In this document: positions 1 through 64,000 of the stretch, one piece after another
How the letters are laid out: the number at the start of each line of letters is the position of its first letter
Numbering within the stretch: the stretch's first letter is position 1
Origin: an uncultured Candidatus Rokubacteria bacterium
GTDB lineage: Bacteria > Methylomirabilota > Methylomirabilia > Rokubacteriales > DASRDR01
Assembly: GCA_963708025.1 (NCBI GenBank)
Contig: CAVPSB010000016.1
Coordinates: 1 to 64,000 of the forward strand
Direction of reading: 5' to 3'
DNA: 64,000 bases
The notes under the pieces: model-generated
Told to the model about the DNA's origin: nothing
Seen by the model: only the letters and a program-made list of their open reading frames with translations
Databases searched by the model: none
Translations under genes and position numbers: made by a program

Positions 1-324
1 ATGATTTCCGGCTCGACGCTGGCCGAGCGCGGGGCAGCGGGCCCGTGCGACTCGCTGCGCACCACCCGAGACCGAGACCGTGACGGCCTGCCCAATCCCA
101 TCACGGAACCTGTCAAGCGGAAAATGTGGCTTCGTGGCGGGCGGGGAGGGAGCCGGGCTGGCGGGCGATCCCATCCGCCCGGCCTGGATCGAAGCGGCTG
201 CCCGGCGGGGAGCCCTTGACAGCCCCGCCGAGTCCGGATAGGAGTGTTCGGTACGGACCCGTCTCGACCGCGGTTTTCCCGGGCGCACGATCCAACGGCC
301 CGCCCGAACGAGAAAGGAGCGCAC

Positions 325-1606
325 ATGCCGCGCACCCCTGGAGTCATCGCCACTATCCTCTCTGGCCTCGCCCGGCTCCGGCTCGGGTGGCTCGCCGTCG
401 CGATCGCCGTGGCCATCACGGCCGCGGGTGGACCCGCCTGGGGCCAGGGCAAGAGCATCACGATGTCGATGCTGGCGGGGTACAAGGACGACGTCCTCCG
501 CGCCAACCTGCCGGAGTTCGAGAAGAAGACCGGCATCAAGGTGGTGGTGGACGCCGCGCCGTTCGGCGACATGTACAAGAAGCAGCTTCTGTCCCTCGAC
601 CGGCGGCCGCTACGACGTCCTGTTCATGGACGAGCCGTGGATCCCCGCGCTGTCGGAGTTCCTGCTCCCGCTCGACGAGCGGATGCGCGGGCTCGACACC
701 GCGGACTTCATCCCGACCACGGTGGCGGCCGGCGCCTACCAGGGCAAGCAGTACGCCCTCCCGGTGGACCCCAACGTCCAGATCCTCGTCTACCGGAAGG
801 ATCTCTTCGAGCAGAAGGGCCTCAAGCCGCCCGCCACCTGGGACGACATGCTGGCGGCCGCCAAGACCTTCCACGACCCGGCCAAGCAGCAGTACGGGAT
901 CGCCATCACCGCCAGCAGCGACGTCCAGGCCGCGCTCTACATGCTGGTGTCCGCGTGGTCGTACGGGCGCCGAGCTGGTGACAGCCGGGGGAAGGGCGGC
1001 CTCGACACGCCGGCCGGCCACAAGGGGGCCGAGGTCTACCTGGAGCTGGTGAAGCTCGCCCCGCCCGGCGTGAAGAGCTACGGGTTCGCCGACATGAACA
1101 AGGCGATCCAGCTCGGCCAGGCGTCGATGGCGATCCAGTGGGCGTCGGGCGCCAAGGCGATGGAGGACAAGACCCGCTCGTCGGTCGCGGGCAAGCTCGG
1201 CTACACGCTGGTGCCGAAGGCCGTCCGGCAGACGCCGATGCGCGGCGTGTGGACCATCGGCATCGCCAAGTCGAGTCCCAACCAGGAAGCGGCGTGGGAG
1301 TTCGCCAAGTGGCTGAGCGGGAAGGAGTTCGGCCTGGCGGCGACGAAGTACCCGAGCGCGCTCTCGGCGATCCACAGCCCGCGGGTCTCGGTCCTCCAGG
1401 ACCCCGGGACCCAGGCCGCCCTCGTGTACGCCACCGTGCTGCTCGACAGCCTCCGGATCACCAAGGAGCGGCCGCGCCTGCGGGAGTATCCGGACATCCA
1501 GGAGCACCTGCGGATCACCAACGCCCGGATGGCGGCCGGCGAGCTGACGGTGGACGCCGCGCTGAAGGAGATGGACGCCGGCACCAACAAGATCCTGGGC
1601 AAGTAG
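325..1606 (+). CDS. Carbohydrate ABC transporter substrate-binding protein (frameshift near 597)
   Basis: AAGGAG RBS before ATG325; signal-peptide-like N-terminus in ORF 244..981 continues in ORF 428..1606 (YDVLFMD, YALP, PPATWDDM motifs); permeases follow. Confidence 0.9.
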
Positions 1607-1619
1607 CGGGACGGCGGGC

Positions 1620-2494
1620 ATGACGGCGGCCCAGGCAGGACGCTGGTTCCTGCTGCCGGGGCTCGTCTTCCTGTTCGCCATCGACCTGGTCCCGCTCGTC
1701 TACTCCGGGTGGATCAGCTTCTACGAGTGGTGGCTGGTCCGCCCCCGGGACGTCCGCTTCGTCGGCCTGGCGAACTACGTCGCGCCTGGCCGGCGGACCC
1801 GGCGTTCCGGCGGTCGGTCGCCGTCACCTCCGTGTTCACGTTTGGCGCGGTGCTGGTGGAGTTCCTCGTCGGCCTCGGCCTGGCGCTCCTCTTCTCCCAG
1901 TCGTTCCGCTTCCTCCGGCCGCTCCGCGTCGTGCTCCTCCTGCCGCTCTTCGTCGTGCCGGTGGTCGGCGCCACCATGTGGCGGGTGATCTTCCACCCGG
2001 AGATGGGGGTGCTGAACTACTACCTCGAGCTGGTCGGGCTGGGCCGGCCCGAGTGGCTCAGCGATTCGACGCTGGCGCTGGTCTCCATCATGCTGGTGGA
2101 CGCCTGGCGCACCATCCCGTTCATGTTCCTGGTGCTCTACGCGGGGCTGGAGATGCAGCCCGCCGAGCTGTTCGAGGCGGCCGCGGTTGACGGCGCGTCG
2201 CGCTGGCAGGCGTTCCGTCACATCACGGTGCCGCTCCTCACCTACATCATGCTGGTGGCCGTCCTGATCCGCGGGATGGACGCCTTCCGCGAGTTCGACA
2301 TCATCTTCGTCCTGACCGGGGGCGGCCCCGGCAACGCGACCGAGACGATCCAGATGTTCAACTACCGGGTGTTCGGCCTCGGGCACATGGGGCTGGCCAA
2401 CGCGATCGGCGTCGTGACGCTCGTCCTGGTGGCGGCCATGTGCTTCGGGCTGTGGCGCGCGATCGCGCGGCCGGCCCGGCGGCAGGCCGCCTGA
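1620..2494 (+). CDS. Carbohydrate ABC transporter permease, MalF-like (frameshift near 1785)
   Basis: FVGLANY motif; EAA loop 'ELFEAAAVDGASRWQAFRHIT'; split over ORFs 1620..1988 and 1709..2494. Confidence 0.9.
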
Positions 2495-2497
2495 CCC

Positions 2498-3322
2498 GTG
2501 CGGCCCACCCGGATCCGCGCGATCCTGACCGGGCTGGCCCTGGTCCCGGTCCTCGCCTGGACCCTGTTCCCGATCTACTGGATCGCCGCCGCCTCGTTCA
2601 AGACGGAGCTGACCCTCTACGCCCGGCCGCCGCAGTGGCTGTTCAGTCCCATCCTCGACAACTACCGGCGGGTCCTCACCAACATCGCCTTCTTCCAGTA
2701 CCTGACGAACAGCGTGGTCATCGCGGTCGGGACCACGATCGGGAGCCTCGTCCTGGGGACGCTGGCGGGCTACGGGTTCGCGCGCTTCAAGTTCCGAGGC
2801 TCGGACGCCGTCCGGTTCCTGGTCCTGGTCACCCGCATGGCGCCGCGCATGGTGCTGGTCGTGCCGTACTTCCTCCTGATGCAACGGCTCGGGCTGCTCG
2901 ACACCTACACCGGACTCCTGATCGCGTACGTCTCCTTCGCGCTGCCGTTCTCGATCTGGCTCCTGATCGGCTTCTTCGTCGACGTCCCGCTGGAGATCGA
3001 GGAGGCGGCGATGATCGACGGCTGCGGGCGGCTCGGCGTGCTGCTCCGGGTCGTGATGCCGATCGTGGCGCCCGGGCTGGTGGTAGCCGCGATCTTCGCG
3101 TTCCTCGTCTCCTGGAACGAGTTCCTCTTCGCGCTGATCCTGAGCGGCGTCGAGGCCAAGACCCTGCCCGTCGTCATCGCCGGCCTGACGACAGACGTGG
3201 GGCCGCTCTACGGCGAGATGAGCGCAGCGGCGGTGATGGTGATGCTGCCGAACATCGTGATGACGCTGGTGCTGCAGCGCTACGTGGTGCGAGGCTTGAC
3301 CCTGGGCGCCGTCAAGGGCTGA
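2498..3322 (+). CDS. Carbohydrate ABC transporter permease, MalG-like
   Basis: EAA loop 'EIEEAAMIDGC', WNEFLFA motif, C-terminal GLTLGAVKG. Confidence 0.93.
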   Translation: MRPTRIRAILTGLALVPVLAWTLFPIYWIAAASFKTELTLYARPPQWLFSPILDNYRRVLTNIAFFQYLTNSVVIAVGTTIGSLVLGTLAGYGFARFKFRGSDAVRFLVLVTRMAPRMVLVVPYFLLMQRLGLLDTYTGLLIAYVSFALPFSIWLLIGFFVDVPLEIEEAAMIDGCGRLGVLLRVVMPIVAPGLVVAAIFAFLVSWNEFLFALILSGVEAKTLPVVIAGLTTDVGPLYGEMSAAAVMVMLPNIVMTLVLQRYVVRGLTLGAVKG

Positions 3323-3444
3323 CGCCGGGCCGATCCCCGTCGCAGCCCGTCGTCCTCGGTCGTCGCCGATCCTCGGCGTACTCGGAGTACGCCTCCGGTC
3401 GGCGACTCCCTGCGTCCTAGGGCTGCTCGGGGCTCGGCCCGGCG
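3323..3444 (+). repeat. Dispersed structured hairpin element family A, copy 1 (122 bp)
   Basis: 11-bp terminal inverted repeat CGCCGGGCCGA/TCGGCCCGGCG; homologous to 38039-38160 and 45431-45681. Confidence 0.9.
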
Positions 3445-3490
3445 ACCAGAGGTGGACTTAGAGGTGGACTCGATGGCAGGAGGGGGTTCG

Positions 3491-5846
3491 ATGGAGCTGC
3501 GTGACATCGGGATCGTACGGGCGCTCGGCTGGGAGCGGACGGCGGACGGGGTCGCCTTCCCGTGCGTCACCACCGGGCTCGCGGCGGCCCGGGTCACCCT
3601 GCACGCGGTCGCCCCGCGGGTGGTGCGGGTCCGGATCACCCCGGGCGCCGTGCCCGAACCGAAGGGGTTCAGCTACGTGATCGGGCAGCCCGCCCCCGGA
3701 GGGTGGAGCGTCGAGGAGACGGACGGCGGCGTGATCCTGCGCACGGAGCACCTCGCCGTCGAGGCCACGCCTGCAGCCGTGGTCCCTCACGTTCCGCTCG
3801 GCGGACGGCGGCCTCCTGACCCACGAGGTGCCCGACGACACCAACTTCGCCGCCCACCGCCTCGGCCCACCGCCCGGCTTCCTGGCCGAGAGCCTGCCGG
3901 GCGATCCCGTCCGCCGGGTCGCCGCCGTGGTGGAGACCCTCCTGCTCGATCCCGAGGACCACTTCTACGGCGGGGGCGAGCGATTCACGCGCCTGGACCA
4001 GGTCGGCCGGACGGTCCGCACCTGGAACCGCAACTCCTACGGGGCCCGCTCGGAGCTGGCCTACAAGACCGTCCCCTTCCTGGTCGGCAGCCGCGGCTAC
4101 GGCCTCTTCGTGGACGTCCCGACCGCGGTGACGTTCCACCTCGGCAGCCGCTCGAACCGCACCTACACCATCGAGGCCCCCGGCCGCGAGCTGGACTACT
4201 ACCTGATCGCCGGGACGCCCAAGGAGATCCTCGGCGCCTACACCGACCTCACGGGGAGGCCGGCGGTGCCGCCGGCCTGGGCGCTCGGCCTGTGGGCCTC
4301 GACGTGCTTCGTCCGGTTCACCGAGGCGTCGGTGCTGGAGCAGGCCCAGCGGCTGCGCCGCGAAGGGATCCCCTGCGACGTCTTCCACCTGGACTCCTTC
4401 TGGCAGCGCGCACTCATGTGGTGCGACTTCGAGTGGGACGCCGCCCGCATCCCCGATCCCCGGCGCCTCCTCGCCGAGCTGCGCCGGCAAGGGTTCCACA
4501 ACTGTCTCTGGATCAACCCCTACGTCTCCATCCAGAGCGCGCTCTACCGGGAAGGTGTCCAGGGGGGCTACTTCCTGCGCCGGCCGGACGGCAGCGTCTA
4601 CGAGCCCATCCTGTGGAATCAGCGGACGGAGCGGGGCATGGGCCTCTGCGCCATCGTGGACTTCAGCAACCCCGAGGCCACCCGCTGGTACCGCGGGAAG
4701 CTCGACGCCCAGCTCGCCCTGGGGGCGGACTCGTTCAAGCCGGACTTCGCCGAGGAGATCCCCGAGGACGCCCGCTTCGCGAACGGGCTCACGGGCGCCG
4801 AGATGCACAACCCCTATCCCCTCCTCTTCCAGCGCGAGGCCTTCGAGGCGACGCGGGCCCACGCCGGCGAGGGCCAGGCGGTCATCTTCGCCCGCAGCGC
4901 GGCGCCCGGGGTCCAGCGCTACCCGGGCCACTGGTCGGGCGACTCGGAGTGCACGTTCCCGGACCTCGCCAACACGCTGCGGGGCGGCCTGGCCGCGGCC
5001 ATGAGCGGGCTCGCCTGGTGGAGCCACGACATCGGGGGCTTCTGGGGGGACCCGACGCCGGAGCTCTACGTCCGCTGGGCGCAGTGTGGCCTCTTCGCCT
5101 CGCTCGCCCGCTGCCACGGCGCCACCCCGCGCGACCCGTGGCTCTTCGGCGAGGAGGCGCTGGACATCTTCCGCCGCTACGCGCGGCTGCGGAGCCGCCT
5201 CGTCCCCTACCTCCTGAGCTACGGTGGGGAGGCGGCGGAGACCGGCGTCCCGGTGATGCGGCCGATGGTGCTGGAGCTCCCCGAGGACCCGGCCGGCTAC
5301 GCCTTCGACCTCCAGTATTTCCTGGGCCGCGAGCTGCTGGTGGCGCCGGTGGTGAGCGCCGGCGGCCGGGTGACCACGTACCTCCCCCGCGGACGCTGGC
5401 TCGACTGGTGGAGCGGCGCGGTCCACGCGGGCCCCACGACGCTCCGCCGCCAGGTGCCCCTCGAGGAGCTGCCGCTCTACGTCCGGGAGGACAGCCTGGT
5501 GGTGCTCGGCCCCGAGCGGAGCCACGTCGGCGAGCGGCCGGCCGACCCGCTCACCGTGGAGGCCTTCGTCACCACCGAGGCGCGATTCACGGTGCGGGGC
5601 GAGCCGGGGCAGCTTCAGCTCGCCTGCCGGCGCGAGGGCGGCCGGACGACGTTCGAGGCCAGCGCGGCGCCCGTGACCTACGAGCTGCGCCTCCACGACC
5701 ACGCCGCGCCGGCCACGGTCACCGCGGACGGCCAGGCCGTGCCCCGGCTCGAGCCGGCGGCGCTGGCCGGCGCCGACCGGGGCTGGACGACGGACGGCCG
5801 GACCGTGGTGGTCAAGGCCCGCGCGCGGCAGATCCGGGTGGAGTGA
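3491..5846 (+). CDS. Glycoside hydrolase family 31, YicI/alpha-xylosidase-like (frameshift near 3775)
   Basis: Nucleophile motif FKPDFAE, acid/base WSGD, WSHDIGGF, PVMRPM; N-terminus in ORF 3452 frame, body in ORF 3828..5846. Confidence 0.88.
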
Positions 5847-5857
5847 CGGAGGACGGC

Positions 5858-6499
5858 ATGACCATGAACCGACCGTCGCGCGAGGCCGCCTGGGCCCTCC
5901 TCACCGAGTACACGCAGAACCAGTCGCTCCGGCGGCACGCGCTCGCCGTCGAGGCGACGATGCGCGAGCTGGCCCGCTCCTCCGGCGTCGGCAACCCGGG
6001 CGAGGTCGAGACCTGGGGCCTGGTCGGCATGCTCCACGACTTCGACTACGAGCGCCACCCGACCGAGCAGGAGCACGTCTGGCGCGGCATGGAGATCCTC
6101 AAGGAGCGCGGCTGGCCGGAGGAGATCATCCGGGCCGTCGGCGGCCACGCCTTCTACACCGGCATCGAGCGGGTGACGCCCCTCCAGAAGGCGATCCTCG
6201 CGGCCGACGAGCTCACCGGGTTCGTGGGCGCCTGCGTGCTGGTGCGGCCGACCAAGAAGCTCGCCGACCTCCCGGTCGAGAGCGTGGTCAAGCGGCTGAA
6301 GGAGAAGTCCTTCGCGCGGACGGTGGACCGGCGCTACGTCTACCAGGGCGCCGAGGAGTGGGGCGTCCCCCTCCCCGACCTCGTCGCGCTCGTCATCCGC
6401 GCCACCCTCCCGATCGCCGACCACCTCGGCCTCGACGGTCGCCCCGCCGACCCCCTGCCGGACACCCCCTGCCCGCCCCCGCCACCGGCCCCGGCCTAG
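5858..6499 (+). CDS. HD-domain (HDIG-type) putative metal-dependent phosphohydrolase
   Basis: GGAGG RBS; 'LRRHALAVE...GMLHDFDYE...ADELTGF...KEKSFAR' motifs. Confidence 0.85.
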   Translation: MTMNRPSREAAWALLTEYTQNQSLRRHALAVEATMRELARSSGVGNPGEVETWGLVGMLHDFDYERHPTEQEHVWRGMEILKERGWPEEIIRAVGGHAFYTGIERVTPLQKAILAADELTGFVGACVLVRPTKKLADLPVESVVKRLKEKSFARTVDRRYVYQGAEEWGVPLPDLVALVIRATLPIADHLGLDGRPADPLPDTPCPPPPPAPA

Positions 6500-6746
6500 C
6501 TCGATTCATTCGACCAGGAACTCGGGCCCGAACACGGCGGCGAGCACCCGGAGCAGCAAACCGGATTGCACGCGCTGATACCAACCGTGTGCCGCGCGCT
6601 ACGATCCCGTGATATCGACGACCTCCTTGGTTCTCTTGATCGGCACCTACCGTACCCGCCGAGCGCCCGCGGGTCCGTGAGCGGAGTTACGTGCCGCACG
6701 CCGATCCCTGGCTGTCGGCCGTCGTCGCCGTCACCGGCGGCTGATT

Positions 6747-8721
6747 TCAGGGGTCGTCCGGTCGCAGCCGCCGCGCTTCTCCGTCCGACAGGGTCTTGGT
6801 CTCCGCCGCGAGTCGAACCCAGTGTCTCCGGGTCAACCTTCGCCGCCGCGTGCTCGAGCAGGACCATGGCCATCTCCGCGACCGTCGATGCGGCCAGGAG
6901 CTCCCGCATCGGCGGCTCCACGCCGAAGGCGGCCGGGATCCGGGCAAAGACCCTCGACGCCAAGAGCGAGTCCCCTCCAAGGTCGAGGAACCGGTCGTGA
7001 ATCCCGACCCGGTCGAGGTCGAGCACCTCGGCCCAGATTCCGGCGAGCGTCTGCTCGAACGCGGTCGTCGGCGCGACGAACGTGGTGTCGAGGGCCTGCC
7101 GCCCGGTCCCCGGCTCGGGCAGCGCGCGTCGATCTACCTTGCCGCTCGGTGTGAGGGGGAAGGCATCCAGGCACACGAAGGCGGCCGGGACCATGTAGTC
7201 CGGCACCAGCTCGGCGAGAAAACGGCGCAGGTCGCTCACAGTTGGTCCCGGGGCAGATGTCACGGCCAGGTAGGCCACCAGACGGGTGTCGCCATGCCGG
7301 TCCTGCCGGACTGCCACGACCGCGTCCCGTACGGCCGGGTGACCGACCAGGGCGGTCTCGATCTCGCCGGGCTCGATCCGGTGGCCTCGCACCTTCACCT
7401 GGAAGTCCTTCCGGCCGAGGTGCACGAGACAGCCGTCCGGCAACATCCGGCCCAGGTCCCCGGTTCGGTACACGCGGGCCTCTGTCCCGGCGGGATCGGG
7501 CAGGAAGGCCTCCTGGGTGAGGTCCGGCCGCCGCCAGTACCCGGGCGAGAGGTACCGGCTCCGCACCGCGACCTCGCCGGTGCGGGCACCAGTATCTCCG
7601 TCCGGCTGCTCGTCCAGCAGCAGCACTTCCTTGTCCGGCACCGCGTAACCCACGGGTACGGATGCGTCCGTGATCGGCGTGTCCCGGTCGAGAAAGTAGC
7701 AGGAGAAGGTCAGCGCCTCGCTCGTGCCCATTCGGTTGACGAAGATGCAGTCCGACGAGAAGTGCTGCCGGTAGGCCTCTACGTCGGTCCGGTAGACAGG
7801 CTCCCCGGCCAGGAAGATCAACCGAAGTCTCGGGAATTGCTCCCCACCAATCAGCGACGCCACGAAGTGGCGGAACAGCGTGGGGACTGACCGGTAGATG
7901 GTGATGTCCTGCCCGAGGAGCCAGGTGGCGAGCGCCGGGAGCCCCTCCCGCACGACATCGAACGGGTAGAGCCCGCTTCCGTTGAGCAACGCGGCGTAGA
8001 TCGTCCGGACGGAATCGGCAAAGCTGCATGAGGAGAGGAGCACCAGCCGGTCTTCCGGACAGTAGTGGGCGGCGTTCGTATAGTGCATGACATCGTGGAG
8101 CACGTTGCGGTGGGTCTGGGGTACCCCTTTCGGCCGCCCGGTGGAGCCCGACGTGTAGAGGATGAAGGCCGGCCCGTCCGGCGACGGCGCCACCCCGGGG
8201 CGCTCCAGCGGGAGGTCGGGCCCGAGCGCGTCGACGGTCACCACGGGAACGACCCCCCGGGACAGGTCCTCCGTCGCGCGCCGGTTCCGGGCGTTCGTAA
8301 GGATGAGCGCGGCCTGCGAATCCTCCAGGATATAGGCGAGCCGGGCCGCCGGGTAGGTGGAGTCGAGCGGCACGTACGGCTTCCCCGCCTTGAGCGCGCC
8401 GAGCATGGCGGCGATCACCTCGGCATCGTGTTCGAAGAGCAGCGCTACCGGCCCCACACCGTGGCCCTCTCCACGCAGGACCGCGTGGGCGATGCGGTTC
8501 GCCATCCGGTCCAGCTCGAGGTACGAGAGCGCGCGGTGCCGGGTCTGGACGGCCAGCCGGCCGGGACTGGTCTGCGCCTGGGCCTCGAAGCGCTCGGGGA
8601 TCGACCGCTCCAGGGCGTCCCGTGGAAAGGGCACGAAGGTCCCGGCGGGATGGAAGCATCTGCCCCTGACTCGCTCCTGCTCCCTCGGCAGCCTCACGCC
8701 TCGGGCACTCTCGCGATCCAC
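6747..8721 (-). CDS. Standalone NRPS-like adenylation-thiolation protein A1-T (frameshift near 6812)
   Basis: YTSGSTGRPKG, YRTGDLG, QVKVRGHRIEPGEIE, PLTPSGKVDR, LGGDSL; GTG start with AGAGG RBS; tail in ORF 6747..6980. Confidence 0.9.
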
Positions 8722-8834
8722 CTGGCACCTCTCACCGGTCAGCGGCGGTCGCCTTCCGCCACCGAACCATCTGGAGTACCGGACCCTTCTGAGGTACCGC
8801 GGCCCGATGATACACCACCACAAGCGCAGCCATG

Positions 8835-8915
8835 CCGATCCAGGCGTTCACCATGGACCGATCTCGGTGTTCACGTTCGGCCGATCTGAGCGTTCACGAT
8901 GAGCCGATGCGCGCA
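8835..8915. mobile_element. 23-bp tandem repeats resembling an IS21-family terminal region (remnant)
   Basis: CCGATC-N3-G(C/T)GTTCAC units at 8835, 8858 and 8881 plus a degenerate unit at 8904 ending in CGCA. Confidence 0.55.
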
Positions 8916-8948
8916 CCCATGGGACGCGAGCAGCTCACGGAGCGCGGC

Positions 8949-11900
8949 TCACGCTACGGCGATCGCCGCCGCGAGCCCGGGGAGGTTGACGGCGGCGATC
9001 ACGGTCGCCATGGACACGCTGATCCCGAGGTCGGCGCGGATGCGGTTCGCGAGGACGAGCGCCCCGATCGAGTCCAGTCCCAGGTCGAGGAAGGCCGTGT
9101 CGTCGCGCACCTCGGCCGCGGGAAGACCGACCATCTGGGCCACGCTCTCCCGAAGGTACTCGATGAGCTGCCCCCGCGGATCACCGCCTTTCGCGCGCTC
9201 CAGGTACGGTGTCTTGTGCGACGACCGACGCACGGCGTCGGCGGGCGGCGCGCCCCGGTGCGCCAACCGGTCCAGCAGACGCGGGCGCGTTCCGGTCGGC
9301 AGCGCGCCGAGGTACGTCTGCCGGCGTAACTGACGCACCTCGAACCCGGCGATCTCCGCGACGACGCGGCCGGCCTCGTCGAAGAGGAGCGCGTCACCGG
9401 CCTTCGACGGGGCGTCCACGGCGTAGCGGGCCCGCGCCTGTCCGTGGCACCAGAGCTGGTGGTCCCCGGGACGCTCGAAGAACGCGAAGCGGCCGATGGT
9501 GAACGGCACGTAGGCCACGCCGCCCTCGGCGAGGGCCAGCGTTTCGAACGCCCCGCCGAAGAACAGCGTCTGGAAGCACGCCTCGATCGCGCCGGGGGCC
9601 AGCGGGTAGAGGTCAGCCACTTCCGCCAGCGGGGGCGGCGCTGTCCGGGCCACCGCCTCGTTGTCCCCCTGCCAGATCGTCTCGATCCAGCGAAATGCCG
9701 ATCCGGTGTTCGCCCCGGGTGCCCATGCCAGCTCGTAGAACGCCGAGCCGCTCATGGGGAGCGTGCACCGCCGACGTAAGGCGTCGAGATCGACGGCTGC
9801 TCGGGGTGGCGCGTCCGGCAGTCGCAGCCGGCCCGTCACGTGCAGCGTCCACGCGTCGGCGTCGTGCGGCTCGGGACCGTCCGCGCGGCTCACGAGGCGC
9901 AGGCTGTAGGCGCCGTCGTCCTCGGGCGCCAGCACCACCTGGATGGTGCGCGCCCCGTCTCCAGGCAGCACCAGCGGTCGCAGGAAGCACAGCTCCTCCA
10001 GCACGCACGCACGCGGCCCGAACGCCGCTTCGACCGCCGACAGAAACAGGGTCAGGTCACTTGACGCCGCCACGACCACCGTCCCGAACAGCCGGTGATC
10101 GCCGAGGTGCGGCACTGCCCGTGGCGACAGCGTGGCCTCGAACCGGATCTCGGACGAGAACGGCAGCGACAGACGGCGCCCCAGTAGCGGCCTGGCGGGC
10201 GTTTCCACTGGCGTCGTCGTCGCCACTGGCGGATCGACCCAGTGACGCTGGCGTTCGAACGGGTAGGTCGGCAGGTGCAGGCGCCGCCGCTCATATGGGG
10301 CGTCGAAGCCGCGCCAGTCCACCGGCACGCCGCGCACGTAGAGCGTGCCCAGGCTGCGGAGGAGCGGCTCCCAGTCCGGCTCGTCCCGGCACAAGCTGGG
10401 CAGCCAGCCGTCGGCGACGTCTGGCACGCGCTCGCGTGCCATCTCTCGCAGGATCGAGTCTGGCCCGATCTCGACGACCAGCGTCACGCCGCGCACCCGG
10501 AGCGCCCGCAGCGCATCAGCGACGCGCGCTGGGTCTCCGACGTGGTCCCGCCAGTATGTCGGTGTGGCGATCTGGGTGCCGACCAGCGCGCCGGTCACCG
10601 GGGAGACGAGGTCAACGCGCGGGCGGCCGAGGCGGACCTTGCCCGCGGCCCGCTCGAAGGCGTCCCGACCTCGCGCCGCGACGAGCCGAAGGCCGTCTTC
10701 CAGCCCGATGACGCCGGCCACACAGGCGGCGGCGAGCTCGCCTTGGCCGAGTCCCAGGGCCACGTCTGGCTCGACACCCCACGCGCGCCACAGCTCGGCC
10801 AGCGCGACATGCAACGCGAAGAGCGCCGCCTCTGGAGAGGCGGGCGGCCGGCCCAGCCCGGGGTCGCGGGCGCCGAGCTCGGAGCGGTCGCGACCAGCGC
10901 CCGAAAGGGCGTCGCAGCGGTCGAGTGTCGCGCGGAAGACGGGCTGCGTGGCGCGAAGCTCGCGGCCCACGCCGGCATGGTGCGCGCCCTCTCCGGTGAA
11001 CAGGAACGCGATGACCGGCCGCGCAGCGGCCTCCACGCCTGCCTGCGCGCGCCCGGCGGTCTCACCGGCGAAGGCGGCGAGGCGCTCATGAAGGTCCTCT
11101 ATGCTCCCGGCGTCGATGGCCAGGCGGTGCTCGAACGGGGCGCGCCCGGTGTTGGCCGTGAAGCAGACATCGGCGAGAAGACCCGGGCCGGTGGCCAGGT
11201 GGTCGGCATAGCGCCGGGCTAGCTCCCTCAGCGCCGTCTCGCTGCGGGCCGACAGCGCCAGCACGTGCCGGGGCCGCTCCGGTTGGCGGGACGGCGGGCG
11301 CGGCGGGGGCGCCTCCTCGAGCACGACGTGGCAGTTCGTTCCGCCAATGCCGAGGGACGTGACGCCCGCCCGCCGGGGCGCTCCGTCCGCGCGCCACGGC
11401 GAAAGCGTCCGGACGACGAAGAACGGGCTATTCTCGAAGTCGATCGCGGGGTTGGGCGCGTCGAAGTGCAAGCTGGGGGGGATCTGGCGGTGCTGGAGCG
11501 CCAGCGCCGTTTTGATCAATCCGGCGACCCCCGCGGCCACGTCGGTGTGCCCGAGATTGGTCTTTACCGAGCCGATCCCGCAGAACCCCGTCGCGGCGGT
11601 CGCCCGACGGAATGCGGTCGTCAGTCCCTCGATCTCTATGGGATCGCCGAGCGGGGTGGCGGTGCCGTGCGCCTCGACATAGGTGACGGAGCGCGGATCG
11701 ACGCCGGCGACCGCCTGCGCGAGGGCGACGACCTCGGCTTGCCCGCGCGCGCTGGGCGCCGTGAAACTGACCTTGCCCGCCCCGTCGTTGTTGATCGCCC
11801 ACCCCTGGATCACGGCGTAGACAGCGTCGCCGGCGGCGACGGCGTCCTCGAGCCGCTTGAGCACCACGACGCCAACCCCGTCGCTGAGGACCGTTCCCCG

Positions 11901-12632
11901 GGACCGCGCGTCGAAGGCGCGACAGTGGCCGTCCGGGGCGTAGATGCCGCCTTCCTGATAGCGGTAACCCTGCACGGACGGCACCACCACGCAGGCGCCG
12001 CCGGCGAGGCAGAGGTCGGACTGGTGGGTCAGCAGGCTCTGACACGCCTGGGCGACCGCCACCAGCGACGACGAGCAGGCGGTCTGCACGCCGACGCTGG
12101 GTCCCCGGAGATCGAGGAGGTACGCGGTGCGCGTGGCGAGGAAGTCCTTGTCGTTGCCGAGGATGATCTGGTACGCCTCGGGGTCCATCGCCGCCGCGAG
12201 TTGCTCGGCGCGCCCCCGGTCTACGCACAGGTTGTGCAGCAGATATGCGCTCGCCCGGCAGCCGGCGAAGACGCCGACGGCGCCCTCATAGGCGGCACCG
12301 TGATAACCAGCGTCCTCGAGGGCTTCCCAGGCGCACTCGAGCCACATGCGGTGTTGCGGGTCGAGGAGGCTCGCCTCGCGAGGCGTGAAGCCGAAGAAGG
12401 CGGCGTCGAACTGCTCGACGCCGTCCAGCACGCCGCGAGCGCGAACATAGTGCGGGTCGGCGAGCAGCGTGGGCGGGACGCCGGCCGTCTCCAGTTCCTC
12501 GGCGGAGAACCGGCGGATGGCCTCGCGCCCGGCGCGCAGGAGGTCCCAGAACGCGGCCACGCTCGGCGCGCCGGGAAAGCGGCACGCCATCCCGATGATG
12601 GCGACGCCGCCGATCGCCTCGTGGTCGCTCAC
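8949..12632 (-). CDS. Type I PKS module PKS1: KS-AT(inactive)-DH-ACP
   Basis: KS VQTACSSS/HGTAT/NLGH; AT GLGQG instead of GHSxG; DH HRLFGTVVVA; ACP LGLDS; GTG start overlaps the stop of the upstream A2-T gene. Confidence 0.9.
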   Translation of the reverse strand: MSDHEAIGGVAIIGMACRFPGAPSVAAFWDLLRAGREAIRRFSAEELETAGVPPTLLADPHYVRARGVLDGVEQFDAAFFGFTPREASLLDPQHRMWLECAWEALEDAGYHGAAYEGAVGVFAGCRASAYLLHNLCVDRGRAEQLAAAMDPEAYQIILGNDKDFLATRTAYLLDLRGPSVGVQTACSSSLVAVAQACQSLLTHQSDLCLAGGACVVVPSVQGYRYQEGGIYAPDGHCRAFDARSRGTVLSDGVGVVVLKRLEDAVAAGDAVYAVIQGWAINNDGAGKVSFTAPSARGQAEVVALAQAVAGVDPRSVTYVEAHGTATPLGDPIEIEGLTTAFRRATAATGFCGIGSVKTNLGHTDVAAGVAGLIKTALALQHRQIPPSLHFDAPNPAIDFENSPFFVVRTLSPWRADGAPRRAGVTSLGIGGTNCHVVLEEAPPPRPPSRQPERPRHVLALSARSETALRELARRYADHLATGPGLLADVCFTANTGRAPFEHRLAIDAGSIEDLHERLAAFAGETAGRAQAGVEAAARPVIAFLFTGEGAHHAGVGRELRATQPVFRATLDRCDALSGAGRDRSELGARDPGLGRPPASPEAALFALHVALAELWRAWGVEPDVALGLGQGELAAACVAGVIGLEDGLRLVAARGRDAFERAAGKVRLGRPRVDLVSPVTGALVGTQIATPTYWRDHVGDPARVADALRALRVRGVTLVVEIGPDSILREMARERVPDVADGWLPSLCRDEPDWEPLLRSLGTLYVRGVPVDWRGFDAPYERRRLHLPTYPFERQRHWVDPPVATTTPVETPARPLLGRRLSLPFSSEIRFEATLSPRAVPHLGDHRLFGTVVVAASSDLTLFLSAVEAAFGPRACVLEELCFLRPLVLPGDGARTIQVVLAPEDDGAYSLRLVSRADGPEPHDADAWTLHVTGRLRLPDAPPRAAVDLDALRRRCTLPMSGSAFYELAWAPGANTGSAFRWIETIWQGDNEAVARTAPPPLAEVADLYPLAPGAIEACFQTLFFGGAFETLALAEGGVAYVPFTIGRFAFFERPGDHQLWCHGQARARYAVDAPSKAGDALLFDEAGRVVAEIAGFEVRQLRRQTYLGALPTGTRPRLLDRLAHRGAPPADAVRRSSHKTPYLERAKGGDPRGQLIEYLRESVAQMVGLPAAEVRDDTAFLDLGLDSIGALVLANRIRADLGISVSMATVIAAVNLPGLAAAIAVA

Positions 12633-14608
12633 CGCCTGCGCTTCTTGCTGCGGAACCGCGCCGCGGCGGCGATCTGCTGCTTGGCGCGCGCCGGCAGCGT
12701 GGCCAGCGGATCGGGTGGCGCGTCGCCCGGGTCGAGCGCTCGGGCCAGGGCGGCGATCGTCGCGTGCTCGAGCAGCGCCGAGACGGGCACGACGATGCCG
12801 AGCCGGTCCTGCAGCCTGGCATGCACCCGGCCGACACGCAGCGAGTCGCCGCCAAGGTCGAGGAACGCGTCGTGCACGCCGACCTGGTCGACGCTCAGCA
12901 CCTCCGCCCAGACGTCTGCGAGCAGATGCTCGAGCCGGGTGCGCGGCGCGACGAACTCGGCATCGAGCCGAGGCCGTCCGGGCGACGGCGGAGGCAGCGC
13001 CGCCCGGTCCAGCTTGCCGTTGTCGGTGAGCGGCAGGCGGTCCAGCATCACGAACGTGGTGGGCACCATCGCGTCGGACAGGGACGCCGCCAGGTGTCGG
13101 CGGAGCGTGCTCACGGTGGGCCTGGGCGTGTCGTGGGGCACGACGTAGCCCACGAGCCGCGGATCGTCCGACTCCGGCGCGTGCACGCGGGCGGCGGCCT
13201 CGCGGACGCCCGTGGCGGAGAGCAGGACGGCCTCGACCTCGGCTAGATCCACCCACTGCCCCCGGATCTTCTGTCGGGCATCGCGACGGCCGAGGTGATC
13301 GAGGCGGCCATCCGGCCCCAGACGCCCCAGGTCGCCCGTGCGATAGGTGCGCAGGTCGGGCTCCTCCGAGTCTGAGGTGAACGCGTGCACCGTGAGGTCG
13401 GGGCGGCCCCAGTAGCCGACGGCGAGGTATCGGCTCTGGACGGCGATCTCGCCCACCTCGCCGATCGCCACCGGCTGGCCCGCCTCGTCCAGCACCCGCA
13501 CCTCCATGTCCTCCACCGGGTAGCCGACGGGCACGACGCCGGCCGCCGGCGGCATCGTGCGCTGGATGACGAACTGCCGGACCAGCCCACACTCGGTGGC
13601 CCCCAGCCCGTTCACGAGAAGACAGCCGTCCTCGAACCGCTCACGGAACAAGACCCAGTCGCGCCGTGACATCTGGTCCCCCTCCAGCCGGATCAGGCGG
13701 AGGTCGGGAAAACTGTCGGCGCCGGTCGCCGCCAGACGGAAGAGGGCGGGCACGGAGTGGTAGATGGTGAGGTGCTCCCGGACCAGCCACGGGCCGAGCC
13801 CCGCCACTCCTTGCCGCCGCAGGTCGTACGGGAAGATCGCTGCCCCGTTGAGCAGCGCGCCGAAGAGACTCGACACCGCCCCGCTGAACCCCGGCGACTG
13901 CACAAGCGTGACGCGGTCGTCCCGGTCGATGCCCAGGCTGTTCGTGTACCGCATCACGTTGTGCAAGACGTTCCGGTGCGAGTCAACCACGCCCTTTGGG
14001 CGCCCCGTCGAGCCGGATGTGTAGTAGATGGACGCGAAGGCATCCGGCCTGACGACGAGCCCGGGGCGATCCTCCGGCCCGTCGCCGTCGAGGATCCGGT
14101 CCACGCGCAGCACGTCGGAGGCGCGCGCGACGGCGTCGGCCAAGGTCGCCCCAGCCGCATCCGCGAGGACGAGGACGGCTTGCGCCTCCTCCAGCACGGC
14201 GGCGACGTGCGCGGGTGCGTACGTCGTCTCCAGCGGGACGTAGGGCGCGCCCGACTTCAGCACGCCGAGGATGCCCGCGACGAGCGCTCCGCTCTGCTCG
14301 ACCAGCAGGACGATCGGCCGAGTATCCACCCCGCGCCGCTCGAGCAGCGCGTGGGCCACCCGGTTGGCGGCGCCATCGAGCTCCGCGTAGGTCCAGGCGT
14401 CGTCGCCCATCCTGACGGCCAGCCGACTCGAATACGCCTCGACCTGTTGCTCGAATCGGGCCGGGACCGACTGTTCGATCGCGCTTCGATCGAACAGGAC
14501 AAAGGCGCCTCGCGGCGCGGGACGTGGCCGAGCCATTGCGCCCATGGGGCTACGAGGATGCACCAGGCGCGGTCGCGCGATGAAGCGGTGGGTCCGCGGC
14601 GGCGCCAT
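12629..14608 (-). CDS. Standalone adenylation-thiolation protein A2-T (start may be 14536)
   Basis: YTSGSTGRPKG, YRTGDLG, PLTDNGKLDR, LGGDSL; clear paralog of A1-T. Confidence 0.9.
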   Translation of the reverse strand: MAPPRTHRFIARPRLVHPRSPMGAMARPRPAPRGAFVLFDRSAIEQSVPARFEQQVEAYSSRLAVRMGDDAWTYAELDGAANRVAHALLERRGVDTRPIVLLVEQSGALVAGILGVLKSGAPYVPLETTYAPAHVAAVLEEAQAVLVLADAAGATLADAVARASDVLRVDRILDGDGPEDRPGLVVRPDAFASIYYTSGSTGRPKGVVDSHRNVLHNVMRYTNSLGIDRDDRVTLVQSPGFSGAVSSLFGALLNGAAIFPYDLRRQGVAGLGPWLVREHLTIYHSVPALFRLAATGADSFPDLRLIRLEGDQMSRRDWVLFRERFEDGCLLVNGLGATECGLVRQFVIQRTMPPAAGVVPVGYPVEDMEVRVLDEAGQPVAIGEVGEIAVQSRYLAVGYWGRPDLTVHAFTSDSEEPDLRTYRTGDLGRLGPDGRLDHLGRRDARQKIRGQWVDLAEVEAVLLSATGVREAAARVHAPESDDPRLVGYVVPHDTPRPTVSTLRRHLAASLSDAMVPTTFVMLDRLPLTDNGKLDRAALPPPSPGRPRLDAEFVAPRTRLEHLLADVWAEVLSVDQVGVHDAFLDLGGDSLRVGRVHARLQDRLGIVVPVSALLEHATIAALARALDPGDAPPDPLATLPARAKQQIAAAARFRSKKRRR

Positions 14609-14821
14609 TGTTTCGCCGCGACGTCGATTCGTTCGTCGGTCGCAAAGCCGTTGACGGCGCGGTGATACGCGGGCCCGCACGCTTGCCAGCGTCACGTCCG
14701 TCGGGTGGTGGATCCTTCGCATGACCCTTGCGATCGCTCACTGTCTCGCACCTCTCACGACTCGACGCCGAGGCAGTCGAGCACGCGGCGGCATGATCCC
14801 CGATGGCGCGACCCGCGGCCG

Positions 14822-15583
14822 TCATGCGCCTCCTGCGGAGCCCGCGGTCAGGCATCGACACGGCCAGGACCACTGCCAGCACGCAAGGCTGCAGCAATCA
14901 CCTCCGACGGCGATCGCGGCGGCATACCCGGACCCGGGGCTCAGTGCTTCGAGCCGCCAGCGACGCGTGTCCCCCGGGTCTTCGTCGCTCCGCAGAAGCG
15001 CGGCGGACTCTCCGAGCGAAACCTCGAACTGGTCCAGTCGAAGCCGGAGCCCTTCCCCTCTGGCCTTCGCGTAGGCCTCCTTGCGGGTCCAGCAGGCAAA
15101 GAACGCCTCGGTCTGCCCGGCGGAAGGCAGCGAACGCAGCGCCGCGACCTCGCGCGGCGAAAAGAACTGCTCGGCGATCCCGTTCTCGAGCCGTGGGTCG
15201 ATCTTCTCGACGTCGATACCGACGTCCCGGCCGCGCGCCACCGCATAGAGCGCGAGCCCGTACGAGTGGGACAGATTGAAACGCAGGTCGGCCCCCGGGG
15301 CGTCCGCCAAGAACGGCTTCCCCTGCGGCCCGTATCCGAATCTCAACGCCGCCGGCTCTCGGCGGAGGTAGCGGCCAAGAATCATCCGGAGCGCGGCGCG
15401 GCCGGCGACGAACCGCGCGCGGTCTCGGTCGAAGCGGAAGCGATCCGCCCGCGCGCGTTCGTCCGGCGAGAGGGTGGCGCGGAAACTGTCGCCGCAACCT
15501 GGCTCGTGGTCCAGCCACGCGCGCCAAACGTGGACGTGATCCCGCTCGAGGACGAGTTGGGGCGGAGGGGTCTCCCACGGCAT
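14822..15583 (-). CDS. Sfp-type 4'-phosphopantetheinyl transferase
   Basis: GKP, FNLSHS, VGIDVE, WTRKEAYAKARGEG motifs. Confidence 0.93.
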   Translation of the reverse strand: MPWETPPPQLVLERDHVHVWRAWLDHEPGCGDSFRATLSPDERARADRFRFDRDRARFVAGRAALRMILGRYLRREPAALRFGYGPQGKPFLADAPGADLRFNLSHSYGLALYAVARGRDVGIDVEKIDPRLENGIAEQFFSPREVAALRSLPSAGQTEAFFACWTRKEAYAKARGEGLRLRLDQFEVSLGESAALLRSDEDPGDTRRWRLEALSPGSGYAAAIAVGGDCCSLACWQWSWPCRCLTAGSAGGA

Positions 15584-15697
15584 GCGGGGCGCCAAGTCTT
15601 CGGCGGGGTGCAGGTGTTCCCTCCAGGTCAGAACGGCGCGCACGGCACAGCACGACGGCGACAGGCCGAAACAGAGGAGCAGATCTCGTGCCAGCCG

Positions 15698-16118
15698 GAC
15701 CATCCGGAAGCAACGAGCACCTCCTCGTCGCGGAGGGCGGTTCGAACGGAGCACGCCCCGCCTCGCCCCCTGTGTGAACTCTGCTTGCTCAAGACTGGCA
15801 AGCGGATTCACAGGCCCGGGGCACGGCTGACCGGGATGTCGAGGCTCGCCTCCGACCGGCCGGCGTGGCGGTTCGTCGACGGCGTGAAGCAGCGAGGCTC
15901 CGGTGGGACGTCCGCGAAGGTGCGGGTTCCCTCGGCCAGAGCGCCGGTCGAGGCGGGGTCCGCCGCGATGATGGCATGTGGCTTGCTAGATAGACTACGG
16001 TATCGCTTGCGATTTCCGGCCGCACGACCGAGGACGAGCGCCCCGGTTGAATGCGGACCTCGGCTACGGCGATGGCTGAACGCTCAACCACTCGCACGGA
16101 TCGCAGCGGGGCGGAACC
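15698..16118 (+). repeat. ~400 bp non-coding regulatory cassette, copy 1 (upstream of NRPS)
   Basis: Direct repeat of 23886-24281 with long identical blocks such as TGTGAACTCTGCTTGCTCAAGACTGGCA. Confidence 0.92.
15972..15987 (+). promoter_or_regulatory. Sigma54 (-24/-12) promoter
   Basis: TGGCATGTGGCTTGCT (GG-N10-GC), identical in the second cassette copy. Confidence 0.75.
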
Positions 16119-16260
16119 CAGCCGAGGTCGGGATCTTCGCGCCCGGCGCCTACCGCCGTATGGGAAGCAGGTCGATGCGGCTGCGAAACGGTCAGTCGTT
16201 CCGCTGATCGTCGACGACACTGCGCTTCGGCCCGTCGCGAGAATGGCGGTCTAACCAGGA

Positions 16261-19200
16261 GTGCGCATGGACGTCCAGGACCTCCGGCGGGAGATCTCGA
16301 AGCTCACTCCAGGCGAACGTCGCATCCTCGAGGAACGACTTCTGCGCGCGGACCCGGCTCCACGTCACGACCTGCACATTCCGCGCCGCGGCAGCTCGAC
16401 CCCCTGCCCACTCTCGTTCGCGCAGCACCGGCTCTGGTTTCTCGACCAGTACGAGCCGCAGAGCGGTGTCTACAACATCCCGGTGGCCGTGCGCCTCCAG
16501 GGCGCCCTCGACGTCAACGCCCTCCGCCGGGCGCTCGAGGCCGTCGTGGCCCGCCACGAGGTCCTCCACACCACGTTAGTGGCGCCAGACGGCGTTCCCG
16601 TCCAGGTGATCAGCGCGCCGAGCCCCTTCGACCTTCCTGTTATCGACATCGAGACCTACCCCGAGGCGGAGCGCGACGCCGCCATGCGCCTCCTGGTGAA
16701 CCAAGAAGCCGACGGCCCTTTCGATTTCGAGCGCGATCTGATGCTACGGGCTCGGCTCTTCCGCTTCGGCGACACCGACCACGTGCTCCTCCTGGTCCTC
16801 CATCACATCGCCGCCGATGGCTGGTCTTTGGGCATTCTGGCGCGTGAGCTGAGTGTGCTGTATGGCACGTACGCCACCGGACAGCCCCATCCGTTGCCCG
16901 ATCTTCCGATCCAGTACGCCGACTATGCGGTCTGGCAGCGCCAGCAGCTCACGGGTCCTGCCCTCGAAGCCGGGCTCGCCTACTGGCGTGATCGGCTCGC
17001 CGGCGCCCCCGCGCTTCTCGAACTCCCCACCGATCGGCCTCGTCCCGCCGCGCAAACCTTCGAGGGCGCCACCGAGACGGTGACCTTGCCGTCGCCGCTC
17101 TTGGAGCAACTCAAGGCCCAGAGCCGTCGGGAGGGCGTCACCCTCTTCATGACGCTCCTGGCCGCCTTCAAGACCCTCCTGTACCGGTATGCCGGCCAGG
17201 AGGACATCGTTGTCGGCACTGCCATTGCCGGCCGAACCCGTACGGAAACCGAAGGGCTCATCGGCTTCTTCGTCAACACGCTGGTCCTCCGCACCGACCT
17301 GACTGGCGCCCCCACCTTCCGTGAACTGCTCCGGCGCGTCCGCGAGGTCGCCCTGGGCGCCTACGCTCACCAGGACCTGCCCTTCGAGACGCTCGTCGAA
17401 GCACTCCAGCCCGAGCGGAGCCTCGCCTACTCCCCTGTGTTCCAGACCATGTTCATCCTCCAGAATGCCCCCGGCAGCGCGCTGGCCCTCCCGGGTCTGA
17501 CCGTGACGCCCGTCGAGCTGGACCGGCGGACCGCCAAGTTCGACCTGAGCCTCTCCGTCGAGGAGACCCCCCGCGGCCTCCGGGCCGAGCTCGAGTACAG
17601 CCGCGACCTCTTCGACGCGCCCACGGTCACGCGCATGTTGCGACATTTCGAGACCCTGCTCGCCGGAGCTGTGACCGAGCCGGATCGGCGCGTCTCCCAT
17701 CTTCCACTCCTAGAGGCCGCCGAGCGCCGCCAGGTTCTCGTGGAATGGAACCTGACCCGCGTCGACAACCCCCGCGATGTCGGCCTGCATCAGTTGTTCG
17801 AGGTCCAGGTGGAACGCACCCCCGACGCCGTGGCCATGGAATGCGCGGGCATGCGCCTCACCTACCGGGAGCTCAACCGGGAGGCTAACCGGCTCGCCCA
17901 CTACCTGCGGGGCCTGGGTGTGGGTCCCGACGTTCCGGTGGGAATCTGCCTGGAACGCTCCCTCGACGCCGTCGTGGGGATTCTCGGGATCCTGAAGGCC
18001 GGGGGCGCCTACCTGCCCCTGGATCCGGCCTACCCAAGGGACCGACTCGAGCTCATGCTGGAGGACGCCCGGCCTCCCGTCCTCGTGACCCAGGAGGCCT
18101 GTCGGCCCGAGCTTCCATCCACCCACGCCGCCGTAGTCTGCCTCGACGCCGACCGCGAGGCCATCGGTCGCCAGCCGGACCGGAATCCCACGGGTGGCCC
18201 GACCCCCGCAAACGCCGCCTATGTCCTCTACACTTCCGGATCAACAGGGCGCCCCAAGGGCGTGGTGGGACTTCACCGCGGGGCGGTGAATCGCTGCGCT
18301 TGGATGTGGCGGACCTTTCCCTTCGCTCCTTCGGAGGTGTGCTGCCAAAAGACTTCCCTGAGCTTCGTCGATTCTGTCTGGGAGCTCTTCGGACCGCTGC
18401 TTCAGGGCATCCGCACCGTCATCATTCCCGACGAGGTGGTGAAGGATCCCGGCCGGCTCCTCGAGACGCTCGCGGCGCATCACGTGAGCCGCATCGTCCT
18501 GGTACCGTCTCTCCTGCGGGTCCTCCTGGGGGCGTTCCGCGACCTCGCCCGACGCGTTCCGGACCTCCGCTTGTGGGTCACCAGCGGTGAGGCGCTGACC
18601 AAGGAGCTGTGCGACCGTTTCTACGCGAGCGTGCCCGACCGTATCCTGCTCAACCTTTATGGATCCTCGGAAGCCTCGGGAGACAGCACTTGGCACGACA
18701 CGCGGGCCAGCGCGGCGCGCCCCGACCCGCCCATCGGCCGCCCCATCGACAACACGCGGATCTATGTCCTCGACGCGTATCTCCAGCCGAGTCCGGTGGG
18801 AGTTCCGGGGGAGCTCTACATCGGCGGCGACGGACTGGCTCAGGGTTACCTCCACCAGCCGGACCTGACGGCTGCTCGCTTCATCCGCGACCCGTTCGCC
18901 GACATTCCTACCTCCAGGCTCTACCGCACCGGCGACCGCGCCCGATACCGGCCCGACGGGAACCTCGAGTATCTCGGCCGCACGGACCACCAAGTGAAGG
19001 TTCGGGGCTTCCGGATCGAGCTGGGCGAAATCGAAGCGGTCCTGGCGCAACATCCCGCGGTCAAGGAGAGTGTCGTGGTGACCTCTGATCACCAACGTGG
19101 CGGTCCCCAACTGATCGCCTACCTGGTCAGCCTGCCCGACACCCGACTCGAGATCGAGGACCTGCAACGGGTCCTGAGGCAGAAGCTGCCGGAACACATG

Positions 19201-19710
19201 ATCCCATCCGACTTCATCGTCCTCGACGCGTTCCCGCTCACGCCGACTGGCAAGCTGGCCCGCAATCGGCTGCCGTTGCCCGCCCCGTGGTCCCGTGGCC
19301 GCAGCGAGTCTCGAGCCCCGGCCAGTCGGATGGAGATCGCTCTGGCCGACATCTGGAAGGACGTGCTCGGGGTCACGGACGTGGGTGCCTATGACCGCTT
19401 CTTCGACCTCGGCGGGCACTCGCTCCAGTCCATGCAGGTGATCGCGCGGATCGAAGCCCATCACGGGCTCAGACTGTCGCCCCGCGACCTGCTGACCCAG
19501 AATCTCGCCCAGCTCGCGGCACTCTGCGACGAGCACCTGGGACAGCCCGCTGCCCCGGCGAGACCCGCAACCGCTCCCCGGGACGGTCTGCTGCGCACGG
19601 TGGCCAGGCTCGTCGGGGCCCAGTTCCGGCGCGGGCCGGCACCGTCCGCCCGACGCAGTGGTACGGTGGGCGGCGACGAGCCCGCACCTCCGGTCGAAGG
19701 CCATGAATGA
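16261..19710 (+). CDS. NRPS module C-A-T, predicted beta-alanine-activating
   Basis: C HHIAADG; A4 SFVDSVW, NLYGSSE, YRTGD; T LGGHSL; no TE domain. Confidence 0.93.
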   Translation: MRMDVQDLRREISKLTPGERRILEERLLRADPAPRHDLHIPRRGSSTPCPLSFAQHRLWFLDQYEPQSGVYNIPVAVRLQGALDVNALRRALEAVVARHEVLHTTLVAPDGVPVQVISAPSPFDLPVIDIETYPEAERDAAMRLLVNQEADGPFDFERDLMLRARLFRFGDTDHVLLLVLHHIAADGWSLGILARELSVLYGTYATGQPHPLPDLPIQYADYAVWQRQQLTGPALEAGLAYWRDRLAGAPALLELPTDRPRPAAQTFEGATETVTLPSPLLEQLKAQSRREGVTLFMTLLAAFKTLLYRYAGQEDIVVGTAIAGRTRTETEGLIGFFVNTLVLRTDLTGAPTFRELLRRVREVALGAYAHQDLPFETLVEALQPERSLAYSPVFQTMFILQNAPGSALALPGLTVTPVELDRRTAKFDLSLSVEETPRGLRAELEYSRDLFDAPTVTRMLRHFETLLAGAVTEPDRRVSHLPLLEAAERRQVLVEWNLTRVDNPRDVGLHQLFEVQVERTPDAVAMECAGMRLTYRELNREANRLAHYLRGLGVGPDVPVGICLERSLDAVVGILGILKAGGAYLPLDPAYPRDRLELMLEDARPPVLVTQEACRPELPSTHAAVVCLDADREAIGRQPDRNPTGGPTPANAAYVLYTSGSTGRPKGVVGLHRGAVNRCAWMWRTFPFAPSEVCCQKTSLSFVDSVWELFGPLLQGIRTVIIPDEVVKDPGRLLETLAAHHVSRIVLVPSLLRVLLGAFRDLARRVPDLRLWVTSGEALTKELCDRFYASVPDRILLNLYGSSEASGDSTWHDTRASAARPDPPIGRPIDNTRIYVLDAYLQPSPVGVPGELYIGGDGLAQGYLHQPDLTAARFIRDPFADIPTSRLYRTGDRARYRPDGNLEYLGRTDHQVKVRGFRIELGEIEAVLAQHPAVKESVVVTSDHQRGGPQLIAYLVSLPDTRLEIEDLQRVLRQKLPEHMIPSDFIVLDAFPLTPTGKLARNRLPLPAPWSRGRSESRAPASRMEIALADIWKDVLGVTDVGAYDRFFDLGGHSLQSMQVIARIEAHHGLRLSPRDLLTQNLAQLAALCDEHLGQPAAPARPATAPRDGLLRTVARLVGAQFRRGPAPSARRSGTVGGDEPAPPVEGHE

Positions 19711-20518
19711 CTCCCCTGGCGCTGACCACGCCTTCTACTTCCCCGAATCGGGCGGTCCGCTCTTCGGCTGCTACCACGCGCCGTTGCGGCCAAACGCTGA
19801 GGCCGCCACGGTCGTGCTCTGCCAGCCGGTCGGACATGAATACATCCGCGCTCATCGGACCTTCCGGCAGCTTGCAATCGCGCTGGCGCGCGCCGGGTTC
19901 GCCGTGCTCCGCTTCGACTACTCGGGAACGGGAGATTCCGCCGGTGACCCGGCTGACGGGGGCATCCCCGAGTGGCTGCGGGACGTGCACGCCGCGAGCC
20001 GGGAAGGCCGGAGGCGGTCCGGTCGCGAGCGAACCTGCTTCGTGGGCGCCCGCCTGGGAGCCACGCTGGCGTTCCTCGCGGCGGCCCGCGAGGGGGTCGC
20101 TGACCGCGTGGTTCTGTGGGACCCCGTGATTCGCGGCCGAGATCATCTCCGCGAGCTGAGCGATACGCACCAGGCTCATCTGCGCCTCTTGCCCGGGTGG
20201 ACGCCGTCCGGCAACGGGTCTCCGGCAGCGGTGGAGTACATGGGGTTTCCGTACTCCACGGCCCTCCGGCAACAGATCGAGAAGCTCGATATCGCGACCT
20301 GGGCGAGTCCGTGTGCGCCACGTACCCTGTTGCTCGAGACCGAGCCGGCCGCGACATCACCCCGCCTGCTTGACCTGTGCGGAGCCGAGGCCGCGCAAAT
20401 GGCGTACCGGGCGGTTCCGGGCCCCCGGGTGTGGGCGCAGGGCGAGTTTCGCCTGCTGGTGCCCCATCCGAGCGTCTTCGACGAGATCGCGGCATGGCTC
20501 AGCGCGACTCCACGCTGA
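19703..20518 (+). CDS. Alpha/beta hydrolase, exosortase-A-associated hydrolase 2-like (GxRxG elbow)
   Basis: LRFDYSGTGDSAG, VGARLGA, VLWDPV; overlaps the NRPS stop. Confidence 0.8.
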   Translation: MNDSPGADHAFYFPESGGPLFGCYHAPLRPNAEAATVVLCQPVGHEYIRAHRTFRQLAIALARAGFAVLRFDYSGTGDSAGDPADGGIPEWLRDVHAASREGRRRSGRERTCFVGARLGATLAFLAAAREGVADRVVLWDPVIRGRDHLRELSDTHQAHLRLLPGWTPSGNGSPAAVEYMGFPYSTALRQQIEKLDIATWASPCAPRTLLLETEPAATSPRLLDLCGAEAAQMAYRAVPGPRVWAQGEFRLLVPHPSVFDEIAAWLSATPR

Positions 20519-21414
20519 GAGAGGTCGCCGTGCGGTTCGGCCGCGAAGACTCCCTCTGCGGCGTGGTGTCCTACCCGCCGGATCGGCGGGAGGACGCGCC
20601 GGGCGTTCTCCTGCTCAACGCCGGCATGGTCCATCGCGTCGGGCCGAATCGCTTCTACGTCAACCTGGCTCGCGCGCTCGCCGGACACGGTTTCCCGGTC
20701 CTCCGCTTCGACTTCTCAGGGATCGGAGACAGTGAGCCACGAACGGACAGCCTCCGCTTCGAGCGAAGCGCCGTCGAGGAGTCGCAGGCCGGGATGGACC
20801 TGCTCGGCGACATGGGGTTGAGCCGTCTGTTCGTGCTGGCGGGACTCTGCAATGGTGCGGAGATGTCCTTCAAGACTGCGTGCGCTGATCCCCGGGTGCT
20901 CGGCCTGGCGCTGATCAACCCCCAGCGATACCTGACGGAGCCAAGCCGGGAATTGGTCGCGCACGTGGAAGGCCGCACGGAGGCGGACTTCTACTGGCGC
21001 ACGGCGCGCTTCAAGCCCCAAAGCTGGTTCAAATTCGTCCGCGGCCGCTCCGACTACCGGGCGGTCTTCCGCGCGCTTGGCCGGAAGCTGGGCAGCCTCC
21101 TGGGCAACGACGAACGAGTCCCAGCCGAGCATCCGGATGCGGCGGCGTTCGCCCAGCTGTATCGGCGGGGTGTGAGGCTCCTCCTGCTCTTCTCGGAGGG
21201 CGACCCTGGGATGGCGTATCTGCGCACGATCGCCGGCGACCGCGTGGCGGCGTGGCGCGCGAGCGGACAGCTGGGTCTCGAGGTGATCCCGGGTGCCGAT
21301 CACACGCTGACGCCCCTTGCGAGCCAGGATCGCGTCCGGCAGTCGATCGTCAGATGGATTCTGACGGTGCCGCGTCGCCTTCCCGATCCGCAGACCCCGC
21401 TATCGCGCGCATGA
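20494..21414 (+). CDS. Alpha/beta hydrolase, exosortase-A-associated hydrolase 1-like (GxCxG elbow)
   Basis: HRVGPNR, LRFDFSGIGDS, GLCNGA, C-terminal GADHT. Confidence 0.8.
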   Translation: MAQRDSTLREVAVRFGREDSLCGVVSYPPDRREDAPGVLLLNAGMVHRVGPNRFYVNLARALAGHGFPVLRFDFSGIGDSEPRTDSLRFERSAVEESQAGMDLLGDMGLSRLFVLAGLCNGAEMSFKTACADPRVLGLALINPQRYLTEPSRELVAHVEGRTEADFYWRTARFKPQSWFKFVRGRSDYRAVFRALGRKLGSLLGNDERVPAEHPDAAAFAQLYRRGVRLLLLFSEGDPGMAYLRTIAGDRVAAWRASGQLGLEVIPGADHTLTPLASQDRVRQSIVRWILTVPRRLPDPQTPLSRA

Positions 21415-21485
21415 GGACATTGCGACCGAGCGGTCATGAGCGCCCCGGGGACCGCCTGGCCGTGTCCGTCCAGCGCCCACTCGAC

Positions 21486-21574
21486 TGCGCCTCGGGGATC
21501 CGCTGAGCCGGCGTGCCGCGCGTCCGATCTCCAGGGAATGTGCGCGTGGCGTCCGACCCGGCCGAGAGCGCACG
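21486..21574 (+). repeat. ~90 bp leader segment shared with 24321-24405
   Basis: GATCCGC(T/C)GAGCCGGCGTGCCGCGCGTCCGA(T/C)CTCCAGGGAA present upstream of both the ligase-T gene and PKS2. Confidence 0.85.
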
Positions 21575-21669
21575 TCCGCCCGGAAGCCGGTGACGCCCGG
21601 GCCGCGCACCCCCCGGGGGGCCCAGATGGTCCTGTGACCAGTGCGTACGCATGAGCAGATGTCACCGGA

Positions 21670-23583
21670 ATGGAGCTGAGCTCAGCAACTCAATCAATTG
21701 ACTCGATCGGTCAGCTTTTGTGCTGGCAGGGCCGATCTTCGCCCCAGGCACCAGCGGTTGAGGCTCCCGACCGCAGACCGCTCCCCTACTCCGGCCTGAT
21801 GAGCCAACTCGATCATGTGGCAGGAGTACTTTTGCAGGCGGGTCTGGACCGAGACGATCGCATTGCTGTGGTGCTGCCCGACGGACCGGAAATGGCGACT
21901 GCCTTCCTGACCATTGCCGCTTGTGCCACCTTCGCTCCCCTGAATCCGGCATTTGGTGCGGAGGACTTTGAATTCTATCTAACCGACTTGCACGCCAAGG
22001 CTTTGGTGCTGCAAGCGGGTCAGGAGACGCCGGCGCGCGAGGTGGCCCGGAGACGTGGAATTCAGGTCCTCGAGTTGGTGCCCAGGCTCGAGGCGGAAGC
22101 CGGCGTGTTTGATCTCCAGGGGATGGGCAATGCGGCGAAGGTCAAACCCGGTCACCTTCTCCCTGCTCAGCCCGAGGACATCGCGTTGTTCCTACATACT
22201 TCGGGAACGACCTCGCGACCCAAGGGGGTGCCTCTCACCCAGCACAATCTTTGCAGTTCCGCCCGGCATATCGCAGCCACGCTCGCCTTGACTTCCGATG
22301 ATCGGAGTCTGTCGATCATGCCCTTGTTCCATATCCACGGACTCGTTGGCGTGATCCTCTCCTCGATCACAGCAGGGGCGAGCGTCATGTGTCCGTCGGG
22401 ATTCGACGCGTCGCGGTTCTTCGGGTGGCTGGAGGTGCTGCGACCAACGTGGTACAGCGCTGTACCGACCATGCATCAGGCGATCCTGGCGCATGCCGGG
22501 ATCAACCACGGTATGCTCAAGCGTTCTCCTCTGCGGTTTATTCGCTCCTCGTCATCGGCGCTGCCACCACAGGTCATGCGCGATCTGGAAAGCGCATTCG
22601 GGGCGCCGGTCATTGAGTCCTACGGCATGACTGAGGCCTCCCACCAGATGGCCAGCAATCCCCTGCCACCGGGCGTGCGCAAGCCCGGCTCCGTCGGTCT
22701 GGCCGCAGGTCCCACCAAGGTTGCCATCATGGACGAGCACGGTCAACTGCGGGAAACCGGGGAAACCGGAGAAATCGTCATTCAGGGGCCAAACGTCACC
22801 CTGCAATACGAGAACAACCCCGAGGCAAACCGGGCGACCTTCGTCAACGGATGGTTCCGGACCGGGGACCAGGGCCATCTCGACGCCGAGGGCTACCTGT
22901 TCATCACCGGCAGGCTCAAGGAAATCATCAACCGCGGGGGCGAAAAGATCGCACCGCGAGAGATTGACGAAGCCTTGATGAATCACCCGGGAGTGCGACA
23001 GGCCGTGGCCTTTGCCGTGCCGCACCCCACGCTAGGAGAAGACGTCGCGGCCGCAATCGTACCGAAGGAAGGCCACACGCCGGCCGAGTCGGAACTCCGG
23101 CAGGCGATGGCGAGGCATTTGCCGCAGTTCAAAGTGCCGAGCCGGATCGTGATCCTTAATGAAATACCGATGGGTCCGACCGGGAAGATCCAGCGGATTG
23201 GGTTGGCGGACCGGCTCGCACGAGAGTTGGCCTCGGCGTACGAACCTCCTGAAGAAGGATTGGAGACACTGGCAGCAGCCACGATCGAACAGTTGCTTCA
23301 ACGATCGTCCATCGGACGTCATGACAATTTCTTCGCCCTGGGAGGCGACTCCATACGGGCGACTCAAGTGCTGGTTCGCCTGGGCGATACCCTGGGCTGT
23401 GAGATCCCAAGCGTCCTTTTGTTCGATCATCCCACGGTGGCGCTCCTGGCAGCGAAATTGGCCCGGCTCCAGGAAGAGGAGATCGAATCTCTCGCAGCCG
23501 AACTGGCCAAGCTGCCTCCCGAGGAAGCGGCTCGACTGTTGGGCGAAGTCAGCGAGAACAACCCACGAGCGCGGATCCGGTAA
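21670..23583 (+). CDS. Oxalyl-CoA synthetase-like (AAE3/Pcs60-type) acyl-AMP ligase fused to a carrier (T) domain
   Basis: LHTSGTTSRPKGVPL, PLFHIHG, YSAVPTMHQ, RFIRSSSS, YGMTEASHQMASNPLP, GPTGKIQR; C-terminal FFALGGDSI. Confidence 0.85.
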   Translation: MELSSATQSIDSIGQLLCWQGRSSPQAPAVEAPDRRPLPYSGLMSQLDHVAGVLLQAGLDRDDRIAVVLPDGPEMATAFLTIAACATFAPLNPAFGAEDFEFYLTDLHAKALVLQAGQETPAREVARRRGIQVLELVPRLEAEAGVFDLQGMGNAAKVKPGHLLPAQPEDIALFLHTSGTTSRPKGVPLTQHNLCSSARHIAATLALTSDDRSLSIMPLFHIHGLVGVILSSITAGASVMCPSGFDASRFFGWLEVLRPTWYSAVPTMHQAILAHAGINHGMLKRSPLRFIRSSSSALPPQVMRDLESAFGAPVIESYGMTEASHQMASNPLPPGVRKPGSVGLAAGPTKVAIMDEHGQLRETGETGEIVIQGPNVTLQYENNPEANRATFVNGWFRTGDQGHLDAEGYLFITGRLKEIINRGGEKIAPREIDEALMNHPGVRQAVAFAVPHPTLGEDVAAAIVPKEGHTPAESELRQAMARHLPQFKVPSRIVILNEIPMGPTGKIQRIGLADRLARELASAYEPPEEGLETLAAATIEQLLQRSSIGRHDNFFALGGDSIRATQVLVRLGDTLGCEIPSVLLFDHPTVALLAAKLARLQEEEIESLAAELAKLPPEEAARLLGEVSENNPRARIR

Positions 23584-23663
23584 CGAAGCCTGACCGCACA
23601 CCCCCTCTGCTCCCACGGTTGCGCGCCCTCTCGGCGGAACATCGTGGCCAATTGGGACGGCGC

Positions 23664-23885
23664 ATGCGCGCACCGCAGGAGACCGGCTACGCGCTCCTGG
23701 CGGAGGCGCTTGGGCGCTGCGGCCAAAAGCGCGTCCTCGGCGTAACCGGTGTGCCGGTGGACGAGGTGTTCTCCCAATGCGCCCGACGCGGCCTCCGGCC
23801 AATCGGCATGCCGCACCAAAGCACAGCCACTCTGGCGGCGGCTGCTGGAAACGGTATTCCGGGGCACCTCGGCGGGCGCCCTGGA
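23664..23885 (+). pseudogene. N-terminal fragment of a ThDP-dependent enzyme (oxalyl-CoA decarboxylase/2-hydroxyacyl-CoA lyase-like)
   Basis: 'TGYALLAEAL...VLGVTGVPV...GLRPIGMPHQSTATLAAAA' fits the TPP N-domain pattern; cut off by cassette copy 2. Confidence 0.6.
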
Positions 23886-24281
23886 GACCAGCCGGAGGCA
23901 ACGAGCACCTCCTCGTCGCGGAGCGGCGGTTCGAACGGGGCAGGCCCCGTCTCGCTCCCGGTGTGAACTCTGCTTGCTCAAGACTGGCAGGCGGATTCAC
24001 AGGCGGGGGGCACGGCTGACCGGACTGTCGAGGTCCGCCTCCGGCCGGCCGGCGTGGCGTTCGTCGACGGCGCGAAGCAGCGAGGCTCCGGCGGGGCCCC
24101 CTCGGGTTTTCGTGGCGGGGGTCCGCCGCCTTGCTGGCATGTGGCTTGCTGGATAGATCGCGGTCTCGCTTGTCGATTTCCGGCCGCACGGCCGAGGACG
24201 AGCGCCCCGGTCGAATGCAAACCTCGGTGACGGCGATGGCTGAGCGCTCGACACTCGCACGGTTCGCAGCGGGGCGGGACC
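23886..24281 (+). repeat. ~400 bp non-coding regulatory cassette, copy 2 (upstream of PKS2)
   Basis: Direct repeat of 15698-16118. Confidence 0.92.
24135..24150 (+). promoter_or_regulatory. Sigma54 (-24/-12) promoter
   Basis: TGGCATGTGGCTTGCT. Confidence 0.75.
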
Positions 24282-24531
24282 TAGTTGAGCCTGGCCGCGT
24301 CCGACCGGCGTCCGCTCGGCTGCGCCTCGCCGATCCGCCGAGCCGGCGTGCCGCGCGTCCGACCTCCAGGGAACGCGCGCGTGGCATCCGCCCGGCCGCG
24401 CACGCGACGCGACGAAGGTGCACCGCGCGCTGGTCGAGCACCAGGGACCGTGACGGCACCCACGCTGTCGGGCAGGCACACGGCAGAGCGGCGCGGGCCG
24501 GCCGAGGCACCGAATCCGGACGGAGGCAGCT

Positions 24532-27500
24532 ATGACGACGAACGGGAGCAAGCGGCCAGGCACGATCGCCGTCGTCGGGATGGCCCTCCGGGTACCCGGT
24601 GCGACGACCCCGGAGCAGTTCTGGCGAAACATCGTCGGCAAGGTCGATTCGCTGACCCGCACGTCGGTGGACGCGCTCCGGGAGGCCGGGGTGTCGGAGG
24701 AACTCCTCGCCGACCCTCGGTTCGTTCCGGTCAAGCCGCTCCTGTCGGACGTCGAGTACTTCGATGCGGCCTTCTTCGACATGACGCCGTTCGAGGCCGA
24801 GCGGACGGATCCGGCGCATCGCCTCTTCCTCGAGTGCGCCGTCGAGGCCCTGGAGCGGGCCGGCATCGCGCCGGGGCCCGGGGCGCCCGTCACCGGCGTG
24901 TTCGGGGGGGCGGGAGGACAGGCCTACTTCGACCGCAACCTCTCTCTCCGAGGCGACGACCTCGACGATCCGGTCGTGGGGCTCCCGCTGCGGCTCGGGA
25001 ACTCGCTCGACTTCCTCCCCGCGCGGGTCTCTTTCAAGCTCGGCCTGGTGGGACCGAGCTTTGCGGTACAGGCGGCCTGCGCCACCTCGCTCATCGCCGT
25101 CCACCTCGCCGTGCAGAGCCTGCGCCGCGGCGAGTGTCAGGTGGCGCTGGCGGGCGGCACTTCCGTGGAAGTGCCGCACGTCGCCGGTTACCTCGCGGGC
25201 GTCAACGGTATGCTGTCGGACAGTGGATGGCTCCGGCCATTCGACGCCGGCGCCGACGGGACGGTCTTCGGCTCCGGCGTCGGCGTCGTCGTGCTTCGAC
25301 CGCTGGAGGACGCGCTCGCGCAGGGGAACCCGATTCACGCGGTCATCCTCGGCTCGGCGACCACCAACGACGGCGCGCCCGCGGACAAGGCGAGCTTCAT
25401 CGCGCCGAGCGCGACGGGGCAGACGGTGGCAGTAGCGCGCGCGCTCGCCGAAGCCGGCGTGGACCCGGAGACCATCGGCTACGTCGAGGCCCACGGCACG
25501 GGCACTCGGCTGGGCGATCCCATCGAGGTGCAGGCGCTCACCGAGGTGTATCGCCGCCACACGGCGCGGACGGGATTCTGCACCCTGGGCTCCGTCAAAG
25601 CCAACGTCGGTCACCTGCGGGCGGCGGCCGGCGTGGTGGGCCTGATCAAGGCGTGCTTGGCGCTGGCGCATGGCACGCTCCCGCCCGCGCTCCACTTCGA
25701 GCGGCCGAATCCCGGCATCGACTTCTCCGCAACCCCCTTCATCGTGGGCACCGAGGCGCGCCCGTGGAACTCGACGAGCCATCCACGGCGCGCCGCCGTG
25801 TCGGCCTTCGGCTTCGGGGGCTCGAACGCCCACATGGTGCTGGAGGCGCCTCCGGCGCGTCCCGAATCGACGCGCGCCGGACGGCGGCACCTCCTCGTCG
25901 TCTCGGCCCGCACGGACCGGGCGGTCCGGCGGCGGCTCCGGGACCTGCAGGCGTATCTCGACGACCACCCGGCGGTCTCCCGGGCGGACGTCGCGCATAC
26001 GCTCCGAGCGGGTCGCCAGGCCTTTGCCCACCGGGCGGCTCTCGTCGTCAACGAAGAGGCGCCGGCGGCACCGTTCGGGGAAGATTGCGTCGTCTCCGGC
26101 GTCGCGGTTTCGAGTGACCGCCCCGTCGTGTTCCTGTTTCCCGGCCAGGGTGCCCAGCGACCGGGGACGGGACACGGGCTCTACGCCGCCGAGGCGGTCT
26201 ACCGCGAGACCGTCGACCATTGCGCCGCGATTCTCGAGCCGGAGCTCGGCCTCGACATCCGGACGCTCCTTCACCCCGTGTCGGCGGAGGCGGAGGCGGC
26301 AGCGCACGACGCCCTACGGCAAACTCGCCAGGCGCAGCCGGCGCTGTTCACGGTGGCGTACGCCCTGGCCCGCCTGGTCATGAGCTGGGGCGTCACACCG
26401 CGCGCGATGCTGGGCCACTCGATCGGTGAGTATGTGGCGGCCTGCCTGTCCGGTACGTTCTCTCTGCCCGACGCACTGCGGCTCGTCGCCCTCCGCGGCC
26501 GGCTCATGCAGGAGTGCGAGCCCGGGGCGATGCTCGCGGTCTTCCTACCCGCGGAGGAGCTGCGACCGCGCCTCGGGGAGCTGGAAGTCGCTGCGGTCAA
26601 CGCGCCATCGGTGGTCGTCGTCTCTGGCCCGGAGGCGGCCATCGCCAGATTCGCCGAGGAGCTGACGGCCGAGGGCACCGGGCACCGCCGGCTGCTGACC
26701 TCGCACGCCTTCCACTCGCGGATGATGGAGCCGGTGCTGCCGGAGTTCCGCCTCGCGGTTGCCCGCACGAGACGTCGGCCTCCCCGGATCCCGTTCGTGT
26801 CGAACGTGACCGGCGCCTGGATCACGGCCGGCGAGGCGGTGGATCCTGATTACTGGGCCCGGCAGCTGCGGCAGGTCGTGCGATTCTCGGACGGAATCAC
26901 CACGCTCGCTGGCCTGGGCGAGCCGCTCTTCCTGGAACTGGGACCCGGCCGAGGTCTCACCGGCCTCCTCGGCCAGCACGGGAAGGCCGCGAGCGCGATC
27001 GCAGCGCTGGACGGGCGCCGCGCGGACGCGGCCGACGACGAGGCGCTCGCGCTCCTCGAGACCCTGGGCTGGCTCTGGTGTCAGGGCGTCCGGGTGGACT
27101 GGCCAGCGTTCGACGCCGGACGGCCGGCCCGTAAGCTCGTGCTTCCCACGTACCCGTTCCAGCGTCAGCGCTACTGGCTCGATCCGGCGCGCCAGGTCCG
27201 GGCTGTCGGCCCAGCGAACTCGTCGGGGGAGCCCGCCCGGGCGCCCGACGCCGGGCTCGGGCTCTACCGGGTCGGCTGGCGGGAGCAGGCACTCACCGCC
27301 CCGGCGTCGTCAGTGAACGAGGGGACGTGGCTCGTGTTCGAGGACGCCCGCGGGCTCGGGGAGGCCGTGGCCCGGCGCCTCGCGACGATGGGTGCGCGGG
27401 TCGTGCGGCTCCGAGCCGGAGACGCCTACGAGGCCGACGGACCCGACGCGATGCGGGTGCGGCCGGGATCGAAGGTCGACCTCGAGGCAGTGCTGGCCAC

Positions 27501-30249
27501 GCCGTCCGTGGGGCGCGCGGGCGGTCCGCTCCGCGTCCTCCACCTGTGGGCGGTGACCGGGACGGAGGGCCCGCACAACAGCGTCGAGGCGTTCGAGCAC
27601 GCGACTCTGAACGGGTTCCACACGCTGCTGGCTCTCGTCCAGGCGGCGGACGAGTGCGGGCTTGCGGACGCGCTGCGCGTGGTGGCGGTCGCCGACGCGC
27701 TGTGCACCCTCGACGGCGAGGCGGGCCCGCTCCACGCCGAGAAGGCCGCACTCCTGGGCCCCTGTCGCGTCATCCCCCAGGAGGTGCCGGGGCTCTCGAT
27801 GCGGTGTCTCGACGTTCCGGTCCTCGGGCCAGGGCCGGCGCCGGTCTGGCTGATCGACGCGATCGTCGACGAGGCATGCCGGGACGACCCGGCGCCGGTC
27901 GCCGCCCTGCGGTCGGAGGGACGCTACGTGGAGGAGCTGGCGCCCCTGCCGAGGCTCCCGGTGGGCCGCCTCCGGCTCCGCGACGGCGGAACCGTGCTGA
28001 TCACGGGCGGTCTGGGCGGCCTCGGCCTCGAGGTGGCCCGCGACCTGTTCGAAGCGGCCCGGGCCCGAATCGTCCTTCTCTCCCGGTGGACGCCACCGCA
28101 GCGGGAAGCGTGGCCGGCCCGCGCCCAGGAGGACGACAAGATCGGTCAGGCGCTCCGCAGGGTGCTCGCGCTCGAGGCACGGGGCGCCGAAATACTGATC
28201 GTGACCGCGGACGCCGGTGACCCCGATGCCGTGGCGGGCGCGATCGACCAGGCCCGCCGGCGGTTCGGTCCGCTTCACGGGGTGGTGCACGCCGCCGGAG
28301 TGGTCATCGACGAGCCGGCGCTGGACAAGACGCGGGAGGTCGCGGACCGGGTATTCGCAGCCAAGGTGCGCGGCGCTTTCATCCTCGAGCGCCTCCTGGC
28401 GGAGACGCCGCTCGATGTCTTCGTCCACTTCTCGTCGATCGCGGCCCAGGTCCCCGGCGCGGGCCGCGTGGATTACGCCGCGGCCAACGCGGTACTCGAC
28501 GCCCTGGCCCGGCGCCCGGGGCCGGCCTGCCACGGGCTCAGGTGCGCGATCGGCTGGGACGCCTGGCGCGAGGTCGGCATGGCGGCACGCTACGCGGCAC
28601 GCACCGCCACGCTCGGCGTCACCGAAGTCCAGGGGTACACAAAGCGAGAGCTCGGCGAGCGCGGCCTGGGCACCGCCAGCGACGCGGCGCGGGCACCCTT
28701 CCGGCTTCGCCTGGCGCGTCCGGGCGACCTCGCCTCGCTCGCGCCAGAGCCCGCCAGCCCCGGTGCCCCGCGGTCCGGCGAGGTGCAGATCGAGGTGGTC
28801 GCGGCGGGCCTGAACTTCCGCGACGTCCTGTCGGCGATGGGTCAGCTGCCGGGCGCCGAAGACGGAGTGGGTGAGCTGGGCAGCGAGTGCAGTGGCCTGG
28901 TGAGCGCCGTCGGGGAGGGCGTCGAGGGCCTCCAGGTCGGCGATGCAGTCGTCGCGGTTGCCAGCGCGTGCTTCGCGACGCACGTCACCACCACCGCGGA
29001 TCTCGTGGCCCCGCTGCCGGCAGGGCTTGCCTTCACGGAGGCGGCGGGCGTGCCGATCGCCTTTCTCACGGCAGACTATGGGCTGAACCACCTCGCCCGC
29101 CTCGAGCGCGGAGAGCGCGTCCTCATCCACTCGGCCTCCGGCGGCGTCGGGCTCGCCGCCGTGCAGCTCGCCCGCGCCGTCGGGGCCGAGATCTTCGCCA
29201 CCGCCGGCAGCCCGGACAAGCGCGAGTACCTCCGCCGGCTCGGGATCGAGCACGTGATGGACTCGCGCTCGCTCGACTTCGCCGCCGAGGTCCGGGAGCG
29301 CACGGACGGTGAGGGTGTGGACGTCGTGCTCAATGCCCTGGCCGGCGACTACATCGGACGGAGTCTCGAGCTGCTTCGCCCGTTCGGGCGGTTCGTCGAG
29401 ATCGGCAAGCGCGACATCTACGCCGACACGCCCCTGGGCCTGTCGCCATTTCGCAGGAACCTGGCGTACTTCGCGGTGGACCTCGGGGTGATGCGAGCTC
29501 GGCGGCGCCCGCTCCTGGCAAAGCTGCTCCGCGGGCTCTTGGATCGGTTCGCGCGGCACGAGCTGGAGCCCGTGCCGACCACCGCGGTGCCCATCGAGGA
29601 AGCGCCGCGCGGCTTCGAGTACCTTGCCCGGGCCCGGCACATCGGCAAGGTCGTGCTGACGTTCGGCGGCGCTGGTCCCGCTCCGGCGCAACGCCGCGAC
29701 AAGACGCTGGACGAGCGCTTCCGCGAGGTCTACGGCGAGGGCATTTCGGTCGCCCGCGGACTGGAAACGCTCCGACGCCTGCTGTCGTCGGACGAGACGC
29801 CCCCGCACGTCCTGGTCACCTCGCGGCGGATCGCCGCAAGCACCATCGCGCCGCGGCCGTCCGAGATCCAATCCAATCGCGCCCGCCGGGGTCTCGACAC
29901 CGCCTACTTGGCGCCGACGGTCCCCGACGAGGAGGTGCTCGTCCGCCTGTGGCAAGACATGCTCGGCGTCGAGCCGGTCGGTATCGACGACGACTTCTTG
30001 GCGCTGGGCGGGAACTCGATCACGGCCATTCAGATCCTCTACGGCGTGCGGCGGGAGTTCGGAGTCAGGCTGCCCGCCAATGCGGTCTTCGACAACCCAA
30101 CCGTCGCCCGCCTCGCGGCGATCATCGGCGGGGAGCTCCGCCGCCGAAGGGCGGGCGGCAGCGACGTCGACTTCCTGGCGAAGGAGATGGCGGCGCTCGA
30201 TGAGGGCACGACGGCGCGCCTCCTCAAGGAGGTGCGTGGGCAGGGCTGA
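24532..30249 (+). CDS. Type I PKS module PKS2: KS-AT(malonyl)-KR with inserted ER-ACP, no DH
   Basis: GGAGG RBS; KS VQAACATS/HGTGT/NVGH; AT GHSIG and HAFH; KR GGLGGLG and DYAAAN; ER LIHSASGGVG; ACP LGGNS. Confidence 0.93.
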   Translation: MTTNGSKRPGTIAVVGMALRVPGATTPEQFWRNIVGKVDSLTRTSVDALREAGVSEELLADPRFVPVKPLLSDVEYFDAAFFDMTPFEAERTDPAHRLFLECAVEALERAGIAPGPGAPVTGVFGGAGGQAYFDRNLSLRGDDLDDPVVGLPLRLGNSLDFLPARVSFKLGLVGPSFAVQAACATSLIAVHLAVQSLRRGECQVALAGGTSVEVPHVAGYLAGVNGMLSDSGWLRPFDAGADGTVFGSGVGVVVLRPLEDALAQGNPIHAVILGSATTNDGAPADKASFIAPSATGQTVAVARALAEAGVDPETIGYVEAHGTGTRLGDPIEVQALTEVYRRHTARTGFCTLGSVKANVGHLRAAAGVVGLIKACLALAHGTLPPALHFERPNPGIDFSATPFIVGTEARPWNSTSHPRRAAVSAFGFGGSNAHMVLEAPPARPESTRAGRRHLLVVSARTDRAVRRRLRDLQAYLDDHPAVSRADVAHTLRAGRQAFAHRAALVVNEEAPAAPFGEDCVVSGVAVSSDRPVVFLFPGQGAQRPGTGHGLYAAEAVYRETVDHCAAILEPELGLDIRTLLHPVSAEAEAAAHDALRQTRQAQPALFTVAYALARLVMSWGVTPRAMLGHSIGEYVAACLSGTFSLPDALRLVALRGRLMQECEPGAMLAVFLPAEELRPRLGELEVAAVNAPSVVVVSGPEAAIARFAEELTAEGTGHRRLLTSHAFHSRMMEPVLPEFRLAVARTRRRPPRIPFVSNVTGAWITAGEAVDPDYWARQLRQVVRFSDGITTLAGLGEPLFLELGPGRGLTGLLGQHGKAASAIAALDGRRADAADDEALALLETLGWLWCQGVRVDWPAFDAGRPARKLVLPTYPFQRQRYWLDPARQVRAVGPANSSGEPARAPDAGLGLYRVGWREQALTAPASSVNEGTWLVFEDARGLGEAVARRLATMGARVVRLRAGDAYEADGPDAMRVRPGSKVDLEAVLATPSVGRAGGPLRVLHLWAVTGTEGPHNSVEAFEHATLNGFHTLLALVQAADECGLADALRVVAVADALCTLDGEAGPLHAEKAALLGPCRVIPQEVPGLSMRCLDVPVLGPGPAPVWLIDAIVDEACRDDPAPVAALRSEGRYVEELAPLPRLPVGRLRLRDGGTVLITGGLGGLGLEVARDLFEAARARIVLLSRWTPPQREAWPARAQEDDKIGQALRRVLALEARGAEILIVTADAGDPDAVAGAIDQARRRFGPLHGVVHAAGVVIDEPALDKTREVADRVFAAKVRGAFILERLLAETPLDVFVHFSSIAAQVPGAGRVDYAAANAVLDALARRPGPACHGLRCAIGWDAWREVGMAARYAARTATLGVTEVQGYTKRELGERGLGTASDAARAPFRLRLARPGDLASLAPEPASPGAPRSGEVQIEVVAAGLNFRDVLSAMGQLPGAEDGVGELGSECSGLVSAVGEGVEGLQVGDAVVAVASACFATHVTTTADLVAPLPAGLAFTEAAGVPIAFLTADYGLNHLARLERGERVLIHSASGGVGLAAVQLARAVGAEIFATAGSPDKREYLRRLGIEHVMDSRSLDFAAEVRERTDGEGVDVVLNALAGDYIGRSLELLRPFGRFVEIGKRDIYADTPLGLSPFRRNLAYFAVDLGVMRARRRPLLAKLLRGLLDRFARHELEPVPTTAVPIEEAPRGFEYLARARHIGKVVLTFGGAGPAPAQRRDKTLDERFREVYGEGISVARGLETLRRLLSSDETPPHVLVTSRRIAASTIAPRPSEIQSNRARRGLDTAYLAPTVPDEEVLVRLWQDMLGVEPVGIDDDFLALGGNSITAIQILYGVRREFGVRLPANAVFDNPTVARLAAIIGGELRRRRAGGSDVDFLAKEMAALDEGTTARLLKEVRGQG

Positions 30250-30429
30250 CGCGGGATCCCTGTCTCGCGTCGAGGACTCTAGCGCCCCGAGCGCCCTCCG
30301 CCTGGCGGTGGTTCTCCGAAGCTGGATCGATTCAGGCCGAGATCGTGGGCCGACGCTACCTCGGCTTCCTCACGCGCCGCAGCCAGCGGGTCGCCATCAC
30401 CCGCGGCCGTGACCCCGCGACAGGCGAGA

Positions 30430-32142
30430 CTACGGAAGGCGGGCTAGAGTCCGTACGCGAGCGGTGACCTCCTTGCGGAATTGCGATGCAACGAACAGCC
30501 GTCGCTTCCCGTCCACGAAGGTGATCTCCCCAGCTGACGAGAGCGTGTGGAGCCCGAGCGGCCATGGACCGGCCGGGTCCGGTTCGACCACCCGCACCAG
30601 CTCCTCGGCGAACTCGTTAGGAGTCAGCCGCGCCACGCGATTGATGGAGACCGCACCGCCATATGTTCGCGAGCAGTCCTGCGCTGGTCGGTACAGCTGG
30701 CCCTGGTGCACGAAGGGAGTTCCGGCCGGCCGGCTCGAGCGGATGTCGCACTTGATCGGGTTCCTCGCGTGGGGGGTCCACGGACCCATGAGACTCGACG
30801 CATGCCAGGCGTACAGGTTCAGGCTTGCGCCCGCGCGCGCGTTCGTGCACAAGAGCCACCAGCGTCCCTCGTGCTGAAAGACAGTGGGGTCCACCGCGGG
30901 GAAGCCCTTCACCAGCGTCGCTACGGTGACCCAGCGTTCCGGAAACGGCTCTGCTCTGAACAGTCGAATCTCATTGGAGTGATGGACTTCGGGGACGCAG
31001 TAATACGTGCCGTCATGCTCGAAGAGATACGGGTAAGAGATGTGTTCCGGAAGGACGATGATCGGCCGGGGCGGGCTGACCACCTCGTCGGGGGATATCT
31101 GAACCACCGAGATATGGCCGCGCTCGGAGCGGCAGTCGTACTCCTCCACCAGAATGCTCACGTGAGCGTCGCGGCGAAGGCCAAAAGGGTCGGCCAGGTA
31201 GCGATTGCGAGGGCCGACGGGTAGCCACTGGATAACAGGTTTCAGGTCGGTGTCCAGGAATGCGTGGATCGGCAGCCGCACGATCCCGACATTCCACTGC
31301 TCGCGCCATACGAGCGAGTGAAGCTTGCGGCGCGCATAATTCCGCATCTGCTTCAGGATGTACCGGAACATCTGTCGATTCGTTGGAGCGCGGTAGAGGG
31401 GTGCGTTTGAAGCGTTCGGTGGCGCATCGAGATAATCAGCCACGCCCTCCTGAATGTCTCGGCAAACGCGCGCAGGCCAGTCGGCGGCGGCGAACAACGC
31501 CTGATCGCGGTTCTGAGCATATGAATCGTCGATCGTGGAGAAATAGCCTCGGTAGAGTATGCGTCCGCCGTCCAAGCGGTCTGTCAGCCGCTGGAGTACT
31601 GAACCGGTCACGGGATCGTCGTGATAGATCTCCCAGAAGCCCGGCGGTCCGCCTCGGTATCGATCCATGTCGCCGTGATGAAAGGACCAGACGCCGTATC
31701 GGGCCACATCGAGTACCTTGCCTCGGATGATTCCGAAGGCGAAGCGGAGGAGGAAGTCCAGATCGAAACGCCGGATGGCCTCGATGTCCTCATCCGCGAA
31801 GTGCTCCGAATACTTGCCCTCGCGAACGACCGCGCAGCGTAACGTCGGGACCCCCGTCAGTTGCCGGCTGAGATCGATAGGCCGGTGCGCGCCGGAGTGG
31901 CGATCGACGAGGATTCGGCGGTACCGTTCCCAGAGCGAGAGGTTGCCGGATAGGAATCGACGGAGTCGTGAGCCCGGCAGCGGCGCCTCGAAGGGCTGCG
32001 GCGTGGCGTCGATCACGAGCAGCGCAGGCTCGGTGCCGTCCAACTCGAGCAGGTGCCGAATACATTGCGCTTGCCAGGCAGGAAACGTAGTCCCCTGACA
32101 CAGGATCCCGAACCGCAACGGCTTCCGGCCTCCCAGCGACAC
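30430..32142 (-). CDS. Formyltransferase-like domain fused to a GINT1-N/GH43-like beta-propeller (glycan-associated)
   Basis: WSFHHGD..YRGGPPGFWE..LDGG followed by ADPF, HISYPYLF, VDPT, SRPAG, AQDCS.TYG; start uncertain. Confidence 0.72.
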   Translation of the reverse strand: MSLGGRKPLRFGILCQGTTFPAWQAQCIRHLLELDGTEPALLVIDATPQPFEAPLPGSRLRRFLSGNLSLWERYRRILVDRHSGAHRPIDLSRQLTGVPTLRCAVVREGKYSEHFADEDIEAIRRFDLDFLLRFAFGIIRGKVLDVARYGVWSFHHGDMDRYRGGPPGFWEIYHDDPVTGSVLQRLTDRLDGGRILYRGYFSTIDDSYAQNRDQALFAAADWPARVCRDIQEGVADYLDAPPNASNAPLYRAPTNRQMFRYILKQMRNYARRKLHSLVWREQWNVGIVRLPIHAFLDTDLKPVIQWLPVGPRNRYLADPFGLRRDAHVSILVEEYDCRSERGHISVVQISPDEVVSPPRPIIVLPEHISYPYLFEHDGTYYCVPEVHHSNEIRLFRAEPFPERWVTVATLVKGFPAVDPTVFQHEGRWWLLCTNARAGASLNLYAWHASSLMGPWTPHARNPIKCDIRSSRPAGTPFVHQGQLYRPAQDCSRTYGGAVSINRVARLTPNEFAEELVRVVEPDPAGPWPLGLHTLSSAGEITFVDGKRRLFVASQFRKEVTARVRTLARLP

Positions 32143-32700
32143 TAGAGGTGCTCGAGGCGCCTGCGACAGCAGTGGCTGGCCCCGGGCGGCCGCGCTCGTG
32201 TCACCGCCTCTCGGCTGGGGACACGGTCGCCTGCTTGCAGCACGACGGTGTCGTCCGCCCAGGGCGGCCCTCGCGCGTCGCCGGTTCTGCGGCACAGCTC
32301 TGGGGAAGCCCAGGTGCAGACCACTGGCGAACGCATATGGCGGGAGGGCCGCTCTCCATCCCCAGGGCCCAGTCCCCCGAGGCTGGGAGGGTGAACTCCA
32401 AATCACGAGGCTTCTCGGAAAGGTCGCGAATGTCAGGCTCGACCTGTCATGACGCAAACGCCATGCCCAGCGTCGCCCTTTCTTCGATTGTCTCTGCACT
32501 CGTCGGCTCTGGCGGCCTTTCCGACCGCTCCGGCACCTCGCCTACCGGGATCCCTGTGAACGGCGCTGCCGCTCTTGGATAACGGCGGTCAACGGCCTGA
32601 GGACGGGCGTGCTCACTCGCTGCCGGACACCCCCTGCCCGCCCCCTCCGCCGGCCCCCGCGTAGCCCGACCTGGCTCCAGGGCGTCCGACCGGTGCCCAT

Positions 32701-33264
32701 CTACCGCCGCGGCATCCGGCGCTGCGCCTGGATCCGCCGCCGCGGCAACGGCGATCCGTTCGCTGCGAAGGCCCTGACCTCGATGTAGTGCTGCACACCG
32801 AACGTCTGGTCCGTACGATGCGCTACCGTCGTCTCGATCCGAACGGGCGGCAGGTCGAAGCGTGGCATCTTGAACTCGACGGCGATCCCGCATTCCGGAC
32901 AGGTCTCGGTCACGGGCCCGATCTGCTGGAGAACCGGAGTCGGCTCCGACCCGAGATTCAACTGTCGGATGTCCGGGCCGAGCACGGCAGGCCGCTGTAT
33001 GGGATACACCCAGGCGACCGGCTTCCGCTGCCGGCGATCCGTCTCGCGACGCTCGGTGGCCGGCGCCGCGCCGCCCTGCCGACGCTCGGCGCGCCGCTGG
33101 TCGAGGACCACGACGACCCCCGCGCCCGCGAACCGCTGGCGGAACACCGCGGCGAGCTCAGGATCCTGCACGACGATGAGCCAGCGCGCCCCCGTCGAAT
33201 TCGACACGTCGCTCTTCCTCGCTCCCGCCCTCCCGCCTGGCCCGGATTCGACGTCACCAGCCAT
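32701..33264 (-). CDS. Hypothetical protein with DRR/ERR repeats and a CxxC
   Basis: 'VVLDQRRAERRQ...ERRETDRRQ', CPEC; plausible codon usage. Confidence 0.55.
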   Translation of the reverse strand: MAGDVESGPGGRAGARKSDVSNSTGARWLIVVQDPELAAVFRQRFAGAGVVVVLDQRRAERRQGGAAPATERRETDRRQRKPVAWVYPIQRPAVLGPDIRQLNLGSEPTPVLQQIGPVTETCPECGIAVEFKMPRFDLPPVRIETTVAHRTDQTFGVQHYIEVRAFAANGSPLPRRRIQAQRRMPRR

Positions 33265-33397
33265 GTCGCGAGCATAGCCTATCAGGCCCCGCCAGTCTCC
33301 GCACGTTTCTGCGCACGTTTCCTGCGGACAGGCCACGTCCCGTGATCGTGGGCCAGGCCGACATCGTGGGAGTGGCATCTGATAAGATCAGAGCCTG

Positions 33398-34273
33398 ATG
33401 TCGCAGCTCAGCGCCAAGGCACGCGCGCGCCTGCCGAACACCGCCTTCGCCTACGTGGACTCGAAGGGTCAGCGACGCCTGCCCATCCACGACGAGCCCC
33501 ACGTCCGTAACGCGCTGGCCCGCTTCAACCAGATCAAGTTCGAGGATGACGCGGCCCGCGAGCGGGCTCGCAAGCGGCTGCTGACCGCGGCCAAGAAGCA
33601 CGGACTCGTGCCGATCGGGTTCATCACCGGGCAGCTCACGACCGAGCGGCTACAGGGCGAATCCAGGGCGCGCGCCGCCGTCGCCCACGATCTGCCGACG
33701 GGTCAGGTCACCTTCCTCCTGACCGATATCGAGGATTCCACCGGCCTCCTCCGCCGGCTGGGCGATGGGTACGCCGACCTGCTCGGCGATGTGCGCCGCC
33801 TCCTGCGTCGGGCCGTGCAACGGTCGGGCGGCAGGGAGGTCGACGTTCGCGCCGACGAGCTGTTCGCCGTCTTCAAGCGGCCGGCCGGTGCACTCGATGC
33901 GGCGCTGGCGATGCAGCGGAGCGTCGGGTCACGGGCATGGCCGGACGGGGCCAGGGTGCGAGTCAGGATCGGCATCCACACCGGCCGTCCGACACTGACC
34001 GACAGCGGCTACGTGGGTCTGGCGGTGCACGCTGCCGCCCGCATCTGCGCCGCCGGCCATGGCGGTCAGATCCTTCTCTCGGAAGCCACGGTACGAGCCG
34101 TCGAGGCATCGGTTCCGGTGGGCGTCGGCTTCCGCGCGCTGGGCGATCACCGGCTCCATGGGCTGCCGGAGCCCGAGGCGTTGTTCCAGCTGGAGGCGCC
34201 GGACCTCCCGGCGAGGTTCCCGCCGCCGCGAACCGCCACCAGGTCATCTCGCCGATCGACCGCCGAAGGTTGA
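33398..34273 (+). CDS. DUF6582-like N-terminal domain fused to a class III adenylate/guanylate cyclase
   Basis: N-term 'LPNTAFAY...LPIHDEPHVRNALARFNQ'; cyclase TFLLTDIEDST, ADELF, RIGIHTG, YVGLAVHAAARI. Confidence 0.82.
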   Translation: MSQLSAKARARLPNTAFAYVDSKGQRRLPIHDEPHVRNALARFNQIKFEDDAARERARKRLLTAAKKHGLVPIGFITGQLTTERLQGESRARAAVAHDLPTGQVTFLLTDIEDSTGLLRRLGDGYADLLGDVRRLLRRAVQRSGGREVDVRADELFAVFKRPAGALDAALAMQRSVGSRAWPDGARVRVRIGIHTGRPTLTDSGYVGLAVHAAARICAAGHGGQILLSEATVRAVEASVPVGVGFRALGDHRLHGLPEPEALFQLEAPDLPARFPPPRTATRSSRRSTAEG

Positions 34274-34328
34274 ACCTATCTAGCGCATAGCCAGTGCGAA
34301 GCGCGCGGGACGCAGATTCCCGTCAGTG

Positions 34329-34595
34329 CTACTGGACGCCGGCTTCGAGCTTCAGCTCGTCGACTTTCGCCATCCGGCCGTGGATCGGCAGCACGGTCTG
34401 AACGTCGAGCTTGAGCCGCTCGATGTTCTCCCACAAGTTCTTCGTGGACGGATTGATGCGCGGCGTCTGGGTGATGGACGTGCGGGCGCGGAACCCGTCG
34501 GCCACGATCAGGATCTTCTCCTTCGGCAAGTAGCCGATGACGAAGCCGTCGGCGTGCACGTTGTCCCGCAGGACGTGCACTTGGATCGGCTCGGT
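34329..34595 (-). pseudogene. C-terminal fragment of an MBL-fold metallohydrolase
   Basis: 'HADGFVIGYLPKEKILIVAD...LPIHG'; no N-terminal part upstream. Confidence 0.65.
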
Positions 34596-34884
34596 GTTCG
34601 TCCCGCTCTTCGGCGTGCTGGCGGCCGACTACCTCGGCGTCCGGGGCCGCTACGAGCCGGCCCAGCTCCTGCGACCGGCCGAGGGGGTGAGCTGGCCGGG
34701 GGCTCACCGCGTGGGGGCTGGGGATCCTGACCTACCTCGCGATCGCCGGGAAGCTCGCCGTGGTGGGGCTGCCGGGCCTGCCGGCCCTCGGCGCCTCACT
34801 CCCGAGCCCCTCGTGGCCGGGCTGGCGTCCCTGGCCCTGAATCGACGGGCCCCGCGGCCGGAACCGTCGGCTCCGGCGCCTTGA
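34582..34884 (+). pseudogene. C-terminal fragment of an NCS1/CytX-like purine-cytosine permease
   Basis: 'IGSVFVPLFGVLAADY' and 'LGASLPS'; frameshifted; 5' part absent. Confidence 0.6.
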
Positions 34885-34909
34885 CCAGGCGGAGAGAGAC
34901 GGCGGACCG

Positions 34910-36002
34910 TCAGCCGGACACCGGGCTCTGGGGATAGACGCGGAGGCGCTCCCGCGGCAGGACGATCGACAGGGTGTGACCCTCGGCGAGCCCGAAGCGG
35001 CGGACCACCTCGACCGACACGTCGGCCCGCAGCCTGACCTTGTCCGTCCCGCCGCCAACGAGATCGGCGCGGAAGAACGAGCCGAGGAAGGCGAGGCTGT
35101 CGATGCGCGCCGGCAGCGCGTTCTCCTCGCCCCCCTGGACCCCGTGAACGCCGATGTCCTCGGGGCGGATGGCGACGGTCACCCGGGTCCCCGGCGGGTA
35201 GCCGTCGGCCTCGCAGGCCAGCTCCAGCTCACCGCAGCGCACGGTGCCGGGCCGGATGACGGTGCCCGCGACGAAGTTCATGAGCCCGATGAAGTCGGCG
35301 ACGAAGGGGGAGCGCGGCTCGCGGTAGATCTCGAGCGGGCTGCCGATCTGCTCGATCCGGCCCTGGTTCATCACCACGATGCGGTCGGCCATCGTGAGCG
35401 CCTCCTCCTGGTCGTGCGTCACCATGATGGTGGTGACCCGGAGCCGTCGCTGGAGCTGCTTGATCTCGTGGCGGAGGTACACCCGCACCTTGGCGTCGAG
35501 GGCGGACAGCGGCTCGTCGAGCAGGAGGAGGCCGGGCGAGGTGGCCAGGGCGCGGGCCAGCGCCACCCGCTGCTGCTGGCCGCCGGAGAGCTGGGCGGGG
35601 TACTTCGCCGCGTGCTCCTGGAGCGAGACCAGCTCCAGCAGCTCCTGCACCCGCCGGGCGACGTCGGCCCGCCGGGCCTTCTTGTTCTCCAGGCCGTAGG
35701 CGACGTTCTTCCACACGGTCAGGTTCGGGAACAGGGCGTAGGACTGGAAGACGATGCCAAAGTCGCGCTCGGTCGGCGGCAGGGCCGAGATGTCGCGGCC
35801 GGCCTGCTCGATCCGGCCGCTCGTCTGGATGTCGAGGCCGGCGATGGCCCGGAGCAGGGTGGTCTTGCCGCAGCCGGACGGGCCGAGGAAGCAGACGAAC
35901 TCGCCCGGGTAGACCTCCAGCGAGATGCGGTCGAGGGCGGTGAACCCGCCGAACTGCTTGCTGAGGTGCTGAATCCTCAGATAAGGGGGTCAGGCCTTTC
36001 AA
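34910..36002 (-). CDS. ABC transporter ATP-binding protein, putative 2-aminoethylphosphonate (PhnT-like); start ambiguous
   Basis: GPSGCGKT, LSGGQQQR, LLLDEP; frame open back to 35989; probable TTG start inside a palindrome with a 1-nt homopolymer shift. Confidence 0.85.
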
Positions 36003-36064
36003 TCTTTCACTCGATAGCCCGACAGCGGGCCCCGCCCGCACGCCTGATTGAAAGGCCTGACCCC
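35986..36064. repeat. REP-like palindrome with 19-bp perfect arms (family C)
   Basis: GGGGTCAGGCCTTTCAATC (35986-36004) and GATTGAAAGGCCTGACCCC (36046-36064), with an inner GCGGGC/GCCCGC hairpin. Confidence 0.85.
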
Positions 36065-36067
36065 GCC

Positions 36068-37108
36068 TTACTTCTTCGGTTCCGACTTCATGTCGTAGCG
36101 CTTCTGCCACTCGGCGAGGATGCGGGCCCGGTTGGTGGCGGCCCACTGGAAGTCGTTCTTGGCCATGTGCTGCAGCATGTTGGCGGGCAGGAACTCGATC
36201 GGCTGGGACATCTTCGCGATGGCAACGACCGCGTAGCCCTCGTTGTAGAGCTTCAGGGCCTTGTCGGTGATCGTCCAGTCGACGAACGTCTTGGCCGTCT
36301 CGAGGTTCTTGGTGCCCTTGACGATGGCGGTCGCCTCCATGTCCCACCCGGAGCCTTCCGTGGGGAAGACGATGTCGAGCGGCGCCCCCTGCTTCTTCAT
36401 CCGGGCCGCCCGGAACTCGAAGGAGACCCCGATCGGGTACTCGCCCGCCCCCGCCATCGTGCAGGGCTTGGAGCCGGAGTGCGTGTAGACCGCGACGTTC
36501 TCGTGGAGCGCGTCCATGAACTTCCAGCCCTCGGGCTCGCCGAAGATCTGGAGCCAGCTCGAGACGTCGAGGAAGCCGGTGCCCGACGAGGCCGGGTTGG
36601 GCATGACGATCGTCCCCTTGTAGACGGGCTTGGTCAGGTCCTTCCAGGAGGCGGGCTTGGGCAGGTTCTTCTTCTGGGCCTCGACCGTGTTGAAGCAGAT
36701 GGCGGCGACCCAGGCGTCCATGCCGACCCAGGCCGGCGGATTGTCCTTGTCGCGGAACTGCGCGTCGAGCCGCTCCAGGCCCTTGGGGGCGTAGGGAAGC
36801 AGCATCCCCTCGGGCTTGAGCACGAGCAGGCTCGTCGCGGCCAGACCCCAGATGACGTCCGCCTGCGGATTGGCCTTCTCGGCCAGGAGCTTCGCGGTCA
36901 CGACGCCGGTCGAGTCACGGACCCACTTGATCTCGATGTCGGGGTTGTCCTCGTTGAACCGCGCCGCGTATTTCTTGAGGTCGTCGGCCTCGATCGCGGT
37001 GTAGACCGTCAGGGTCGTCTTCGCCATCGCGCCGCCGGCGACGAGGCCGACCACAGCGACGGCGCCGAGCAGGAATGCACTCAGCCTCACGAAGCTCCGT
37101 TTGGTCAT
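36068..37108 (-). CDS. Putative 2-aminoethylphosphonate ABC transporter substrate-binding protein (PhnS-like)
   Basis: Signal peptide; 'WVRDSTG.VTAKLLAEKANPQAD', MPNPASSGTG, YTHSGSKPC. Confidence 0.85.
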   Translation of the reverse strand: MTKRSFVRLSAFLLGAVAVVGLVAGGAMAKTTLTVYTAIEADDLKKYAARFNEDNPDIEIKWVRDSTGVVTAKLLAEKANPQADVIWGLAATSLLVLKPEGMLLPYAPKGLERLDAQFRDKDNPPAWVGMDAWVAAICFNTVEAQKKNLPKPASWKDLTKPVYKGTIVMPNPASSGTGFLDVSSWLQIFGEPEGWKFMDALHENVAVYTHSGSKPCTMAGAGEYPIGVSFEFRAARMKKQGAPLDIVFPTEGSGWDMEATAIVKGTKNLETAKTFVDWTITDKALKLYNEGYAVVAIAKMSQPIEFLPANMLQHMAKNDFQWAATNRARILAEWQKRYDMKSEPKK

Positions 37109-37234
37109 CGCATCCTCCCTGGAAGAAGGGTCGGGGCGGGTCCGGTATGGCGGAAGCATAGAGCCCCCGGCCGCCGCGCGCAAGCGGGAAAAGCACTGTA
37201 ATCGGGCCTTCATGGGCCCGTGATCCGGCCGTAA

Positions 37235-38017
37235 CTACTGGGCGATGAACCCCCCGTCCACGACCAGCTCGGTGCCGGTCACGAACGAGGACTCGTCGGA
37301 GGCGAGGAAGAGGGCGGCGAAGGCGATCTCCCGGGGCTGGGCGATCCGGCCGAGCGGGATCCCGCTCCTGAACTCCTTCCGTAGCTCGTCGGTGAGGTAC
37401 GGTGCCTGGAGCGGCGTGTCCACGATCCCGGGGTGGATGATGTTGCAGCGGATCCGGTCCTGGCCAAACTGGATCGCCAGCGACTTGGTCAGGGAGATCA
37501 GGCCCCCCTTGGCCGCGGTGTAGGCGTCCTGGGCCCGGGTGAAGCCGGCCAGGGCCGAGACCGACCCGACGTTGACGATGGACCCCCCGCCGGCCCGCCT
37601 CAGGTGCGGGATGCCGTGCTTGGTCACCCAGAAGACCGACTTGAGGTTGATGGCCATCACCCGGTTCCACTGGGTGTCGTCGGTCTCGAGGACGGAGCGG
37701 TCGCGGTCCTTCCAGAGGACGCCGGCGTTGTTGTAGAGGATGTGCAGCCCGCCGAAGCGGCGGACCGTCTCGGCGATCATCCGCTCGACGTCGGCTTCGA
37801 CCGCCACGTCGCCGGCGACCGCGACGGCCTGGCCCCCGGCCTTCTCCACGAGGGCCACGGTCTCCTCGGCGGCGGCCTTGTCGATGTCGGCCACGCCGAT
37901 CCTCGCCCCGTGCCGCGCGAAGAGGATCGAGGCCTCGCGGCCCATGCCCATCCCGGCCCCGGTGATGAACGCCACCTTGCCGGCCAGTCGCGGTCCCAGC
38001 CCCGCCTCGTCGCTCAT
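37235..38017 (-). CDS. Short-chain dehydrogenase/reductase
   Basis: TGAGMGMG, NNAG, YTAAK. Confidence 0.92.
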   Translation of the reverse strand: MSDEAGLGPRLAGKVAFITGAGMGMGREASILFARHGARIGVADIDKAAAEETVALVEKAGGQAVAVAGDVAVEADVERMIAETVRRFGGLHILYNNAGVLWKDRDRSVLETDDTQWNRVMAINLKSVFWVTKHGIPHLRRAGGGSIVNVGSVSALAGFTRAQDAYTAAKGGLISLTKSLAIQFGQDRIRCNIIHPGIVDTPLQAPYLTDELRKEFRSGIPLGRIAQPREIAFAALFLASDESSFVTGTELVVDGGFIAQ

Positions 38018-38038
38018 GACCCTACCCCTCGGCATCAG

Positions 38039-38160
38039 CGCCGGGCCGAGAACCGAGCAGCCCTAGGACGCAGGGAGTCGCCCACCGCAGGCGTATGCCG
38101 CATACGCCGAGGATGGGCGACGACCGAGGACGACGGGATGCGAAGGTTATCGGCACGGCG
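38039..38160 (-). repeat. Dispersed structured hairpin element family A, copy 2 (122 bp)
   Basis: Reverse-complement homolog of 3323-3444 with compensatory changes. Confidence 0.9.
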
Positions 38161-38161
38161 C

Positions 38162-39526
38162 TCAGATCCGCTCGAAGTTGCGGGTCAGCTCCCAGCAGGT
38201 GACGGCCTGGTCGAAGGCCTGCTGCTCGAGGCGCGCGGTGTGGAGGTAGTGCTCCACCACCTCCTCGCCGAAGGCGTCCCGCGCCACCCGCGACACCGCC
38301 AGCCCCTCGATCGCCTCGCGGAGCGTCTTCGGCACCTGGGGCAGGCTGGCGTCCTCGTAGGCGTTCCCCTCGTAGACCGCCGGGGGCTTCAGCTTCTTGC
38401 CGAGGCCGTGGAGGCCCGCCGCGATCGTCGCCGCGAAGGCCAGGTAGGGGTTGGCGTCGGCCCCGGGGATCCGGTTCTCCACCCGGAAGCCGCTCCCCTC
38501 GCCGCAGAGCCGGAAGCCGCAGGTCCGGTTGTCCCAGCCCGCCACGATGCGGGTGGGAGCGAACGAGCCGGCCTGGTAGCGCTTGTAGGAGTTGACGTAG
38601 GGCGCGTAGAAGTACGAGAGCTCCCGGGCCATCGCCATCTGGCCGGCCAGCCAGTGGCCGAACAGCGGCGAGCCCATCCGCTTCCCGCGCTCGAAGAAGA
38701 GGTTCCGCTTCCCCGCCGGGTCCCACAGGCTCGAGTGGAGGTGGAACGAGGAGCCGGCCGCGCCCATGTCGTACTTGGCCATGAACGTGACCGACCGGTC
38801 CTGGGCATGGGCGATCTCCTTCACCCCGTGCTTGTAGAGCGTGTGGCGGTCCGCCATCTCGAGCGCCTCGGCGTACCGGAGGTTGATCTCCTCCTGGCCG
38901 CAGCCCCACTCCCCCTTGGAGAACTCGACCGGCACCGCGGCGCCTTCCATCCCGTTCCGGATGGCGCGGACCAGGTCCTCCTCCTTCGTCGTCTGCAGGA
39001 TGTGGTAATCCTCCAGGTACTGGGACACCGGGGTCAGGTCGTGGTAGCGCTTGGTCCGGGCCTCGGCGAAGGACTCCTTGAAGAGGTACAGCTCGAGCTC
39101 GGAGGCGACCATCACGCGGTAGCCCGCCTTCCGGGCGCGCTCGATCTGGCCCTTCAGCACCCAGCGCGGGCTGACCGCGATCGGCTCGCCCTCCTCGGTG
39201 TAGAGGTCACAGAAGACGAGCGCCGTCTTCGTCAGCCACGGGATCCGCCGGAGCGTCGCCAGGTCGGGGACCGCCTTCATGTCCTGGTAGCCGGTCGCCC
39301 ACGACGCGAACTTGTAGCCGGGCAAGGGCTCCATGTCGACGTCGACCGTCAGGAGGTAGGCGCAGGCGTGCACGCCCTCCCCGGCGATGTGCTCGACGAA
39401 GTGGCGGCCGACGACCCGCTTCCCCATCAGGCGTCCCTGCACGTCGGGGAACACGGTGAGGACGGTGTCGATCTCGTCCTGGCGGACGAGCGCGGTCAGC
39501 TCCTTGAGATCGAGGTTCCCGGCCAT
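38162..39526 (-). CDS. Glutamine synthetase-family protein (gamma-glutamyl-amine ligase-like)
   Basis: DVQGRLMGK, ELELYLF, GSSFHLHSS, DNRTCGFR, ENRIPGADANPY. Confidence 0.9.
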   Translation of the reverse strand: MAGNLDLKELTALVRQDEIDTVLTVFPDVQGRLMGKRVVGRHFVEHIAGEGVHACAYLLTVDVDMEPLPGYKFASWATGYQDMKAVPDLATLRRIPWLTKTALVFCDLYTEEGEPIAVSPRWVLKGQIERARKAGYRVMVASELELYLFKESFAEARTKRYHDLTPVSQYLEDYHILQTTKEEDLVRAIRNGMEGAAVPVEFSKGEWGCGQEEINLRYAEALEMADRHTLYKHGVKEIAHAQDRSVTFMAKYDMGAAGSSFHLHSSLWDPAGKRNLFFERGKRMGSPLFGHWLAGQMAMARELSYFYAPYVNSYKRYQAGSFAPTRIVAGWDNRTCGFRLCGEGSGFRVENRIPGADANPYLAFAATIAAGLHGLGKKLKPPAVYEGNAYEDASLPQVPKTLREAIEGLAVSRVARDAFGEEVVEHYLHTARLEQQAFDQAVTCWELTRNFERI

Positions 39527-39546
39527 GGGCCTCTCGGCGGCCAGTC

Positions 39547-40362
39547 TCAGTACGTGAAGACGTCCTCTCGCCGATGCTGCAGCGCCGGCAGCGACTGCCG
39601 GATCCGCTCCTGCTCGCCGAAGTCGGCGTCGGCGATGATCACGCCCTCCCGGTACCCGGCTCGGGCCCGGACGACGCCCCACGGGTCCACCACCATCGCG
39701 TTCCCGTAGCAGACGTTGGCGGGAGGGTGCGGCCCGCACTGGGCGGCGGCGAGCACCCAGACCTGGTTCTCGATCGCCCGCGCCCGCAGCAGGACCTCCC
39801 AGTGGTCCTTGCCGGTGTCCATCGTGAAGGCCGAGGGCACCGTGACCAGCCGCGCGCCCTGCGCCGCCAGACGGCGGTAGAGCTCCGGGAACCGGAGGTC
39901 GTAGCAGATGGAGAGCCCGACCGGCGCCCGCCCGAGCTGGGTCACCACCGTCTCGGCGCCGGGGGCGATCGTCGCCGACTCCTGGTAGGTCTTGCCGTCG
40001 ACTTCCACGTCGAAGAGGTGGAGCTTGCGGTAGCGCGCCACCAGGTCCCCGTCCGGGCTCACCGTGATACTGGTGTTGAAGAAGCGCTCCGAACCCTCGA
40101 CCGCCTCCAGGTACGAGCCGCCGACCAGCCAGAAGCGGTACCGCGAGGCCCACCGGCCCAGCAGCTCGGAGGTCTCCCCGGGGATCGGCTCCGCCACCTC
40201 GGCGTGGCGCTTGCGGGGGCCAAGGTAGGTCCACAGCTCGGGCAGGACGACGAGGTCCGGGCCCCAGGCGGCGGCCTGGGCCACGAGCCCCTCGGCCCGC
40301 TCGAGGTTCACCGCCTTGTCATCCTGACTGTTCATCTGCACGAGCGCGACGCGCACGGGCAC
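39547..40362 (-). CDS. Carbon-nitrogen hydrolase, Nit1/deaminated glutathione amidase-like
   Basis: LPE, YRKLHLFD, ICYDLRFPE, TGKDHWEVLLRARAIEN. Confidence 0.9.
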   Translation of the reverse strand: MPVRVALVQMNSQDDKAVNLERAEGLVAQAAAWGPDLVVLPELWTYLGPRKRHAEVAEPIPGETSELLGRWASRYRFWLVGGSYLEAVEGSERFFNTSITVSPDGDLVARYRKLHLFDVEVDGKTYQESATIAPGAETVVTQLGRAPVGLSICYDLRFPELYRRLAAQGARLVTVPSAFTMDTGKDHWEVLLRARAIENQVWVLAAAQCGPHPPANVCYGNAMVVDPWGVVRARAGYREGVIIADADFGEQERIRQSLPALQHRREDVFTY

Positions 40363-40497
40363 CTCCTGGGATCAGGGTGAAGTACCAGCATGGTAGCGCA
40401 CGCGACCGGCCCTGGCCAGCCTTCGTGGCGCCGGCTCAGTGCCCGCAAAGACCCCCCGGATGTTCTCAGAGAGCGTGGAAGGAATCGGGGCCTCCTG

Positions 40498-40556
40498 CTC
40501 CCCCCTCCCCCAGTGGGTGGGGGAGGGGGGCTGGGGGGTGGGAGGGAGGTCCCGAA
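40498..40556 (+). repeat. G/C-tract REP-like element family B, copy 1
   Basis: CCCCCCTCCCCC-GTGGGT-GGGGGAGGGGGG...GGGAGGTCCCGAA; also at 48046-48110 (minus) and 60489-60548. Confidence 0.85.
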
Positions 40557-40560
40557 GATC

Positions 40561-41700
40561 TCAGTGGACGGAGAGAGGGACCGGGGGCAGGAGCAGGAAC
40601 AATAGGATGAGCGCGAAGACGCCGAGCGCCTGCCGCTTCCCGTCCAGGGGGGTGATGTCGTCCATCGGGGGTCCGTGCTGGAAGCCCATGAGCCCGACGA
40701 TCAGCGCGGACCAGATCAGCCAGGTCGGACTGCCGAAGTAGAGGCCGACCGCCATGAGGCAGCCGACCGCCAGCTTCGAGATCAGGGCATGCCGCCGTCC
40801 CCACATCGCGTAGACCAGGTGGCCGCCGTCGAGCTGACCGGCCGGGATCAGGTTCAGCGCCGTGACGAAGAAGCCGAACCAGCCGGCGACGCCGACCGGG
40901 TCGAGCAGCAGGACCTGGTCGTCGCCCAGTGGGCCGAAGACGAGCCGCTGGATGAGCAGGAGGAGCAGGGAATCGCCCAGCTCCACCCCGCCCTCGGTCA
41001 GGCCGGCCGACGGGAGGATGGTCGATCGCCACAGCCCGTAGACGAAGATGGGCACCGCCAGGACCATCCCGGCCAGCGGGCCGGCCACCGCCATGTCGAA
41101 GAGCGCCCGGCGATCGCGCGCCGGGCCGCGCAAGCGGATCACCGCGCCGAGCGTGCCGACCGGAAACAACGGCGGCGGAGCGGGAATGAAGTAGGGCAGG
41201 CTGATCGGCATCCCGTGCCGGCGGCCGAGCGTATAGTGGCCGAACTCGTGGACGGTCAGGATCGACAGCAGGGAGGCGGCGAACGGAAGCCCCACCAGCA
41301 AGCGACTGGGATGCGCCACCAGCTCCGACAGGGGCACGCTGGGCCAGGCCCCGGCCAGGAGCGTCGTGACGACAGTCGCCAGGAAGAGCGCGAGGTGAAG
41401 CCACGGATTCGAGCGATCCGTCACCGCCGCCCGCGGCAGGGTGTAGAGCCAGGTCATCCCGCCTTCCTGGCGGAGGAAAGGGGTGTACCCCTGCGGCTCC
41501 AGCCGGCCACGCAGGACGTCGATCGCGGCGGCCGGCGGCAGCCGGAGGTGACCGCCGAACGCGAGTGACCGCCCCAAGAGCTGGCGCTGCTCGATGGCGA
41601 GGACGTCCTCGACCTGGCCCCGGAGCAGGGCCTCCAGCGGGAGCAGGTCTTCCCAGCGCGGGGGCGCTTCAGGCGGGCGGCGGCGGGGCCAGAATCGCAC
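40561..41700 (-). CDS. Site-2 protease (M50 metalloprotease)
   Basis: HEFGH, AGP and NLIPAGQLDGG motifs; hydrophobic segments. Confidence 0.92.
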   Translation of the reverse strand: MRFWPRRRPPEAPPRWEDLLPLEALLRGQVEDVLAIEQRQLLGRSLAFGGHLRLPPAAAIDVLRGRLEPQGYTPFLRQEGGMTWLYTLPRAAVTDRSNPWLHLALFLATVVTTLLAGAWPSVPLSELVAHPSRLLVGLPFAASLLSILTVHEFGHYTLGRRHGMPISLPYFIPAPPPLFPVGTLGAVIRLRGPARDRRALFDMAVAGPLAGMVLAVPIFVYGLWRSTILPSAGLTEGGVELGDSLLLLLIQRLVFGPLGDDQVLLLDPVGVAGWFGFFVTALNLIPAGQLDGGHLVYAMWGRRHALISKLAVGCLMAVGLYFGSPTWLIWSALIVGLMGFQHGPPMDDITPLDGKRQALGVFALILLFLLLPPVPLSVH

Positions 41701-43384
41701 GTGCAGGCAGCCTCGCCGTCACGGTACCACGGCTTTCCGGGGCCAACAACGCGCCGAGCGCCTTTCGCTCCGCGCAGGCGAGCGTCGTCAGCTCGATCGA
41801 GCCGACCGGACCCGTCCACGTCAGCTCGTGGCGGCCGGCGGTGAGCCGGACCAGGCCCGGCGGGACCGGTTCTCCGTCGATGCTCACGCGGAGCGCGGGG
41901 CTCGCCGTCAGCCGGTACGTCTCGCCGTGGAGCAGGTCCACCGAGGCCCGGCCACCGTCGCCGGGCGGCGTCTCGCGAATCGCCACGCCGGCCACCAGGA
42001 GTCCCCCGGGCATCGCCACGTAGTGACGGCGGAGGAACTCCTTCATCGGCCCGACCAGCGCCTCGAGCCGCGTGTCGGGATACGCCACGCGCGGCCGGGC
42101 CTCGCGGGCATCGTCCACGAACCGTTCCTCGGGAATCTTCCCCTCGGCGATCCACTTCCGGATGCCCCGGATCAGGACGCGGTAGCGATAGGCGGCCGGG
42201 CGGAAGACGGCGAGCGCGGTGCCATCCAGCACCGGCTCCCCCTGGCACGTGTGGGCGAGGAGCTGTCGCACGACGTCGAGCTGGCCCGAGTTGCGGTTCA
42301 CGACCGCCGTCTGGATGGAGATCGTCGCCGGGCCGACCAGCCCGATCAGCACGGCGAGCGCCGCCACCACCCGGGGCCCGGCCAGCGCGGCGGCCAGCGC
42401 GTGCCCGGCGTAGACGGCGGCGCCCGCCACCACCGGAAGCCAGGCGTGCCGGTAGACCGCGGGGGTGGTGGGCAGGAGCAGCGCCACCGTCGCTCCCAGC
42501 ACGGGCGCCAGCACCGCCGGGTGCACCGGGTGGTCGAGCAGCGTGCGGCCCTCGCGCCGGACGGCGATGGCCAGGCCGACCACGGCCAGGGCGAGGAAGC
42601 CGAAGCCCTCCTCGCTCACCGGCGCCTCTTTGGTGAAGTCGGCGAACTCGAGGGCGCTCGCCAGGACGTGCTCCCGGAAGCCGTACAGCGCCGTCGAGCC
42701 GCCGTGAAGCCAGAGCCCGCCGAAAAGCGCCAGGAGCGGGGCGGCGGCGCCGGCGGCGAGGCGCGCCCAGCCGGCCAGGACCCGGCCCACCGGATCCCGT
42801 CCCCGCCGCCACCCGACGACAAGGAGGACGGCCGCCACGCCCGGCGCCTCGTACACCGCCTTGGGCGTGAAGGCAACCGCCACCCCGAGCGCGAGACCCG
42901 CCGCCCAGAGCCAGCCCGGCCGTCGGGACTCCTGCCAGCGCACGATCGCCAGGAACGCGGCCAGCGAGAAGACGAGCGCCGGCCCGTCCGGTCGCACCTC
43001 GACCGTGAGCTCCACGAAGCGCGGCAGGAAGGCGAGCAGCGCCACCGCCGCCAGCGCCGTCCCGGTCGACAGCCGGCGCCCGAGCCGGTAGACGAGGCCG
43101 AGCGCCACGACCGCCATCAGCGCCATCAGCGTCCGGCCGGCGAAGTACACCGCTGGGCTTTCGGCGAAGGCGCGGGTGAGCGGCGCGAGCAGGTAGTAGA
43201 GGAGGGGACTGTGGTGCTCCCAGAACTCGGCGAACGGCACCCGGCCCTGACCCACCAGCCAGGCCGCCTGGAGATGCTGGCTCTCGTCCGGGTTCAGTGC
43301 CTTGTTGGCGACGGTGCCGATCCACACCAGGGCGGCCGGGGCCAGGAGCGCGAGCGCCGCCCGACGTGGGAGGGACGGCGTCAA
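41669..43384 (-). CDS. GT39/ArnT-like membrane glycosyltransferase
   Basis: 'NPDESQH...EHHSPL...EVRPD', many TM helices; TTG start overlaps the upstream stop. Confidence 0.7.
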   Translation of the reverse strand: MTPSLPRRAALALLAPAALVWIGTVANKALNPDESQHLQAAWLVGQGRVPFAEFWEHHSPLLYYLLAPLTRAFAESPAVYFAGRTLMALMAVVALGLVYRLGRRLSTGTALAAVALLAFLPRFVELTVEVRPDGPALVFSLAAFLAIVRWQESRRPGWLWAAGLALGVAVAFTPKAVYEAPGVAAVLLVVGWRRGRDPVGRVLAGWARLAAGAAAPLLALFGGLWLHGGSTALYGFREHVLASALEFADFTKEAPVSEEGFGFLALAVVGLAIAVRREGRTLLDHPVHPAVLAPVLGATVALLLPTTPAVYRHAWLPVVAGAAVYAGHALAAALAGPRVVAALAVLIGLVGPATISIQTAVVNRNSGQLDVVRQLLAHTCQGEPVLDGTALAVFRPAAYRYRVLIRGIRKWIAEGKIPEERFVDDAREARPRVAYPDTRLEALVGPMKEFLRRHYVAMPGGLLVAGVAIRETPPGDGGRASVDLLHGETYRLTASPALRVSIDGEPVPPGLVRLTAGRHELTWTGPVGSIELTTLACAERKALGALLAPESRGTVTARLPARAILAPPPPA

Positions 43385-44886
43385 CGACAGTGACCGGCGC
43401 CTTCCGGCAGCAGCACGAAGCGCACCCGCAGCGTCTGCCTCCGGGAGAAGTGATACCGCGCCTCGGCGAGTCGGACCGGCGCGTCGTCGCCGAGCGTCAC
43501 CCCGAGGGCGACGGCGAGCCACCTCCGCAACTGGTGGGGGACGGTCTCGTCCCGCTCCTTGTCCCACGCGACGAGGCACTGACCGCTCCCCCGGCGGGGC
43601 GGGAGATAGTCCGGGTTGGCCAGCCGGATCACGCGCGAGACGGGAAACGCCAGTCGCAGGTTGCCGGCCAGCGATCCCTCGCCGACCACGATCGTGCCCC
43701 GGGTGAACCCCGCCGCCCGGAGCTGGGCGGCGATCCGGTCGTAGGGGGCGTTCAGGTGCGAGGCGTTGCCGAGCTGGTCTCCGCGGAAGACGTTGACGGC
43801 GAAGGTCACCAGGACCAGCAGCTCGGCCGCAACCAGCACGGCGGTCAGCCGCCGGACCCGGACGGCGTCGGCCCGGCCGTCCACGCGCGCGAGGAAGTAG
43901 AGCGGGAAGAGGAAGAAGGCCGGCAGGAACCACCGAAACTTGAGGTAGGTCAGCCCGCCGAAGAGCGCGCCGGCCAGGAGGATGCCGAACTCGGCCAGGA
44001 AGAAGCGTCCGATGAGCCGGTACCCGGCCGGGGGCGCCGCCGGCGCTCCCCGGCGTCGCCAGGCCGCGGGAAAGAGGGCGAGGAAGACGATCCAGAGGGG
44101 CGTCAGGTAGTAGAGGCTGACCCGGACCATGTAGTAAATGGCGGAGGCGAGGCCCTGGAGGTACGGCTCCGGAGTGCCCGGGTCCACCTCCTCCGCGTAG
44201 ATCCGCGTGATCGAGAAGGCGCGCTGGTAGAACCAGACCCCGTAGGGCAGGAGAAGGAGCGCCGCCACCGCCAGCGTCAGCCCGATGCGCGGGTCCCGCA
44301 GCCGGGCGCGGAAGCGATCCACGGTGAGGGCCCCGATCAGCATGGCGCCGGCGAAGAGCGAGAAGCTGAACTTGGAGAGGAGCCCGAGCCCGAGCGTCAG
44401 GCCCAGGGCCAGGTACGTTCCCGTGCTGCCGGTGGCCTCGAGCCGGAGGAGGACGTAGAACATCGCGGCCGCCGCGGCGAGGGCGGTCAGGCTGTGGGTC
44501 AGCGCCTCGTGGACGACCCAATTGATGGGCACGATCAGCCAGAGTGACAGCGCGGCCAGCGCGGCGAGCGGCGGCTGGCTCACGATCCGCCGGGCGCTCA
44601 GGTAGACGAACAGGTAGGCGACCCCGAGGACGGCGTACTTGACGACGGTCAGGCCGGCGACGCCCGGGCCGAAGAGCTGGAAGGCGACCCAGACGAGCCA
44701 GTTGTAGAGCGGCGGCTGGCGGGAGAGGTACCCCCACTCGAGCGTCTGCGCGAGCACGGCCTCGCGGGAGTCGTCGATCGTCAGGATCGGCGAGAGCCCG
44801 ACGCGCAGGAGGACGTGGGCCAGGCCGTACGCGGCCAGGAGGGCCACGAAGCCGAGAGGCCGCCACCAAACCACGCCGCGCGCCAC
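43381..44886 (-). CDS. GT39/ArnT-like membrane glycosyltransferase
   Basis: 'DDSRE...WGY..QPPLYNWL...GLLSKF', many TM helices. Confidence 0.78.
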   Translation of the reverse strand: MARGVVWWRPLGFVALLAAYGLAHVLLRVGLSPILTIDDSREAVLAQTLEWGYLSRQPPLYNWLVWVAFQLFGPGVAGLTVVKYAVLGVAYLFVYLSARRIVSQPPLAALAALSLWLIVPINWVVHEALTHSLTALAAAAAMFYVLLRLEATGSTGTYLALGLTLGLGLLSKFSFSLFAGAMLIGALTVDRFRARLRDPRIGLTLAVAALLLLPYGVWFYQRAFSITRIYAEEVDPGTPEPYLQGLASAIYYMVRVSLYYLTPLWIVFLALFPAAWRRRGAPAAPPAGYRLIGRFFLAEFGILLAGALFGGLTYLKFRWFLPAFFLFPLYFLARVDGRADAVRVRRLTAVLVAAELLVLVTFAVNVFRGDQLGNASHLNAPYDRIAAQLRAAGFTRGTIVVGEGSLAGNLRLAFPVSRVIRLANPDYLPPRRGSGQCLVAWDKERDETVPHQLRRWLAVALGVTLGDDAPVRLAEARYHFSRRQTLRVRFVLLPEGAGHCR

Positions 44887-44956
44887 ACCGCGGGCGGCGG
44901 GGCCGGCCGTCGATCCCGGGACCGGCGTCGAGGCCGTCAGGGGACCGCCTCCCCCG

Positions 44957-45409
44957 CTACGCCGCGGGGCCGTCGACGAGCCGGGCGATCAGCGCCTTCG
45001 CAGGCGGGAGCCCGCCGTCGAGGTAGAGGGCGGCCAGCAGGGCCTCCAACGCCGTGGCCAGGATCGATTCCTTCTGCCGCCCCCCGCCCTGCTCCTCGCC
45101 GCGGCCCAGGTAGAGCTCGGCGGGCAGGTCGAGACGGACCGCCCACACGGCCAGGTTCGACGCCGAGACGAGGGCAGCCCGTCGCTGGGTCAGGGGGCCG
45201 GCGCCGTCCAGGGGGGCCCGGGCGGCCAGCAGCTCGGCCACCACCAGCCCCAGCACCGCATCGCCGAGGAAGGCCAGGGCCTCGTTGTGGGACGCGGGGG
45301 GATGCTCGTGAGCGTACGAGGGATGCGTGAGGGCGCGGAGGAGCAGCTCGGGGTCACCGAACGCGTGGCCGATCCGGCCCTCGAGCTCCCCCAGCGGAGT
45401 CGGCCCCAC
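44957..45409 (-). CDS. rnc: RNase III-family catalytic domain only, degenerate active site
   Basis: ALTHPSY, NEALAFLGDAVL, LGRGE, EALLAALYLDGG; sits downstream of fabF; no dsRBD. Confidence 0.75.
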   Translation of the reverse strand: MGPTPLGELEGRIGHAFGDPELLLRALTHPSYAHEHPPASHNEALAFLGDAVLGLVVAELLAARAPLDGAGPLTQRRAALVSASNLAVWAVRLDLPAELYLGRGEEQGGGRQKESILATALEALLAALYLDGGLPPAKALIARLVDGPAA

Positions 45410-45430
45410 GGCTGTGGCTGTGCTAGCTCC

Positions 45431-45681
45431 CGCCGGGCCGAGACCCGAGCAGCCCTAGGACGCAGGAAGGAGGCGGGCCGAGGCGTATGCCGCGATTGAT
45501 CACCTGGTCGCGACGGCTCGGGCCTGCGGCCCTCGCGACGTCGCTCCCTTGTGGGAGGCCCGCCGACGACCGAGGACGACCATAGGCCGGGACGTCCGCC
45601 CCCAGGCCGAAGGCCGTCCAATCGCCGCAGGCCGAGCGCGTCACGGCCGAGACGAAGGTTGCGACGGGTATCGGCACGGCG
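45431..45681 (-). repeat. Dispersed structured hairpin element family A, copy 3 (expanded, 251 bp)
   Basis: Same termini and GAGCAGCCCTAGGACGCAGG / GACGACCGAGGACGAC blocks, with internal insertions. Confidence 0.85.
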
Positions 45682-45682
45682 G

Positions 45683-46942
45683 CTACTCCTTGTAGCGACG
45701 GAACGCGAGCGTGGCGTTCGTCCCGCCGAAGCCGAACCCGTTGGAGATCGCCACCTCCACCTGCACCTTCCGGGCCGTGTTGGGGACGTAGTCCAGGTCA
45801 CACTCGGGGTCCGCCACCTCGTAGTTGATCGTCGGCGGCAGGATGCCGTGGTGCAGCGCCAGCACCGTCACGACGGCCTCGGCCCCGCCGGCCGCCCCCA
45901 GGAGGTGCCCGATCATCGACTTCGTGGACGAGACGGCCAGCCGGTAGGCGTGCTCGCCGAAGACGCGCTTGATCGCGAGCGTCTCGGTCTTGTCGTTGTA
46001 CTCGGTGGAGGTGCCGTGGGCGTTGATGTATCCCACCGACTCCGGGGCGAGCCCCCCGTCGGCCAGGGCCGCCGCCATGGCCCGGGTGGCGCCGTCGCCG
46101 TCGGGGTCGGGCGCGGTCATGTGATGGGCGTCGGCGGTCATGCCATAGCCCATGACCTCGGCGTAGATGCGGGCGCCCCGGCGGCGGGCGTGGTCCAGGC
46201 TTTCCAGGGCCAGCACGCCGGCGCCCTCCCCGCACACGAAGCCATCGCGCCCGGCGTCGAAGGGCCGGGAGGCGCGCTCGGGCTCGTCGTTCCGGGTCGA
46301 GAGCGCCTTCATCGAACAGAAGCCGGCCATGCACAGCTCGTTGATCATCGCCTCCGAGCCGCCGGCCAGCATCAGATCGGCCTCGCCCCGCTGGATGATC
46401 CGGCAGGCGTCGCCGATCGCGTGGTTGCCGGTCGCGCAGGCGGTGATCACCGCGGAGTTCGGTCCCTTGAGCTTGTAGCGCAGCGAGAGCTGGCCGGAGG
46501 CCATGTTGACGATGACGGCAGGGATGAAGAAAGGCGAGATGCGCCCCGGCCCCTTCTCCAGCAGGACCTTGTGCCACTCCAGGATGGTGTAGACGCCGCC
46601 AATGCCCGAGCCCACCACGCAGCCGGCCCGGGTCGGATCCACCGCGTCGAAGTCGATCTTCGCGTCCTCCACCGCCTCGGCGCCGGCCGCCAGGGTGAAG
46701 TGGATGAAGCGATCCATCTTCTTGACGTCCTTCTTGTCCACGAAGCGGAGCGGATCGAAGCCCTTGACCTCGCCGGCGATGCGCGCGTCCAGCCGCTGGG
46801 GGTCGAAGTGCGTGACCGGCCCGATGCCGGAGCGCCCCTCGCAGACCGCGGTCCAGAAATCCCGGGCCGTGTTCCCGACCGGCGTGACCGCGCCGACACC
46901 GGTGACGACCACCCGTCGCTTGCCGCCGTCCACCCCCATCAC
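45683..46942 (-). CDS. fabF: Beta-ketoacyl-ACP synthase II
   Basis: [31 protein letters not shown]. Confidence 0.96.
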
Positions 46943-46961
46943 CCCGCTTTCACGCCGAGCC

Positions 46962-47201
46962 TCAGGAGTTCTCCTTGATGTACTGGATGGCGTCCCCCAC
47001 GGTCGTGATCTTCTCGGCGTCCTCGTCCGGGATCTCGAGGTCGAATTCCTCCTCGAAGGCCATCACCAGCTCCACCGTGTCCAGGGAGTCGGCCCCGAGG
47101 TCCTCGATGAACTTCGCGGCCGGGGTCACCTCGCTCTCCTCGACCCCGAGCTGCTCGCAGATGATCTCCTTCACCCGCTCCTCAACGGACTTCGTGGTCA
47201 T
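46962..47201 (-). CDS. acpP: Acyl carrier protein
   Basis: [20 protein letters not shown]. Confidence 0.97.
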
Positions 47202-47315
47202 GACCGAGCCCCCTCCTCCTCAATCGGGCCGGAGGGGAGCTGCGCGCTCCTCCCCCGGGCCCCCCCTCCGGGTTTCTCCTCGCTCACGCGTCTCATGCGA
47301 TGGGCTCCCAGGCTC

Positions 47316-48045
47316 TCACATGTACAGTCCGCCGTTCACGTGAATGACCTGGCCCGTGATGTAGGAGGCCCCGTCCGACGCCAGGAACCGTACGACCTCC
47401 GCCACCTCGCCGGGCATCCCGATCCGCTTCAACGGGATCTGGGCCACGTAGCTCTCGCGCGTCTCGGCCGAGAGGGTGGCGCTCATGTCCGTCTCGATCA
47501 GGCCGGGCGCGACCGCGTTCACCAGGATACCCCAGTGCGCCAGCTCCCGGGCAGTGGACTTCGTGAGGCCGATCAGCCCCGCCTTGGCCGCCGAGTAGTT
47601 GGCCTGGCCGGCGGTGCCCATGGCCCCCGCCGTCGAGGCGATGTTCACGATCCGGCCGGCGCGCTGCCGCATCATGATCCGGGCGACCGCGCGCGTGGCC
47701 TGGAACGCCCCCGCAGGTTGACGCCGAGCACCTCGTCCCAGTCGGCGTCCTTCATCCGGATCAGGAGGCCGTCCCGCGTGACGCCGGCGTTGTTCACGAG
47801 GAGGTCGATGCGCCCGAAGCGCTCCTGGGCCTGGGCGACGAGGCGCTGGACGTCCTCCCCTTTCCCATGTCGGCGACCAGACCGTGAGCTCGGGCGCCGG
47901 CCGCCTCCAGCTCGCCGGCGCTCGCCGCCACCCGCTCGGCGTCGCGGCCCGTCACCACCACGGCCCACCCGTCGCCGGCCAGTGCGCCGGCCACCGCGCG
48001 GCCGATGCCCCGGGTGCTCCCCGTCACGATCGCCACCCGGTCCAC
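47316..48045 (-). CDS. fabG: 3-oxoacyl-ACP reductase (frameshifts near 47865 and 47710)
   Basis: [32 protein letters not shown] spread over three frames. Confidence 0.9.
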
Positions 48046-48110
48046 TTTCGGGACCTCCCGCCCACCCCCCCGGCCCCCCTCCCCCACCCACTGGGGGGAG
48101 GGGGGGGGAG
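48046..48110 (-). repeat. G/C-tract REP-like element family B, copy 2 (abuts the fabG start)
   Basis: Reverse complement of the 40498 and 60489 element. Confidence 0.85.
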
Positions 48111-48303
48111 CGACCCATTCGTTCACGAGCTCTCAGTGCCTGTGAACCAATGCCGCCGGGCCTTGATCCACCCCCGTCGGCTTCTCGCAACCCTCTGCCG
48201 CTGCCCACGCGGCCGTGGCGTTCCACTCTTGGCGCGGGCTTCGCCCGCGCCTCCGCTCTGGGGGGAGGTCCGGGAGGGGGGCGCAGCCCCCCTCACGTTC
48301 ATC

Positions 48304-49248
48304 TCACGCCTCCAGCGCCGCGACCGCCTTGTCCAGGCCGGCCGGCTCGTCGATGGCATGGCCGCTGAGCGCGCCATCGATCCGCTTCAGCAGTCCGGTC
48401 AACACGCGGCCCGGGCCCACCTCGAGGAAGGTCGTCGCGCCCTCGGCGGCCATGCGGCGGACGCACTCCGTCCAGCGCACGGGCGCCGTGACCTGCTGGA
48501 CCAGGAACGGGACGACCTCCTCCGCGCGCGTCGTCACCCCGGCGTCCACGTTGCGAACCACCGGCACCCGCGGCGCCCGGGCCGCCACGCCCGCCAGCAC
48601 CGCGGTCAGCCGGTCCGCGGCCGGCGCCATGAGCCGACAGTGGAACGGCGCGCTCACCGGCAGGAGCACGCTCCGCTTCCCGCCGCGCGCGGCGGCGAGG
48701 CCGACCGCCCGCTCAACGGCGCCCTTGTGGCCCGCCACGACGACCTGGATCGGCGAGTTGACGTTGGCCACCTCCACGACCTCGCCCTCGGCGGCCTCGC
48801 GGCAGATCTCCTCGACCACCGGGAGCTCCAGCCCGAGGAGCGCGGCCATGGCCCCGGTCCCGACCGGGACCGCCTCCTGCATGAACTCGCCGCGATGGCG
48901 GACCGTGCGCAGGGCATCCGGGAAGGCCAGCGCTCCCGCCACCACCAGCGCCGAGTATTCCCCGAGGCTGTGGCCGGCGACGATCGCCGGCGCCAGGCCC
49001 CGCTCCGCGAGCACCCGCGCGACGGCGACGCTGACGGTGAGGACCGCCGGCTGCGTGTTGGCGGTGAGCTGGAGGGCCGCCTCCGGCCCCTCGAAGCAGA
49101 GCCGAGCGACGTCCAGCCCGAGGACGTCGCTGGCCTCCTCGAAGACGGCGCGGGCCGCGGCGGAGGCGTCGTGGAACGGCCGGCCCATGCCGACGGCCTG
49201 GGAGCCCTGACCCGGGAAGCAGAACGCCAGCCGCGTGTCACGCTTCAC
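48304..49248 (-). CDS. fabD: Malonyl-CoA:ACP transacylase
   Basis: FPGQGSQ, TQPA, GHSLGEY, SAPFH. Confidence 0.96.
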   Translation of the reverse strand: MKRDTRLAFCFPGQGSQAVGMGRPFHDASAAARAVFEEASDVLGLDVARLCFEGPEAALQLTANTQPAVLTVSVAVARVLAERGLAPAIVAGHSLGEYSALVVAGALAFPDALRTVRHRGEFMQEAVPVGTGAMAALLGLELPVVEEICREAAEGEVVEVANVNSPIQVVVAGHKGAVERAVGLAAARGGKRSVLLPVSAPFHCRLMAPAADRLTAVLAGVAARAPRVPVVRNVDAGVTTRAEEVVPFLVQQVTAPVRWTECVRRMAAEGATTFLEVGPGRVLTGLLKRIDGALSGHAIDEPAGLDKAVAALEA

Positions 49249-49279
49249 GGCGACCGGTCCAGGCCGTGGGGCGGAAAGG

Positions 49280-50410
49280 TCACGGCCCCGCCGGACGGTG
49301 GGGCCGGTCGGGCGGACGGCCTTCGGCCTGGGGCGGACGGGCCTCGGCCTCGCGACGCCTCTCGTCGGCGTCCGGGGCCCGCGAGGCGGAGGCGGACCGC
49401 GCGCCGGACGCCGACTGGCCGAACTCCCCGGCCAGGGCGGCGCGGATGTGGGAGTTGACGTCCGTTCGCACCCACTCGGCCGCCACGCGGATGGCGTTCT
49501 TCACCGCGCGCGGCGGAGAGGCGCCGTGACTGATGATGCACACGCCGTTGATGCCGAGGAGCGGGGCGCCCCCTAGCTCGTTGTAGTCCACCCGCTTCCA
49601 GAACCGGCGGAAGGCCGGGCGCACCAGGAGAGCGCCCAGCTTGGCCATCGCCCCTCGCGTCAGCTCCTCCCGGATCAGGTGGACGATCATGTCGGCCAGG
49701 CTCTCGGAGATCTTCAGCGCCACGTTCCCGGTAAACCCGTCGGTCACGACGACGTCCACCGAGCCGCTGTAGAGGTCGCGCCCCTCGACGTTGCCGGCAA
49801 AGTTCAGCGGCATCCCCTCCAGCGTCTTGAACACCTCGCGCACCAGCTCGTTGCCCTTGCCCTCCTCCTCGCCGACGGAGAGCAGGCCGACCCGGGGCCG
49901 AACGATCCCGAGGATGTCGCGGGCGTAGACGTGCCCCATGACCGCGTACTGGACCAGGTGCTTGGGCTTGGGGTCCACGTTGGCGCCGACGTCGAGCAGG
50001 ATCGTCCGCCCCTTGAGGTTCGGCAGGGGCACCGCGATCGCCGGCCGGTCCACGCCGGGCAGGACCCCCATCGTGAACATCGCGATGGCCATCGCGGCCC
50101 CGGTGTTGCCGGCGGAGATGAAGGCCGCCGCCTCGCCGTCCCGGACCAGCTCGGCCGCCACCCGCATCGACGAATCCCGCTTCCGCCGCAGCGCGTGGGA
50201 CGGCGGCTCGTCCATCGCGATCACCTGGGAGGCGTGGCGGACGGTGATGGGCAGCGTGGCCGCCCCCTGGCGAGTCAGCTCGCGCTCGACGCTCGCCTTG
50301 TCGCCGACCAGGACGATCTCCGCCAGCCCCTCCCGGGCGGCGGCCACGGCGCCCTCGACCGTGACCGGCGGGCCGACGTCCCCACCCATGGCGTCCACGG
50401 CGATTCGCAT
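49280..50410 (-). CDS. plsX: Phosphate acyltransferase
   Basis: DAMGGD, SAGNTGA, LDVGAN, DGFTGN. Confidence 0.96.
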   Translation of the reverse strand: MRIAVDAMGGDVGPPVTVEGAVAAAREGLAEIVLVGDKASVERELTRQGAATLPITVRHASQVIAMDEPPSHALRRKRDSSMRVAAELVRDGEAAAFISAGNTGAAMAIAMFTMGVLPGVDRPAIAVPLPNLKGRTILLDVGANVDPKPKHLVQYAVMGHVYARDILGIVRPRVGLLSVGEEEGKGNELVREVFKTLEGMPLNFAGNVEGRDLYSGSVDVVVTDGFTGNVALKISESLADMIVHLIREELTRGAMAKLGALLVRPAFRRFWKRVDYNELGGAPLLGINGVCIISHGASPPRAVKNAIRVAAEWVRTDVNSHIRAALAGEFGQSASGARSASASRAPDADERRREAEARPPQAEGRPPDRPHRPAGP

Positions 50411-50586
50411 GAGGCTCAGGTGGTGCCGGACGTCCCCGGTCCGGCCTCGATCATCCGGCGACGACGAAGCCGACCGGCGCCGCGGCTACTCCCACCCGCG
50501 CCCCTGCCGACTCGGTCTCGCGTGCGGGGCCGGGTGACGAGGATGGCGAGGAGGCCGGGAGGGCGCGACGGCCATCGGCCACGTCC

Positions 50587-50769
50587 CTACGCCCCCTCGA
50601 CGGTGAGGACCTCTTTCCCCTTGTAGTACCCGCAGTGCGGGCAGACCCGGTGGGGCAGCTTGCTCTCGCGGCACTGGGGGCACGCGGACGTGGCCGGCGC
50701 CGTGAGCTTGTAGTGGGTGCGGCGCTTGCGACCGCGGGTTCGGGAATGACGGCGCTTTGGCAGCGGCAT
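50587..50769 (-). CDS. rpmF: 50S ribosomal protein L32
   Basis: PKRRHSRTR...CPQC...PHRVCPHCGYY. Confidence 0.97.
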   Translation of the reverse strand: MPLPKRRHSRTRGRKRRTHYKLTAPATSACPQCRESKLPHRVCPHCGYYKGKEVLTVEGA

Positions 50770-50778
50770 ACCTGACTC

Positions 50779-51303
50779 CTATGGGCGGAATTGGCGTCGG
50801 AGCGCCTCGAGCGGCGCGAGACGCGGGTCGAGCCCTCGTGCTTCGCACGCGCAGGCGGTGACGTTCCGGTTCGCGCCGCAGACGGGGCAGAGTCCGCGAC
50901 AGTCGGGGTGGCACAGGGGCTTCATGGGGAGGGCCAGGTCCGTCTCGCTCCGCAGCAGCCCCGCCACGTCGAGCGTGTCGCCCTGGTGGAAATCCAGCTC
51001 CAGGTCGTCGGGCCTCAGCTCGACCTGCTCGTGACGGACGCTGGGCGCCGGGACCAGGTGCAGGTCAACGTCGGGACCCACGCGCGTGACCAGGGGTTCC
51101 AGGCACCGGCTGCACTGGAGCCCGACGGTGGCCCGGAAGCGTCCCGTCACGACCACGTCGCTACCCCGACGCTCGATGTGGAGGTCGACCGAGTCGAGAC
51201 TCCACCCCTCGTCCGGAAAGACGGGGCCCAGATCTCCCGGTGACTCGACCTGGAGACCCTCGTCCGGGATTTCGGAGATCCGTACGATCATCGCGCTCAC
51301 CAA
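50779..51303 (-). CDS. yceD: DUF177/YceD family protein
   Basis: CSRCL, LPMKPLC..DCRGLCPVCG, DPRL; upstream of rpmF. Confidence 0.92.
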   Translation of the reverse strand: MVSAMIVRISEIPDEGLQVESPGDLGPVFPDEGWSLDSVDLHIERRGSDVVVTGRFRATVGLQCSRCLEPLVTRVGPDVDLHLVPAPSVRHEQVELRPDDLELDFHQGDTLDVAGLLRSETDLALPMKPLCHPDCRGLCPVCGANRNVTACACEARGLDPRLAPLEALRRQFRP

Positions 51304-51358
51304 CCTTCAGCGGCCCTCAATAAGTAGCGGAAACATCAGGGGTTTCTAAAACCATCGC

Positions 51359-51387
51359 ATTATACGGGCGCGTCTCGGGGGTGTCAA
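51359..51387 (-). promoter_or_regulatory. Sigma70 promoter of the yceD-rpmF-plsX-fab operon
   Basis: Perfect TTGACA-N17-TATAAT on the minus strand. Confidence 0.9.
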
Positions 51388-51422
51388 GGGAATCGCCGTC
51401 AATCGCGCCCGGTTCACTCGTC

Positions 51423-52534
51423 TGTCCAGTAGAAATGTCCGCCTAACTGTTCAGTGAGAATGTCCGCCCCCTGGAGGGGTGAGCTGGCGGTTGCGCTCGC
51501 GTTGACGGCGGGAGAAGGTCTGCCGCCAGGGGTGGGGGCGGGCGGGGCGCCGCAGGTGCTGGGCCAGTTCGGTCAGCGCCGTGAGCGGCGACGCGGCGCG
51601 TTTTTGGGCAAGGGGGAGATAGCGGCCCCCCTCGTCGGACGCGCTCCTGGAGGCGCGGAGGCGGTGCGCCCGGCGGGGGACCAGGACGAACTCGGCCGCG
51701 GGGGCCGGATCCGCGGCGAGGCAGGCCCCCTGGTAGTGGACGAGCAGTCGCCCGTCCAGGCATTCGCGGACCTCGACGCGGCAGCCGGCGTAGGAGCGGC
51801 CGTGCGGGCCGCGCGGGATCTGCACGACGCGCGGGCCGAGCCGGACGGTGTTGTCGCGGGCGACGCGGCGGGTGTAGCGGCAGCTGAGGTGCTCAGCGAA
51901 GTCGCGCGGGGGCCGGCGCCACGCGGCCTGGGCCTGGGCGGGCGGCTGGGCGAAGCGGCGGTTGTGGTCGGCGAGGTAGGTGGGGAGGAAGGCCTCGGCC
52001 GCGGCGACGGTCTGGAGCCCGCGGAGGCGGAGCTCGGCGACGAGCCGGTCCTGGAGGGTTGCCCAGAGGCGCTCGATGCGGCCCTTGGCCTGGGGGGAGT
52101 GGGCGGCGATGTAGCCAATCCCGAGCCCCCGGAGGACCTGCCCGAAGTGGGTCGGCTCCTGGGCCCCCTGGAGCTCTTCCGCGAGGCTCCAGTGGGCGTC
52201 GTTCCGGACGAAGACGCCGAGGCGGTCGCCGTAGAGGGTCACGGGCAAGCCGTAGGCCTCGACGAGCCGGCGGAGCAGGGTGAGGTAGCCATGCAGGTCC
52301 TCCGCAGGCCGGAAGTGGAGGGCAGGACCGTCCCCGTGGCGTCGTCGATGGCGCCGAGCAGAAAGAGCGGGGTCCCGGTGCCGAGCCAGTCGAACACGCT
52401 GCCGTCGACCAGGACGAGGGCTCCCAGCGCGGGGCGCCGGGGGCGGCGCGTGCGGTGCTGCCGGGGCCGCCGGCGCCGCTTCGGGGGGAGGCCCAGGCCC
52501 CGGCGGAGGCGGCGGAGGGTGCTGCCACATGACA
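51423..52534 (-). mobile_element. 5'-truncated IS with DDE transposase (ISNCY/IS481-like), frameshift near 52322
   Basis: VDGS.FDW, IDDATG, YGDR, AHSPQAKGRIERLWATLQDRL; right-end repeats TGTCCAGTAGAAATGTCC (51423) and TGTTCAGTGAGAATGTCC (51448). Confidence 0.85.
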
Positions 52535-52544
52535 GCCGTTCGCC

Positions 52545-52573
52545 TTGACGGTCCCCGGGCCGTCTGCTAGCCT
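52545..52573 (+). promoter_or_regulatory. Putative sigma70 promoter of htpX
   Basis: TTGACG-N17-TAGCCT. Confidence 0.6.
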
Positions 52574-52635
52574 TCGGGATGAGCCAACGCGAATCGAGTC
52601 GGGCGAAGGACTGTCCGCCCGCGAAGGAGGCGACC

Positions 52636-53487
52636 GTGGTCAACACCCTCAAGACGACCCTGCTGCTGGGCCTGATGACGGGCCTGTTCATCGCCATCGG
52701 TGGCCTGCTCGGCGGTCGGTCGGGCATGGTCCTCGCCTTCGGCATGGCGCTGGTGATGAACTTCATCTCCTTCTGGTTCTCGGACAAGATCGTCCTGAAG
52801 ATGTACGGGGCCCAGCCGCTGTCCGAGGCGGAGGCCCCGATGGTCCACCGCATCGTCCGGAACCTGGCGACCAAGGCCGGCATCCCCATGCCACCCCTCT
52901 ACCTGATCCCGTCCCCCCAGCCCAACGCCTTCGCGACGGGTCGGAGCCCGCGGCACGCCGCCGTCGCGGTGACCGAGGGGATCCTGAGGGTCATGAACGA
53001 AGCAGAGCTGGAAGGGGTGCTGGCCCACGAGCTGTCCCACGTCATCAACCGGGACGTGCTGGTCTCGACGGTCGCCGCCACGATCGCCGGCGCCATCGGC
53101 ATGCTGGCCAACATGGCGCAGTGGAGCCTCTTCCTGGGCGGCAGTCGCGACAACGAGGGGCGCGGTGGGAACCCCATCGCCCTCATCGCCACCATCATCT
53201 TCGCGCCGCTCGCCGCCATGCTGATCCAGATGGCGGTCTCCCGGTCCCGGGAGTACCAGGCCGACGCCTCCGGCGCCCAGCTCACCCGGCGCCCGCTGGG
53301 CCTCGCCTCGGCGCTGGCCAAGCTGCACCAGGCGAGTCAGATGGTGCCGATGGACGTCAACCCCGCCACCGCCCACCTGTTCATCGTGAACCCGCTGAGC
53401 GGCCGGAGCTTCGCCGCGCTCTTCTCGACCCACCCGCCGATCGAGGAGCGGATCGCGCGGCTTCAGGCCATGGCGCGAGGCCAGTAG
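52636..53487 (+). CDS. htpX: Zinc metalloprotease HtpX
   Basis: [36 protein letters not shown]. Confidence 0.95.
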
Positions 53488-53566
53488 CGTAGTCGGATCG
53501 ATCGCGGGCGCGGAGGATCCGCCCCTCGAACGTGAATCGCCTCGAGCCCGCCGGACCGGTGGTATC

Positions 53567-54286
53567 GTGTCTGGCGGGCCCATGATCGAGGTCTCCCGCC
53601 TCACCAAGGTTTACGGCCGGAGCGTCGCGTTGCGCGGGGTCAGCCTCACGGTCCCGGCCGGCGCCGTGCTCACCGTGCTGGGCCACAACGGCTCCGGCAA
53701 GACGACGCTCCTCCGGGTGCTCGCGACCCTCACGCGCCCGACGGCCGGGTCGGGCCGCATCGGCGGCCACGACCTCGTGGCCGAGCGCGACGAGATCCGC
53801 CGGCTGGTCGGCCTGGTCGGACACGGCACCCAGCTCTACGACGACCTCACCGCGCTGGAAAACCTCCGCTTCGCCGCCGCCCTGCACGACCTCCCGGCCG
53901 ACCCGGCGAGCGCCGACGCCGCGTTGGCCCGGGTCGGACTGGAGGCGCAGGCCGGCATGCGGGTCCGCGAGCTGTCGAGCGGCATGCGGCGCCGGGTGGC
54001 GCTGGCGCGGGTCATGCTCCGCCGGCCGCGGGTCCTCCTGCTCGACGAGCCGTTCGCCGGTCTCGACCAGGACAGCGCGAAGCGGCTCGAGGCGTACCTG
54101 CACGAGTTCCGAGCCGAAGGAGGCGCGGCGGTCCTCGTGACCCACGGGCTCGGGCGGGGCCTCGCGCTCGCCGACCGCATCGCCATCCTGGCTGGTGGCC
54201 GCCTGGCGGTGGAGCAAGCTCGGGGCACGCTGACCGAGGAGGCGCTCGGCCAGCTCTACCTGGCCGCCACGGAGGCGAGCGGCTGA
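53567..54286 (+). CDS. ccmA: Heme ABC exporter ATP-binding protein
   Basis: GHNGSGKTT, LSSGM, LLLDEP; first gene of the ccm operon. Confidence 0.9.
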   Translation: MSGGPMIEVSRLTKVYGRSVALRGVSLTVPAGAVLTVLGHNGSGKTTLLRVLATLTRPTAGSGRIGGHDLVAERDEIRRLVGLVGHGTQLYDDLTALENLRFAAALHDLPADPASADAALARVGLEAQAGMRVRELSSGMRRRVALARVMLRRPRVLLLDEPFAGLDQDSAKRLEAYLHEFRAEGGAAVLVTHGLGRGLALADRIAILAGGRLAVEQARGTLTEEALGQLYLAATEASG

Positions 54287-54975
54287 TGGGGGCGCTCGCC
54301 GGCTTTTCCCGCCGGGCGTGGGCGATGCTCTGGAAAGACCTCGTGGTGGAGCGGCGGGCCAAGGAGGGCGCCAACGCCCTCGCCTTCTTCGCGATCCTTC
54401 TCCTCTTCCTCTTCTATCTGGCGCTCGGGCCCGACCAGGAGCGGATCCGGGGCGCGCTGGCCGGACTCTTCTGGCTGGCCTTCATCCTGGCCGGGGTCCT
54501 CGGCCTCGGCCGCGCCTTCGCGCTCGAGCGCGAGAACGACTGCCTCGACGGCCTGATCCTCGCCTCCGGCGACAAGGGCGGGCTCTACCTCGGCAAGGTC
54601 GCCGGGACCACCGTGCTCATGCTGGCCATGGAGGTCGCCTTCATCGTGGCGACCGGCCTGCTCTACAACCTCGATCTCTGGGGCGCGGTGCCCCGGCTCC
54701 TCCTGATCGCCCTCGCCGGCACCGTCGGGTTCGCTGCGGTCGGCACGCTCTTCGCCGCCATGACCGCCCAGCTCCGGGCCCGCGAGGTGCTGCTCCCGGT
54801 CCTCCTCCTGCCGCTGGTGGTGCCGGTGCTGCTGGCGGCGGTGCGGCTCACCGAGGCCGCCCTGGCCGGGGAGGGCTGGGCCGACACGGCGGCGTGGTGG
54901 CAGCTCCTGGTCGGCTTCGACGTGGTCTTCGTGGTGGCGGGGGTGCTCGTGTTCGAATTCGTGCTGGAGGCGTGA
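54286..54975 (+). CDS. ccmB: Heme exporter permease
   Basis: WKDL..E, ERENDCLDGL, REVLLPVLLLPL. Confidence 0.92.
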   Translation: MGALAGFSRRAWAMLWKDLVVERRAKEGANALAFFAILLLFLFYLALGPDQERIRGALAGLFWLAFILAGVLGLGRAFALERENDCLDGLILASGDKGGLYLGKVAGTTVLMLAMEVAFIVATGLLYNLDLWGAVPRLLLIALAGTVGFAAVGTLFAAMTAQLRAREVLLPVLLLPLVVPVLLAAVRLTEAALAGEGWADTAAWWQLLVGFDVVFVVAGVLVFEFVLEA

Positions 54976-55637
54976 TGAGCGGGCGACCGTTCGGCTGGCT
55001 CTCGGCGCTGCTCCTGCTGGCGGGCCTGGGGGCGGCGTTCGGCTACGCGCCGCGTGACGCCGTGCAGGGCAACGTGCAGCGAATCATGTACCTCCACGTG
55101 CCTGCCATCCTGACGGCCTACGTCGCCATCGGCGTCGTCCTGGTCGCCAGCATCGCCTACCTGGCGACCCGCCGCCCGACCTGGGACCGCGTGGCGGCCG
55201 CCGCCGGCGAGCTGGCCGTCTGCTTCATCGCGGTGACCCTGATCACCGGCTCGATCTGGGGGAAGCCGACCTGGGGAACGTGGTGGACCTGGGACGCGCG
55301 GCTCACCTCGACCGCGCTCCTGTTCGTGATCTACCTCGGGTACTTGCTGCTCCGGAGCGTGGTCGAGGACGCCGAGCGGGCGGCCACCTACGCGGCCGTC
55401 CTGGGGATCGTCGGCGCGCTCGACGTGCCCATCATCCACTTCTCCGTCCAGTGGTGGCGGACGCTCCACCAGCCGGCCACGATCCTGCGCCCGCAGGCGC
55501 CGACCATGGACGCCTCGATGGTGGTCGCCCTCCTGGTCAACCTCGTGGCCTTCGTCTGCACCTTCACCTACCTCGCCAGCCGCCGGTATCGCCTGCTGTC
55601 TCTCGAGGCCGAGGCCACCCGGCAGAGCTGGCAGTAG
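54975..55637 (+). CDS. ccmC: Heme exporter protein C
   Basis: YLHVP, WGKPTWGTWWTWDARLT (WWD domain), LH. Confidence 0.94.
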   Translation: MSGRPFGWLSALLLLAGLGAAFGYAPRDAVQGNVQRIMYLHVPAILTAYVAIGVVLVASIAYLATRRPTWDRVAAAAGELAVCFIAVTLITGSIWGKPTWGTWWTWDARLTSTALLFVIYLGYLLLRSVVEDAERAATYAAVLGIVGALDVPIIHFSVQWWRTLHQPATILRPQAPTMDASMVVALLVNLVAFVCTFTYLASRRYRLLSLEAEATRQSWQ

Positions 55638-55755
55638 CCGGCCGCCGGCGGTCCCGGCCGCCTCCCTGGCGAGGCGGGGGACGGCCGGCGACGGCCCGAG
55701 GGCGACCTCAGGAGGCCTGTGGTATCCTCACAGGGACATTGAGGATCGATTCGCC

Positions 55756-55878
55756 ATGAATCACTGGACGTTCGTCCTGGCCGCCTACGGCGTGGCGGCG
55801 CTCCTCCTCGTCGGCTACTGGTGGCGCGTCGAGCGGCGGATCAACGCCCTCGAGGCAGCGCGGCAGGACGGGACGTGA
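55756..55878 (+). CDS. ccmD: Heme exporter protein D (40 aa, below the ORF-track cutoff)
   Basis: MNHWTFVLAAYGVAALLLVGYWWRVERR; GAGGA RBS; lies between ccmC and ccmE. Confidence 0.8.
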   Translation: MNHWTFVLAAYGVAALLLVGYWWRVERRINALEAARQDGT

Positions 55879-56357
55879 GCGTGCGACGATACCGGAAGCT
55901 GATCATCGGCGGCGCCATCATCGTGCTGGCGCTGGCGGGTCTGGTGCTGACCGGCATCCGCCAGTCCGTGGTCTACTTCGTCACCCCGTCCGAGCTGCGC
56001 GCGGCTCCCGGCGGCACTGCCGGTAAGGCGTACCGGGTGGGCGGCATGGTGGTGCCGGGCTCGCTGCGCCGGGACCCGGCGACGCTCCGCCAGGACTTCC
56101 TGCTGTCGGACGGCAAGGCTACCGTGCCGGTCCGGTTCCGCGGCATCCCGCCCGACCTGTTCGGCGAGGGCCGGGGCGCTGTCGTGGAGGGCACCCTCGG
56201 CCAGGACGGCACCTTCCAGGCGAGCACGATCATGGCCAAGCACTCCGAGGAGTACAAGGCGCCGCACGACGGTCAGGCGGGCTACCAGGAGCTGCTCAAG
56301 ACCTTCAAGGGCAACGACGGGGCGCCCCGGCCGGCGACCGGCAAGCCCGGCGGCTGA
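55875..56357 (+). CDS. ccmE: Heme chaperone
   Basis: YFVTPSE, RVGGMV, PDLFGEG, AKHSEEY (HxxxY). Confidence 0.94.
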   Translation: MSVRRYRKLIIGGAIIVLALAGLVLTGIRQSVVYFVTPSELRAAPGGTAGKAYRVGGMVVPGSLRRDPATLRQDFLLSDGKATVPVRFRGIPPDLFGEGRGAVVEGTLGQDGTFQASTIMAKHSEEYKAPHDGQAGYQELLKTFKGNDGAPRPATGKPGG

Positions 56358-56363
56358 GACGCC

Positions 56364-56888
56364 ATGTCCCGGCGCTGGCTCATCCCGCTGGCGGCCGTCC
56401 CGGTACTGGCGGTCCTCGCGTACGGCTTCCGCAGCGATCCCCGGGCGATCCCCTCCCCGCTCGTCGGGCGGCCGGCGGTGGCCTTCGCGTTGACGAGCTA
56501 CGAGGGCGCGCCGATCAGCCTGGAGACCCTCCAGGGCAAGGTGGTCGTCCTCAACTTCTGGGCGTCGTGGTGCTACCCCGCCTGCTACGAGGAGGCGCCG
56601 GTCCTCGAGGGGGCCTGGCGCGCCTACCGGGAGCGCGGCCTGGTCGTTGTCGGCGTGGACATCCAGGACACCGAGCCTGCCGCGAGCCGGTTCATCAAGC
56701 AGTTCGGGCTCAGCTTCCCGAACGCCCCGGACCCCAAGGGCAAGGTCTCGATCGACTACGGCGTCTACGGCGTGCCCGAGACCTTCGTGATCGACAAGCA
56801 GGGTCGGATCCGGGACAAGAAGGTCGGCGCGGTCACCGAGGCGTACCTCAAGGAGAAGATCGAGCCGCTCCTCCAGGAGAGCTCGTGA
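56364..56888 (+). CDS. ccmG: CcmG/TlpA-like thiol-disulfide oxidoreductase (CxxxC variant)
   Basis: PSPLVG, LNFWASWCYPAC, YGVYGVPETF. Confidence 0.85.
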   Translation: MSRRWLIPLAAVPVLAVLAYGFRSDPRAIPSPLVGRPAVAFALTSYEGAPISLETLQGKVVVLNFWASWCYPACYEEAPVLEGAWRAYRERGLVVVGVDIQDTEPAASRFIKQFGLSFPNAPDPKGKVSIDYGVYGVPETFVIDKQGRIRDKKVGAVTEAYLKEKIEPLLQESS

Positions 56889-57322
56889 GCCCGGCGCGCG
56901 CGGCCGTCGCGCTCGTCCTGCTCCTGCTCGGGACCGCCGCCCCGGCCGCCCAGGTCAACGAGGACACCGTCCGGCACGTGGCCAGCCAGCTCCGGTGCGT
57001 CGTGTGCCAGAACCTCTCGGTGGCCGACTCGCCGTCCGAGATGGCCCGTCAGATGCGGGACGTGATCCGCGAGCGCCTCGGCCAGGGCGAGACGGAGCAG
57101 CAGGTCATCCACTACTTCGAAGAGCGCTACGGCCCCTGGGTCCGGCTCTCGCCGGGCGGCTGGTTCGTGTGGGTGCTCCCCTTCGCCGGCCTTTTCGTCG
57201 GGCTCGGCGTAGTGCTCCTGATCACGCTCCGCTGGACCCGGCGCGCCCGCGAGAGCCAGGAGGCGCTCTCGCCGGCCGACCGCGAGCGGGTCCGGCTGGA
57301 GCTGGAACGGTTCCGCGAGTAG
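56885..57322 (+). CDS. ccmH: Cytochrome c biogenesis protein CcmH
   Basis: LRCVVCQNLSVADS, ERYG. Confidence 0.92.
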   Translation: MSPARAAVALVLLLLGTAAPAAQVNEDTVRHVASQLRCVVCQNLSVADSPSEMARQMRDVIRERLGQGETEQQVIHYFEERYGPWVRLSPGGWFVWVLPFAGLFVGLGVVLLITLRWTRRARESQEALSPADRERVRLELERFRE

Positions 57323-57328
57323 CCGGCC

Positions 57329-58428
57329 GTGATCGTCGCGCTCCTCGCCCTCGCCTTTGCCGTGCCCGCCGCCGTGTTCGTGGTGTGGCCCCTGATCACC
57401 CGCCGGGAGGCCGCCGCGCTCGCGTCGGCCACCGAGGAGACCCGCGCCGCCCTGGAAGCCGAGAAGGTCCAGGCGCTCCGGGCGATCCGGGAGCTGGAGA
57501 CGGAGCACCAGGCGGGACTCCTGAGCGACGCCGATCACGCGGAGCTCCGGGCGCGCCTCGAGGCGGGGGCGAGCGCGATCCTCAAGCGCCTCGACGCCCT
57601 CCCGCCCCCGGCCGCGCCGGTCGCGGCGCCGGCCAAGGTCCGAGCGACCGCCGGCCGCAAGGCGCCGCGGCGGGGCACGGCGGCGGCACCGGCGACTCCC
57701 GCGGCGGTGGCCGTCGGCGCCCCGCGCGCCCTGGACCCAGCGCCCGCTCGTCCTCACCGGCGGCGCGCTCGGCATCCTCGTCTTCGGCGTCGTCCTCGGC
57801 GTGCTCGTCGTCCAGTACACAGCCCCGGCGCCTGCCGATCCGATGGCGGCGCCTCCGCCCATGGCCGCCCTGCCCGGCCTGGGCGAGGGCGCAGGGACCC
57901 GGCGCCACGCCGCCGGGCGCGGGGGGCGAGAGCCCGCGACCCATCCCGCCCGCCATGCTGGAGGGCATGCTGCGTGCCGCCCACCAGGCCCTGGACGCCG
58001 GGCAGTACCAGCAGGCGATCGCCGCCTACAGGGCGGTCCTCAAGCGCCATCCCGACAACGTGGACGCGATCACCCATCTCGGGGTGATCCTCGCCGTCGC
58101 CGGCCACGCCGACGGCGCCCTCGACGCGTTCGACCGGGCGCTCGCCATCCAGCCCGACTACCCGCATGCCCTGTGGGACAAGGGCCGGGTACTGTACGAG
58201 CAGCGCCAGGACTACGCCGCGGCCATCGCCGCCTGGGAGCGCTTCGTGGCGGTGAGCGGGCCGGGCGAGGATCGGGACCGCGCCCAGGCGCTGATCCAGG
58301 AGGCCCGGACCAAGCTGGCCGCCGCTCCCCCGGCGGCGGGCGGCCCGGCGCCCAAGCCCGGCGCGGCCGGGAGCCCGGCGCCCAAGACCGGCGCAAAGCC
58401 GGCCGGTCCGGCGGGCGCCAAGCCGTGA
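57329..58428 (+). CDS. CcmI/CycH-like TPR protein (frameshifts near 57720 and 57900)
   Basis: N-terminal TM plus 'ELETEHQAGLLS'; C-terminal TPR repeats in the ORF 56995 frame. Confidence 0.75.
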
Positions 58429-58458
58429 CCCCGTGACCCGTGAAGGAGCTCGCATCGC

Positions 58459-60459
<2,001 letters not shown>

Positions 60460-60488
60460 GAACGTGTGAAGCACGTGGGATCCTCCGA

Positions 60489-60548
60489 CTCCCCCCTCCC
60501 CCCGGTGGGTGGGGGAGGGGGGGTGGGGGGGGGCGGGAGGTCCCGAAA
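60489..60548 (+). repeat. G/C-tract REP-like element family B, copy 3
   Basis: Same as 40498-40556. Confidence 0.85.
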
Positions 60549-60569
60549 AGGCGCAGCCCTCCGGCTCGG

Positions 60570-63980
<3,411 letters not shown>

Positions 63981-64000
63981 GAAGTGCGGCGTTCGGCGGA

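Follow-up and report, generated by a model that had tools for sequence, protein, structure and literature searches.

Three long hairpins, each directly behind a stop codon, lie in the 64,000-nucleotide stretch of Rokubacterial DNA analysed here (hereafter the window), and they raise the question of whether such a sequence belongs to the operon transcript in which it stands or has spread between the genes as mobile DNA. The first copy (3323..3444, + strand) is a 122-nt hairpin that matches the family covariance model with 131.1 bits and is built from a closing stem of 11 bp, further stems at basal, middle and apical positions and two conserved internal-loop blocks. It abuts, with a gap of 0 nt, the TGA stop codon (3320..3322, +) of an ABC permease gene (ORF 2498-3322, domain BPD_transp_1) and is followed by a GH31 glycosidase gene. 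The second (38039..38160, - strand), also a 122-nt hairpin (125.2 bits), begins 1 nt after the TGA stop (38162..38164, -) of a gene for a glutamine-synthetase-like ligase (ORF 38162-40234, domain Gln-synt_C) and precedes an SDR gene. The third (45431..45681, - strand) is a 251-nt hairpin that keeps the outer arms of the family and both loop blocks, and it begins 1 nt after the TAG stop (45683..45685, -) of fabF (ORF 45683-46942), which encodes a FabF-type ketoacyl synthase, ahead of the gene for RNase III. Both neighbours are co-oriented with the element at all three sites. A preliminary description of the window had placed the copies at these positions, 0-1 nt past a stop, in the same orientation and upstream of a co-oriented gene, and it agrees with the sequences and with the domains of the flanking genes; the basal stems that it listed (CCCC/GGGG, AACC/GGTT and ACCC/GGGT), the remaining stems and the two conserved blocks are all present in the three-way alignment.

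The large insertions that it reported in the third copy, with the termini kept, were also recovered by alignment: both arms are present, and two internal additions (~45581-45655 and ~45501-45554, about 75 and about 54 extra nt) prove to consist of small hairpin modules that other copies carry as well. Directly after this copy stands GGAGCTAGC (45422..45430, -), which repeats the GGAGTAGC directly before it (45682-45689); the match was found by eye in a single copy and may be a target duplication that takes in the fabF stop. The second copy is followed by a short 3' tail, CTGATGCCGAGGGGTAGGGTC (38018..38038, -), with a Shine-Dalgarno-like GAGGGG 6 nt ahead of the ATG start codon of the SDR gene (38017-38015), and the GAGGGGTAGG..RTGAGYG tail of this copy is also found after other TGA-type copies. 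Folded as the sense strand, the first and second copies reach -87.3 kcal/mol (z -8.1) and -65.9 kcal/mol (z -5.5), values equalled in each case by 0 of 200 shuffles.

The element had been introduced as a three-copy one, which is true of the window only, as the family runs to hundreds of copies per genome. BLAST located 225 non-overlapping loci in this genome, three of them in the window, and 238 nhmmer hits indicate at least 238 copies; a covariance model matched 148 of the 150 candidates scored, a figure to be taken as a lower bound. The copies are scattered over many contigs amid housekeeping genes, without arrays. An element match was obtained in 25 of 31 related genomes, and species-representative genomes hold at least 79 loci; among the matches listed, the titles that name a group refer to Rokubacteria or Methylomirabilota with the exception of one Actinomycetes, and many read only "uncultured bacterium". 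Rfam returned no match in the whole window at the gathering score, nor in 3250-3520, around the first copy, at E values up to 10, and a description of the family was not found in the literature, subscription journals and supplements lying outside the coverage of that search; this agrees with the preliminary description, which did not recognise a named family. The hairpin family is a very abundant small repeat of soil Rokubacteria, and most likely a small mobile element whose kind has yet to be described in the literature.

The unit is a modular, GC-rich long hairpin of 83-227 nt (commonest lengths 122, 143 and 164 nt), followed in many copies by a tail of 20-50 nt, and CGTC words recur within its loop blocks. 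Across 76 copies from many genomes, 82.2% of the pairing cells can pair against 69.2% in shuffles, double changes are seen at 29 of 43 pairs, and the covariation score is 0.283 against 0.083 for shuffled alignments and at most 0.067 with slid partners; within this genome, 4437 of 4891 cells are Watson-Crick. Covariation supports the hairpin, in keeping with the selected secondary structure first proposed from the three copies. The two strands do not fold equally well: under RNA parameters the strand opposite the mRNA is the better folder in 76 of 76 copies (mean -73.7 versus -58.0 kcal/mol), and DNA parameters give the same outcome in 75 of 76. Among the non-canonical pairs of the sense strand, A·C was counted 187 times and G·T 22 times, about 140 of the 187 A·C coming from two conserved columns.

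We then considered the position of the copies relative to genes, using ORFs called by a GC3 heuristic (6091 ORFs over 80% of the genome), a method that is itself a reservation on the mobile reading. A stop codon closing a co-oriented ORF, required here to have at least 60 codons and a high GC3, lies 0-5 nt upstream of 95 of the 138 intact 5' ends, compared with 2 of 213 on the mirrored 3' side and 29 of 2000 (1.45%) at random positions. Between co-directional genes 125 copies are co-oriented and 12 opposite; that selection, rather than an insertion mechanism, could fix the orientation is a point against mobility. Stop codon use in the genome is TGA 64%, TAG 30% and TAA 5%. Copies with a GATGAG arm sit after TAG (53), TGA (8) or TAA (1), and those without this arm after TAG (13) or TGA (20; Fisher p = 3e-6 between the two groups), so that the preference for TAG or TGA is specific to the subfamily. 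The (C/G)TAG that stands ahead of many copies is the stop codon that ends the upstream gene.

The right-hand ends were compared with these stop codons. A conserved 50-nt tail ending in CTAG gave 67 matches, 51 of them adjoining a hairpin, and TAG-type units have the flanks TA(G)...(C)TA(G/A); in three copies a left-hand TAG is combined with a right-hand TAA, which leaves TA alone in common. Such a unit of hairpin plus tail has unlike ends and no terminal inverted repeat, although the hairpin arms are themselves inverted repeats. Among TGA-type copies, 7 of 30 have at least four of the six bases before the right-hand TGA in common with the left flank, where comparisons between copies give 8.3%, as exemplified by GCAGTGAGCGG on either side of the unit at C12:410304. 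The flanking repeats comprise TA(G) only for the TAG-type unit and about 7-11 nt for a subset of the TGA type. In an unrestricted search, flanking repeats were not in excess for the TAG-type unit and slightly in excess for the remaining copies, and the immediate flanks of the bare hairpin carry no general repeat (1 of 71 and 0 of 32 copies); that no uniform target duplication was found also counts against a mobile origin. In 5 of 12 TGA-type copies examined, an ORF runs from the left RTG through the unit to the right-hand RTGA. A translated bridge across the unit drew no significant support from conservation of the frame: the TAG-to-TAG length modulo 3 is distributed 10/7/3 in 20 copies, which is not distinguishable from chance.

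The identities among the copies indicate recent spread: the median nearest-neighbour identity is 98.3% (122 copies), and links at 97% identity or more join 47 copies that lie on 21 contigs. Orthologous genes of other genera have 65-91% protein identity. The ligase/SDR junction of the second copy holds no element in a related genome (G023), where it reads 'ATC TAG GCGCC ATG'. At the fabF/rnc junction of the third copy, family hairpins occur in three genera with differing inner modules (this genome, G000, and G001 and G006), a 13-nt arm remnant is left in G002, and the site is empty in G003, G005 and G020; occupation in three genera also fits long retention with selection in place, again a point against mobility. 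For one TGA-type copy, the relatives that have the junction also lack the downstream gene and a clean empty site was not found; for a second, synteny is broken. Contigs from four metatranscriptome runs were 90-95% alike to 37300-39300 over the hairpin and then continued into unlike flanks, and these short contigs are therefore other copies of the family; they carry neither strand nor end information, may reflect DNA carry-over and are uninformative on transcription either way.

We consider it probable, at roughly 60%, that the hairpins make up a large Rokubacteriales family of mobile DNA repeats, non-coding and non-autonomous, that insert behind stop codons. A unit would land immediately 3' of a stop codon in a single fixed orientation, one subfamily mainly behind TAG and the others mainly behind TGA; its left side retains the stop codon and its right end bears a matching short sequence, which is (C)TAG in one subfamily and, in another, RTGA together with several bases beside it. 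Where stop and start overlap in the target (RTGA), the right-hand copy would preserve the downstream start codon, and the tail would provide a Shine-Dalgarno-like GAGG. Because stop, start and Shine-Dalgarno-like signals would be preserved, both neighbouring genes would remain undamaged, and this would explain how copies build up inside operons. Mobilisation presumably needs the hairpin in cis, perhaps as bottom-strand single-stranded DNA, and an enzyme acting in trans; some copies may also influence how the operon mRNA is processed or how stable it is. A bolder version is possible, if doubtful: the element would target itself by homing to stop codons, its right-end word setting both the stop and the orientation, with the bottom-strand hairpin as the substrate of a recombinase or nuclease outside the transposase families tested. 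If true, this would be a new site- and strand-specific mechanism of insertion, one in which the regeneration of stop, start and ribosome-binding signals would permit life inside operons.

That the hairpin is instead an mRNA element selected by the host appears rather unlikely. It would then act in the operon transcript, just past the upstream cistron, as a 3' stabiliser, as a site at which RNase III or RNase E processes the RNA, or by insulating one cistron from the next, and selection for this role, not a mechanism of insertion, would hold the sense orientation behind stops. The strong orientation bias relative to transcription (125:12), the very stable sense-strand folds, the compensatory changes in the stems and the filled fabF/rnc junction of three genera all agree with such a role, and the excerpted text of the Delihas review (PMC2229807) describes how ERIC, of similar size, alters the stability of upstream mRNA according to its orientation. 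However, the processing or stability option is weakened because the opposite strand folds better in every copy compared, and the excess of A·C over G·T in the sense strand points the same way, although it owes much to the two columns mentioned above. Near-identical copies on 21 contigs and subfamily-specific stops suggest spreading DNA rather than independently evolved sites, and a stabiliser would not require so tight a placement as 0-5 nt from the stop.

An ordinary TA-targeting MITE of the Correia, ERIC or RUP type, with the arms as terminal inverted repeats and an IS630/Tc1-like transposase in trans, is improbable. The size, the long stem-loop and the non-coding nature of the unit fit this class as the excerpt of PMC2229807 presents it, and so do the TA(G)...(C)TA(G/A) flanks and the three TAG/TAA copies. 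By contrast, the genome has no match above cut-off to the IS630-type domain DDE_3 (the best, of 22.2 bits, contains a stop), the TA-flanked hairpin with its tail has unlike ends, and a TA target is impossible for TGA-type copies; moreover, a palindromic CTAG/TA target predicts random orientation instead of 125:12, and the family is GC-rich rather than AT-rich. The transposase genes found in the genome are of the IS110 type (7), IS4/5 type (5) and, weakly, IS91 type (3). None of these 15 lies within 2.4 kb of a copy, and the sole hairpin within 4 kb is ~2.5 kb from an IS110-type gene. In a search for long units with family ends (arm halves 0.6-6 kb apart), none enclosed a transposase; two candidate autonomous copies were rejected, as they contain ordinary genes (peptidase M24, a solute-binding protein, a beta-eliminating lyase and ABC ATPases). 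Searches of the genome thus did not find a mobilising enzyme, which speaks against a mobile repeat.

Very improbable is a REP/REPIN or IS200/IS605-derived palindrome that a Y1 HUH transposase (RAYT or TnpA) would move in single-stranded form and insert 3' of a short word. IS200/IS605 elements insert in this manner, in a fixed orientation, without target duplication and with a right end that resembles the target, and the TAG...CTAG layout, the fixed orientation and the better folding of one strand would suit them; the (C/G)TAG ahead of many copies likewise recalls the GTAG tag of REPs in the excerpt of PMC3733652. The preliminary description had offered a REP or MITE mobilised by an HUH transposase: the dispersed repeat is upheld, but such mobilisation, and with it a RAYT or tnpA gene flanked by the element, is not supported, with 0 matches to Y1_Tnp (PF01797; 6 of 14 control genomes scored) and to the TnpB domain in this 99.67%-complete genome. 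Y1_Tnp does occur in 11 of the 31 relatives, yet all 6 element-rich genomes (G000-G003, G005 and G006) lack it, and head-to-head dimers in alternating orientation are absent.

Integron attC sites are imperfect palindromes of about 60-140 nt that stand behind a co-oriented ORF, contain unpaired bases and fold preferentially on one strand, and they have R''/R' cores (RYYYAAC ... GTTRRRY) and form arrays next to intI. Least probable of all is that the hairpins are attC-like sites of an integron-type tyrosine recombinase, each "gene plus hairpin" being a cassette: the dyad of about 120 nt, with its unpaired bases, its place after an ORF and its better-folding bottom strand, a gene resembling integron integrases (235.9 and 200.4 bits), which lies in two adjacent frames where contig C24 ends, and one site, among three junctions read, where a unit precedes a gene missing there in relatives with the junction would fit, but the three window copies, read directly, lack either core at the hairpin ends, copies are dispersed among housekeeping genes and not arrayed, 10 integrase loci (2.2-3.9 kb) hold neither hairpin nor tail, and the presence of the integrase does not track that of the element (no integrase match in the element-rich G001 and G005; a full integrase without an element match in G024 and G028).

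In a major soil lineage that is uncultured, and where they reach hundreds per genome, these repeats disrupt assemblies and gene calls, and a family model would improve Rokubacterial annotation, including that of start codons rebuilt by the repeat. Docking behind stops, fixed orientation and the choice between TAG and TGA suggest a selfish element that colonises operons harmlessly, and point to an insertion mechanism with an enzyme outside the usual transposase set. Were this mechanism programmed by sequence, it would interest mobile-DNA research and builders of insertion tools, and should the hairpins also shape mRNA decay, they would form a genome-wide layer of operon regulation.

Among known systems, REP/REPIN repeats typically flank a RAYT gene of their genome, a gene that is absent here and from the 6 element-rich genomes. 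Tagged REPs and BIMEs are reportedly treated in a further paper by Nunvar et al. (2010, PMC2817692). According to the excerpted text of Di Nocera et al. (2013, PMC3733652), tagged REPs are abundant palindromes, mostly downstream of coding regions and between co-directional or convergent genes, and are thought to be transcribed, those with a CGTC tag lacking a dedicated transposase; the repeat described here is like them in its (C/G)TAG and CGTC words, and the phyla named in that text do not include its own. REPs are, however, single stems of 20-40 bp, often in head-to-head pairs of alternating orientation, unlike our composite hairpins of 83-227 nt, which occur singly and in one orientation. 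Closer in size are ERIC/IRU (127 bp) and the Correia forms (107 and 155 bp), and, as the excerpt of PMC2229807 describes for ERIC/IRU, Correia/NEMIS and RUP, the repeat is non-coding, about 100-200 nt long and would form long stem-loops in transcripts. With bacterial MITEs it also shares many copies per genome, transcribed intergenic regions, TA at either end of the TAG-type unit and modular length variants, but it differs from those of that excerpt in being GC-rich, in lying 0-5 nt from stop codons and nearly always co-oriented with genes, in the unlike ends of the unit with its tail, in a second subfamily that targets TGA and in that no cognate IS or IS630-type transposase was found in the genome. 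MIRUs, in the excerpted text of Brown and Wade (2025, PMC12548453), are small, non-coding and seemingly mobile repeats at gene junctions in operons, oriented with the genes, which insert at start codons, have an internal ORF with coupling at -4 nt and keep the stop/start arrangement, so that the neighbours stay expressed. The Rokubacterial repeats likewise lie between operon genes, oriented with them and with stop and start signals kept, and the TGA-type subset sits in a duplicated RTGA overlap with, at times, a bridging ORF. By contrast with MIRUs as described there, their bridging frame shows no significant conservation, they belong to another phylum, they are anchored to a stop codon (TAG or TGA) rather than a start, and, in this comparison by description, their defining trait is the long covarying hairpin.

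The hairpin repeat of the window was first described as a three-copy element, which proved wrong by a wide margin: a BLAST search with copy 1 as query recovered 225 separate loci in the window's own genome (G000; 8.17 Mb, 71% G+C, 99.67% complete), and a profile built from 63 full copies gave 238 matches. A covariance model made from the copies of other genomes also gave at least 148 matches in G000 (148 of 150 candidates scored). Matches to the family occur in 25 of the 31 related genomes, belonging to several families of one order, and a two-block pattern search found at least 79 loci in species-representative genomes. Among the matches listed, many titles give just "uncultured bacterium", and those naming a group all point to Rokubacteria or Methylomirabilota with the single exception of one Actinomycetes record. 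This match (OY969703.1, 2299102-2299467), from a MAG labelled "uncultured Actinomycetes bacterium", has arms strongly diverged from the Rokubacterial copies; wrong labelling of the record, a transfer or distant kinship with the family may explain it. The hairpin family had no match in Rfam, searched with the whole window at the gathering score and with the copy 1 region at E-values up to 10, and is undescribed in the published literature as far as we searched.

Within the window, the three stretches read at their coordinates agree exactly with the preliminary description, and the alignment contains its stem variants and two conserved loop blocks in all three copies. Copy 1 (3323-3444, + strand) abuts the TGA that closes an ABC permease gene, copy 2 (38039-38160, - strand) starts one base past the TGA of a glutamine-synthetase-like gene and copy 3 (45431-45681, - strand) starts one base past the TAG of fabF; the genes 3' of them, each co-oriented, encode a GH31 glycosidase, an SDR and an RNase III, respectively. 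Copies 1 and 2 are both predicted to form single long hairpins (-87.3 and -65.9 kcal/mol), neither equalled by any of 200 shuffles, and copy 3, flanked by GGAGTAGC and GGAGCTAGC, retains the arms and carries two internal additions.

Two of the neighbouring genes have features of their own. The GH31 gene (3452-5846, + strand) is seemingly split across two frames: a plausible N-terminus (MELRDIGIVRALGW...) lies in the frame of an ORF at 3452-6499 and runs for about 100 codons before Arg/Pro-rich nonsense, and the Pfam-matching body lies in the frame of 3828-5846, where the N-terminal domain match is without profile positions 1-107. Such a split may come from a frameshift or from faulty assembly, or the gene may be a pseudogene. 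The stretch separating copy 1 from the GH31 start holds a direct repeat at 3448-3473 (+ strand), two occurrences of AGAGGTGGACT 2 nt apart. The RNase III gene (44957-45409, - strand) has just 150 codons, its match being restricted to the catalytic domain, and the domain search reported no double-stranded-RNA-binding domain. The position of a dsRNA nuclease gene next to the 251-nt hairpin of copy 3 may be a coincidence, because the fabF-rnc order is also present in relatives without the element.

The proposal of a selected, covarying secondary structure is supported. In a set of 76 copies from many genomes, 82.2% of the cells at predicted pairs are paired against 69.2% after shuffling (a value reached by 0 of 500 shuffles), changes on both sides are seen at 29 of 43 pairs, and the covariation score is 0.283 against 0.083 for shuffled alignments and at most 0.067 with slid partners. 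In G000 alone (121 distinct copies), the predicted pairs comprise 4891 cells, of which 4437 are Watson-Crick, and many of these pairs appear in two or three Watson-Crick forms. Folding favours the reverse complement: with RNA parameters it is the better-folding strand in 76 of 76 copies, and with DNA parameters in 75 of 76. Non-canonical pairs on the sense strand are A·C in 187 cells versus G·T in 22, although two conserved columns account for about 140 of the A·C cells, so that few independent events are counted; G000 taken alone has 137 G·T cells, 107 of them at a single pair, versus 67 A·C. These observations give a hint that the bottom strand is the one that folds.

The outer arms form the constant frame of the unit, the interior of which is modular. 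Among 103 full copies, lengths of 122 nt (n=38), 143 nt (n=16) and 164 nt (n=20) recur, every 21-nt step corresponding to an extra mini-hairpin pair (CGTCC-TTC-GGACG plus GCC-TTC-GGC) at one or the other of the two "unpaired" blocks, each containing CGTCC; some units keep the arms and miss the central hairpin. Forms of 175-227 nt carry a further module (...TCTCGGCCGTGACGCGCTCGGCCT...GGACGTCCCGGCC...), also present inside copy 3 (about 45581-45655, - strand) and found in other genomes, alone or nested, for example after the ligase gene at locus L102 (G003) and after fabF at L115 (G001). This module appears to be a small hairpin family in its own right, nested in the stop-anchored one.

Placement was tallied for the 238 copies using heuristic, GC3-based gene calls, 6091 ORFs that together span 80% of G000. 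As had been proposed, orientation relative to transcription is not random: between co-directional genes, 125 copies are co-oriented versus 12 opposite. A further 17 lie between convergent genes, 10 between divergent genes, 29 apparently within an ORF and 45 at a contig edge or far from a called gene. A call-independent test, requiring a stop codon 0-5 nt upstream that closes an ORF of at least 60 codons with GC3 of at least 0.75, agrees with this placement, being positive for 95 of 138 intact 5' ends, 2 of 213 mirrored 3' sides and 29 of 2000 random positions. The anchoring stops are TAG 66, TGA 28 and TAA 1, against a background of TGA 64%, TAG 30% and TAA 5%. Which stop is preferred depends on the subfamily: copies with the GATGAG arm follow TAG 53, TGA 8 and TAA 1 times, and the others TAG 13 and TGA 20 times (Fisher p = 3e-6). 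By comparison of sequences, these are the native stops of the upstream genes, since element-free orthologues end at the same codon.

The right ends differ between units sorted by the stop codon on their left. In the commonest subfamily (arm GGCCGATGAGCG), many copies have on their 3' side a conserved tail, about 50 nt long and ending in CTAG, which has 67 matches in G000, 51 of them adjoining a hairpin. The TAG-type unit reads TAG-CG-hairpin-tail-CTAG, its two sides having just TA(G) in common, and in three copies the right side reads TAA where the left reads TAG. In a TGA-type subset the tail is about 40 nt long, includes a Shine-Dalgarno-like GAGG and ends in RTGA, and copy 2 has a short form of this tail; the 3-6 bases preceding RTGA match the left flank in 7 of 30 copies, versus 8.3% between copies (e.g. 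GCAGTGAGCGG, TCGAGTGAG and GCCCCATGA). In the copy at C12:410304, on a contig of G000, the left flank repeat closes the upstream gene and the right one opens the next. In the surrounding locus (L142, C12:409200-411500), two genes enclose the repeat unit and an additional gene of roughly 270 codons whose start resembles a signal peptide; in the three relatives' junctions read (G002, G003 and G005) the gene pair is 3-46 nt apart. A search of the immediate flanks across copies found no general flanking repeat for the bare hairpin.

Signs of movement come from the copies themselves and from orthologous junctions. Nearest-neighbour identity among 122 copies has a median of 98.3%, 37 of them have a twin at 99% or more, and links at 97% or more join 47 copies spread over 21 contigs; orthologous proteins in other genera are merely 65-91% identical. 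At the ligase/SDR junction (13 loci), G023 reads "ATC TAG GCGCC ATG" with the element absent, G006 has a diverged family copy in the same place and eight loci have a different gene in between. At the fabF/rnc junction (12 loci), G000, G001 and G006 carry family hairpins with differing inner modules, G002 a 13-nt arm remnant, G003, G005 and G020 spacers of 1-20 nt, three genomes of a large genus unrelated spacers and two other genomes different repeats. Sites have therefore been gained, lost and remodelled, and some are old. In other genomes these post-stop positions are taken by a G/C-tract hairpin repeat (...CTCGGAGGGGGG...CCCCCCTTCCGA...) unrelated to the family: after fabF at L120 (G021) and L121 (G022) and after the ligase gene at L102 (G003).

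Mobilisation by an integron integrase is very unlikely, as integrase and element do not co-occur in the related genomes and 10 integrase loci are without a copy. G000 itself has an integron-integrase-like gene (TIGR02249) at C24:97846-98792 (- strand), divided between two neighbouring frames that score 235.9 and 200.4 bits, with the end of the contig 81 nt away; similar genes score above cut-off in 8 of the 31 related genomes. The suggested HUH (RAYT/IS200-like) route is not supported either, a Y1 enzyme being made very unlikely by the absence of Y1_Tnp and TnpB domains from the 99.67%-complete G000; Y1_Tnp occurs in 11 of 31 relatives, yet in none of the six element-rich genomes. In G000, no IS630-type DDE_3 gene scored above cut-off, the IS110, IS4/5 and weak IS91-like genes present do not adjoin any copy, and a search for a long unit enclosing a transposase found none.

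The evidence best supports a repeat that is mobile but non-autonomous and that homes to stop codons with its orientation fixed. An inserted unit would restore the signals it interrupts: the stop codon, at RTGA overlaps also the start codon, and, through its tail, a ribosome-binding site. The hairpin would be retained for mobilisation, for a role in the transcript or for both. A fixed orientation, at a target (CTAG) that is palindromic, points to strand-specific recognition or strong selection, and the right-end word of each subfamily corresponds to its stop codon, suggesting that the element contributes to the choice of its target.

The repeat family is real, abundant and structured and belongs among the small mobile repeats known from bacteria, from which it is set apart by its stop-codon anchoring, its strict orientation and having no recognisable transposase. 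MIRUs are described as repeats, apparently mobile, whose insertion sites are start codons and whose internal ORF is coupled (PMC12548453). ERIC, Correia and RUP are bacterial MITEs, stem-loop units of 100-200 bp with TA ends, the effects of ERIC on mRNA varying with orientation (PMC2229807). GTAG and CGTC REPs are palindromes of 20-40 bp located 3' of genes, the CGTC class being described without a dedicated transposase (PMC3733652). Compared through these published descriptions, as far as they go, the hairpin family has similar workings to all three groups but fits none of them.

Follow-up and report, generated by a model that had tools for sequence, protein, structure and literature searches.

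Among trans-AT PKSs, Type A dehydrating bimodules consist of a KS-KR-ACP module followed by a KS0-DH-ACP module, as in hangtaimycin HtmA1, according to the sections of PMC8456789 that deal with them. A second class of described systems is formed by degraded cis-AT remnants within trans-AT systems, and the part of PMC10098928 that covers these names MmpF of mupirocin, OzmQ_KS1, and MgsF_KS4. For mupirocin, the same part reports that no source of the missing DH activity was ever identified and that FabA or FabZ is assumed to supply it.

In the window, the whole 64,000-nucleotide stretch of DNA that was analyzed, the region from 6.5 to 34 kb has a foreign composition and forms a hybrid NRPS-PKS island with two single-module lines. 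Line 1 is a minus-strand operon that carries a PPTase, an A*-T didomain, PKS1, and another A*-T didomain, and line 2 is a plus-strand operon that carries a C-A-T module, two hydrolases, an acyl-ligase-ACP, and PKS2. The genes that accompany the two PKSs, together with FabD outside the island, are as follows.

6496..8823, minus strand: A*-T didomain, longest ORF 775 aa, last gene of the minus-strand operon (Pfam AMP-binding and PP-binding, NCBIfam).
12629..14722, minus strand: A*-T loading didomain for PKS1, lacking the FDxS Asp (Pfam, NCBIfam, alignment).
14822..15811, minus strand: phosphopantetheinyl transferase of the Sfp/HetI type, with which the minus-strand operon opens (Pfam, NCBIfam).
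16261..19710, plus strand: NRPS module C-A-T, with the sole condensation domain of the island (Pfam, NCBIfam).
19658..21414, plus strand: two alpha/beta hydrolases, 19658-20518 and 20377-21414 (Pfam, NCBIfam).
21670..23583, plus strand: ACP-fused FadD7-like acyl ligase, presumably the PKS2 loader (Pfam, NCBIfam, alignment).
48304..49248, minus strand: FabD, encoded in the housekeeping FAS II operon and another candidate for loading the PKS1 ACP in trans (profile match).

PKS1 and PKS2 are separated by 11.9 kb. They belong to operons that diverge, each provided with a loading A-T gene of its own, and neither protein has an N-terminal docking region, with only 9-11 residues ahead of each KS. The A*-T didomain at 6496..8823 and the A-T gene that precedes PKS1 are paralogs (44% identity by alignment); the latter shares 48.6% identity with the A-T genes that precede KS-AT-DH-ACP genes in loci L129 and L060. 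Specificity codes were tried for the A* domains and rejected, because the A5 anchor fails; what stands is that the FDxS Asp is missing. The C-terminal tail of the acyl ligase-ACP resembles the PKS2 tail. Rfam gave no match in 23500-24600. Elsewhere in the assembly, frameshifts are seen in FabG.

A sequence-only reading of this DNA had proposed that PKS1 and PKS2 complement each other in trans, with PKS1 loaded by the PKS2 AT or by FabD, which is indeed present at 48304-49248. The features of PKS1 that bear on this proposal are listed here.

8949..12632, minus strand: PKS1, 1227 aa, with KS, dead truncated AT, DH, and ACP (Pfam, alignment, motif reading).
11313..12605, minus strand: PKS1 KS, with the Cys-His-His triad intact and 78% identity to the P0004 KS (Pfam, identity, motifs).
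10323..11009, minus strand: PKS1 AT remnant, GLGQG replacing GHSxG, with an 84-residue deletion whose junction lies between 10664 and 10665 (tblastn, motifs, metagenome contigs).
9318..10199, minus strand: PKS1 DH, His kept, Glu for Asp, and TG for the YGP Tyr (Pfam, motif alignment, structure-database match).
9168..9317, minus strand: scar of the deleted psiKR and KR (post-KR linker) in PKS1 (comparison with relatives).
8952..9167, minus strand: PKS1 ACP, LGLDSIG (Pfam, motifs).

The true PKS1 start is the GTG at 12632, which overlaps the stop of the upstream A-T gene (GTGA); the ORF at 8949-13592 has to be shortened, as its first 320 codons are another frame over that A-T gene. By Pfam, PKS1 comprises KS, AT (profile positions 2-119 of 319 only), DH (PF21089 and PF14765), and ACP, and no KR is found. 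The KS motifs read TACSSS, EAHGTAT, and NLGHT, and the DH reads HRLFG, with its His kept, and IEACFQ, with Glu rather than Asp. Profile matches and motifs therefore uphold the earlier description of an intact KS triad, a DH-like domain with Glu as its second acid, and a missing KR. The AT is dead, as had also been claimed: GLGQG occupies 10740-10754 where GHSxG is expected, replacing Ser by Gly, and an exact in-frame deletion of 84 residues (84 codons) removes the small subdomain including HAFH, leaving about 230 AT residues. The junction was placed by two tblastn segments against the P0004 AT that abut at gene nucleotides 1968 and 1969 (window 10665 and 10664). A frameshift was rejected as the origin of the scrambled AT segment, which gave no match in alternative frames. 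Among the matches listed, contigs from at least two other metagenome studies span the junction without a gap (X1 record 1, 10578-12548, 34 mismatches; X8 record 25, 10135-10749), and because these independent contigs bridge it, an assembly artefact is ruled out for the AT deletion.

The AT remnant is relaxed, with 57.6% identity between PKS1 and P0004 compared with 70.7% between P0004 and P0007, and the DH is conserved (66.7%, like the 65.6% between P0004 and P0007). The Ser of GHSxG and the His of HAFH/YASH, which mark a cis-AT module, are missing from PKS1 and present in PKS2, and the absence of a functional cis AT, which marks a trans-AT module, is found in PKS1 only. These data support the conclusion that PKS1 is unable to load its own ACP. 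An unloaded PKS1 ACP would suit a relay in which PKS2 extends and reduces the chain and PKS1, as a non-elongating protein, has its KS hand a beta-hydroxyacyl chain over to the PKS1 ACP, where dehydration takes place, much as the KS-KR-ACP then KS0-DH-ACP order of Type A bimodules might suggest. We consider this very improbable, given that PKS1 has the full Cys-His-His triad where KS0 domains, in the sections of PMC8456789 that describe them, read Cys-Asn-His. Translation of PKS1 is also coupled to that of its A*-T loader, a loader-KS fusion is found in L124, and such a relay leaves the conserved PKS2 ER unexplained.

Comparison with relatives places the missing KR in a longer history. PKS1 shares 62-65% identity with P0004, P0005, and P0007, all of which are KS-AT-DH-KR-ACP proteins. 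In the nearest relatives, the KR lacks the NADPH glycines (TDGxSSQGQ), its catalytic Lys is gone in 5/5 (APK replaced by AGA), and its Tyr-Asn motif reads YAAAG in four, P0006 stopping before the motif. In the tree (98 rows), PKS1 groups with P0004, P0006, and P0007 (support 100), and ten KR-less rows form the sister group (support 100). In this tree, whose rows included no trans-AT reference sequences, the KS-to-DH region of PKS1 nests among AT-bearing KS-AT-DH proteins. Because the relatives' KR is dead and the sister clade is KR-less, the absence of a KR from PKS1 is a clade trait and not evidence for complementation. Three fragments 92-96% identical to PKS1 are KR-less too, and their linker scars differ, with different indels at 9168..9317; P0376 has 25 extra residues at this scar, judged by eye to be what is left of a KR C-terminus.

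The DH site of the clade, His/Glu/TG (His/Glu/Thr), occurs in 13/13 members, and Asp is found in 7/9 outgroups. As the clade's KR is dead or gone and its DH site clade-specific, this DH is independent of a KR in the same protein. Moreover, the KR-less sister clade is found in genomes without a PKS KR/ER partner (G251 and G252, the latter a 4.7-Mb chromosome), which argues that the native job of the clade DH is something else; its Glu/Thr site may even refuse ordinary beta-hydroxyacyl-ACP. The cassette of A*-T followed by KS-AT-DH-ACP recurs in L129/L051 and L060, and L124 has it in fused form. PKS1 fits this A*-T-primed clade by an A*-T gene upstream that lacks the FDxS Asp, by its tree position, and by its DH signature, but fails on the other clade trait, an active malonyl-type AT. 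Full-length AT profile matches are seen in P0004, P0007, L129, L051, L060, and L124, and GHSIGE and HAFHS are read in P0004, P0005, P0007, and P0016. AT death, by Ser-to-Gly replacement and 84-codon deletion, is private to the PKS1 lineage.

No full-length PKS1 ortholog was found among 251 genomes of the phylum. The best matches there were rejected as plain KS-AT-KR-ACP proteins (G210:C105, G142:C361) or as KS-AT-ACP-aminotransferase (G163:C20). Scans of genome and metagenome contigs with PKS1 gave no match above 56% identity and did not recover the contigs of P0004-P0008, and a protein atlas search with the PKS1 DH returned generic PKS DH clusters only. A domain-string literature search for KS-AT-DH-ACP with adenylation yielded fungal or tool papers only; we take the AviM/CalO5-type iterative non-reducing bacterial type I PKSs (KS-AT-DH-ACP) to be a possible lead for the PKS1 clade.

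These findings weigh on the fullest form of the complementation idea, a reciprocal loop in which the AT, KR, and ER of PKS2 and the DH of PKS1 serve intermediates on both ACPs. The domain sets are complementary, the PKS2 KR is the sole PKS KR in the genome, the PKS1 DH is its sole PF14765 match and sole PKS-type DH, the ER is conserved, and cooperation between a KR module and a DH module is established for trans-AT dehydrating bimodules in the relevant sections of PMC8456789. Nevertheless, the loop seems improbable. No docking elements were found in the two proteins, their operons diverge, and the relatives' KR was already dead and the KR-less sister clade lives without a PKS KR partner, so that the PKS1 DH does not need the PKS2 KR. 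The earlier premise that this DH requires a KR product from PKS2 is thus unsupported, and so is service of the PKS1 DH by the PKS2 KR.

The second protein, PKS2, has the following features.

24532..30249, plus strand: PKS2, 1905 aa, KS-AT-psiKR-KR-ER-ACP with a C-terminal tail (Pfam, motifs, alignment).
26128..27021, plus strand: PKS2 AT, GHSIGE and HAFHS (Pfam, motifs).
27988..28569, plus strand: PKS2 KR catalytic domain, TGGLGGLG, with Lys, Ser, Tyr, and Asn present (Pfam, alignment).
28570..28710, plus strand: KR-ER junction of 47 residues, a DH-deletion scar (alignment with relatives).
28711..29667, plus strand: PKS2 ER, MDR type, NADPH motif intact (Pfam, identity, structure-database match).

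Pfam detects KS, AT, KR (residues 1153-1346), ER (1394-1710), and ACP in PKS2, and no DH. HMM mapping and motifs here agree with the sequence-only reading, which had assigned AT, KR, and ER without DH. The KS motifs AACATS, EAHGTGT, and NVGHL provide the Cys-His-His triad, the KR also carries YAAANA, and the ER carries SGGVGLAA; the AT is presumably malonyl type, judged from its motifs. The LDD region, read for KR stereochemistry, varies across the family.

PKS2 shares 54-61% identity with P0125, P0126, the L040 ORF, P0130, and P0143, and it nests inside the family tree, with psiKR-KR ahead of ER as in the KS-AT-KR-DH-ER-ACP family. The order KR-DH-ER is found in all five relatives typed by Pfam, and local typing gave 82 KR-DH-ER proteins vs. 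four in which KR is followed directly by ER. PKS2 is a DH-deleted derivative of this family: about 265-280 residues were lost from the junction, where a DH C-terminal stub (EVQGYTKRELG) remains, and P0123, an 89% ortholog, has 19 more junction residues. X1 and X5 contigs have loose ends at 28667. DH loss occurred twice independently in the family tree, and in the second DH-less lineage (P0274) the ER is decaying. The exact domain strings KS-AT-KR-DH-ER-ACP and KR-DH-ER-ACP retrieved no paper on such a polyketide architecture.

Inactive DH or ER domains had been named beforehand as grounds for abandoning complementation. The PKS2 ER has an intact NADPH motif and is 93.7% identical to that of P0123, the top value among all domains. 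The ER-minus-KR identity difference in the PKS2 lineage is +2.3 to +7.4, compared with a mean of +1.6 in DH-containing pairs (sd 4.8, n=302), and between P0274, whose NADPH motif is broken, and P0141 it is -16.8. The PKS2 ER thus stays under purifying selection despite DH loss, though its conservation may reflect a structural role.

Taken together, the data lead us to favor, tentatively, a reading in which a trans AT, that of PKS2 or FabD, would load the PKS1 ACP and a trans dehydratase, probably the PKS1 DH, would feed the PKS2 ER. PKS1 would still condense, so that its ACP would be malonylated in trans by one of these ATs; the island contains no free-standing AT within 6.5-34 kb, FabD being the nearest. 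An enoyl substrate would still reach the PKS2 ER, so that some dehydratase would act in trans on the beta-hydroxyacyl chain of the PKS2 ACP, with the PKS1 DH as the best candidate. In the genome, PF07977 gave 0 matches for FabZ/FabA and TIGR01750 two weak sub-threshold matches. The PKS1 lineage has excised its dead KR and lost AT function while KS, DH, and ACP stay conserved, the KR absence lying outside complementation; AT loss in PKS1 and DH loss in PKS2 would have been tolerated because the other protein held a working copy. Of the earlier in-trans idea, the trans-loading and trans-dehydratase half is thus plausible on these sequence grounds: PKS1 cannot load itself and the ER is conserved. 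Against our favored reading stand the divergent operons with their own loaders and no N-terminal docking regions, the PKS1-type DH clade that works without a PKS KR/ER partner, and PKS2-family members in genomes lacking a PKS1-type gene (e.g., G233); either MaoC-type dehydratases (nine matches in the genome) or an already unsaturated starter acid could also feed the ER.

A stronger version, in which two unrelated cassettes met and became an obligate pair by reciprocal loss of the PKS1 AT and the PKS2 DH, with one AT and one DH serving two ACPs, appears unlikely. Were it correct, a cis-AT system would be seen here midway in its conversion to a domain-sharing, trans-type one, and the P0274 lineage, without a partner and with its ER in decay, would serve as a natural negative control. 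A separate alternative, somewhat doubtful in our estimate, holds that the two lines are independent: FabD loads the PKS1 ACP, the PKS1 DH performs the KR-independent reaction of its clade, PKS2 makes a beta-hydroxyacyl product, and the ER acts on an unsaturated starter from the FadD-like A-T or is architectural. The two PKS genes do lie in separate operons, each behind a loading gene of its own, FabD is present, the DH site is noncanonical clade-wide, and the unsaturated starter had been raised by the sequence-only reading as well. That reading had also held that independent occurrence would count against pairing, and both cassette types do occur alone in other genomes. However, a purely structural ER is unlikely to be the top-conserved domain with an intact NADPH motif while the P0274 ER decays, and AT loss and DH loss are both confined to one lineage that holds both cassettes.

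The least probable reading is that the island is decaying and non-producing, its domains simply being lost. Several in-frame deletions, scars that vary among near-identical relatives, the dead AT, and the FabG frameshifts in the assembly fit such decay, but both genes are open (3.7 kb and 5.7 kb), the remaining catalytic motifs are all intact, catalytic domains evolve more slowly than linkers, and the terminal branch of PKS1 is not accelerated (0.28 vs. 0.16-0.26 in its sisters). Furthermore, among the matches listed, contigs 96-99.7% alike cover both PKS genes in at least four metagenome studies. All of this metagenome co-occurrence comes from a single species-level lineage and does not count as independent support for pairing. 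Among the 32 matches listed, no contig bridges the whole PKS2 KR-ER junction or the whole PKS1 DH-ACP linker.

The gene island provides a natural test case for domains that work across separate proteins, since clean in-frame deletions have removed from each of its two neighbouring PKS genes a domain retained by the other. If our favored reading is right, trans-acting PKS architectures could arise from cis-AT modules through reciprocal loss, with intermediates still visible as a 230-residue dead AT and as KR and DH scars that differ between near-identical populations. Recognition of foreign ACPs by individual domains is a central obstacle in PKS engineering, and PKS1 and PKS2 are a small, tractable pair in which to probe it for a DH or AT. 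Domain-string literature searches found no description of the large KS-AT-KR-DH-ER-ACP family, with its domains in reaction order, or of the A*-T-primed KS-AT-DH-ACP clade, whose His/Glu DH appears from sequence to work without a KR.

The best solved match to the PKS1 DH is the CurJ DH of curacin (PDB 3kg8, 5tz6; E 4e-44, 154 bits, the next at 99 bits). The two have the His motif in common, and HLGQSF of CurJ aligns with NTGSAF of PKS1, both without the Tyr carried by the usual DH motif, GYxYGPxF. The CurJ DH, part of a module whose KR is active, carries Asp (LVDSCFQ) at the position of the PKS1 Glu. For the PKS2 ER, the best solved match is that of mycocerosic acid synthase (PDB 5bp4, 9d2z; E 7e-99), at 1414-1747 of the 2124-residue chain 9d2z. 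Like PKS2, mycocerosic acid synthase is a single cis-AT module, and we class both as fully reducing. The canonical order of mycocerosic acid synthase-type modules is DH-psiKR-ER-KR, unlike the psiKR-KR-DH-ER of the PKS2 family, PKS2 itself being without DH. The exosortase-A-associated set (TIGR03098, TIGR03100, TIGR03101) provides the best or near-best NCBIfam matches for the island hydrolases and A domains, all below curated cut-offs; the hydrolases weakly match TIGR03101 hydr2_PEP and TIGR03100 hydr1_PEP, and in G210:C241 hyd2 and hyd1 come after a carrier protein.

As in MmpF, OzmQ_KS1, and MgsF_KS4, the PKS1 AT is truncated, lacks the Ser-His dyad, and lies behind an active KS. Those remnants are served in trans, according to the part of PMC10098928 that covers them, and service in trans would be expected for PKS1. 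Unlike them, as they are presented there, PKS1 retains about 230 AT residues in an island without a discrete trans-AT gene, and its KS groups with cis-AT KS-AT-DH modules. With the Type A bimodule, as set out in the relevant sections of PMC8456789, the locus shares a DH-less KR module (PKS2), a KR-less DH module (PKS1), and a DH module that is not loaded through its own AT. It differs in that PKS1 and PKS2 are both of cis-AT descent, PKS2 bears an ER, the PKS1 KS is Cys-His-His rather than Cys-Asn-His, and the two proteins are neither consecutive nor colinear, being encoded in divergent operons with their own loaders. The proposed PKS1/PKS2 pairing would be a variant of the known logic of split modules and trans-acting domains.

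Mapping with Pfam and NCBIfam profiles bore out the anatomy proposed for the two polyketide synthases: PKS1 (minus strand, 1227 aa) carries KS, AT (profile positions 2–119 of 319 only), DH and ACP domains, PKS2 (plus strand, 1905 aa) carries KS, AT, KR, ER and ACP domains and no DH, and every motif quoted in the sequence-only reading was found where it had been placed. The FabD gene (48304–49248) is likewise real. The ORF 8949–13592, taken earlier as PKS1, is too long; the true start is the GTG at 12632, which overlaps the stop of the upstream A-T (adenylation-thiolation) gene. Apart from PKS1 and PKS2, the 8.17-Mb genome carries no type I PKS gene. The gene map shows one operon on the minus strand and a second, divergent operon on the plus strand.

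Genes of the two operons (Pfam and NCBIfam)
6496–8823, minus strand: A-T didomain, downstream of PKS1
8949–12632, minus strand: PKS1
12629–14722, minus strand: A-T didomain, upstream of PKS1
14822–15811, minus strand: PPTase
16261–19710, plus strand: C-A-T NRPS module
19658–20518, plus strand: alpha/beta hydrolase, first of two
20377–21414, plus strand: alpha/beta hydrolase, second of two
21670–23583, plus strand: FadD7-like acyl ligase fused to ACP
24532–30249, plus strand: PKS2, after a 950-bp gap

The G+C content of the window is ~70%. Genes from 6.5 to 34.3 kb have GC3 values of 0.71–0.89, compared with 0.92–0.97 for flanking genes (with one exception, a glutamine synthetase ORF at 0.82), defining a compositional island at 6496–34273. 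This contrast suggests that the island was acquired and is mosaic in origin. Its lowest values are 0.71, in the FadD-like A-T gene, and 0.74, in the gene at 30430–32499. The latter, on the minus strand and convergent with PKS2, encodes a 689-aa protein that has a GINT1_N-like domain and weakly matches the N-terminal domain of a formyltransferase. Through this protein the island may be linked to a glycan or lipid acceptor. The 950 bp upstream of PKS2 (23584–24531) show no convincing ORF, codon-position GC pattern or Rfam match. The FadD-like A-T (23450–23583) and PKS2 (30130–30246) end in similar tails, LAxExAxLxxExxARLLxEV, also common to the PKS2 relatives P0123, P0125 and P0126, and this tail possibly serves in docking or recruitment. 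The hydrolase pair resembles exosortase-A-associated hydrolases 2 and 1, with scores below the NCBIfam cut-off. The same pair recurs at loci L203 (G210:C241), L201 (G109:C34) and L204 (G108:C24); in the first it lies directly 3′ of a carrier domain and is followed by a PPTase, and in G109 and G108 both matches fall within a single stop-free frame, the genes being apparently fused.

Comparison with relatives shows the anatomy and deletion history of both PKS genes. Among the matches listed, the proteins closest to PKS1 are P0004 to P0008 (62–65% identity), which are sourced to Gemmatimonadales MAGs and have the order KS-AT-DH-KR-ACP. Relative to these, the AT motif of PKS1 has changed from GHSIGE to GLGQGE, its AT small subdomain has been removed by an exact in-frame deletion of 84 residues (the two tblastn segments meet at window 10665|10664), and the psiKR (the structural part preceding the catalytic KR) and KR are wholly missing, with the ACP kept. 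Searching by tblastn against the relatives found no remnant of the deleted AT segment in another reading frame of PKS1. Independent confirmation comes from two further studies, whose contigs run across the deletion gap-free. The KRs of these relatives carry TDGxSSQGQ in place of TGGxGxLG (5/5), lack the catalytic Lys (AGA instead of APK, 5/5) and have YAAAG in place of YAAAN in all four that reach the motif, P0006 being truncated before it; these KRs are catalytically dead. In P0004–P0008 this full-size KR, devoid of the Lys and NADPH-binding glycines, is retained beside a conserved His/Glu DH. Three JGI fragments, P0376, P0377 and P0382, are 92–96% identical to PKS1 and also KR-less. Their DH-ACP linker indel differs in each, and P0376 retains 25 additional residues corresponding to the C terminus of the KR in the relatives; erosion is still under way. 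The DH of PKS1 remains under selection: its identity to P0004 (66.7%) equals that of P0004 and P0007 (65.6%), although the KS of PKS1 is more diverged. The AT remnant is relaxed (57.6% for PKS1 and P0004 versus 70.7% for P0004 and P0007).

A tree computed with FastTree from the KS-to-DH region (98 rows out of 120 listed matches plus four locus ORFs, after removal of rows in which the KS match fell short of 380 aa or the DH match was missing) groups PKS1 with P0004, P0006 and P0007 (support 100), places ten KR-less proteins (support 100) as their sister group and joins the two groups with support 99. The 13 examined members of the clade all retain the DH His, replace the DH Asp with Glu (7/9 outgroup sequences have Asp) and have "TG" at the GP position of the YGP motif of other DHs. 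At L129/L051, from a Nitrospirota MAG, and at L060, on an Arenicellales chromosome, the KS-AT-DH-ACP gene has an A-T gene in front of it; at L124 the two are fused. The A-T gene upstream of PKS1 is 48.6% identical to that of the L129/L051 and L060 cassettes, and it has in common with the clade cassette A-Ts the unusual motifs GFSGAV, which replaces FDxS, and NGLGATECG. The genomes holding L051 and L060 were found to contain no KR or ER on a PKS: one gave 0 matches, and the other gave stand-alone oxidoreductases of 340–400 aa only. The dead KRs of the relatives, the KR-less sisters and the lack of a PKS KR or ER partner show, at the level of sequence, that the missing KR of PKS1 is a clade-wide state and that the DH is, throughout the clade, independent of a KR on the same protein. 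After its A-T (lacking the FDxS Asp motif) and KS-AT-DH-ACP genes, the L129/L051 cassette contains a P450, a second A-T, a xanthine-dehydrogenase-like Mo enzyme gene and an amidohydrolase.

PKS2 has an 89% identical relative, P0123 (JGI, 1921 aa), that is equally DH-less. The next relatives (54–61% identity, about 2130–2160 aa) have a DH of about 265–280 residues between KR and ER, and Pfam gives KS-AT-psiKR-KR-DH-ER-ACP in 5/5: P0125, P0126, P0130, P0143 and a single-module ORF in G233:C161 (L040:5008–11490). Local phmmer typing of all proteins <2800 aa among the matches listed for this family yielded 82 with KR-DH-ER and 4 in which KR is directly followed by ER. This single-module, reaction-order family (P0124–P0170 and others) is large; exact domain strings queried in open PMC and bioRxiv found no paper containing KS-AT-KR-DH-ER-ACP or its KR-DH-ER-ACP part. 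A tree built from 86 KR+ER rows requires the DH to have disappeared twice, once in PKS2 and P0123, sister to DH-bearing P0124 and P0125 (support 99), and once in P0265 and P0274, grouped with DH-bearing P0141 (support 98). An 11-residue stub of the DH C terminus persists in PKS2; P0123 has 19 residues more. PKS2 and P0123 are 92.5% identical in KS, 92.3% in AT, 91.8% in KR, 93.7% in ER, 87.4% in psiKR and 72–86% in linkers. ER identity minus KR identity averages +1.6 (sd 4.8) over 302 DH-containing pairs; it is +2.3 for PKS2/P0123 and +5.8 for PKS2/P0124, compared with −16.8 for P0274/P0141 and −13.8 for P0265/P0274, and the NADPH motif of the P0274 ER is broken (AAGGVG to APEGVG). These signatures show decay of the ER after DH loss in the P0265/P0274 lineage and its upkeep in the PKS2 lineage.

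The proposal that PKS1 and PKS2 complement each other was half right. The AT and DH losses are lineage-specific and fall exactly where the partner protein has a working copy; the KR half is unsupported. The island as a unit was not found in the other 250 genomes of the phylum (tallies that include four unpublished genomes, none of which underlies a specific claim). In eight metagenome runs, drawn from five studies and labelled bog, wetland or soil where a habitat is given, 27–45% of PKS1's sampled words are present. When four of these, from four studies, were mapped onto window 8949–28900, depth covered 30/30 bins in X1, X5 and X6 and 29/30 in X8; in X1 and X8, the pieces listed include long ones, at 96–99.7% identity, on each of PKS1 and PKS2. 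This co-occurrence is within one species-level lineage and is no independent support for coupling.

The DH of PKS1 is the only PF14765 match in the genome. No FabA/FabZ (PF07977) match was found in this genome, rated 99.67% complete, an unusual absence of the canonical enzymes by that profile; with TIGR01750 there were just two matches, both weak and on another contig, and the same searches with the two profiles matched in 9–10 of 14 control genomes. The weak matches lie at G000:C31:165418–167844, beside a KS-like ORF (L008). Nine MaoC-type hotdog matches in the genome are further candidates to feed the PKS2 ER. The only active ATs near PKS1, and so the candidates for loading it, are that of PKS2 and FabD. 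FabG of the FAS II operon (47316–48226, minus strand) reads through three frames, implying two frameshifts, either from a broken gene or from assembly indel errors.

With an intact triad, its own loader and a normal branch length, PKS1 would still condense and, its AT being dead, would need malonyl transfer in trans. The ER of PKS2, if still receiving an enoyl substrate, would need a dehydratase in trans, for which the DH of PKS1 is the sole in-island and sole PKS-type candidate. From the sequences, we infer that both malonyl loading of PKS1 and dehydration for the PKS2 ER may occur in trans.

Among known systems, dehydration in epothilone module 4 is done by the DH of the next module, curacin DHs perform vinylogous dehydration, and AviM-type KS-AT-DH-ACP proteins are iterative synthases; for A domains, the Asp235 rule is the precedent. 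Dehydrating bimodules offer a precedent (PMC8456789), a noncanonical DH occurs in the myxoglucamide pathway (PMC13638107), and formation of the 4-amidopentadienoate warhead is DH-dependent, an example of a DH whose role goes beyond one dehydration (10.64898/2026.09.17.752105). In the mupirocin system, degraded ATs survive as remnants that are supplied in trans, and one DH activity was never located (PMC10098928).
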